From Candidatus Saccharimonadota bacterium (lineage in GTDB: Archaea > Nanohalarchaeota > Nanosalinia > Nanosalinales > Nanosalinaceae): DNA of 32,000 nt. The notes under the pieces were generated by a model. It was given only the letters and a program-made list of their open reading frames with translations. It ran no database searches and had not been told where the DNA came from. A program made the position numbers and the translations under genes. The stretch spans positions 210,001 to 242,000 of the forward strand of contig CP012986.1 in NCBI GenBank assembly GCA_001761425.1, given 5' to 3'. This document shows, piece by piece, positions 1-32,000 of this stretch (within the stretch, counting starts at the first letter, position 1; the number at the start of each line of letters is the position of its first letter).

Positions 1-1017
1 CTCGGAGAGGAGGGTTGCGACGACCCGTCTTTCTACTTCTCCGCCTGCGTCACCTCTCTTCGGTGCGATGGCATCGATCTCATCGATGAAGATGATAGCA
101 GGTTCTCCTTCACGGGCCTCATCGAACTTCTCTCTCAACTGTTTTTCAGACTCTCCATAGTACTTGGACATGATTTCAGGCCCGTCAATGGAGAGGAACT
201 GTGCATCCGCTTCATTAGCAACAGCCTTCGCCAGCAAAGTTTTACCGGTCCCCGGCGGACCCTGAAGTAAAACTCCAGAAGGTGCGTCAATACCAAGCTG
301 CTGGAAAACCTCAGGATGCTTCAGAGGAAGCTCGATCATCTCACGAACCTTCTGAACTTCCTCATCAAGGCCTCCAATATCCTCATAGGTAACTTCCGGA
401 ACCTGTACAGAGTCCTCTCCAGGCTCGGAAACAGCCTGTTCCCGGACCTTGATCTCAGTCTCCTGAGTGATCTTCACAGGGCCTGACGGATCTGTAGAAA
501 CAACAGCTAGCTTTGTCTCACCGAAGCTGAACCTGAAATTATCTCCCATACCGTCAAACATGTCATCAAACAGAGAACGAGCGTTATCCTTCCCGCTCTC
601 AGGGACAACAATATCTCCCTCAAGTACAGGCCTTCCTACAAGGCCTCTCTTGAAGATATTAGGGTCTTTTACCTGCATCATGACTCCTTCTTCTGCCGGG
701 GCAAGTGTGATCTGTTCAGCAGCCTTGAGGTCAACTTTCTCAACTTCTACATGCTCTCCCAGGGATGTGCCTGCGTTTTTACGCATGTAGCCGTCCATCC
801 TTGCGATTCCAAGGCCTTTATCCGCAGGATAGCTCCTGGCTACACGGCCTACTGTTTCTCTACTGCCTTCTAGGCTTACTGCATCTCCCTCTCTTACCTG
901 GAGTTTTTCCATGATTTTGCTGTCAATTCTAACTATGCCTTTGCCAACATCCTGCTGAGCGTTTGGAGGAACTTCTCCAACCCTCAACCGTTTGGAACTG
1001 TCTTCTTCATCTGTCAT
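1..1017 (-). CDS. cdc48: CDC48/VCP-type AAA+ ATPase, N-terminal part (gene runs off the left edge)
   Basis: My own minus-strand translation from the ATG at 1017-1015 gives [51 protein letters not shown]..., a CDC48-like N-domain. It is followed by Walker [22 protein letters not shown] and Walker B region [14 protein letters not shown]. The frame stays open to position 1. It is absent from the ORF track because it is open at the edge. Confidence 0.9.
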
Positions 1018-1354
1018 CTTGTTCTTCACCTGGATAAATTTCGTCTAGTATGTCTTTTTCATCGATAACGACCTTGAATCGGTGGAAAGAAACTTTCTCT
1101 CCCCACTCGTTGAAATAAGATACAACTTCGTCGGCAGCCTCTTTTGCAACGATGAAGACACTGTCATCAATCCTGAGGTGAGGTATCTCATCCATCAATC
1201 CATCTTTCTCGTATTCGTAGTGCTTCCCGTTACGTTTGACGGTCTGCGTGTAGCCGAAAAGGCCTCTGTAGAACTTGTTCCGCTCGTAGACGGATTCGAA
1301 GTTCTCCTTCTTCGTTCTGTAGGTCAGAAGGGCCGCAGCCGATTCCCTGGTCAT
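1007..1354 (-). CDS. hypothetical protein (115 aa), overlaps the cdc48 start by 11 nt
   Basis: ORF-track entry. The composition is acidic like its neighbours. Its stop (1007-1009) overlaps the cdc48 ATG (1015-1017), which suggests co-transcription or coupling. I recognise no family. Confidence 0.55.
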
Positions 1355-1515
1355 ATGGTCACAGGTTATCTCTGAAACTTTATAACTTTTTTATTCATGT
1401 CAGTAAAAAATTCAAATGCTCGAAAACGTGTTGACAGTTCCTGGAGGCGCTGATAAAATCGCTTCTGGTAAACGCTGCCAAGTAGGATATAAGGTTTTCA
1501 CGATAAAATTTCCAT

Positions 1516-2205
1516 GTGGAGGTAGAAAGGCTTTCGACTTCTTGTGAGTCGATCGATGAGCTTCTCAGAGGAGGAGTAGAGAAAGGTATAATCACAAACG
1601 TCTACGGAGAATCCGGTTCAGGTAAGACCAATTTCGCTATCCAGCTCGCCGCGCAGGTAACGAGCGAAGGCCACAAAGTAGCATATGTGGATACAGAGGC
1701 AGGTTTCTCCCCTGAAAGATTTCTGCAGATTGCTGACGAAAAAGCACTGGATAACCTGATGATAAAGGAACCGTACGACTTTGAGGAACAGACAGAAGTC
1801 ATCTCATCGCTTGAAAATTTTGTCGAAGAGGAAAACATCGAACTTGTGATAGTGGACTCCGCAGTCTCACTATACAGGTTGAAGGTCAACGGCGACAACG
1901 CATCCGAGATCAACAACGAACTCTCACAGCAGTTCTCAGATCTCTCAAACATCGCCCGCAAACACAGCATCCCGGTCATCGTCACCAACCAGGTATACAC
2001 AAGCTTCGACGAGGAAGGCCTTGAACTCGTAGGCAGAGACGTACCAAAATACTGGTCTAAATGCCTCATCAAACTATCCAACAAGGACAAAAATGTCAGG
2101 AAGCTTGAAATCTCCAAACACCGCTCCATGCCTGAAGGCAGGAACACACGTTTCAAGATCACCAACCAAGGCCTTGAATCGGTCGACGAAGACGGCCTGT
2201 TCTAG
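1516..2205 (+). CDS. radB: DNA repair and recombination protein RadB (RecA/RadA paralog)
   Basis: 229 aa with a GTG start. The N-terminus LSTSCESIDELLRGGVEKGIITNVYGESGSGKTNFAIQLA has the RadB/RadA-type Walker A. The short length with no N-terminal HhH domain is typical of RadB. Confidence 0.85.
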   Translation: MEVERLSTSCESIDELLRGGVEKGIITNVYGESGSGKTNFAIQLAAQVTSEGHKVAYVDTEAGFSPERFLQIADEKALDNLMIKEPYDFEEQTEVISSLENFVEEENIELVIVDSAVSLYRLKVNGDNASEINNELSQQFSDLSNIARKHSIPVIVTNQVYTSFDEEGLELVGRDVPKYWSKCLIKLSNKDKNVRKLEISKHRSMPEGRNTRFKITNQGLESVDEDGLF

Positions 2206-2344
2206 AATCAGTGGTTAAACAGCCTGAAAGTTTTTCAGAAAAGCGTTAAATTATTCGCCTCGCCTAAATCTATCTATGAACGAAAAGGAACAGAACAGTC
2301 CAGCTCAGCGTTACTTCTGTAAAAAGAACCGGGAGGTGTAAATA

Positions 2345-3121
2345 TTGAAAGTAGCGCTTCTGGGGCCTGAAGGAACTTATACACATCAGGCAGCGGAAAA
2401 ATACTTTGAAGGCCTTGAACCAGAATTTTGTTCTACCATAAGAGAAGTATTCGAATCAGATACTGAAGCCAAACTTGTACCGATCGAAAACTCGCTGGGT
2501 GGAGGTGTTACAGATACTATAGATCTTTTGAGAGAAAAAGAAGAAAGGATCTCCGGCGAAGTAGTTTTACCGATCCAGCACGCCCTGATCTCAGATGAAG
2601 AAGATATTGAAGAAGTTGAAAAAGTGAAATCACATCCTCAGGCCCTAGCACAGTGCCGGGATATAATAGAAGAAAACAGCTGGGAAACAGAAGAAGCTAA
2701 CTCCACAGCTGAAGCCGTTGAAGATCTTGAAGATGGAGAAGCAGCTTTAGCTTCGGAGATAGCAGCGGAGATCAACGGAAAGAACATCCTGGGTAAATCT
2801 GTACAGGACAGGGACGTGAATGTTACCCGTTTCCTCGTGCTGAACGGAGAGCCAGAGATGCGAGAGAAGGCCTCAATTATCCTGGAGCCAGGAGAAGACC
2901 GGCCTGGCCTGCTTCACGCAATGCTTTCATGTTTCGCCGGACATGAGATCAACTTAAGCCACATCCAGTCAAGGCCTACCAAGGAAAAACTTGGAGAGTA
3001 CTACTTCTACGTCGAGGCCCAGGCCTCTGGAGAACAGCTTCAGAAAGCCATAACCGCCCTGGAAACGTATGGAGAGGTCCAGAACCTGGGAGAATACGCA
3101 GAGGCCGAGAGGCCTGAATAA
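2345..3121 (+). CDS. pheA: prephenate dehydratase with C-terminal ACT domain
   Basis: 258 aa. MKVALLGPEGTYTHQAAEKYF matches the PDT N-terminus, and the C-terminal ACT-like segment is ASIILEPGEDRPGLLHAMLSCFAGHEINLSHIQSRP. TTG start at 2345, preceded by the Shine-Dalgarno-like GGGAGGTG at 2331-2338. Confidence 0.9.
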   Translation: MKVALLGPEGTYTHQAAEKYFEGLEPEFCSTIREVFESDTEAKLVPIENSLGGGVTDTIDLLREKEERISGEVVLPIQHALISDEEDIEEVEKVKSHPQALAQCRDIIEENSWETEEANSTAEAVEDLEDGEAALASEIAAEINGKNILGKSVQDRDVNVTRFLVLNGEPEMREKASIILEPGEDRPGLLHAMLSCFAGHEINLSHIQSRPTKEKLGEYYFYVEAQASGEQLQKAITALETYGEVQNLGEYAEAERPE

Positions 3122-3133
3122 GGTGAAAGGTTC

Positions 3134-4242
3134 ATGAGAGAAAGAATCGAAAACATCAACCTGTCGATCAGGAAAATATCAGAAAAAGCCGCGAAAATAG
3201 ATGATATAGTCCGGTTTGACATCGGCCAGCCTTCGTTTGACACGCCTGAACACGTCAAAGAAGCTACAAAAGAAGGCCTGGAAGAGAAACAGGGCTATTC
3301 TCCTATGCTAGGCCTTGAAGAGATGAGAGAAGCCGTACTGAATGAGGAGAAACAGAAAAAAGGATTTGAAGGCCTTGACTTAGGCCTTGAAAACGTGATG
3401 GTTACTACAGGTGGTATGGGTGCTCTTTTCGCCATTTTTTCCGCGAGATTGGGTCGCGGGGATAAGGCCTTGTTCAATGATCCGTGCTGGGGGCCCTACA
3501 AGATGATTTCCGAGGTCAATGGAAATGAATGGGAGCAGGTTGAGTACTGGAACGATGATAGAGAGCTTAGGCCTGAGGCGAGGGAAAAAATCGCTGAAGC
3601 TGATATGATGGTTGTTAACACTCCTGGAAATCCGACAGGATACGTTTTGACAGAGGATCAGGCCAGAGAGATTGGTGAATGTGCCGGAGAGAATGATACT
3701 TTCTTGTCTCTGATGAGGTCTATCACAGACTGGTTTACGGGAAAAAACATTACTCGCCAGCAGTTCACGCAGATGATTCAGCTGTTATAGGCTCGGCTTC
3801 GAAAAATCATGCGATGACAGGATGGAGAGTAGGATGGATAATCGATGAACCGGAGAATATAGAAGAGTATGCGAAAGTTTCCCGTGCCTCTACGGCATGT
3901 CCTCCCAGGATCTCACAGTACGCAGCGATCGATGCCTTGAACAATGACTCACATGTTGAACAGATGAGAGAGACCTACGAGGAGAGAAGAGACCTGCTTG
4001 TCGAGCGTATGGATGATCTTGACTGGGATTTTGTCGCTCCTGAAGGCGCAATCTATGCGTTCCCGGAAGTTGGGCAGGACTCGTGGGATTTCTGCATGAA
4101 AATGATAGACAAAGGCGTAGCGATGGTCCCGGGCGAGCCGATGGGCCCCGAAAGTGATGAAAAAGTCCGTATCTGCTTTGGATCGACTACAAAAAAAGAG
4201 ATAGAAAAGGCCTTCGACACTCTGGAAAAGGAGTTGAACTAG
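3134..4242 (+). pseudogene. class I (aspartate/aromatic-type) PLP aminotransferase, split by a 1-nt frameshift near 3697-3706
   Basis: ORFs 3134..3790 and 3814..4242 are two halves of one aminotransferase. Frame 1 is open from 3697 and reads FLVSDEVYHRLVYGKKHYSPAVHADDSAVIGSASKNHAMTGWRVGW, with the PLP-lysine motif SASK..AMTGWR. This continues naturally from ...VVNTPGNPTGYVLTEDQAREIGECAGENDTF in the upstream frame. One extra base in the T-run at 3700-3702 would restore a 369-aa protein. SD-like AGGTGA lies upstream of the ATG at 3134. Confidence 0.8.
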
Positions 4243-4289
4243 GAGATGAATCAAAAATTAAAGATTCGAAAATTTTGGGGTGGGTTTAG

Positions 4290-5144
4290 ATGATAGGTCA
4301 GAAAATTGTTATTTTAGGTGGTACAGGCCAGTTCGGCCAGCATCTCGGCGAAAAGCTTCAGGAGGAGAATGATATCTTTATCTCCGGCTCCAGTATTGAT
4401 AGAGCGAAGGAAGTTGCTGAGAGATACGGATGGAAGTACGGAGAAGGCACAGAGATAGTCAAAAATGCGGATATCGTGATAGTGGCTGTACCGATCTCAG
4501 TTACTGAAGATGTCATACACGAGGTAGGGCCTCACGTACCGGATGATGCCCTTTTCACAGATATTACAAGCGTGAAGCAGATGCCGGTAGAGGCCATGAG
4601 CGAGTACTCCGAAGAAGTTCTCGGAATGCATCCGATGTACGCCCCGAGCAACTCGATCAGAGGACAAAAGATTGTCATGTGTCCGGAAAAAGGCAAAAAA
4701 TGGACAGTAATGGAAGAGTTCTGGGAAAGACACGGCGGAGACCTGCACTTCACAGAGCCAGAGACTCATGACAGGGCAATGAGCCTGGTGCAGGGCCTCA
4801 TGCATTTCTCTGAACTTGTTGTGGCGGATGTCATCAGGAAATCGGAGCTCTCCGGTGACGAAATGGAGGAATTTTCCTCTCCGGTCTACCAGCTGATAAC
4901 AGATCTGACCGCAAGAATGTTAAACCAGAAGCCAGGCCTGTACGGCTCTATACAGGCTGAAAACCCGGAAAACGAAAACGTGAGAGAAAGATTCATTGAA
5001 TCAGCGGAAGATATCAGAGAGATAATCGGAGACGAGGAGGCCTTTGCCGAAAAGTTCGACGATCTTGGAGAAGAATTTGACCTTGAAGGCGCCCAGGACA
5101 GGACTGACATGGTGATAGAGTTTCTTTCGAAAGAGGTCCGCTGA
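4290..5144 (+). CDS. tyrA: prephenate dehydrogenase
   Basis: 284 aa. N-terminal Rossmann motif KIVILGGTGQFGQHLG, then GMHPMYAP and later segments typical of the TyrA family. It sits directly after pheA and the aminotransferase. Confidence 0.8.
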   Translation: MIGQKIVILGGTGQFGQHLGEKLQEENDIFISGSSIDRAKEVAERYGWKYGEGTEIVKNADIVIVAVPISVTEDVIHEVGPHVPDDALFTDITSVKQMPVEAMSEYSEEVLGMHPMYAPSNSIRGQKIVMCPEKGKKWTVMEEFWERHGGDLHFTEPETHDRAMSLVQGLMHFSELVVADVIRKSELSGDEMEEFSSPVYQLITDLTARMLNQKPGLYGSIQAENPENENVRERFIESAEDIREIIGDEEAFAEKFDDLGEEFDLEGAQDRTDMVIEFLSKEVR

Positions 5145-5153
5145 AAAAAAGTT

Positions 5154-5492
5154 ATTTAAACAGAGGCCTCACTTTTTCCACTATGCGTCCACAGACACAG
5201 TCGAAGGGTGAACGTTTTGTGCCCGGCCGACTCGGTCAGCGAACGGTACATCGAGAAAGTCCTGGGATTCGAAAGGGTGGACGCGTTCTACAACAGGTCT
5301 AATCCTATCTCGGTTTCTACTGGATTTTTTGCCTCAATCACTGATCTAGAATTTGTGGCAGTGCATGTGCTGGTGCTGTAAAAAGCATCTTCTACAATTT
5401 TCGGTGTTCTATCTCTATGAAACTACAGAACTACACCGCAACGGTACGCTGCACGCGCAGAAAATCTTCAGAAAGGCCTTCCGGAGGTGAAA
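5154..5492 (+). repeat. non-coding segment A, paralogous to segment B (7988-8368)
   Basis: Colinear shared blocks are ATTTAAACAGAGGCCT (5154-5169), AAGGGTGAACGTTTTGT (5204-5220), GAAAGTCC (5255-5262), a second AAGGGTGGACG (5273-5283), CAGTGCAT (5359-5366), ACAGAACTACACCG (5425-5438) and GGAGGTGAAA (5483-5492). No acidic ORF is present. Confidence 0.45.
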
Positions 5493-5897
5493 GCTATCAG
5501 TAGAGAAGGCTACTCCAAGAGCTTCGAGTTCGACAGTCCAGAGTACTTCGAACAGCAGGAAGGTTTCGAGGAGATCGGCGAAAACGTCTACAAGGCGGAG
5601 ACGAGAGGAGAATCAGCTATTATTATCTATGACAAGGCCTCGGATATTATAGATGTCGTCGGCAATTTCAAAGCGGTTAGAGGTGTACAGTGGAACCATC
5701 GACAGGAGTTCAGTGCCAATGCTGACTTCAACAACGGAGTTAGCGAACATTACCGCCCTGGAAGGCCTATCGAGAGTGAAGCTGTAAAAGAGGCTCTGGA
5801 AGAATTCGGTGTTGAAACGGAAGGTCTTGAACCGGAGCAGAAGCCGAGAGTCATTGCTGATGGAGGGGAAGCTGCTGGTCACAGGCCTCAAACTTGA
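5487..5897 (+). CDS. hypothetical small acidic protein (136 aa)
   Basis: ORF-track entry with an acidic composition consistent with the local proteome. GTG is the first possible start after the in-frame stop at 5418-5420. It is followed by a hairpin and a T-run. A short segment (EGFEEIGENVYKAETRG) resembles the ORF at 8437-8649 (EAYEEIEETFYGERG). Confidence 0.55.
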   Translation: MKAISREGYSKSFEFDSPEYFEQQEGFEEIGENVYKAETRGESAIIIYDKASDIIDVVGNFKAVRGVQWNHRQEFSANADFNNGVSEHYRPGRPIESEAVKEALEEFGVETEGLEPEQKPRVIADGGEAAGHRPQT

Positions 5898-5914
5898 GGC
5901 CTCTACTTTTTTTT
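5883..5914 (+). terminator. hairpin plus T8 tract between convergent ORF136 and topA
   Basis: AGGCCTCA (5883-5890), loop AACT, TGAGGCCT (5895-5902) form a perfect 8-bp stem built from two AGGCCT copies. T8 follows at 5907-5914. The ORF136 stop TGA (5895-5897) lies inside the stem. Confidence 0.5.
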
Positions 5915-7964
5915 ACCAGTCGTCTTTGGTTGGGCAGTCCGGGTCTATGCACATTTTGTAATTGGAGCTTTTCTCTCTGTAGACCTGTATCTTCGGTGTG
6001 TTGCATTCATCACATGTCTCGTCGGTTTTTGAGATGTCGCCGTTGTTCGGCAGTGGGAAGCTGTTTTCACAGTCTGGATAGTTGGAACAGCCGACGAAAC
6101 GGGAGCCGCTGGACTTGATCATTCGCAGAGTTCCGTCCTCACATTGGTCGCAGGGTCCTAGCTGTCGTTTCCTCTTTCTTTCCTGGTCGATGGTGTCGAC
6201 GAGTTCCCGGCCGATCTCTTTTTCTTTCTCCTTGAACTTTGAGAGGGTCTCGGTTAGCTCTTCCTTTGCTTCCTCTATTACCTCTTCTCTACTGTTTTTT
6301 TCCTCGCGGATGGCCTCCATCTTCTCCTCGAACTCTCTTGTAAGCTCCTCGGAGACAACTGCAGGGCTGTGATCCTCCAGGGTCTCTACAATAGCAAGGC
6401 CTAGATCTGTGACCTCTATAGGATCTCCCTCGATATACTCTCTGTCGTAAAGTCTGTCAACAATCTGTGCTCTTGTGGCCTTTGTACCGAGTTCTCTTTT
6501 CTCAAGCTCGTTAACAATGGAGCTCTGTGAGTATCTTCTGGGAGGTTTTGTCTCTTTATCTGCTAGTTCAAACTCCTCGATATCGAGGACTTCTCCTTCC
6601 TCTACTCCTGGCAGTTCCGCTTCTTCAACGTTCACATACGGGTCATAGAGGTTGAACCAGTTTCTCTCCTTCGTGATCTTGGACTTTGCATTGAACTCGT
6701 AACCTCTCACATCCAGAGTCAAAGTCAGTGACTGCCTCTTCGCTGCATCTCCAAAGACGGCAAGGAAACGTTTTACAATTAAATCATAGACCTTTCTCTC
6801 CTTCTTTGACAAGCTTCCAGGCGATTCGCCTGTAGGATAGATCGCAGGATGCGCATCATCCTCTTTCTTACCCTGCCGTGGATAGATATCGTCCTTATCC
6901 AAGACTTTCTGAGCAAGGCCTTCGTACTCTTCCTGACCTTTCAGCTTCTTCAGCAGATTACTGTATCCAAGCTTCTTAGGAAGTTTCTGGGACTCTGTTC
7001 TCGGATAAGAGATAAGACCGTTCTCGTAGAGAGTCTGGGCGATCGACTGCGTCGTTTTAGGGTTGATGTTGAACTGGCTGGAAGCCTCGGATTGAAGGCC
7101 TGTCAGGTTGAAAGGGATCGGAGGATTATGCTTGTAATTATTAACTTTGATATTCGAGACTTCCGCTTCATCCTCATCTTGAACCTGGTCAAAAATTCCT
7201 TCTGCGATCTCTTCCTCCCAGATCCGGTCATTCTTCTCATGATCAGCTTCCGGATCCTGGAACTTTGCCCTGAACTCGCTGTGGTGTAAAAAAATCTCCC
7301 AGTAAGGATCAGGCTCGAACTCTATTATGCTTCTTTCCTTATCCGCAAGCATCTTCAGCGAAGGTCCCTGTACACGACCCGTAGAAAGGGTTTTATACCG
7401 GTCATTTTCCCGGACTGCCTGCATTAGGGCGCGTGAAACATTTACACCGTAGTAAAAGTCCAGTACATGTCTTGTAAGGCCTGCCTCGGTCATCCCTTTG
7501 TCAAAATCTTCTAGGTCGTCGAAGGCCTCGTTCAGGTCGTCCGGTGTGAGCGTGGAGAATTTCATCCTCTTTATTCTTCCTTCATCGGCGTTCGCCAGCT
7601 GTTTGATGACGTTAGCGCCGATCACTGATCCTTCAAGGTCGAAGTCGCATGCGTTGATGTACTCGTCTGCTTTATCCAGCTGATCTCTCAAGTTGTTGTA
7701 GTATTTCTTTACATAGTCCGCGCCGTCCTCATTCTCAAAGATCGGCTCCCACTGGACTTCAAAAACAGGGTAGTCCCAGCCCTCCTCATGTTCCTCAAGA
7801 TTGAATATATGGCCGACAGCAGGCGCTATAATAATCTTCTTACCGTTCTTCTCCAGCACATAGTTTTTAACGCCACGATTCTCTTCGACAGAATAGTTCC
7901 CAAGCGCCTGGGCGATCCTACTGGCTACTTTCGGCTTCTCCCCAACCATCACTGCTGTCTGCAT
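5913..7964 (-). CDS. topA: DNA topoisomerase, type IA (archaeal TopA / topo III-like) with C-terminal zinc ribbons
   Basis: 683 aa. Toprim N-terminus MVGEKPKVASRIAQALG and the active-site region ISYPRTESQ. Two C-terminal Cys4 modules are present (CDQCEDG...CSNYPDC and CDECN...CIDPDC). Confidence 0.92.
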   Translation of the reverse strand: MQTAVMVGEKPKVASRIAQALGNYSVEENRGVKNYVLEKNGKKIIIAPAVGHIFNLEEHEEGWDYPVFEVQWEPIFENEDGADYVKKYYNNLRDQLDKADEYINACDFDLEGSVIGANVIKQLANADEGRIKRMKFSTLTPDDLNEAFDDLEDFDKGMTEAGLTRHVLDFYYGVNVSRALMQAVRENDRYKTLSTGRVQGPSLKMLADKERSIIEFEPDPYWEIFLHHSEFRAKFQDPEADHEKNDRIWEEEIAEGIFDQVQDEDEAEVSNIKVNNYKHNPPIPFNLTGLQSEASSQFNINPKTTQSIAQTLYENGLISYPRTESQKLPKKLGYSNLLKKLKGQEEYEGLAQKVLDKDDIYPRQGKKEDDAHPAIYPTGESPGSLSKKERKVYDLIVKRFLAVFGDAAKRQSLTLTLDVRGYEFNAKSKITKERNWFNLYDPYVNVEEAELPGVEEGEVLDIEEFELADKETKPPRRYSQSSIVNELEKRELGTKATRAQIVDRLYDREYIEGDPIEVTDLGLAIVETLEDHSPAVVSEELTREFEEKMEAIREEKNSREEVIEEAKEELTETLSKFKEKEKEIGRELVDTIDQERKRKRQLGPCDQCEDGTLRMIKSSGSRFVGCSNYPDCENSFPLPNNGDISKTDETCDECNTPKIQVYREKSSNYKMCIDPDCPTKDDW

Positions 7965-7987
7965 ACATTAAACATAAGGCCTCACAG

Positions 7988-7996
7988 ATTTAAACA
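7988..7996 (-). promoter_or_regulatory. putative TATA box of topA (leaderless-type spacing)
   Basis: On the minus strand, TTTAAAT lies about 26-32 nt upstream of the topA ATG (7964-7962). This is the usual archaeal TATA-to-start spacing for leaderless mRNAs. Confidence 0.4.
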
Positions 7997-8368
7997 GAGG
8001 CCTGTTTTCCGACGTGGAAAGAGAAGTCGGTAGCTTTCCAGCCATGAGGCCTGAGAGACTACAGTCTTGATGAGAGAATGAAGAATCTTTGACTCCACAT
8101 TGAAGCAATATTTTATAAATGCACGATACAGAATCTACAGGTATGAGAGTGCATCTAACCAAGGGTGGACGTTTTGTACAGTCCAGAGGATGCGCTGTCG
8201 ACAGATAATCTTTCTCACTTATCTATTTCAACTTCAACTCATGTGAAAGTCCCAGTGCATATGCATCAGGTTTTTCTATACCTTTTGAGGTGACAAAGAC
8301 AGTGAAAAACAACCAGAACACCGTTGTACCACAGCTTAAAACCGGAAAAACTTTCAGAGGAGGTGAAA
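7988..8368 (+). repeat. non-coding segment B, paralogous to segment A (5154-5492)
   Basis: It shares these blocks in the same order: ATTTAAACAGAGGCCT (7988-8003, identical 16-mer), AAGGGTGGACGTTTTGT (8161-8177), GAAAGTCC (8245-8252), CAGTGCAT (8253-8260), CAGAACACCG (8314-8323) and GGAGGTGAAA (8359-8368). Confidence 0.45.
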
Positions 8369-8436
8369 ATTAATGGCAGAATCCGCGAAGACCTCACAGA
8401 TGTACAGGGGGGGCCCTTGACCATGAAGAAGACGCG

Positions 8437-8649
8437 ATGCCTCAGAGTCTTACTGAAGCAGGGAACGCAGCACGGTCAGAGTACACTCCAGAACTCTCCG
8501 ACCCCGAAGATATTAGCTATGACATGGATACGGTTGGAGATGCTTTTGAGGCCTATGAAGAGATCGAAGAAACATTTTATGGGGAAAGAGGTCTTACAGA
8601 GAACCAGAACGCACTCAGTGCCTTCGGAGAACTATTCAGCGAAAATTAA
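8437..8649 (+). CDS. hypothetical small acidic protein; probably the 3' part of a gene starting at ATG 8373 and disrupted in a G7 tract
   Basis: A 70-aa acidic ORF. An ATG at 8373 has a strong SD (GGAGGTGA, 8359-8366) but stops after 15 codons. The G7 run at 8407-8413 separates it from the 8437 frame, and a G6 tract would fuse both into a ~91-aa protein. Confidence 0.4.
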   Translation: MPQSLTEAGNAARSEYTPELSDPEDISYDMDTVGDAFEAYEEIEETFYGERGLTENQNALSAFGELFSEN

Positions 8650-8685
8650 AAGGAAAGAAGGATGGGCCTTTACAGGCCTTTTGCT

Positions 8686-9957
8686 TTATTCTTCTATCTC
8701 AATGACTTCTCTACCGCCCATGTATTCCTGGAGTGGCTTGGGGATCTTGATTCCTTCCTCTGTCTGGTTGTTCTCTACGATTGCAGTCATAACTCTTTCC
8801 GTGGCGCATGCAGTAGCGTTCAGGGTGTGAGCGGTCTCGTTGTCGTCGCTTCTCCTGATTCTGACACCTACTTTCCGGGCCTGGAAGTCAGTACAGTTTG
8901 AACATGAGACGACTTCTCCGTATTCTCCGAGCGGAGGCCTCCAGACCTCGATGTCGTATTTTTTCGCTGCGTTGTCGTTCATGTCGCCGGTGCAGACGTT
9001 GACAACTCTGTAGGGAAGGCCTAACTCTTTCATGACTTCTTCAGAGTTTTCTATCAGTTCTTCATGGAAATCCCAGCTGTTTTCTGGCTCGCAGAAGATG
9101 TACTGCTCTACTTTCTCGAACTGGTGGATCCTCCAGATGCCTCTGGTCTGTTTACCGTGTTTCCCTGCCTCTCTCCTGAAATTTGTGGAGAAGCCGGCGT
9201 ATTTCTTCGGCAGCTCTTCCGGCTGAAGGATCTGGTCCATATGGAAGGTTCCCAGTGTCTGTTCCGAGGTCGCGATCAGGTAATTATCCTGATCCTCGAT
9301 CTTGTAAAGCTGCTCCTCGAAGTCTTCAAGCTCTGCAGCAGCCTCCATAGGCTCGTGTTTAAGCATGTAAGGAGTCTGCATCGGTGTGAAACCTTTTTCT
9401 CTGAGAAGATTCATCGAAAACTGGATCAAGGCCTGATTAAGCTGGAAAAGCTCGTTCTTCAGGTAATAAGCTCTTTCTCCTGACTGTTCCGCGGCCTTCT
9501 CCGTCTCGATAAGGTCGTTCTCCTCAAGGACGTCTGCAGCAAGTCTCGCATCTGATTCCCTGCCGTTTTCTGGTTCCCAGGTACGTAGCTCCTTGTTATC
9601 TTCTTCGTCCTCGCCTTCTGGAACTGATTCGTGGAGAATATTCCCTACTTGGTAACGGATCTCATCGCGTCTTTCCTTCAGGCGCTTCACTTCCTCTTCA
9701 AGGCCTTCGATCTCTTCTTTGACCTCTGTCATCTCCTGTATCTTTTCTTCGGCGTCTTCGCCTGATTTTTTGGCTTCGGCAATTTCCTCGCCTACAGTAT
9801 TCCTCTCGGCCCTGAGATCTTCCAGTCTCTGTAGTTTCTCCCTCCAGTCCTCGTCCAGACGGATAACCTTGTCGACTTTCTCCGGGTCTTTGTCTCGTCT
9901 CCTCTCGCTTTCCCTTATCTTTTCAGGGTATTCTCGGAACAGCTCTATGTCTAGCAT
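8686..9957 (-). CDS. serS: seryl-tRNA synthetase
   Basis: 423 aa. It has the N-terminal coiled-coil arm (MLDIELFREYPEKIRESERRR...) and a class II core (FRREAGKHGKQTRGIWRIHQFEKVE, GDMNDNAAKKYDIEVW). Confidence 0.95.
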   Translation of the reverse strand: MLDIELFREYPEKIRESERRRDKDPEKVDKVIRLDEDWREKLQRLEDLRAERNTVGEEIAEAKKSGEDAEEKIQEMTEVKEEIEGLEEEVKRLKERRDEIRYQVGNILHESVPEGEDEEDNKELRTWEPENGRESDARLAADVLEENDLIETEKAAEQSGERAYYLKNELFQLNQALIQFSMNLLREKGFTPMQTPYMLKHEPMEAAAELEDFEEQLYKIEDQDNYLIATSEQTLGTFHMDQILQPEELPKKYAGFSTNFRREAGKHGKQTRGIWRIHQFEKVEQYIFCEPENSWDFHEELIENSEEVMKELGLPYRVVNVCTGDMNDNAAKKYDIEVWRPPLGEYGEVVSCSNCTDFQARKVGVRIRRSDDNETAHTLNATACATERVMTAIVENNQTEEGIKIPKPLQEYMGGREVIEIEE

Positions 9958-9982
9958 AGTTGAACACCTTGTGAGAAACGCT

Positions 9983-9991
9983 TATTTAAAA
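9983..9991 (-). promoter_or_regulatory. putative TATA box of serS
   Basis: On the minus strand, TTTTAAATAA is centred about 30 nt upstream of the serS ATG (9957). Confidence 0.4.
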
Positions 9992-10258
9992 CAGGTTTTG
10001 AAATCCGAAACTCTGTGAGTTCCTGGTAGAAACATGGCAGAAGTCTCGGGTATACGAGGCTTTCATCGAACCTCTGAACGTTTAAAATGCGGTCGGTGAG
10101 AAAAGTCGGGAAATCGAAAATTTCCTTCGACTCCTGAAAGCTTCTCGCTTTCAGAGGGGTAGTCACCTTTCATTGGTAACGAGTAGTTCTTCAGCGAACC
10201 TTAAAAAATTGAGGCCTCCTACTGAAAGATTCGGAGAACTGCCTAGGATATCTTAAAG

Positions 10259-10486
10259 ATGCGCTACCAATCTTATCATATGAAGGAAGTAGCAGGATAC
10301 AAGTTCGACGAAAAACATCCCCTGGAACTGAAGGAAAAAGTAGTAACAGAGAAAGAATTCGACAAAATAAAAGAAGCCATGGACCTTGACGAGCTGATCA
10401 GATTTGGCAAAAGGCCTTTCGACGCACCGCCAGGCAAAGTACGAATCTGGGTCGAGGAAGACGAACCGGAAGAGGACACAGGATAG
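10259..10486 (+). CDS. hypothetical protein (75 aa)
   Basis: ORF-track entry with an acidic, plausible composition. It is convergent with the next gene with a 3-nt gap. No family recognised. Confidence 0.45.
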   Translation: MRYQSYHMKEVAGYKFDEKHPLELKEKVVTEKEFDKIKEAMDLDELIRFGKRPFDAPPGKVRIWVEEDEPEEDTG

Positions 10487-10489
10487 ATA

Positions 10490-10885
10490 TTATTCTACCG
10501 CGGGTATTGAATTTCCATAGGCTTCTTTTGCCCTGAAGACTGACTCGATGTAGTTCTGCTGTGCCGATAACACTGCTTCCACACCGGAAACATCCTCCAG
10601 CTCTACCTCGCCACCTTCGCTCAAGAGGCCTTCAGTGTCTCTGAAACTTTCCTCAGAACCTGAATATCCCATCTCTTCAAGCGTTTCATCAACCTTTGCA
10701 TTCACACCCAGCTCCTCTGATACCTCATCCTCGTACACCTTTTCGGCCTGTCTGTAGACTTCATTACCTCTCTCCACAGTAGAGACAACCATCTCCTCAG
10801 GACTTTCTGACTCTACCTGGGAATCAATCAGGTTTGCAAAACCGTTCAGCTCGTCAGCTATCTCGTACTCAACTTCAGAAGACAT
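10490..10885 (-). CDS. hypothetical very acidic protein (131 aa)
   Basis: ORF-track entry, D/E-rich like the neighbours. No family recognised. Confidence 0.55.
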   Translation of the reverse strand: MSSEVEYEIADELNGFANLIDSQVESESPEEMVVSTVERGNEVYRQAEKVYEDEVSEELGVNAKVDETLEEMGYSGSEESFRDTEGLLSEGGEVELEDVSGVEAVLSAQQNYIESVFRAKEAYGNSIPAVE

Positions 10886-10930
10886 ATTTGTTACTTACTC
10901 ATCACAACATATAAATCTTTCGCTTCAGAC

Positions 10931-11305
10931 TTACTCTTCAAGTTCCAGTAACTTCTCCTTAACCTTTCTCCCGTACAGATAACCGCCGACAGAATCCTTT
11001 CCAACAACTCTATGACAGGGAATAATCAATGGAACAGGATTACTGCCACAGGCCTGACCAACAGCCACAGCACTGGAACCCAAGGCCTCAGCTAACTCGC
11101 CGTAAGTCCTTGTCTCGCCGTACGGGATCCTACTAATCTCACGCATCACATCGCCGGTAAAACCATCCGGAAAAACTACTTTGAGCTTGAAAACTTTTCT
11201 TCTGCCTGAAAAATACTCGTCAACCTGTCTCCTGATCTCTTCTTCGTTTCCAGCGATAAGGCCTTCATCTATCTCAAACTCTGTATCGAATTTCCTGAAC
11301 TTCAT
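10931..11305 (-). CDS. ogt: methylated-DNA--protein-cysteine methyltransferase (short form)
   Basis: 124 aa with the signature IPCHRVV active site, preceded by the HTH segment YGELAEALGSSAVAVGQACGSNPVPLI. Confidence 0.85.
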   Translation of the reverse strand: MKFRKFDTEFEIDEGLIAGNEEEIRRQVDEYFSGRRKVFKLKVVFPDGFTGDVMREISRIPYGETRTYGELAEALGSSAVAVGQACGSNPVPLIIPCHRVVGKDSVGGYLYGRKVKEKLLELEE

Positions 11306-11344
11306 ATAAAAAAATAAGAAATAGAGAGGAAAAATGTAAGGCCT

Positions 11345-12370
11345 TTATTCCACGTAATCTGGTTTTTCGTGGCCGATTTCTTCAAGTGGTTCAAGCAGTT
11401 CCGGGTTCTCTCTAAAGTGTTCTCTGACCGGTTCGAATCTTTCGACTACTTCTTCAGCGACTGCTTCTTTCAGGTCGAGAGGGTGGAGTTCTCCTGAGCT
11501 GAAATCTTCCTCAAGGCCTTCAAATTCTTGGTAGTGTAGGTCTCCGCCGTATTCGTCTTTTCTTTCGATCTTTAGTTTTCTGTCTGCGCCGAAGATGAAG
11601 ATCTCTGCTATCTCTATTACAGGGTTGTCTTTTGTTTCGCCCTGTGGGCAGTAGGCGTCTTCCAGTGTCTCCTTGATTCTTTCTGGGTCTGCGTGGAGTG
11701 GGAACATTGTGTTTTTCTTGCTTGAGGACATTTTGTCGCCTTCTCCGGAAAGTGAGGAGAGCAGTGGCCAGTGGAGGCATGTAGGTTTTTCGTAGCCGAG
11801 TTTTGGTAGTTTTTCTCTTGCGAGCATGTGGATTTTTCTCTGGTCGATTCCGGCTACTGCGAGGTCTAGGTCGAGGTGTACGATGTCGAGTGCTTGCATC
11901 AGTGGGTAGACGACCTGTGAGGTGTAGATGCTTTCCTGTTCGGATGCGACTTCTCCCATTGCTCGTTCTCCACGTGTTACTGTGGTTTCCTGTGTCATTC
12001 TCAGGACGTCGTGGAAGTATTCTGTTTTTTCCTGGAAATCTCTTCCCTTTACGTACTCTGCGTCTAGTCCACAGGCTTCAAACGTTGCCTGCCAGTAATC
12101 TACCATGTCCTGGATCCATTCCTCGTCTCCTTTCTTGTTCAGGTAGGTATGGAGGTCCGCAAACAATACGACGGGCTGGAAACCTGCCTTCTGCAGATCT
12201 TTCATCTTCCTTATCTGTATCCAGTGACCGAGGTGTACTGGTCCGCTGGTTTCGTTTCCTATATAGGCCCTTGGCTCATCCTTCTCTCTCAAAGTTTCTT
12301 CCAGTTCCTCTTCCTGTATGATTTCCTCGGTGTTCCTGAGTACAAGTTCTTTGCGCTCCTCTAGATCCAT
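11345..12370 (-). CDS. tyrS: tyrosyl-tRNA synthetase, archaeal type
   Basis: 341 aa. It is colinear with the archaeal TyrRS as I recall it for M. jannaschii: HLGH (SGPVHLGHWIQIRKMKDLQKAGF), VVYPLMQALD, QRKIHMLARE, KMSSS, and ...ELHPLDLKEAVAEEVVERFEPVREHF. Confidence 0.92.
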   Translation of the reverse strand: MDLEERKELVLRNTEEIIQEEELEETLREKDEPRAYIGNETSGPVHLGHWIQIRKMKDLQKAGFQPVVLFADLHTYLNKKGDEEWIQDMVDYWQATFEACGLDAEYVKGRDFQEKTEYFHDVLRMTQETTVTRGERAMGEVASEQESIYTSQVVYPLMQALDIVHLDLDLAVAGIDQRKIHMLAREKLPKLGYEKPTCLHWPLLSSLSGEGDKMSSSKKNTMFPLHADPERIKETLEDAYCPQGETKDNPVIEIAEIFIFGADRKLKIERKDEYGGDLHYQEFEGLEEDFSSGELHPLDLKEAVAEEVVERFEPVREHFRENPELLEPLEEIGHEKPDYVE

Positions 12371-12578
12371 TCTGTATCTACCTGAGGAAAGTTGCGGGAA
12401 GAACCCTTAAGAGATTATTTTCAACTCTAGAAGGTTTTGACAAAGTTCTAAATGTCCCGAAGGTAAAGACCGCAGATTTCTCTATCGAGATATCTGCTCG
12501 ACTTATCAATCTGCGATTGATAAAAACATCCACCTTTCATTGGCGACAGGAAAATTTTGACTCTGGAATCTTAAAACT

Positions 12579-13091
12579 TTATCTGCTCACGTCCACAGCT
12601 TCTGCATCAGAAACCCGTTTCAAGGCCTCGGGATCAAGGTTAACTCCTACTACACGAGAACCAGCTGCGGGCCTTACCTCTTCTTTCTCCAGGATTGTTT
12701 TTTCCATCAGGACTTTGATATCCAGGTCAAATGGTGAGACTCCTCCTACGACGTATCCTGTCGCTTCTTTCACTTCTTCAGGGTTTGCCATCCTTACATC
12801 AGTGCCTAGAATTTCTTCCAGTTTCTCCTCTGAGACTGAAGTATCTCCCGGACATAGAACTGCTACAGGCCTTTCGCCGATGAAAACCAGGGTTTTCACG
12901 ATTTCTCCCTTTTTCACTCCTGTATGCTTTGCTGATTCTTCAACAGTCTCGGATTTCGCATGTACGACGAAATCTGTGTCAAGGCCTTCCGATTCCACAG
13001 CTTTTACAGCCCTTTTTACGTTTTCAATGTCTTCATCCAGGAAGTCCAGGAATTTTTCAAGAGCTTCTGGGCTCTGTTCGAAGCATTTCAT
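12579..13091 (-). CDS. YbaK/ProX-type aminoacyl-tRNA trans-editing (deacylase) domain protein
   Basis: 170 aa. VKTLVFIGERPVAVLCPGDTSVSEEKLEEILG...ATGYVVGGVSPFD matches the YbaK/ProRS-associated domain pattern. Confidence 0.75.
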   Translation of the reverse strand: MKCFEQSPEALEKFLDFLDEDIENVKRAVKAVESEGLDTDFVVHAKSETVEESAKHTGVKKGEIVKTLVFIGERPVAVLCPGDTSVSEEKLEEILGTDVRMANPEEVKEATGYVVGGVSPFDLDIKVLMEKTILEKEEVRPAAGSRVVGVNLDPEALKRVSDAEAVDVSR

Positions 13092-13115
13092 ACAGTATAG
13101 ATCTTAGTTGAACAG

Positions 13116-14183
13116 TTAAACCTGTTTAGCCAGTTCGAATGTTTCGGGAAGATGTTCATCAAGCTCGTAGGCCTCTTCGGGGATTTTCTCCCTCAGGAAA
13201 CGTTTCTGTAGAGGCCTGTAGCCAGCTTCAGGATTGATTTCTTCAGGTATCTCAACGTCGAGCATCTGGAGGCCTTGGTCTGTTTCCCTGAAGAACTGGT
13301 GTTCGAATATACGGTCTTTTCCGGCGTCGAAGTGGAGGTGATGTGTTTTGTTTTCTCCGAAGCTGGTAAGGTGTATGCTTTTCTTCGGAAGCTCTGGGCT
13401 TATGTCGTGGTTGTTTTTTCTTCCTCCGAGACCTAGGACGATTGTGTCTCCAACAGTTCTCGGGTAGGGCATGTGCAGGTGGTCGTAGACTGCTATATCC
13501 AGGTCCTGGAGGCTTGGAGGTGCTTCCACGGTGATGTCCTCGTAGAGTTCTGGATCTCCTTCCTCTGTGTTGCCGGTTTCTGGTTTTTCAACCTTCTTTT
13601 CACCGCTGTATATGACGGTCTCGGCGGTTCTGTCGTTGCTGTACCGTTCGACCGAGAAGAAATCGTTCAGAAGGCTGTCGTCTCTTGTATCTGGATGTTT
13701 GAGGCCTTCTCCTCTCTTGCTCTTTTTCGGGTGGTGCGTGGCCTGGAAACGGTTTCCTCCGATCTCTTTTTCGAATCCTTCGTCGAGTATGGTGTACTCT
13801 ACTTCGACGTCAAAGGGCTGTAAACTGTTTATCTGAGTGAAAAAGCCGGTGAAGTTGTCTCCAAGGTTTCCAGGCCTTTTCCTTTTCTTGTCCTCGTCTC
13901 CAGCAACCAGAACTACTTCAGGTCCGGTTTCCAGTTCATCTAAAAAGTTATAGACGTCGTCGAACGTCCCTGTATCTCCCATGACGTGGATTTCGTCTAC
14001 ACTGTATCTGTCGACGTAGCTGTTAACCTGTTGTGCGACTTCTCTGCTGTAGCTCTCGCTTCCAGCCTCGGAGAGTTCCTCAAAAGCGTGTATCTCCGAG
14101 ATCTGCAGTACGTTGTAGTTATCAGGTAGATTGAACTCGCCAGGCAGGTAATCGAGGCCTGGCGCAGAATTCAGATAGGACAC
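13116..14183 (-). CDS. metallophosphoesterase-like protein with degenerate motifs and a large acidic insertion
   Basis: 355 aa, GTG start. The ordered motifs resemble the calcineurin-like phosphoesterase set: ISEIH (DxH-like), HVMGD (GD), VAGDED (in place of GNHD/E), ATHH and YDHLH (GHxH-like). Confidence 0.5.
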   Translation of the reverse strand: MSYLNSAPGLDYLPGEFNLPDNYNVLQISEIHAFEELSEAGSESYSREVAQQVNSYVDRYSVDEIHVMGDTGTFDDVYNFLDELETGPEVVLVAGDEDKKRKRPGNLGDNFTGFFTQINSLQPFDVEVEYTILDEGFEKEIGGNRFQATHHPKKSKRGEGLKHPDTRDDSLLNDFFSVERYSNDRTAETVIYSGEKKVEKPETGNTEEGDPELYEDITVEAPPSLQDLDIAVYDHLHMPYPRTVGDTIVLGLGGRKNNHDISPELPKKSIHLTSFGENKTHHLHFDAGKDRIFEHQFFRETDQGLQMLDVEIPEEINPEAGYRPLQKRFLREKIPEEAYELDEHLPETFELAKQV

Positions 14184-14312
14184 CCTCGCATACCGTTCAG
14201 GTTTTCAGGTATCAGAGGTCCTATCATCCTGAATCATTTTGCGGTCTCTAGAAATAAATAACTACTGAACAGAGGAGAAACAGTTAAAGCATTAACCGGG
14301 GAAGGAAGGCCT

Positions 14313-15314
14313 ATGATAGAGATAGACGGAGCGAAGGGCGGAGGCCAGATGCTTAGAACAGCGCTGACTCTTTCCACGGTAACCGGTAAAAACTTCCGTA
14401 TGACCAATATCCGTGGTTCGAGGAAGGACGCGGGCTTGAAAGACCAGCACTTACAGGCGGTGAAGATGGCTAAAAAGCTCTGTGATGCTAAAACTGAAGA
14501 CGTTGAGTTTAACTCGGAGGAGATAGTTTTCAAGCCGGGAAATCTGAGAAATGAGGCCTTGAACGCAGATATTGGTACTGCCGGGAGTGTAAATCTTGTT
14601 CTTGAGACGGTACTTCCTGTGACAACACAGCTGGATGAGGATTTTTCCGCAGAGATTTCAGGAGGAACAGATGTACGGTGGTCGCCGTCCTCACTTCATT
14701 TCAGACAGGTAAAGACCGAGTTACTGGAACAGCACGGTTTCAAAGGAAGTTACGAAGTAGAAAAAACTGGTTTCTATCCCAAGGGTGGAGGGACAGCAAG
14801 GCTTGAGACAGTATCTTATTCCATGGAGAGACTTGATCTGGTTGATAGAGGTGAACTGGAAGAGGTAGAGCTTACTGTTAAAGCTTCGAACTCTCTGGAG
14901 GATGAAGAAGTTGCTGAGGAAACTCTTGAGGCCTTGAGATCGGAACTTGAAGTCGATGTACCTGTCAAGGAAAGTTTTGAGTACGTGGACTCTGTCTCGG
15001 AAGGTTCTGTTTCTTTGTTGAAGGCCTCTTACGAGAACTCGGTCGCTGGTTTTGATGCTGTGGATGAGAGAGGTCAGAGAGCTGAGCAGAATGCTTTCAG
15101 GACTGTTACCCAGTTTGAGCAGTTCAGGGGTTCCGAGGCCTGTGTTGACAGCTTCGTTGCTGATCAGCTGATTGTTTTTCTTGCTCTGGTTGGCGGAGAG
15201 GTCTCTATCCGTGAGTTGACGGATCATGTGGAGACGAATCTTTCAGTTGTCGAAAAGTTTGGTAAAAAAGTTGGATATGAAAGAAAGGAGGGTGAGGTCA
15301 TCCTCAGGCGGTGA
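14313..15314 (+). CDS. rtcA: RNA 3'-terminal phosphate cyclase
   Basis: 333 aa. MIEIDGAKGGGQMLRTALTLSTVTGKNFRMTNIRGSRKDAGLKDQHLQAV is the characteristic RtcA N-terminus, and ADQLIVFLAL lies near the C-terminus. Confidence 0.9.
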   Translation: MIEIDGAKGGGQMLRTALTLSTVTGKNFRMTNIRGSRKDAGLKDQHLQAVKMAKKLCDAKTEDVEFNSEEIVFKPGNLRNEALNADIGTAGSVNLVLETVLPVTTQLDEDFSAEISGGTDVRWSPSSLHFRQVKTELLEQHGFKGSYEVEKTGFYPKGGGTARLETVSYSMERLDLVDRGELEEVELTVKASNSLEDEEVAEETLEALRSELEVDVPVKESFEYVDSVSEGSVSLLKASYENSVAGFDAVDERGQRAEQNAFRTVTQFEQFRGSEACVDSFVADQLIVFLALVGGEVSIRELTDHVETNLSVVEKFGKKVGYERKEGEVILRR

Positions 15315-15325
15315 GGCCTTTTTCC

Positions 15326-15760
15326 TTATTCTACTTCGATTGTTTTTCCGCCGTTTTCCTTTTTTTCTGCGGTTACGGTGAGGACTCCTTCCTCGTACTC
15401 TGCTGAGATGGTGTCTGCTTCTACTGGCTGAGGCCAGGCTATTTTTCTGCGGAAGCTTCTCTTTGTTCTTTCTCTTCTGATGTATTTCTCGTTTTCTTCC
15501 TTCATCTCTGCCTTGCTCTCTGCCGAAATCTCTACATTGTTTTCGTCGCCCCTGATGTTGATCTCGTCTTTCTCTACGCCAGGAAGATCCGCTGTCAGGG
15601 TGTATTCTCCGTCTTCTTCCTGGATGTCTACCGGTAGGCTTCCTGTGAAGTCGGAGGCAAGGCCTCTTCCAGTGTCCTGTACTTCTTCAAACATTTTCTG
15701 CATCTGGTCGAACAGGTCTTCAACGCCGTCGGTTCTTTTCAGTCTTCTCATTCTTACCAC
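15326..15760 (-). CDS. hsp20: small heat-shock protein, Hsp20/alpha-crystallin family
   Basis: 144 aa with an alpha-crystallin domain (PVDIQEEDGEYTLTADLPGVEKDEINI...SFRRKIAWPQPVEADTISAEYEEGVLTVTAEK). The start is GTG at 15760, or alternatively ATG at 15751. Confidence 0.9.
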   Translation of the reverse strand: MVRMRRLKRTDGVEDLFDQMQKMFEEVQDTGRGLASDFTGSLPVDIQEEDGEYTLTADLPGVEKDEINIRGDENNVEISAESKAEMKEENEKYIRRERTKRSFRRKIAWPQPVEADTISAEYEEGVLTVTAEKKENGGKTIEVE

Positions 15761-15787
15761 ATTTTTATTCAGGTCAACAAAAAATTA

Positions 15788-16000
15788 TTAATCTTTTGAT
15801 TCGATCTCGTCGAGATGGTTCTCCAGGAACTCCAGCTGGTCATGTATCTCATTCATCAGGTTCTCTGCTCGCTCCTGTTTCTCCTTGAGAGATCCTGTGG
15901 CTTCCTCGTCCTTTGCCTCCTGAAAATTGCTTTCAGCATGCTTGACCTCCTGTTCAAGATCCTCAAGGATGTCTTCGTAACTTTCAGGTTCCTCGTCCAT
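15788..16000 (-). CDS. hypothetical acidic coiled-coil protein (70 aa)
   Basis: ORF-track entry. TTTAAA (16024-16029) lies 24-29 nt upstream of its ATG, which is leaderless-type spacing. It is in tandem with hsp20. Confidence 0.5.
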   Translation of the reverse strand: MDEEPESYEDILEDLEQEVKHAESNFQEAKDEEATGSLKEKQERAENLMNEIHDQLEFLENHLDEIESKD

Positions 16001-16023
16001 AGAAATATTTTTCTATCTCCCGG

Positions 16024-16029
16024 TTTAAA
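16024..16029 (-). promoter_or_regulatory. putative TATA box in the 38-nt divergent intergenic region
   Basis: TTTAAA is centred about 26 nt upstream of the ATG at 16000. A second A/T block (16003-16012) could serve the divergent plus-strand gene. Confidence 0.35.
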
Positions 16030-16038
16030 CAACCTTCT

Positions 16039-16251
16039 GTGGACAGAGAAGATAAACTGAAAGAGAAGGCCAGAGAAGTCATAGAAAACGGTGACAGGCC
16101 TTCAGCCCGGCTTCTCGCGGAAAAAATGGGGTGGTCGAAAGCCGATATCCACAGATGTTTGAACATCCTGGAACGAAGAGGAGAAATAAAGAGTTACAGG
16201 AAAGAAGTGATGAAAGGAGAGAAGATGAGGATGATAGGCCTCAACCGTTGA
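16039..16251 (+). CDS. small winged-helix DNA-binding protein (putative regulator)
   Basis: 70 aa, GTG start. SARLLAEKMGWSKADIHRCLNILERRGEIKSYRK looks like a wHTH recognition helix plus wing. It is divergent from the hsp20 unit. Confidence 0.5.
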   Translation: MDREDKLKEKAREVIENGDRPSARLLAEKMGWSKADIHRCLNILERRGEIKSYRKEVMKGEKMRMIGLNR

Positions 16252-16257
16252 AGAAGT

Positions 16258-16653
16258 TTACTGATCGACCTGCGGTGTCGGGATTGGAGGCAAAAGGTTC
16301 AATGTATTTGCTATTCCGACAGCTTCTGAAAGCAGTTTTCTGTAAAGCTCGTTCATCAGAGGTGCCTCAATTTCCTCAGGTAGCTTGTTGTCTTCTTCCC
16401 AGGCCTCTGTAACAAGATCGATGTTTCCCTTCCAGAGAACGTTACCGTCCATCTGGATCCTTGCTGCCTCGTCGTCTCCAGCGACGTAGGAAACCGTGAA
16501 CTCGAAGTTGATCTTGGCTACAGGTTCTTCGAAAGCGTTCACCTGTGCTTCTTCGATCTCTGTGATTTCAGGCCTGTAATTGACCTGTAGATCTCCGCCA
16601 GCGTTCTCTTTTTTGGATGCATCGATACCGTCGATATTGAATCCTACAATCAT
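16258..16653 (-). CDS. hypothetical protein (131 aa), weak SecB-like resemblance
   Basis: ORF-track entry, acidic. The pattern ...INFEFTVSY...IQMDGNVLWKGN...LMNELYRKLLSEAVGIANTLNLLPPIPTPQV loosely recalls SecB-type chaperones. This is from memory only. Confidence 0.55.
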   Translation of the reverse strand: MIVGFNIDGIDASKKENAGGDLQVNYRPEITEIEEAQVNAFEEPVAKINFEFTVSYVAGDDEAARIQMDGNVLWKGNIDLVTEAWEEDNKLPEEIEAPLMNELYRKLLSEAVGIANTLNLLPPIPTPQVDQ

Positions 16654-16738
16654 GTTTACCGGTTAAAGGCCTAATTTCTTTAACGGTACTGGTCCAGTGA
16701 AACGAAGTTCTTTATTAATTGATAACTAAGAAGGATCT

Positions 16739-17257
16739 ATGGCAGATCTCAAACAGTACGGTGTACTAGTTGTAGGCCTCTTGATGGCGGGAGGATTCGC
16801 ATTCGGAGGAATGGCATCATACTCCTCGATGATAGATTCAGGAGGTGGAGGAGAGGACAGCCAGATAGAAGCCGAGCTACCGGAGCAGAATTTCATCGAC
16901 GGCGACTACGACCTATCGATAAATGAGAGGATGTATTTGACACTTAGAGAGGACGTCGTCTTCGTATCCGCAGTTTACAACACATCGGAACAGAAAAAAC
17001 AGCTTATGGACTTAAAGAATATGACAGAAAACTTCAGGGGAAGAGCATACATTTCAGTGGAAAATGCCTCCACATCGACGACAGCATCAGCTTATACAAT
17101 CCCGGAGTATCCGAACGTGCTTGTCTACGGCTACATGACTTCCCGGCAGCAGACACCGGCACAAGCCGAAGAGATAAGCGAGCAAAGCATCGCCTCCACT
17201 ATCTGCCGGACAATGAACAACTGGGGAGACGTCAGGGCCTACTGCGCCAGCGTCTAG
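16739..17257 (+). CDS. hypothetical membrane-anchored/secreted protein (172 aa)
   Basis: It has an N-terminal hydrophobic helix YGVLVVGLLMAGGFAFGGMASY followed by an acidic domain. Two C-terminal Cys residues are present. Confidence 0.6.
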   Translation: MADLKQYGVLVVGLLMAGGFAFGGMASYSSMIDSGGGGEDSQIEAELPEQNFIDGDYDLSINERMYLTLREDVVFVSAVYNTSEQKKQLMDLKNMTENFRGRAYISVENASTSTTASAYTIPEYPNVLVYGYMTSRQQTPAQAEEISEQSIASTICRTMNNWGDVRAYCASV

Positions 17258-20028
17258 ATATCGAAGGCCTTGGCAAAGCCTTCATCTCCCCGGACATTAT
17301 CCGAATACTTTTCCAGTTTCTCTTTCGCATTCACATCTGTCTCGGAAGCTGAAACAGCGCCTTTTTCACCGATTAAAGTAAGAGAGGCCTCATGCTTTCC
17401 GGAAAGCTTCTGAACAATCTGGATAAGAAGCCCTACATTCTCCGTAGGTACTTCAAGCTCCAGTTCGTCTTTTTCGCCGAGTTGTTCCTCGATAAAGGCC
17501 TCTGTATCGCCTTCAAGCTTCTCAACCTGTTTTTCTCTTTCCTTCCATTGGTTGAATAGGTTCTGGGCTTTTTCTACTGTTTTCAGGCCCTGCACTTCTT
17601 CCGGCTCTGTTTCTCTGTTCAGGAAGTCGGAGAGTTTCTGTATTTTTTCTCTGTATTCCTCTGATTCTCTGTGGAATCTGTCGATGGTGTCGGGAAGCTG
17701 TTGTGGTTCGACTGAGAAAACGTTGCAGAGATCTCTCTGGGCGAGTCTTGGGTCTGATTCAAGCTCTGCGTTAAGTTTCTCCGATATTTTTTCCATCCGG
17801 TTCTCTATCTGGGACATGAACTGTTCGGCTGACTTTCCTGCCTTGTACTGGAGTCTTATAACTCCGTCCTGTATTTTTTTCGAGCCTGTGATGTAGAAAT
17901 CGCCTGCTTCTCCGCTTCTGGAGAGATGTGTTCCTCCGCAGGCCTCTACATCGACATCATCGATGCTGATGATCCTGACTTCGTTTCCGGGAGGTGCTCC
18001 GCCCTGGTAGATCATGAAACCGTATTTTTCCTCCGCCTGGCTTTTCGGAAATCTTTCAGCGGTGATTTCATGGTCTTCCTGGATGATCTCTCTCACAAGG
18101 CCTTCTATCTCGTCCAGTTTCTTTCTTGAAAGCTTCTCGTAATGTGTTAGGTCAAGTCTTGCTTTTTCTACTGTTTTGTGAGCTCCTGCCTGGTAGATGT
18201 GGTTTCCCAGGATTTCTCTGGCTGCTCCGTTGACCATATGCGTTGTTGAGTGATGCTGCATGAGCTGTTTCCTTCTTTTCCAATCTATCTCTGCCTGTAT
18301 CGTATCTCCGTTCTCCAAGTTATGGTTAGGTACATGGTGTAGGATGATACCGTTCTGTTTCTGTACATCGATCACATCGTATCTCTGCCCCTGGATCTCT
18401 AACTCTCCTTTATCCGGTTCCTGGCCTCCGCCTTCTGGATAGAAGACGGTCCTGTCTAGGACGATCCAGTCATCTCTTATTGCTTTGACCTCAGCGTTGC
18501 ACTTCCTGTACTTCTGATCCCTGTAGTAAAGTTTTTCCGTCTCCTCAAGGCCTTCAACGTCAAATTTTTCTTCGGCTTCGTGAACTGTTTTTTCCTCGTC
18601 GCCCAGCCTCATGTAGAAGTCCTCAGGTACGTTGAAGCCGTGTTCCTCCATCATTTCAGGGGATACTCCGTGGGACTCGTAGAGTTCGATCATTCGTTCA
18701 ATGGTAGGCTGAGAATCAAGGTTCTCCAGTTTTTCCTCAGCTTTTTTCCTTGAGGCCCTGTATTTTTCCTTCTCGACGTCCAGGATTCTTTCGATTTCCT
18801 CCATAGAGGCCAGAAGCTCCGGGAACATAGGCTCAAGTTCCTGTGCGTTCCACCGGCCGATTTCTTTCAAATTCAGGTCCCAGTCGTATTTTTCGATGAA
18901 GTCCATGGCTCTCCTGTAGATCATCCTCAGGTTGTGGCCTCCGCCTGTATTGGATGGGATCTTCCCGTCAGCTAGGGCAAATATCAGGGCGCGTGTATGC
19001 TCTGCGACGCTGTAGAGGCCTGCTGTAGGCCTTATCTCGTCCTTCAGTTCGTCTGGGTCTTCGTCTATTTTTTCTGCTATTTCCCTCCATTTTTCGTCTA
19101 TGTCGTTTACTTCGTCTACGTTCAGTTCGGAGCTGTGTGGCAGGAATTTCTCCCATTTTTCCTGGTCCAGTTCTAGGCCTGTGCGTTCTTTCATTTTTTC
19201 CAGTGTTTCCGGCATGACGCATTCGTAGCTGGTCTCGGATCCGTGAGAGATCCAGGTGATTCTTTCCTGGCCCATTCCCATGTCAAGTACCTTTAGATCA
19301 AGTTCTTCGTAGCCGTCCGGTGTCTGTTTGTAGAACATGTAGACCTGGTTGAAAAGTTCGAGGCTGTCTACGAAAAATTCCATGCATGCTCCGAGGTTTC
19401 CTCCGCCACCCCAGCTGTCTTCATGTAGTACAAGTTTTTCCTCAGGTATTCCCAGGGCCTCTACTGCGAACTTGAACATGTCTCTGAAGTAACGGTCCTG
19501 GTCGTAGTCTTTAGGTGGCTGGAAACATGTCTGGCCGATATGGTTGTGAAGGACGTAATGTCTTCCTGTGATCCCGACGTTGTCCACGTCGTTGAACCGG
19601 AGAGAAGGCTGTGGAATGACCAGTTCATCTGCTGGAGGCTCTGCCTCACCTGAGACAACGTAAGGCTGGAAGCAGTAAATTGAAGCACCTGTGAACTCGA
19701 CGTCGTCCCTCCACCTTGCGATAACAGGGTAGCGATCGATAGGGTTATAACCTCTGTCAGCCATGAAATCCCGGTACTCTTTCCAGGCCTCGATGTATGA
19801 GAATTTTCTGTCAGTAGGTGAGTCGTTGATGAAGGTATAGCCTCCGGAGCATTCAGGTTCTCCGCATACCTCTCTGTCCTCGTCGTAGCTCCAGAAATAC
19901 ATTCCACAGTTCGAACAATGGCCTCGGGTGAAACCTTTCGCCCTCAGAACATCTGTGGCGAAAAATTTCTCAGGGTTTTCAGATGCTTCCTCCTTGATCT
20001 CCTGTTTCAGTTCATCGAGGCCTTTCAT
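17254..20028 (-). CDS. alaS: alanyl-tRNA synthetase, archaeal type
   Basis: 924 aa. Archaeal AlaRS N-terminus with a Cys cluster (CSNCGMYFWS...CGEPEC). The editing domain has HSTTHMVNGAAREILG and CGGTH. A C-terminal DHHA1-like region is present. Confidence 0.95.
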   Translation of the reverse strand: MKGLDELKQEIKEEASENPEKFFATDVLRAKGFTRGHCSNCGMYFWSYDEDREVCGEPECSGGYTFINDSPTDRKFSYIEAWKEYRDFMADRGYNPIDRYPVIARWRDDVEFTGASIYCFQPYVVSGEAEPPADELVIPQPSLRFNDVDNVGITGRHYVLHNHIGQTCFQPPKDYDQDRYFRDMFKFAVEALGIPEEKLVLHEDSWGGGGNLGACMEFFVDSLELFNQVYMFYKQTPDGYEELDLKVLDMGMGQERITWISHGSETSYECVMPETLEKMKERTGLELDQEKWEKFLPHSSELNVDEVNDIDEKWREIAEKIDEDPDELKDEIRPTAGLYSVAEHTRALIFALADGKIPSNTGGGHNLRMIYRRAMDFIEKYDWDLNLKEIGRWNAQELEPMFPELLASMEEIERILDVEKEKYRASRKKAEEKLENLDSQPTIERMIELYESHGVSPEMMEEHGFNVPEDFYMRLGDEEKTVHEAEEKFDVEGLEETEKLYYRDQKYRKCNAEVKAIRDDWIVLDRTVFYPEGGGQEPDKGELEIQGQRYDVIDVQKQNGIILHHVPNHNLENGDTIQAEIDWKRRKQLMQHHSTTHMVNGAAREILGNHIYQAGAHKTVEKARLDLTHYEKLSRKKLDEIEGLVREIIQEDHEITAERFPKSQAEEKYGFMIYQGGAPPGNEVRIISIDDVDVEACGGTHLSRSGEAGDFYITGSKKIQDGVIRLQYKAGKSAEQFMSQIENRMEKISEKLNAELESDPRLAQRDLCNVFSVEPQQLPDTIDRFHRESEEYREKIQKLSDFLNRETEPEEVQGLKTVEKAQNLFNQWKEREKQVEKLEGDTEAFIEEQLGEKDELELEVPTENVGLLIQIVQKLSGKHEASLTLIGEKGAVSASETDVNAKEKLEKYSDNVRGDEGFAKAFDI

Positions 20029-20099
20029 AGTTCAGTGATTGACAGAGAAATTTTTTATCAGATGTGAAAAAAGGAAAAAAGAAAGAAACGTTTAGGCCT

Positions 20100-20846
20100 T
20101 TACTCACTCAGCTGCTTGTAGCCTTCTGTGAAGATCGCCCATGTGAAGACTACTGCGATAGCGGATGGTAAAAGACCTAGTACGGATCCGAAAGCTATTC
20201 CTCCAGCCATTGTTCCGATAAAGCTTGTGGTTCCGCCGATGACTATCGCGAACACGGCGTTGCCGATGAAAACGATCAGGAGCAAGCCCAATGCTCTCAA
20301 TCTGTTGCCTTTCGTATCGTTCCAGGCTGTTTTCATTGCCTCGAAGAAGTTCATGTCTTTGTCGATGACATAGAAACTCCAGAAGAACAGGCTGGCGAAC
20401 AGGAAGATTCCCGGAATGATAAATGCTATGAAACCTGCTGTCAAGGCCAGGGAGAACAGTAGGCCTCCAGCAACTATATTCGCCAGGACCCAGAGGATAT
20501 TATCTGTGAAGTGACTGGTTTCCAGTTTCACGTCTTCGTTCAGGAACATCCTGACAGCTCCTACTGTAACTGTAAGAGATAACAGGCCTGTCAGAATTCC
20601 TCCGACGGCTGCTACTCCGGTCGGAAGGTTTACGGCCAGGGGTACGAGCTGTTCCATGGTAATCTGGCTGAATGGCTGGGCTTGAGAGCCGAAAGTTCCG
20701 CTCTCCGACAGGTTTTTCATCAGGGTATCTCCCATCACCTGTGAGATCACACTTACGGCAAAGAAAATACCCATCAGGATAACTGAGTCGCGCTGAAAGC
20801 CTTTTTCAAGGCCTTTCTGAATAGCATTACCTATATCTATACTCAT
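20100..20846 (-). CDS. multi-pass integral membrane protein, function unknown
   Basis: 248 aa with about 6 hydrophobic segments, for example VILMGIFFAVSVISQV, GLLFSLALTAGFIAFIIPGIFLFASLFFWSF and LLLIVFIGNAVFAIVIGG. Confidence 0.7.
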   Translation of the reverse strand: MSIDIGNAIQKGLEKGFQRDSVILMGIFFAVSVISQVMGDTLMKNLSESGTFGSQAQPFSQITMEQLVPLAVNLPTGVAAVGGILTGLLSLTVTVGAVRMFLNEDVKLETSHFTDNILWVLANIVAGGLLFSLALTAGFIAFIIPGIFLFASLFFWSFYVIDKDMNFFEAMKTAWNDTKGNRLRALGLLLIVFIGNAVFAIVIGGTTSFIGTMAGGIAFGSVLGLLPSAIAVVFTWAIFTEGYKQLSE

Positions 20847-20944
20847 ACAGTCTAAATGCGGTTTCAGCCGTCAAAAGTCTTTTGATACCTGTGGAAGAAT
20901 TAAGAAATTAGGAAGAGAAGAAAGGAGAAGATGTGAAGGCCTGT

Positions 20945-21253
20945 TTAGAACATTGAGCCGAGGCCTTCAGCTGCTTCGTCTTCGTCAGCTTCGTCCTCTT
21001 CTTCGTCTTCAGCTTCTTCTTCGGCTTCGTCTTCGGAAGATTCTTCTCCGCCGGAAGGTGCTGCTGCGCCGCCTGCTGCGACTGCTGTCTCCATTGCTTC
21101 TTCGATGTCGACGTCTTCGAGTGCTGCGACTAGTGCTGCGATCTCGGAATCTTCTGCGTCGAGATCTGCTGCGTCGACGATTGCTTCTAGATTATCTTCG
21201 TTAACTTCTTTTCCGGCTTCGTGTAGTGTCAGTGCTGCGTAAACTAGTTCCAT
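20945..21253 (-). CDS. rpl12: 50S ribosomal stalk protein L12 (P1)
   Basis: 102 aa. N-terminus MELVYAALTLHEAGKEVNEDNL, an Ala/Gly hinge, an acidic tail and the conserved C-terminal AEGLGSMF. Confidence 0.9.
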   Translation of the reverse strand: MELVYAALTLHEAGKEVNEDNLEAIVDAADLDAEDSEIAALVAALEDVDIEEAMETAVAAGGAAAPSGGEESSEDEAEEEAEDEEEDEADEDEAAEGLGSMF

Positions 21254-21322
21254 AGTTGATTCACCAATACCTTATCCAAGAGGGTCAACAGTTAAAAACC
21301 TCTTCTGCACAGTTGATTACAA

Positions 21323-22042
21323 ATGCCTGAGTTGGAGTTCTCCGAACTACCTGAAGGCCTCAGAGTAAAACTTTCTGAGGATATAGAGAAAGAGCTGTGG
21401 CACCGTATCGACGAGTTCGGAGGGATAAAGGAGTTTACACAGCATTTCGAGTACTCTCAGTCCAAGATGTATAACTGGAAGAACAAGGATTCTTTTCTAC
21501 CTATCAGGTTTGTTAGAAGGTTGATGGGAGGTAATAATTCAGAAGGAATAGAGGCCTTGAAAGGAAAAAGAAGTGGAAAAATACTGGAAAATCCGGAGTT
21601 TCCTCTCAGGGTTTCGGACGAACTGTTGACACGTGTGGAGGCCTCTGTATCTGTCAACAGTGAAGGTATACCGACCTATATGACTGATGAGCGGTCTCTG
21701 GCTGATCGGTTCAGGGAACTTCTGAATGATCTAGGTGAGGTTCCTAGCTCGCTTTATTCCAGGCAGGGAAGGTTTGAGGTGCGCTACCCGAAGTCCCTCC
21801 AGGAATTGTTTGAATGTCTGGAGTTCGAGGAAGATTTCGCCACTCTGGTGGACGAGGAAGGAGTTATCGTAGATGGAAAGCTGGAGGCCCGGGGTAGAGA
21901 AGTCTCCGTGGAAGATTTCTCAGGGAAACTTTATTCCCGTGAGAAAAAGTTTGAACTTGCTCTACAGAAAGGAGATCAAGGTATCATCAAGGATATTATA
22001 GCTAGTGAGGCCTCTAAGGTTGATTCTCTGCTGGGTAACTGA
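21323..22042 (+). CDS. hypothetical protein (239 aa) with a putative N-terminal HTH, inserted between rpl10 and rpl12 on the opposite strand
   Basis: ORF-track entry. GGIKEFTQHFEYSQSKMYNWKNKDSFLPIRFVRRL looks HTH-like. The middle region (IPTYMTDERSLADRFRELLNDLGEVPSSLYSRQGRFEVRYPKSLQELFECLEF) loosely resembles a LAGLIDADG-type fold without the catalytic motif. Confidence 0.6.
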   Translation: MPELEFSELPEGLRVKLSEDIEKELWHRIDEFGGIKEFTQHFEYSQSKMYNWKNKDSFLPIRFVRRLMGGNNSEGIEALKGKRSGKILENPEFPLRVSDELLTRVEASVSVNSEGIPTYMTDERSLADRFRELLNDLGEVPSSLYSRQGRFEVRYPKSLQELFECLEFEEDFATLVDEEGVIVDGKLEARGREVSVEDFSGKLYSREKKFELALQKGDQGIIKDIIASEASKVDSLLGN

Positions 22043-22085
22043 GATAATAGAAGAAAAATATGTGTGAAAATAGGAGGGGAAGAAG

Positions 22086-23138
22086 TTATTCTTCCTCAGA
22101 TTCAGACTCTCCGTCTTCCGAAGATTCTTCGTCTTCGGATTCATCTGAAGGCTCGTCCTCTTCTGATTCTTCTTCAGAATCGGACTTATCTTCAGCTTCG
22201 GATTCTCCTTCTGCTTCTTCCTCGTCTTCTGTGTCTTCTTCGGCTTCTTGCTCTTCTTCGTCTTTGAGGTCGACTGATTCGAGGTCAAGCTGGCTGTCGA
22301 GGCCTTCTGCGTTTCCTGATGCGTGGGCGAGTGCTTCTTCGATTGTTTCCTCGACTGGTAGGCCTTCGCTGATTGCGAGATTTTTCGCCTTTCTGACTGC
22401 TTCCTGGACGATGGTTTCTGCTGTTGTCTCGTTGATGATTCCTGCGTTGACTGCGAGGTTGAAGGCTGCGCTTGAAGCTGTTTCGACATCTGTTCTGTAC
22501 TGTTCTGTGTCGATGTCGAGTTCTTCTGCTGTGAAGAGTTCTCCTTCGCTGTATGCGATGTCGAGGTCGAGTCCGATCTCCAGTGGCTCGATTCCGAGCT
22601 GGGAGAGGATTTCTGCGTCGTCTCTTGTGATTGTGTCTCCTTTTTCGATGATGACTCCTGGTTCCTGGACGTGGATTGAGCCGTCGCTTACCTGGACCTG
22701 GAGGCCTCTCTGTTGGAGTTTTCCAAGCATAGGGCCTGGGCCGATTCCTGTGTCTCCGTCAGGGACTTCGATATCGTTTGGAGCTTCTTCTCCTCCCTGT
22801 GCTGCAGCTGATGTCTTGTTCTCCTTGATCAGCTGGTATAGCTGGAAGGGATCTTTCTCGGAGAAGATGAATGCTGGCTGAGTTGCCTCAGTTTCCTCCA
22901 GTTGTTCGATGTCTTCTTTCTCTGCTCCGTCGATCGCAATCTCCATCAGGGTCTTCCTGGACATTTTGACGTCTGCGAAGGCCTTCATGTCTTTTTTGAT
23001 CTGCTGGAGCTGTTTGGCTGGGAGGTTGTGCATGTCGAGGATTCCGATGACAGGATAGGCTTCGATCTTCTCCTCGAATTCTTCGACCTTCATTTCCTTC
23101 TGTTCTCTTGTCATTCCTTTTGGGGTTGGCTGTACCAT
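22086..23138 (-). CDS. rpl10: 50S ribosomal stalk protein L10 (P0) with a long Ser/Asp/Glu tail
   Basis: 350 aa with an SD (GGAGGTG) upstream. The N-terminus KEMKVEEFEEKIEAYPVIGILDMHNLPAKQLQQIKKDM is typical of archaeal L10/P0. The tail ends ...SEDGESESEEE. Confidence 0.9.
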   Translation of the reverse strand: MVQPTPKGMTREQKEMKVEEFEEKIEAYPVIGILDMHNLPAKQLQQIKKDMKAFADVKMSRKTLMEIAIDGAEKEDIEQLEETEATQPAFIFSEKDPFQLYQLIKENKTSAAAQGGEEAPNDIEVPDGDTGIGPGPMLGKLQQRGLQVQVSDGSIHVQEPGVIIEKGDTITRDDAEILSQLGIEPLEIGLDLDIAYSEGELFTAEELDIDTEQYRTDVETASSAAFNLAVNAGIINETTAETIVQEAVRKAKNLAISEGLPVEETIEEALAHASGNAEGLDSQLDLESVDLKDEEEQEAEEDTEDEEEAEGESEAEDKSDSEEESEEDEPSDESEDEESSEDGESESEEE

Positions 23139-23190
23139 TATCTAGACACCTCCGTTTTCATGTAACTCCGAAAATCACTGATTTTCATTG

Positions 23191-23817
23191 TTACTTCACC
23201 TCCTCTGTTGGTCCCATGGTTGTCTTGACCAGGACTGACTTGATGTTGTTCCGTCCTTTAGGTAGCTGGCCTTCTACGAATTCGTAGATGGTTTCGCAGT
23301 TCCTTGAAACGTTTTCAAGGTCTTGTTGTTCGTTTCCGACTTTGACCTGGAGGATTGGCTGTTCCTTGAGTCTGAGTGAGACTGTGTTTCTGAGGCCTTC
23401 GATGGTCTCGGTCGGGTCTTCTCCTGGCTGCATTGGGTCAGGCATCATGTCTCTTGGTCCGAGTACCTGTCCTAGCTGAGAACCGATTTTAGGCATCAGT
23501 GGGGCCTCTGCGATGATGAATGTGAATTCATCTGCTATGTCCTTTGCGTTGTCAGGGTTTTCGAAGTATTCTTCTTCAAGCTCGTTTTCACTGATCGTTT
23601 TATCTGCGTTGTCTGCGTTCGTCGTGATTGAGTCTCCGATGACTGCTACTTTGATATCTTCGTCAGCCTGGTAAGGCAGTTTGATATCTTCGTTGAAACG
23701 GTTGTTGGGATCGGAGAGGTCGACGTCTTTGAAGTTGACGATCAGATCTACGCTCTCGGTGAAATCTCTTTCTTCTGCGTCTTCTACTGCTTCTTCTACT
23801 GCTTCCTGGAAATTCAT
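23191..23817 (-). CDS. rpl1: 50S ribosomal protein L1
   Basis: 208 aa. FTESVDLIVNFKDVDLSDPNNRFNEDIKLP and GPRDMMP are L1 family patterns. Its ATG overlaps the rpl11 stop (ATGA). Confidence 0.92.
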   Translation of the reverse strand: MNFQEAVEEAVEDAEERDFTESVDLIVNFKDVDLSDPNNRFNEDIKLPYQADEDIKVAVIGDSITTNADNADKTISENELEEEYFENPDNAKDIADEFTFIIAEAPLMPKIGSQLGQVLGPRDMMPDPMQPGEDPTETIEGLRNTVSLRLKEQPILQVKVGNEQQDLENVSRNCETIYEFVEGQLPKGRNNIKSVLVKTTMGPTEEVK

Positions 23818-24314
23818 TCTAGTCCTTCCTCCTGTTCAAGTTCTTCGTCGTATTCTCCAGCGTCGATTTCCTGCTGGACGTCGTAAGCGTCCTTACCATC
23901 AACTGTGATTCCCATGGACTGTGCAGAGCCGATAACTTCCTTAACTGCTCCATGAAGATCCATAGCAAGAAGATCTGTATCCTTCATCCTGGCAAGTTTA
24001 CAGGCGGTCGAGAAATCCATGTCAGCGACCTTTGTTTTGTTAGGTTCGCCCGAGCCGGATTCAAGTCCGATCTCGTCCTTGACAAGGGCTGCGATCGGAG
24101 GTTTCCCGACTTCGATTTCGAAATCGCCTGTATCTTCGTCTATAGTGACGTCTACAGGAACTTCCATGCCTTCAAAGTCTGCGGTTTTGTCGTTTATTGC
24201 GTTCACGACCGCTCCTACGTCTACTGGTAGGGGGCCGAGCTCTGGTCCTAGCGGAGGGCCGGCAGATGCCTGTCCTCCTTCCACAAGGGTTGATATAGTG
24301 GTCTTGTCTCCCAT
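23814..24314 (-). CDS. rpl11: 50S ribosomal protein L11
   Basis: 166 aa. VEGGQASAGPPLGPELGPLPVDVGAVVNAINDKT is the L11 N-domain signature. Confidence 0.93.
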   Translation of the reverse strand: MGDKTTISTLVEGGQASAGPPLGPELGPLPVDVGAVVNAINDKTADFEGMEVPVDVTIDEDTGDFEIEVGKPPIAALVKDEIGLESGSGEPNKTKVADMDFSTACKLARMKDTDLLAMDLHGAVKEVIGSAQSMGITVDGKDAYDVQQEIDAGEYDEELEQEEGLE

Positions 24315-24360
24315 TTCTGATTACCTCGGTTTAGATAAAATATAGATTTAATCGAAGGCC

Positions 24361-24795
24361 TTACTGGTTGGCCTTCTTTCTTACTGAGTCGATGTCGACG
24401 GTGGTAGGGATTGGTACTGCTGCGTCGAGAAGTTCGATTGTGACTTCTCTGTTGCCTTCGTCGACTCTGTCGATTTTAGCTTCTTCTCCTTTGAAAGGTC
24501 CGCTGATGACTTCTACTTTGTCGCCTACTTCAAGTGTGATGTCTTCTTCTTCCTCGTCAAGGTATTTCTCGATCTCTGAGACATTAACTTCTTCGTCAAT
24601 AACTCCGTTAATGTTTCTTACTTCGCTGGCAAGATCTCTGATAGCCTGTTCACTGCCTTCGATGAAGATGTATCCTCTGAGATCTTCAGGGTGGAAAACA
24701 GCCTTTATATCCAGATCGCTTGTCTTGATCTGGCTTCTTGAAGCGTTTATAGCAGTTTTCTCACGTCCTCTTGTCGTCCTAGCAGTCATTATCAT
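24361..24795 (-). CDS. spt5: transcription elongation factor Spt5 (NusG)
   Basis: 144 aa. It has an NGN domain (LRGYIFIEG) and a KOW motif (GDKVEVISGPFKGEEAKIDRVD). It sits in the conserved position between secE and rpl11. Confidence 0.9.
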   Translation of the reverse strand: MIMTARTTRGREKTAINASRSQIKTSDLDIKAVFHPEDLRGYIFIEGSEQAIRDLASEVRNINGVIDEEVNVSEIEKYLDEEEEDITLEVGDKVEVISGPFKGEEAKIDRVDEGNREVTIELLDAAVPIPTTVDIDSVRKKANQ

Positions 24796-24800
24796 TTATA

Positions 24801-25013
24801 TCACACCAGCTTAGGTAGTAGCGAACTCACAAGGTAAAACAGGAACCCGATAATACCGATGATGGCCATACCTGCTCCAGTAACCTTGGCAGCCATCTCG
24901 AACTCCTCTCTATCCGGTTTATCCGAAATCTTGAGCACTCGCTGATACTCCTTCAACTTGCTCTTCACATCATTCTTGATTGAGTTAGGATCGAGTTCCA
25001 TTGGGTCAAACAC
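24801..25013 (-). CDS. secE: preprotein translocase subunit SecE (Sec61-gamma)
   Basis: 70 aa with a single C-terminal TM helix (GAGMAIIGIIGFLFYLVSSLL), preceded by KEYQRVLKISDKPDREEF. It sits in the conserved position upstream of spt5. GTG start at 25013, or alternatively ATG at 25001. Confidence 0.8.
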   Translation of the reverse strand: MFDPMELDPNSIKNDVKSKLKEYQRVLKISDKPDREEFEMAAKVTGAGMAIIGIIGFLFYLVSSLLPKLV

Positions 25014-25157
25014 CTCGCCAACACTGGATAGAAGGAGAACTGGTTCAAATACCTAGTTCCCTCCCACATATTCCAGTGGTTCAAGCGGGTCGTAGATTAG
25101 CATACGGGAGAAATTTTTTTAAACCAGTTGATTATAAACCGGAGAGCTCGCTCACTT

Positions 25158-25448
25158 CTAAAGTTTTTCTTCGATTTCATCAGGCAGATCTACAGTTATC
25201 TCGTCTGTTTCCTGTTTCAGGGCTGTGGATATCACTGCTACTGCGACAGGGCCTGTTGTTTCTTTGAATTTGTTAAGTAGTTCCTGGAAGATGTTCTTAC
25301 CTGGAGCACTGGATTCTACTATTTCTCCTTCATCATTTATTTCCATGTCAGGGACTTTACGAGCTTGCCTGAGAGCTACAGGACTTCCCATTACGCTCAT
25401 TTCTTTTTGAATGGCTATTTCAGCAAGCTTTCTGTATTCTTCTTCCAT
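25158..25448 (-). CDS. hypothetical protein (96 aa), downstream partner of the FIST gene
   Basis: ORF-track entry, acidic. It lies 21 nt downstream of the FIST CDS on the same strand. No family recognised. Confidence 0.55.
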   Translation of the reverse strand: MEEEYRKLAEIAIQKEMSVMGSPVALRQARKVPDMEINDEGEIVESSAPGKNIFQELLNKFKETTGPVAVAVISTALKQETDEITVDLPDEIEEKL

Positions 25449-25469
25449 TTTGCTACCCTTTTCGCTGCC

Positions 25470-26672
25470 CTATTTTCTTCCCAGAGTCTGTACTACTATG
25501 GTATCATTGTTTAATGCAGTCCAGCCTTCGCTGGTAGCTATCTGTCCATATCCGTAGAGTCCGAAAAGTTTCGTGTCTTCTCCCAAGGCCTTTCTGACGT
25601 TTTCTACTTCTCTGTTTGCTGTTTCTTTGTCATCGTATATTGCATAGCGTGCTGCGCAGCTGAATATTATTGCTGCCTCTATATCTTCTTTTTCAAGGCC
25701 TGTTTTTTTCCTTGCTTTTTTTGCTGCTTCTGTGGCTGCTTCGAGCATGGATGACTTCTCGCCCATCATAAGATTTACGTTTTCGTTTCTTTCAGGTGGA
25801 GGCAGGCATTTGTAGCATCCGTTTTCCTGTACGTCTATGGCCACTCTTAGTCTGTGTGTATCTTCTCTTTCGTTTTTCATTCCGAAGGGAGCCATTAAAA
25901 GAAATTCCGGGTTATCAGCTTGATCTTCTCCGAAGACCTGTGAGTAGACTTCTTTTGGAGTTTTACCGCTTAGTTCCTGTACCACATCGTTTTCGACTTC
26001 TGTTACATCGAAGTCATTTGGTGTTGGCTGAAATCCGTGTGCTCTATCTGAACCTACGCTTTTGCCAGTATTGACTATGATGCATGTGACTGCGTTCTGT
26101 TTCACCTTTCCTTCGTGGAATATTACCGTGTCCTGGAAATCGTATTCGTCCGAGGAGAACTCTCCTGTCGAAGAGAAACCTGGTCCGAGGAATGAGTTAA
26201 CGCCTTCAAGTATATTTTCTGCATTGCCTTTCGTAGGGTCTGCAAACGTATTTACAAATACTTCTCTGTGTTCTGCCCATTCACTCAGGCTTCCTTTAGA
26301 GTAGGGAATTATCTCATCGCTTTCAAGGTTTTTGAAGGCCTTTTCTACTGCTGATTTCCCTGCCTCTTTATCGTTTTCGTCCAGGCCTTTTCCCAGGCCT
26401 ATTCCGATATCTACTTCTGAGCCAGAGATTGTTCCAATTGCTACGCCGCCCTCAGTTATTTGTTCGTTGTTGATTTCTGCGGTGCTCGAACATCCGGTTA
26501 TAGGGACGTTGTCGAAAACCTCGTTTACTCCATCTAGGACCTGTTGGAGATCATACTTTGAGGATCCGAAGACATATACTATTTTCTCTCCGCCTTCTTC
26601 TGCTTGTTTAGCGGCTTTTTTACCTGCCTCAAATCCATCTTCTGCGCTAGAGTTCCCGGTTTGAACTTTCAA
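25470..26672 (-). CDS. FIST (FIST_N + FIST_C) domain sensory protein
   Basis: 400 aa. N-terminal pattern IVYVFGSSKYDLQQVL...PITGCSSTAEI and C-terminal pattern AAIIFSCAARYAIY...LFGLYGYGQIA match my recollection of the FIST_N and FIST_C signatures. Confidence 0.7.
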   Translation of the reverse strand: MKVQTGNSSAEDGFEAGKKAAKQAEEGGEKIVYVFGSSKYDLQQVLDGVNEVFDNVPITGCSSTAEINNEQITEGGVAIGTISGSEVDIGIGLGKGLDENDKEAGKSAVEKAFKNLESDEIIPYSKGSLSEWAEHREVFVNTFADPTKGNAENILEGVNSFLGPGFSSTGEFSSDEYDFQDTVIFHEGKVKQNAVTCIIVNTGKSVGSDRAHGFQPTPNDFDVTEVENDVVQELSGKTPKEVYSQVFGEDQADNPEFLLMAPFGMKNEREDTHRLRVAIDVQENGCYKCLPPPERNENVNLMMGEKSSMLEAATEAAKKARKKTGLEKEDIEAAIIFSCAARYAIYDDKETANREVENVRKALGEDTKLFGLYGYGQIATSEGWTALNNDTIVVQTLGRK

Positions 26673-26766
26673 TTAAATCAACCCTATGCACAACTTACCA
26701 TGCTCGAATATAAAGATTGTAAATTGACTGTTTCTGGAAAATAGAGAAAGGATAAGAAAAAGAGTT

Positions 26767-27879
26767 CTAGATGAACTCTACACCGAGTTCCTGCTCGATC
26801 TCGTCCTCGTACTCGTCCTGATGCGTGTTGTCAGGTCCGTAGATCTGAGGGGAATCAACTCCTGTAACGATGATCATGGCCTGGAGACTGGAATCCATGT
26901 CCTCTCTGACCTGTGCTCCCCAGATGATCTTCGCAGATTCTGAGAGCTTTCCGGAAACAGTATTGACAACTTCCTGTGCCTCATTCAGTGAAAGGCCTGT
27001 GCCTCCTGTGACGTTGACAAGTGCGCCTTTACCGCCTTCAATCTCCACATCAAGAAGCGGGTTGCTTAAGGCCTTCTGTACGGCCTCTGTTGCTCTGGAG
27101 TCTGTGTCGGACTGTCCCATTCCGATCATGGCAATTCCTCCTTCGCCCATGACTGCGCGGATGTCCGCAAAGTCCAGGTTTACAAGGCCTGGCTTTGTGA
27201 CAAGTTCTGTTACTCCTTTGACTGCGTTTACGAGGATTTCGTCTGCGATCTTGAACGCTGTGTTCAGCGATACGTCTGGTACGATCTCTAGAAGTTTGTC
27301 GTTTGGAATTACGATCAGTGTGTCGACGACTTCTTCGAGTCTTTCAAGTCCGTATTCTGCGTTTTCCTGACGTGCATGTCCTTCCATTTCGAATGGAAGT
27401 GTGACGATTCCGACTGTGAGCGCGCCCTGTTTTTTGGCCTGTTCCGCGATGACTGGTGCTGAACCTGTTCCTGTTCCTCCTCCGAGTCCGCAGGTGATGA
27501 AGACCATGTCAGATCCTTCGACGGACTGTTTGATCTTCTGCTGGCTTTCCTTGGCGGATTCCTCTCCGACCTTTGGATCTGCTCCAGCTCCAAGGCCTCC
27601 TGTTAATTCTTTGCCGATAAGAACTTTTTCATCGGCGTTAGCGTAGAGAAGGTCCTGTGCATCGGTGTTCATAGCGATAGTTTCGCATCCTTCGATACCG
27701 ACTTCGACAAGTCTAGAAATAGTATTGTTTCCGGCTCCTCCAGAACCGATAACCTTGATATCGGCCTTTCTCTGCTCTATAAGCTCCTCAAGCTCATCGT
27801 CAATATCATGATTTTTCTGCTTCGACTGCGGGACATCGCCAGAACCTCCTTGCCTGGCCTGTTGTATTTGATCTTCCAT
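26767..27879 (-). CDS. ftsZ: cell division GTPase FtsZ
   Basis: 370 aa. [17 protein letters not shown] plus the tubulin signature [16 protein letters not shown], and the T7 region NLDFADI. Confidence 0.95.
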
Positions 27880-27993
27880 CGGGCGACCACTCTTCTTATG
27901 TAATACAAGTAGTCACTAAGCTATATAAAAATGCCTAAAGTGCCGTTCCTCCAACTTATAAGGCCTGACAAAAAGAAAAACAGGAGGAAAAGT

Positions 27994-28653
27994 TTATTCC
28001 TCTTTCTCGCCGTCAACTACTTCAACTTCAAGGTCAGTGTACTCACTGATCTCCTCCGAAACCTCATCTAGAGCCTCCTGAGGCAGTTCATGGGAATGTC
28101 CATCATGGCTGTGGACTTTGTAGATCTTCGCTGTTCCATCCTCTATCTCGAAATCTCCGTGGCCTAGTCTGTACTCGAAGATTTTCTCAGCGACTTCTTC
28201 CTCATCCTCGACTGTGTCATCAATCTTCACCCAGTACTCAAGGTCTTTTCCAGACAATGGATGGTTGAAATCGATCCTGACACGTCCAGAACCTTTGGAA
28301 ATTACTTTCCCTCTTCTGTTCCCAATCATCAGTTCTTCGCCGACGCGGACCTGAACATCCTGACGCTTGAACTCTTTCTCAGGATAAGTCTCAATGTTGT
28401 CAGAATCACGGGAGCCATAGGCCTTCTCCGAAGGAACCTCGATCTCCTTCTCATCGCCTACTTCCATATCGTGAAGTGCTTCCTCAAGGCCTTCGATAAC
28501 GTATTCCTCGCCCAGAAGCACAGGGATAGGAGAATAGTTCCTTCCTTCCTGGTAAAGGCCTGAGTCTTTAGCTTTTTCCTCCTCTGTAGTATCAAACACG
28601 TTTCCGTCCTGCTTGCCAGTGTACCTGACAAGCACCATCTCACCGTTTTCCAT
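27994..28653 (-). CDS. FKBP-type peptidyl-prolyl cis-trans isomerase (SlyD-like)
   Basis: 219 aa. VLVRYTGKQDGNVFDTT...IPVLLGEEYVIEGLEEALHDMEVGDEKEIEVPSEKAYG, then an insert-in-flap region and NHPLSGKDLEYWVKI. Confidence 0.85.
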   Translation of the reverse strand: MENGEMVLVRYTGKQDGNVFDTTEEEKAKDSGLYQEGRNYSPIPVLLGEEYVIEGLEEALHDMEVGDEKEIEVPSEKAYGSRDSDNIETYPEKEFKRQDVQVRVGEELMIGNRRGKVISKGSGRVRIDFNHPLSGKDLEYWVKIDDTVEDEEEVAEKIFEYRLGHGDFEIEDGTAKIYKVHSHDGHSHELPQEALDEVSEEISEYTDLEVEVVDGEKEE

Positions 28654-28704
28654 AGTTAATTCACAGCAAGGAATTAGGTAACAAGTTATAACAAACGAAA
28701 GGCC

Positions 28705-29082
28705 TTACATCAGAAATCTCTCGATAGCTCTGTCCTCGAACTCCATGAATTTTGTGAAGAGGCCTATGTGATGGTCCAGAGTGACTAGGGAAGCGCCGGC
28801 GAAGCTGACGCCGAAATCGATCAGTGAAAAACTCCTGTACGGTAGAAAGGCCTGAACTGCTTCGATTCCCAGAGCTAGAAATCCGGCTGCCAGAATTGCC
28901 TCGAGATGGCCTTTCTTCGTGTCATGGAAGTTTACGAGAAGTGCTGAGGCCAGGACAAAGTAGGCTACGGCATGGGCTGGAAAACCTCCCGCGCTCACCG
29001 GACTGGACCTGGGGGAGATACTTCCGTAAGTTATCAGAGCTACTAGAAAGAGAAGGCCTAATCTGTTCAGGGTTTCTCTCAT
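28705..29082 (-). CDS. VanZ-like small membrane protein
   Basis: 125 aa with 4 hydrophobic segments. HAVAYFVLASAL... and GIEAVQAFLPYRSFSLIDFGVSFAGASL resemble the VanZ family pattern (E..Q...P.R..s..D). Confidence 0.6.
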   Translation of the reverse strand: MRETLNRLGLLFLVALITYGSISPRSSPVSAGGFPAHAVAYFVLASALLVNFHDTKKGHLEAILAAGFLALGIEAVQAFLPYRSFSLIDFGVSFAGASLVTLDHHIGLFTKFMEFEDRAIERFLM

Positions 29083-29137
29083 TTATCCCGGTTTTTTGAC
29101 TTGAGAGTTAAAAGAATTTTAACCCAATTTAAGGCCT

Positions 29138-29401
29138 ATGAGCTGGATTGAAGATCTGCCGAAAAAAATTTCTACGTCACTTCACAGGCTTCTCAATGAC
29201 ACTGAGAAATATGAGGAGACATACACGAAGGCAGAAAACGCTTCTGTCGGCCAGATATGGGTTGCAATGGCACAGATGAACAGGAGACTTGATAAGATGG
29301 AAGATATGTTACAGGCCCAGAGAAAAGCTATGAAGGAAAAGGGCGTCGATGTAGACAATCATCTTGACAGAAACCTGGAAGAAAGCCTTAAAAGATACTA
29401 G
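29138..29401 (+). CDS. hypothetical protein (87 aa)
   Basis: ORF-track entry. The ATG is directly preceded by AGGCCT (29132-29137). It is predicted to be helical. No family recognised. Confidence 0.5.
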   Translation: MSWIEDLPKKISTSLHRLLNDTEKYEETYTKAENASVGQIWVAMAQMNRRLDKMEDMLQAQRKAMKEKGVDVDNHLDRNLEESLKRY

Positions 29402-29408
29402 ATTATTT

Positions 29409-30209
29409 TTACTGTAACTGTTTTTCAGGCCTCTCGACCAGTTTAACGCCTTTATCCGAGAGTTCTACTCTATCTGCTTCCTCGTAGGCAAAGGCCATAT
29501 TCTGAGGATAGCCCGAAAAAATCTTATCTCTGTACTCTGCGATCATCTTGGCATCTCTTTTCACCTGTTGGTTGTCTGCAAGCCGGTAGATATCATTCAG
29601 GCCTTTACTGTGTCTTTCAACGTAGCCAAGCCTCTCCAAGGTCTGAAGATGCTTTTCAAGATCGATCTCGACCTCGTATTCGTCAAGAGAAAACTGATCT
29701 TCCATAGCACGGGTGCTGTACTCTGTGATATTTGCGCCTCTAAGCCTTTCCTCTCCGTAGAGCGACATGACGGCACATAAAGCTCCCATATTTCTCCTGT
29801 AATCAACAGAACCCTGTGCCAGATCGTTTCTCTCCGGACCCTCCCATAATGGCCAGTCATCCGGAGCCTCAAACTTCATGTATTCACTCGAAGCAGCCAG
29901 GGCCTCCAGCGAACCATTAAACTCCTCATACATCAAATCCTTCATCTCAGAGGCCTGAAAAGCAAATTCGGGGTTCAGCTTCACTTCTACTGTCTCGTTC
30001 TGAAAGCTCTCGGTAGAAACTATGCCGGCATCACGGAGATAAGCCACTTCGTTCGAGATATCTTCATCCAGCTCTGCCTTGATCTCCCTCAGTTCGAGAC
30101 GGGGAGACCTGTCACTGTCCCGAAACTTGATCAACTCTTTTTGATCTCCTAGAGCAGCTACAACAGCACTCAAAGCACCGGTACGCAACTTTTTTTCACG
30201 TTTCTCCAT
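29409..30209 (-). CDS. hypothetical protein with two winged-helix-like segments (266 aa)
   Basis: ORF-track entry. LREIKAELDEDISNEVAYLRDAGIV and LQTLERLGYVERHSKGLNDIYRL look wHTH-like. Its ATG (30209-30207) directly abuts the leuS stop (30212-30210). Confidence 0.6.
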   Translation of the reverse strand: MEKREKKLRTGALSAVVAALGDQKELIKFRDSDRSPRLELREIKAELDEDISNEVAYLRDAGIVSTESFQNETVEVKLNPEFAFQASEMKDLMYEEFNGSLEALAASSEYMKFEAPDDWPLWEGPERNDLAQGSVDYRRNMGALCAVMSLYGEERLRGANITEYSTRAMEDQFSLDEYEVEIDLEKHLQTLERLGYVERHSKGLNDIYRLADNQQVKRDAKMIAEYRDKIFSGYPQNMAFAYEEADRVELSDKGVKLVERPEKQLQ

Positions 30210-32000
30210 CTATTTGACCACTATCGCAGGCCTGCCAGGCTGAGCACGAGAGGCCTTATCCTCATCCGAGCTCTCCTCGCTTTCGACAGCGACTTCAACA
30301 TCGAACTCATCCTCGAACCGTTCCTGGTTTAATTCGAGAGCCTCTTCCTCCAGGTCAAGGCCTGTGAAGTCTCTCCTGTAACTTCCAGGGTTTTCAACCG
30401 CGTTGACAACTTCGTCATTGATTTGCTGTGCGTACTCCTGGAGATCCCCGTCAAGAACTTTATCCATGACTTCTCCTACATCTTTCGTACCCTGAATCGC
30501 TTTAAGAATTTTCTCACCGGCTTTGTACTTCCAGTCTGAGGCCTTGATGATCTTCACCTTCTCAGGTTCTCCCTCGATCATGGCAACGATCTCACGGATG
30601 TCAGAGGAGACACGGTCGAAGTAGGCGTCGATCTCTTCGGCTTCTTCATCGATAAGATCTTCATCGACTTCAGGCCAGTCTTCTTCGAGCATGAAGGCCT
30701 CGTTGCCGATTCTATCCCAGAGCTCCTCGGTGATGTGAGGTGCATAGGGACTGAGAAGCTTCAGGAGTGTATTGATGCCGTGTGACAGGACTTTGTCTTT
30801 TCCTCCCTGCTGTTCGTACCAGTAGAGCTTACTTAACAGGCGGTCGACTTCGTCGATAGCAAGATTGAAGTCATAATTCTCTGTATCTTTCGTGACTTTC
30901 TCGATGGCTCTCTGAATCCTGGAGGCCATGATACGGTCGAAGAGTTCTGCATCCTCTAGAGAAGGCCTCTCATCTGTTAAGGCCTCTTCGTTTTCCTTTA
31001 CTATTCTTTCGACTCTCTCAAGCATTTCTTCGGCAGCTTCTACTCCTTCTTCGCTCCAGTCCAGTTCATTTGTAGGGCCTGAAGCTCTGAGGATGAAAAC
31101 TCTTGCCGTATCTGCTCCATGCTCCTCTACAAGCTCGGTTGGATCTACGACGTTGTGTTTGGACTTGGACATCTTCCTGACGTCGACTTCGACTTCTCTA
31201 CCGCATTTTTCACATATGTTTTCCTGTTCGACTTCTTCAGGGAAGATCCATCCGTGTTCAGGACAGTTGTACGCTGGATGGTTCACCATTCCGAGTGTCA
31301 GAAGTCTTTCGAACGGTTCGTCTTCTCCAAGCATGTCTTTGTCTCTGAGGAACTTTGTGAAAAAGCGTGCGTACAGTAGATGCATGACTGCATGTTCTAT
31401 GCCTCCGATGTACTGGTCGACGTTCATCCAGGAATTTGCGTCTTCGATATCGAACGGAGCTGTCTCAAGCTCTGGTGAGATGTATCTGAGGAAGTACCAG
31501 GAGCTTCCGATGAACGTATCCATGGTATCTGTCTCTTTTCTTGCGTCTCCGCCACATTCAGGGCATTCGACCTCCTTCCAGCTCTCGGACGTCTCAATAG
31601 GATTACCTGTCTCAGTAAACTCCACATCATCGGGAAGTTCGACAGGCAGATCTTCTTCAGGTACTTTGACTGTTCCACATTCATCGCAGTGGATCATAGG
31701 GATCGGCGTCCCCCAGTACCTCTGACGGGAGATCAGCCAGTCACGCAGCTGATAGTTCACATCGGCCTCTCCAAGGCCTTCATCATCTAGTTCTTCGATC
31801 ATCTTTTCGATAGCGTCCTCCTTTTTCAGGCCGTTTAACTCTCCAGAATTGATGTGTTTACCGTCGCCCTCGTATGCACCTTCCTCTTCATAGGAATGAT
31901 CTCCTGAAGGCCTAACTACTTCCTGAACTTCAATATCATGTTCCTGGGCGAACTCGAAGTCCCTCTGATCGTGAGCCGGGACCGCCATGATCGCTCCGGT
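30210..32000 (-). CDS. leuS: leucyl-tRNA synthetase, C-terminal ~596 codons (gene runs off the right edge)
   Basis: The frame is open to position 32000 (…TGAIMAVPAHDQRDFEFA…). KMSKSKHNVV is the class I KMSKS motif. Zn-binding Cys pairs are present (CDECG, CPECGG, CEKCG). Confidence 0.93.
   Translation of the reverse strand, partial: TGAIMAVPAHDQRDFEFAQEHDIEVQEVVRPSGDHSYEEEGAYEGDGKHINSGELNGLKKEDAIEKMIEELDDEGLGEADVNYQLRDWLISRQRYWGTPIPMIHCDECGTVKVPEEDLPVELPDDVEFTETGNPIETSESWKEVECPECGGDARKETDTMDTFIGSSWYFLRYISPELETAPFDIEDANSWMNVDQYIGGIEHAVMHLLYARFFTKFLRDKDMLGEDEPFERLLTLGMVNHPAYNCPEHGWIFPEEVEQENICEKCGREVEVDVRKMSKSKHNVVDPTELVEEHGADTARVFILRASGPTNELDWSEEGVEAAEEMLERVERIVKENEEALTDERPSLEDAELFDRIMASRIQRAIEKVTKDTENYDFNLAIDEVDRLLSKLYWYEQQGGKDKVLSHGINTLLKLLSPYAPHITEELWDRIGNEAFMLEEDWPEVDEDLIDEEAEEIDAYFDRVSSDIREIVAMIEGEPEKVKIIKASDWKYKAGEKILKAIQGTKDVGEVMDKVLDGDLQEYAQQINDEVVNAVENPGSYRRDFTGLDLEEEALELNQERFEDEFDVEVAVESEESSDEDKASRAQPGRPAIVVK

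Follow-up and report, generated by a model that had tools for sequence, protein, structure and literature searches.

The preliminary description of this DNA, which drew attention to an abundant AGGCCT palindrome, listed three resemblances, all flagged as speculative: the cyanobacterial HIP1 octamer, uptake sequences, and motif enrichment by Vsr-type repair. Literature searches found no earlier description of AGGCCT abundance, in agreement with the statement that the word has no described function in archaea. The likeness to HIP1 holds: AGGCCT is a bare palindrome found both in spacers and in genes, where every codon phase is used; it is lineage-specific, and at orthologous positions it is preserved far above background. 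The Vsr-type repair idea is disfavoured by three tests given below.

Using the window, i.e., the whole analysed stretch of 32,000 nt of the genome of the DPANN archaeon Ca. Nanopetramus (Nanohaloarchaea archaeon SG9), we counted exactly 128 copies of AGGCCT (4.0/kb), within the 125-130 estimated previously, and no other hexamer is as common. Expected counts under Markov models of order 0, 1 and 2 were 7.0, 8.0 and 24.9, all far under 128, and 100 dinucleotide-preserving shuffles yielded 7.72 +/- 2.61 copies (maximum 14), so that the claimed excess of more than 10-fold is borne out. For the 34 coding sequences (CDS) used in 1000 synonymous-codon shuffles, 106 copies were observed versus 18.0 +/- 3.8 in the shuffles (maximum 32); codon-order shuffles gave 9.1. 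Composition- and codon-preserving controls thus do not reproduce the count, and the hyperabundance is real. The density continues beyond the window, with 40 copies in the left 9.0 kb and 36 in the right 8.2 kb.

The copies were assigned to three codon phases: phase 0, AGG-CCT; phase 1, xAG-GCC-Txx; and phase 2, xxA-GGC-CTx. They are listed below with the gene, its coordinates and strand at first mention, the phase and the encoded residues.

1-32000, whole window: AGGCCT as a bare palindrome, 128 copies, dispersed
368-373, cdc48 1-1029(-), phase 2, GGL
628-633, cdc48(-), phase 0, RP
641-646, cdc48(-), phase 2, RGL
812-817, cdc48(-), phase 2, KGL
1260-1265, ORF 1007-1354(-), phase 2, RGL
2016-2021, radB-like 1516-2205(+), phase 2, EGL
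2169-2174, radB-like(+), phase 2, QGL
2410-2415, pheA 2345-3121(+), phase 2, EGL
2868-2873, pheA(+), phase 1, KAS
2972-2977, pheA(+), phase 0, RP
3021-3026, pheA(+), phase 1, QAS
3110-3115, pheA(+), phase 0, RP
3274-3279, aminotransferase N-part 3134-3790(+), phase 2, EGL
3310-3315, aminotransferase N-part(+), phase 2, LGL
3370-3375, aminotransferase N-part(+), phase 2, EGL
3382-3387, aminotransferase N-part(+), phase 2, LGL
3465-3470, aminotransferase N-part(+), phase 1, KAL
3569-3574, aminotransferase N-part(+), phase 0, RP
4208-4213, aminotransferase C-part 3814-4242(+), phase 1, KAF
4934-4939, tyrA 4290-5144(+), phase 2, PGL
5038-5043, tyrA(+), phase 1, EAF
5164-5169, intergenic, 20 nt past tyrA stop
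5474-5479, intergenic, 8 nt ahead of start of ORF 5487-5897(+)
5635-5640, ORF 5487-5897(+), phase 1, KAS
5763-5768, ORF 5487-5897(+), phase 0, RP
5883-5888, ORF 5487-5897(+), phase 0, RP
5897-5902, shares last stop base (TGA-GGCCT) of ORF 5487-5897(+); 15-nt convergent spacer
6397-6402, topA 5913-7964(-), phase 2, LGL
6916-6921, topA(-), phase 2, EGL
7096-7101, topA(-), phase 2, TGL
7477-7482, topA(-), phase 2, AGL
7523-7528, topA(-), phase 1, EAF
7977-7982, intergenic, 13 nt upstream of topA start
7998-8003, intergenic
8047-8052, intergenic
8549-8554, small ORF 8437-8649(+), phase 1, EAY
8674-8679, intergenic, 7 nt past serS stop
8935-8940, serS 8686-9957(-), phase 0, RP
9017-9022, serS(-), phase 2, LGL
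9429-9434, serS(-), phase 1, QAL
9701-9706, serS(-), phase 2, EGL
10212-10217, intergenic
10412-10417, small ORF 10280-10486(+), phase 0, RP
10626-10631, ORF 10490-10885(-), phase 2, EGL
11050-11055, ogt-like 10931-11305(-), phase 1, QAC
11083-11088, ogt-like(-), phase 1, EAL
11259-11264, ogt-like(-), phase 2, EGL
11339-11344, intergenic, directly 3' of tyrS stop (TAA-AGGCCT, gene strand)
11514-11519, tyrS 11345-12370(-), phase 2, EGL
12623-12628, tRNA-editing gene 12579-13091(-), phase 1, EAL
12867-12872, tRNA-editing gene(-), phase 0, RP
12982-12987, tRNA-editing gene(-), phase 2, EGL
13169-13174, ORF 13116-14183(-), phase 1, EAY
13212-13217, ORF 13116-14183(-), phase 0, RP
13270-13275, ORF 13116-14183(-), phase 2, QGL
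13702-13707, ORF 13116-14183(-), phase 2, EGL
13872-13877, ORF 13116-14183(-), phase 0, RP
14155-14160, ORF 13116-14183(-), phase 2, PGL
14307-14312, intergenic, adjoins rtcA start codon (AGGCCT-ATG)
14554-14559, rtcA 14313-15314(+), phase 1, EAL
14929-14934, rtcA(+), phase 1, EAL
15022-15027, rtcA(+), phase 1, KAS
15136-15141, rtcA(+), phase 1, EAC
15314-15319, shares last rtcA stop base (TGA-GGCCT); 11-nt convergent spacer
15660-15665, hsp20 15326-15760(-), phase 2, RGL
16096-16101, small ORF 16039-16251(+), phase 0, RP
16236-16241, small ORF 16039-16251(+), phase 2, IGL
16401-16406, ORF 16258-16653(-), phase 1, EAW
16570-16575, ORF 16258-16653(-), phase 0, RP
16667-16672, intergenic, divergent spacer
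16774-16779, ORF 16739-17257(+), phase 2, VGL
17265-17270, alaS 17254-20028(-), phase 1, KAF
17385-17390, alaS(-), phase 1, EAS
17496-17501, alaS(-), phase 1, EAF
17940-17945, alaS(-), phase 1, EAC
18098-18103, alaS(-), phase 2, EGL
18548-18553, alaS(-), phase 2, EGL
19016-19021, alaS(-), phase 2, AGL
19027-19032, alaS(-), phase 0, RP
19175-19180, alaS(-), phase 2, TGL
19785-19790, alaS(-), phase 1, EAW
20018-20023, alaS(-), phase 2, KGL
20094-20099, intergenic, directly 3' of stop of ORF 20100-20846(-) (TAA-AGGCCT, gene strand)
20461-20466, ORF 20100-20846(-), phase 2, GGL
20584-20589, ORF 20100-20846(-), phase 2, TGL
20809-20814, ORF 20100-20846(-), phase 2, KGL
20937-20942, intergenic, 3 nt past stop of acidic ribosomal protein gene 20945-21253(-)
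20961-20966, acidic ribosomal protein gene(-), phase 2, EGL
21355-21360, ORF 21323-22042(+), phase 2, EGL
21552-21557, ORF 21323-22042(+), phase 1, EAL
21639-21644, ORF 21323-22042(+), phase 1, EAS
22008-22013, ORF 21323-22042(+), phase 1, EAS
22300-22305, rpl10 22086-23138(-), phase 2, EGL
22360-22365, rpl10(-), phase 2, EGL
22702-22707, rpl10(-), phase 2, RGL
22979-22984, rpl10(-), phase 1, KAF
23393-23398, rpl1 23191-23817(-), phase 2, EGL
24356-24361, shares last stop-codon base of spt5 24361-24795(-)
25586-25591, FIST-domain gene 25470-26672(-), phase 1, KAL
25696-25701, FIST gene(-), phase 2, TGL
26336-26341, FIST gene(-), phase 1, KAF
26383-26388, FIST gene(-), phase 2, KGL
26395-26400, FIST gene(-), phase 2, IGL
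26993-26998, ftsZ 26767-27879(-), phase 2, TGL
27069-27074, ftsZ(-), phase 1, KAL
27185-27190, ftsZ(-), phase 2, PGL
27593-27598, ftsZ(-), phase 2, GGL
27961-27966, intergenic, ftsZ/fkbp spacer
28419-28424, fkbp 27994-28653(-), phase 1, KAY
28487-28492, fkbp(-), phase 2, EGL
28556-28561, fkbp(-), phase 2, SGL
28700-28705, shares last stop-codon base of ORF 28705-29082(-)
28760-28765, ORF 28705-29082(-), phase 2, IGL
28848-28853, ORF 28705-29082(-), phase 1, QAF
29054-29059, ORF 28705-29082(-), phase 2, LGL
29132-29137, intergenic, adjoins start codon of small ORF 29138-29401(+)
29427-29432, ORF 29409-30209(-), phase 0, RP
29599-29604, ORF 29409-30209(-), phase 2, KGL
29951-29956, ORF 29409-30209(-), phase 1, QAS
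30228-30233, leuS 30210-31988(-), phase 0, RP
30251-30256, leuS(-), phase 1, KAS
30358-30363, leuS(-), phase 2, TGL
30539-30544, leuS(-), phase 1, KAS
30695-30700, leuS(-), phase 1, EAF
30963-30968, leuS(-), phase 0, RP
30980-30985, leuS(-), phase 1, EAL
31774-31779, leuS(-), phase 2, EGL
31908-31913, leuS(-), phase 0, RP

With small ORFs called by JGI included in the tally, 110 copies lie in CDS (18 in phase 0, 37 in phase 1, 55 in phase 2), 14 are intergenic and four overlap a stop codon by its final base. The individual positions reported in the preliminary description were accurate to within 1 nt, and every phase given there for pheA and the aminotransferase was correct. The few bases just 3' of stop codons are even richer in AGGCCT. 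The spacing of copies is Poisson-like to slightly even, and the longest gap (1230 nt) does not exceed the simulated mean (1343; P = 0.6); the supposed sparseness in tyrS and in rpl1/rpl11/spt5/secE is therefore within chance.

The tetramer GGCC occurs 211 times in the window, 61% of them within AGGCCT, slightly under the "two thirds" given before. The extended form AAGGCCTT accounts for 27 copies (21%, the "fifth" seen by eye). This fraction equals the product of two independent flank preferences, A at -1 (46%) and T at +1 (46%), and a true octamer as the unit was rejected for that reason.

The same density (2.9-4.1/kb) was found in seven related lineages but not in the next outgroups (0.04-0.8/kb); the abundance is therefore one clade-level trait. 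AGGCCT is present in 76% of the codon contexts where it is synonymously accessible, and tripeptides compatible with it are twice as frequent as in the outgroups. Over deep time, conservation at synonymous sites is 90-94% inside the word versus 44-54% outside it.

On the recent time scale, SNPs among 98%-identical strains strike AGGCCT at the codon-position-matched background rate, so that there is no mutation-level protection of the kind expected from Vsr-type repair, and the young changes among these strains are mostly losses. Taken with the deep conservation, this means that the bias works at fixation, not mutation. Repair is also disfavoured because all six positions are driven, the A/T flanks as strongly as the GGCC core, and because transversion neighbours such as AGGACT are more depleted than the T:G-derived neighbour AGGTCT. 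The main rival to a HIP1-like genomic word, which we consider the best reading of AGGCCT, is a drive by uptake, of the kind associated with uptake sequences, or by recombination.

As a HIP1-like word, AGGCCT is probably recognised by a symmetric DNA-reading protein that is specific to this clade; at a guess, this reader might be a solitary AGGCCT methyltransferase. The filling of three quarters of the accessible contexts, together with a ~16-fold excess over the chance expectation in this very small halophilic archaeon and in those closely related to it, points to a genome-wide system that reads or marks the word.

An exact search found 128 copies of AGGCCT in the 32,000 nt of the window, which makes it the commonest hexamer of all (the next, TTCTTC, occurs 78 times). 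We compared this number with several null models. Dinucleotide-preserving shuffles (n = 100) gave 7.72 ± 2.61 copies, with a maximum of 14, and Markov models of order 0, 1 and 2 predict 7.0, 8.0 and 24.9 copies, respectively; orders 3 and 4 come near the observed count only because their sub-words consist of pieces of AGGCCT. When synonymous codons were shuffled within each of 34 coding sequences (CDS; n = 1000), 18.0 ± 3.8 copies were obtained (maximum 32), and codon-order shuffles gave 9.1, versus 106 observed in the same CDS. The excess is approximately 16-fold and, over the composition and low-order Markov nulls, it exceeds 10-fold, as in words of the highly iterated palindrome (HIP) class. 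The hyperabundance noticed in the preliminary description, made by eye, is borne out by these counts, and the positions and codon phases it assigned to individual copies are correct to within 1 nt.

The source of the window is Nanohaloarchaea archaeon SG9 (Ca. Nanopetramus SG9), a DPANN archaeon from Atacama halite with a 1.1-Mb genome. Its AlaRS protein is identical to AQV86_01390 of SG9, and the window lies on the contig Ga0136257_100001 (1,125,078 bp) and on a Logan assembly of SRR2630167. The two flanks of the window, of 9.0 and 8.2 kb, contain 40 and 36 copies, respectively, a density like that of the window, so that the enrichment continues beyond it; the total is 204 copies in 49.2 kb, and the whole SG9 genome would, by extrapolation, hold about 4,500. 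It should be noted that these statistics rest on some 50 kb of one genome, together with orthologous loci. Spacing in the window fits an exponential distribution; in the 49 kb the gaps are slightly even (coefficient of variation 0.87, P = 0.023), with no significance in the window alone, which is weak evidence for a spacing requirement. The apparent sparseness in tyrS and from rpl1 to secE, pointed out before, dissolves under simulation: the largest gap is 1230 nt, compared to a simulated mean of 1343 (P = 0.6).

A count of this kind might be a by-product of base composition, or of codon or amino acid usage in an acidic halophile proteome. E-G-L is indeed the commonest context, with 20 of the 54 copies in phase 2 (xxA-GGC-CTx) in one count, and Glu is plentiful in halophile proteins. 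However, the synonymous-codon shuffles stop at 18 copies where 106 are observed, coding DNA is poorer in AGGCCT than noncoding DNA, and the enrichment is missing in outgroups with the same genes and similar GC content. A composition or codon artefact is rejected by the shuffles and the Markov nulls; this explanation is already refuted, and we assign it a negligible probability.

The tetramer GGCC occurs 211 times in the window, and 61% of these occurrences lie within AGGCCT. An extended octamer, AAGGCCTT, was considered and rejected: its count of 27 equals the product of independent flank preferences (A at position −1, 46%; T at position +1, 46%), so that there is no true octamer, and the preference for A at −1 comes largely from Glu codons that precede Gly. 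With the JGI small ORFs included, 110 of the 128 copies are genic (18 as AGG-CCT, 37 as xAG-GCC-Txx and 55 as xxA-GGC-CTx), four share the last base of a stop codon and 14 are intergenic. Flank information is confined to positions −1 and +1; as in the HIP class, the word is bare and is found in all phases and in noncoding DNA. The genes of the window are archaeal housekeeping genes (cdc48, radB-like, pheA, tyrA, topA, serS, tyrS, rtcA, alaS, those for ribosomal proteins L10, L1 and L11, spt5, secE, ftsZ and leuS), and no tRNA or Rfam genes were found in the window. Since the copies are many and dispersed, they could also have been left by a small mobile repeat of the MITE or REP kind, as its footprints or as its cores. 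Against this, conservation ends at −1 and +1, the copies lie in frame in conserved genes, at orthologous positions and without indels, and AGGCCT arises by substitution in aligned codons, with neither the shared flanks nor the insertions of a repeat. This reading, too, is already refuted, and there is hardly any chance that it is correct.

We then counted AGGCCT in the DNA around relatives of the alanyl-tRNA synthetase (AlaRS) gene.

Table. AGGCCT density around AlaRS relatives, with identity relative to SG9 (AlaRS protein identity unless stated otherwise)
Locus; identity; AGGCCT per kb
L139-L143 (strains of the SG9 species); 98% nucleotide identity; 4.0-4.2
L009; 86%; 4.08
L010; 85%; 3.82
L011; 81%; 3.86
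L013; 78%; 3.43
L014; 78%; 2.89
L015; 75%; 3.78
L012 (outgroup); 76%; 0.40
L016 (outgroup); 75%; 0.81
L001 (outgroup); 70%; 0.41
L003 (outgroup); 65%; 0.04
Woesearchaeota and Micrarchaeota loci; 35-42%; 0.04-0.3

The seven enriched lineages form one clade and the four outgroups are not enriched, a lineage restriction typical of the HIP class. The trait does not follow composition, as the GC content of enriched loci varies between 43% and 51%. These loci are independent assemblies from different samples, which excludes an assembly or adapter artefact. A neighbour-joining tree of AlaRS alone nests L012 in the enriched group and thereby hints at a secondary loss in the L012/L016 lineage. This was rejected because L015 groups with SG9 (distance 0.18) and L012 falls outside the clade (distance 0.34) when nine proteins are concatenated (2,472 columns; quartet bootstrap 1.0). 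The simplest history, as judged from the concatenation, is a single origin in the ancestor of a genus-to-family-level clade. By AlaRS alone (window 17254-20028, minus strand), L015 is as distant as L012 (75-76% identity), unlike in the nine-protein tree; the conflict indicates that AlaRS evolves unevenly or was exchanged in this group.

Within the clade, the word is kept in place. Between 62% and 76% of the SG9 copies are shared at the same position with L009, L010, L011 and L015, compared to a baseline hexamer identity of 23-33%; retention at orthologous positions, which the preliminary description had suggested examining, is thus far above that of the surroundings, as for HIP-class words. 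At fourfold sites of residues conserved in both genomes, 90-94% are identical inside the word versus 44-54% outside it (Fisher p = 1e-7, 9e-8 and 5e-5 for the fourfold sites of GGC, GCC and CCT, respectively). Contexts in which synonymous choice alone can create the word, i.e., R-P, [KQE]-A-[FLSYCW], and x-G-L where x has a codon ending in A, were defined as accessible. AGGCCT occupies 106 of the 140 accessible sites in SG9 (76%), 65-85% in other members of the clade and 0-27% in the outgroups. The proportion of copies that are shared is the same as the proportion of accessible sites that are occupied, which indicates a force that acts continually at every accessible site, as opposed to mere common descent. 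Codon choice depends on context accordingly.

Table. Use of word-forming codons inside and outside the accessible context
Codon; in context; elsewhere
GGC for Gly; 82% before Leu; 27%
AGG for Arg; 89% before Pro; 24%
CCT for Pro; 95% after Arg; 39%
GCC for Ala; 76% in [KQE]-A-[FLSYCW]; 23%

All three phases are used, in line with the earlier impression that the signal is not a codon artefact. The log odds ratios of context-dependent codon use, computed by hand, are 2.4-3.4, which serve as a rough scaled estimate of the strength of the bias per site. The effect is not limited to synonymous positions. Per 1000 codons, the clade has 15 tripeptides compatible with AGGCCT and the outgroups have 6-7.6 (approximately twofold), and the outgroup residues at SG9 word positions are often K-P, E-E-L, E-D-L, E-N-L or E-G-I; the proteins of the clade are themselves shifted towards AGGCCT-compatible peptides.

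Genes specific to one lineage were observed as well. Between ftsZ and secE, SG9 alone has a gene for a 400-aa FIST-domain protein and a 96-aa ORF (window 25158-26672, minus strand), which are missing at this position in L009, L010, L012 and L015; the FIST gene carries AGGCCT at five of its five accessible sites. In the lineage-specific inserts L010 3884-7926 and L011 2044-3837, one with a gene for a GDPD protein (756 aa) and one with a gene for a Glug-repeat protein (597 aa), the density is 1.7 and 1.1/kb, respectively, lower yet well above chance, which is consistent with recent acquisition and ongoing adjustment.

A bias of this kind could act on mutation and repair or on fixation. We compared three lineages of the SG9 species, which are 98.0-98.6% identical over 12-20 kb. 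The numbers of SNPs in word columns were 9, 5 and 8, against codon-position-matched expectations of 11.1, 5.6 and 4.5, and the young changes that could be polarised comprise eight losses and one gain (two-sided binomial P ~0.04, calculated by hand); the strain-level counts are small. An SNP rate at background, a preponderance of losses among young changes and deep conservation together indicate that word-breaking mutations arise freely but do not last. The bias is, therefore, on fixation, whether it works by selection or by a drive of the recombination type, as opposed to mutation or repair. Compensation for lost sites was not detected in their vicinity, at low power.

To see which positions are driven, we compared the clade with the outgroups over the same genes.

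Table. Density of GGCC (per kb) by flank in the clade and the outgroups
Flanks; clade; outgroups
Both proper flanks (AGGCCT); 3.84; 0.30
One proper flank; 1.68; 0.83
Neither flank; 0.64; 0.59

Among the one-off variants with a changed core, densities relative to the outgroup level are 0.44 for AGGACT, 0.51 for ACGCCT, 0.62 for AAGCCT, 0.83 for AGGTCT, 0.87 for ATGCCT and 0.96 for AGCCCT, and the flank variants GGGCCT and TGGCCT are up 3-4 fold. This pattern of flanks and neighbours shows that the full hexamer is the unit, with a drive on the terminal A and T no weaker than that on GGCC. The 18 single-step losses comprise seven C4>T/G3>A, three C5>T/G2>A and four T6>C/A1>G changes, and four transversions. 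A C-to-T hotspot of the 5-methylcytosine type was looked for among these losses and rejected, the trend at the inner C (C4) falling short of significance; a strongly mutagenic 5-methylcytosine mark is thus not indicated. An N4-methylcytosine mark, no methylation or a non-enzymatic binder is possible.

These observations bear on a repair-driven origin, to which the preliminary description had likened the excess (Vsr-type motif enrichment). Here, cytosines in AGGCCT or GGCC would be methylated, and a Vsr-type endonuclease or a Mig-type T:G glycosylase would over-correct T:G to C:G in near-cognate sites. Vsr-type repair modestly raises CCWGG in E. coli by this mechanism, the plasmid pFV1 provides an archaeal pair of GGCC methyltransferase and T:G glycosylase, and lost sites are found most often as AGGTCT (7 of the 18 single-step losses). 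Yet A/T flanks driven as strongly as the core are beyond the reach of T:G-to-C:G repair; the transversion precursors AGGACT and ACGCCT are lower than the T:G-derived AGGTCT/AGACCT (0.83) and AAGCCT/AGGCTT (0.62), although repair would act on the latter; SNP density in the word is at background among strains, so that mutations are not intercepted; and an effect of about 16-fold is far above the known repair-driven cases. The resemblance to Vsr-type enrichment is thus disfavoured, and we give this explanation only a slim chance.

AGGCCT is denser in noncoding DNA (5.5-7.7/kb) than in coding DNA (3.2-3.7/kb), and reaches 18-43/kb in short convergent (3'-3') spacers. In four enriched loci, the word begins at the last A of the stop codon or at the next base (position 0/+1) in 20 of 94 genes, versus 0 of 29 in L012, and at 40-70% of the genes in enriched loci a copy starts no more than 30 nt past the stop. 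The copies of the window that stand directly at a stop codon are the following:

Window 5897, 15314, 24356 and 28700: AGGCCT sharing the last base of the stop codon (T[AG]A-GGCCT)
Window 11339 and 20094: AGGCCT at the next base after the stop codon (TAA-AGGCCT)

This association could reflect relaxed constraint or a role at gene ends. If AGGCCT were primarily a gene-end or RNA-level signal, e.g., for transcript 3' end formation, the genic copies would be secondary; the frequent copies just past stop codons and the dense convergent spacers would be accounted for. On the other hand, 86% of the copies lie inside genes and saturate the accessible sites, a hexamer palindrome with no spacer is incapable of forming a hairpin, an RNA signal does not require palindromy, and many genes have no copy at their end. 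Moreover, stop codons already supply the leading A or AA, so that fewer changes are needed there. That the word is chiefly a gene-end signal is, in our judgement, very improbable.

The explanation that we favour, at somewhat less than even confidence, is that AGGCCT is a lineage-specific highly iterated palindrome, the bare word of one genus-to-family-level clade of Nanohaloarchaea (the Ca. Nanopetramus SG9 lineage), and is read by a clade-specific protein. A protein that reads double-stranded DNA with twofold symmetry would select just this kind of word, a six-letter palindrome preferred in its entirety. The fixation bias would arise if the hexamer were the binding site of such a clade-specific protein with a genome-wide job, and our best guess for this reader would be a solitary StuI-type (AGGCCT) DNA methyltransferase. 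Its marks might then serve genome-wide as a dense self or strand mark, the word having become as dense, at about one per 250 bp, as GATC or another 4-bp site would be. Other hyperabundant palindromes in cyanobacteria go with cognate methyltransferases (PMC4390886), persistent solitary methyltransferases are common in archaeal clades (PMC10609329), and the activity of methyltransferases from Nanohaloarchaea suffices for methylation of host DNA (PMC11001535). No gene for a methyltransferase, a Vsr or other nuclease or another candidate reader was found in the 49 kb of SG9 covered (the window and two flanks of 8-9 kb) of the 1.125-Mb contig.

The main rival is an uptake- or recombination-type drive of the sort known from uptake sequences in Neisseriaceae (DUS) and Pasteurellaceae (USS). 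Own-species DNA that bears AGGCCT would be preferred by a receptor for surface binding or import, and alleles that create the word would spread by recombination, without the word having to serve the cell in any way. Such a drive predicts a bias at the level of fixation with no change in mutation rate. It would favour every position of the word, flanks included, and it agrees with a word that is common to related species, occurs in all frames, reshapes peptides and is enriched just after genes. The lower density of lineage-specific inserts (1.1-1.7/kb) and a spacing a little more even than random also fit, and Nanohaloarchaea are thought to import DNA by means of SPEARE proteins (PMC6642349). 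However, known uptake sequences are asymmetric and 9-12 nt long, and a 6-bp word provides only about 16-fold discrimination; its palindromy suggests a symmetric dimeric reader, typical of restriction-modification enzymes. We know of no uptake signal or receptor in archaea. On these grounds, uptake drive appears unlikely, although it is the rival to be taken most seriously.

Comparison with known systems places AGGCCT closest to the cyanobacterial palindromes, i.e., HIP1 (GCGATCGC) and GGCGCC, GCSGC and RCCGGY (Elhai 2015, PMC4390886). Like these, it is short and bare, exceeds expectation tens-fold, occurs in all frames and in spacers, is lineage-specific and is kept at orthologous positions; a link to a cognate methyltransferase is suspected for the cyanobacterial words and would apply to AGGCCT by inference only. 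The likeness to HIP1 proposed in the preliminary description therefore stands, the effect on peptides included, as a likeness of class: AGGCCT is a HIP-class word and not HIP1 proper, being 6 nt long with a GGCC core where HIP1 is GCGATCGC, which contains GATC/CGATCG, and belonging to a DPANN archaeon with a 1.1-Mb genome where HIP1 belongs to cyanobacteria. Its frequency, about 4000 per Mb, compares with 300-2700 per Mb for the octamer HIP1, and in that survey only the degenerate hexamer RCCGGY reaches a higher count than the octamer (PMC4390886). For HIP1 with its CGATCG methyltransferase, a dense-mark role has been proposed but is unproven, so that to say that AGGCCT works like HIP1 is to name a pattern, not a mechanism.

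With DUS and USS, AGGCCT has in common a genome-wide over-representation (about one per kb for the uptake sequences), a drive at the level of fixation, occurrence in all frames, an effect on peptides, a higher density in the core genome and immediately past gene ends, and a distribution within a family. They differ in that the uptake sequences have a non-palindromic core of 9-12 nt, linked to a known competence receptor, and AGGCCT is a 6-nt palindrome. Dcm/Vsr with the CCWGG excess of enterobacteria, and ScmA/VsrA in Caulobacter (PMC12907096), likewise involve a palindromic methyltransferase target whose frequency is shaped by dedicated repair. There, the effect is small and concerns the methylated C only, whereas for AGGCCT the flanks and transversion neighbours are driven and protection at the level of mutation is lacking. 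M.MthTI (GGCC) and the T:G glycosylase Mig.MthI of Methanothermobacter pFV1 similarly couple archaeal GGCC-type cytosine methylation to mismatch repair; they are, however, plasmid-borne restriction-modification accessories, and to our knowledge no genome-wide enrichment of their site has been reported. CTAG is rare in haloarchaea. Solitary archaeal methyltransferases (CTAG N4-methylcytosine in Halobacteria, GATC in several orders; PMC10609329), and Dam with GATC in E. coli, offer a short palindrome with a clade-wide mark and a presumed housekeeping role, at the site density that AGGCCT has attained. Their targets are not enriched, whereas for AGGCCT the genome has adapted to the word.

Targets of type II restriction-modification systems (StuI/HaeIII type) are expected to be avoided, and AGGCCT is enriched 16-fold. 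CTCGAG (the XhoI site) is avoided more than any other hexamer: the window has a single copy where the order-2 model predicts 14, and the 49 kb have four. With 8 per 22 kb in the related lineages L009 and L010, and 17 in L012, this hints at a species-level restriction system of the XhoI type. In a scan of viral contigs for triple words, the matches listed were mostly chance or tandem repeats, and none could be attributed to viruses of this clade. Two contigs among these matches, viral or plasmid-like and not obviously related to the clade, have dispersed copies: L020 1-3639 (IMGVR_UViG_3300029432_000018), with 13 AGGCCT in 3.6 kb at 36% GC, approximately 30-fold over composition, and L105 1-10794, with 22 in 10.8 kb. 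AGGCCT may be enriched in other hosts, too.

Some further features of the region were recorded. In SG9, a class I/II aminotransferase gene is split into two parts in different frames (window 3134-3790 and 3814-4242, plus strand) in both the JGI and the Logan assembly, which come from the same sample; the gene is intact (369 aa) in the 98%-identical L139, L141 and L142, and the split could be a frameshift confined to this strain, which would make the gene a pseudogene, or else an error of assembly. Leucyl-tRNA synthetase (window 30210-31988, minus strand) scores best with the bacterial-type model (leuS_bact, 489 bits, versus 194 bits with the archaeal model), and is of the bacterial type found in haloarchaea and Nanoarchaeota. 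A 115-aa protein with no family match (window 1007-1354, minus strand), whose gene overlaps the start of cdc48, is identical on nine contigs from different samples. A protein of 124 aa (window 10931-11305, minus strand) consists of only the DNA-binding domain of O6-methylguanine-DNA methyltransferase, and by this domain content may be a small Ogt or an alkyltransferase-like protein; its counterparts have 127 aa in L010, 110 aa in L015 and 74 aa in L012, and it is absent from L009.

The enrichment of AGGCCT is not described in the SG9 genome paper (which mentions neither palindromes nor methylation), the HIP survey, the archaeal restriction-modification survey or the nanohaloarchaeal methylome paper, nor was a description found by full-text searches for AGGCCT. 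More broadly, AGGCCT might be the recognition word of an archaeal genome-wide system, a dense self-DNA mark or an uptake or recombination signal in a DPANN archaeon that depends on a host and takes in foreign DNA, strong enough to rewrite synonymous sites and amino acids across a clade. We put this forward tentatively, as a proposal that is more doubtful than probable; if true, AGGCCT would give Archaea their first highly iterated palindrome or uptake-type signal. For cyanobacteria, hyperabundant palindromes have been on record for three decades, and AGGCCT is an independent case from another domain of life. For practical purposes, StuI/HaeIII digestion or k-mer counting provides a simple marker for binning the clade from hypersaline metagenomes, and analyses of codon usage and selection on these genomes must allow for the word. 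A six-letter DNA word can measurably reshape a proteome, with certain tripeptides doubled. A 1.1-Mb symbiont genome with few genes, together with a clean on/off contrast between sister lineages, makes the question of the reader tractable by comparative genomics, and the series of enriched lineages, a non-enriched sister lineage and 98%-identical strains could pinpoint the reader and help to solve the HIP1 puzzle.
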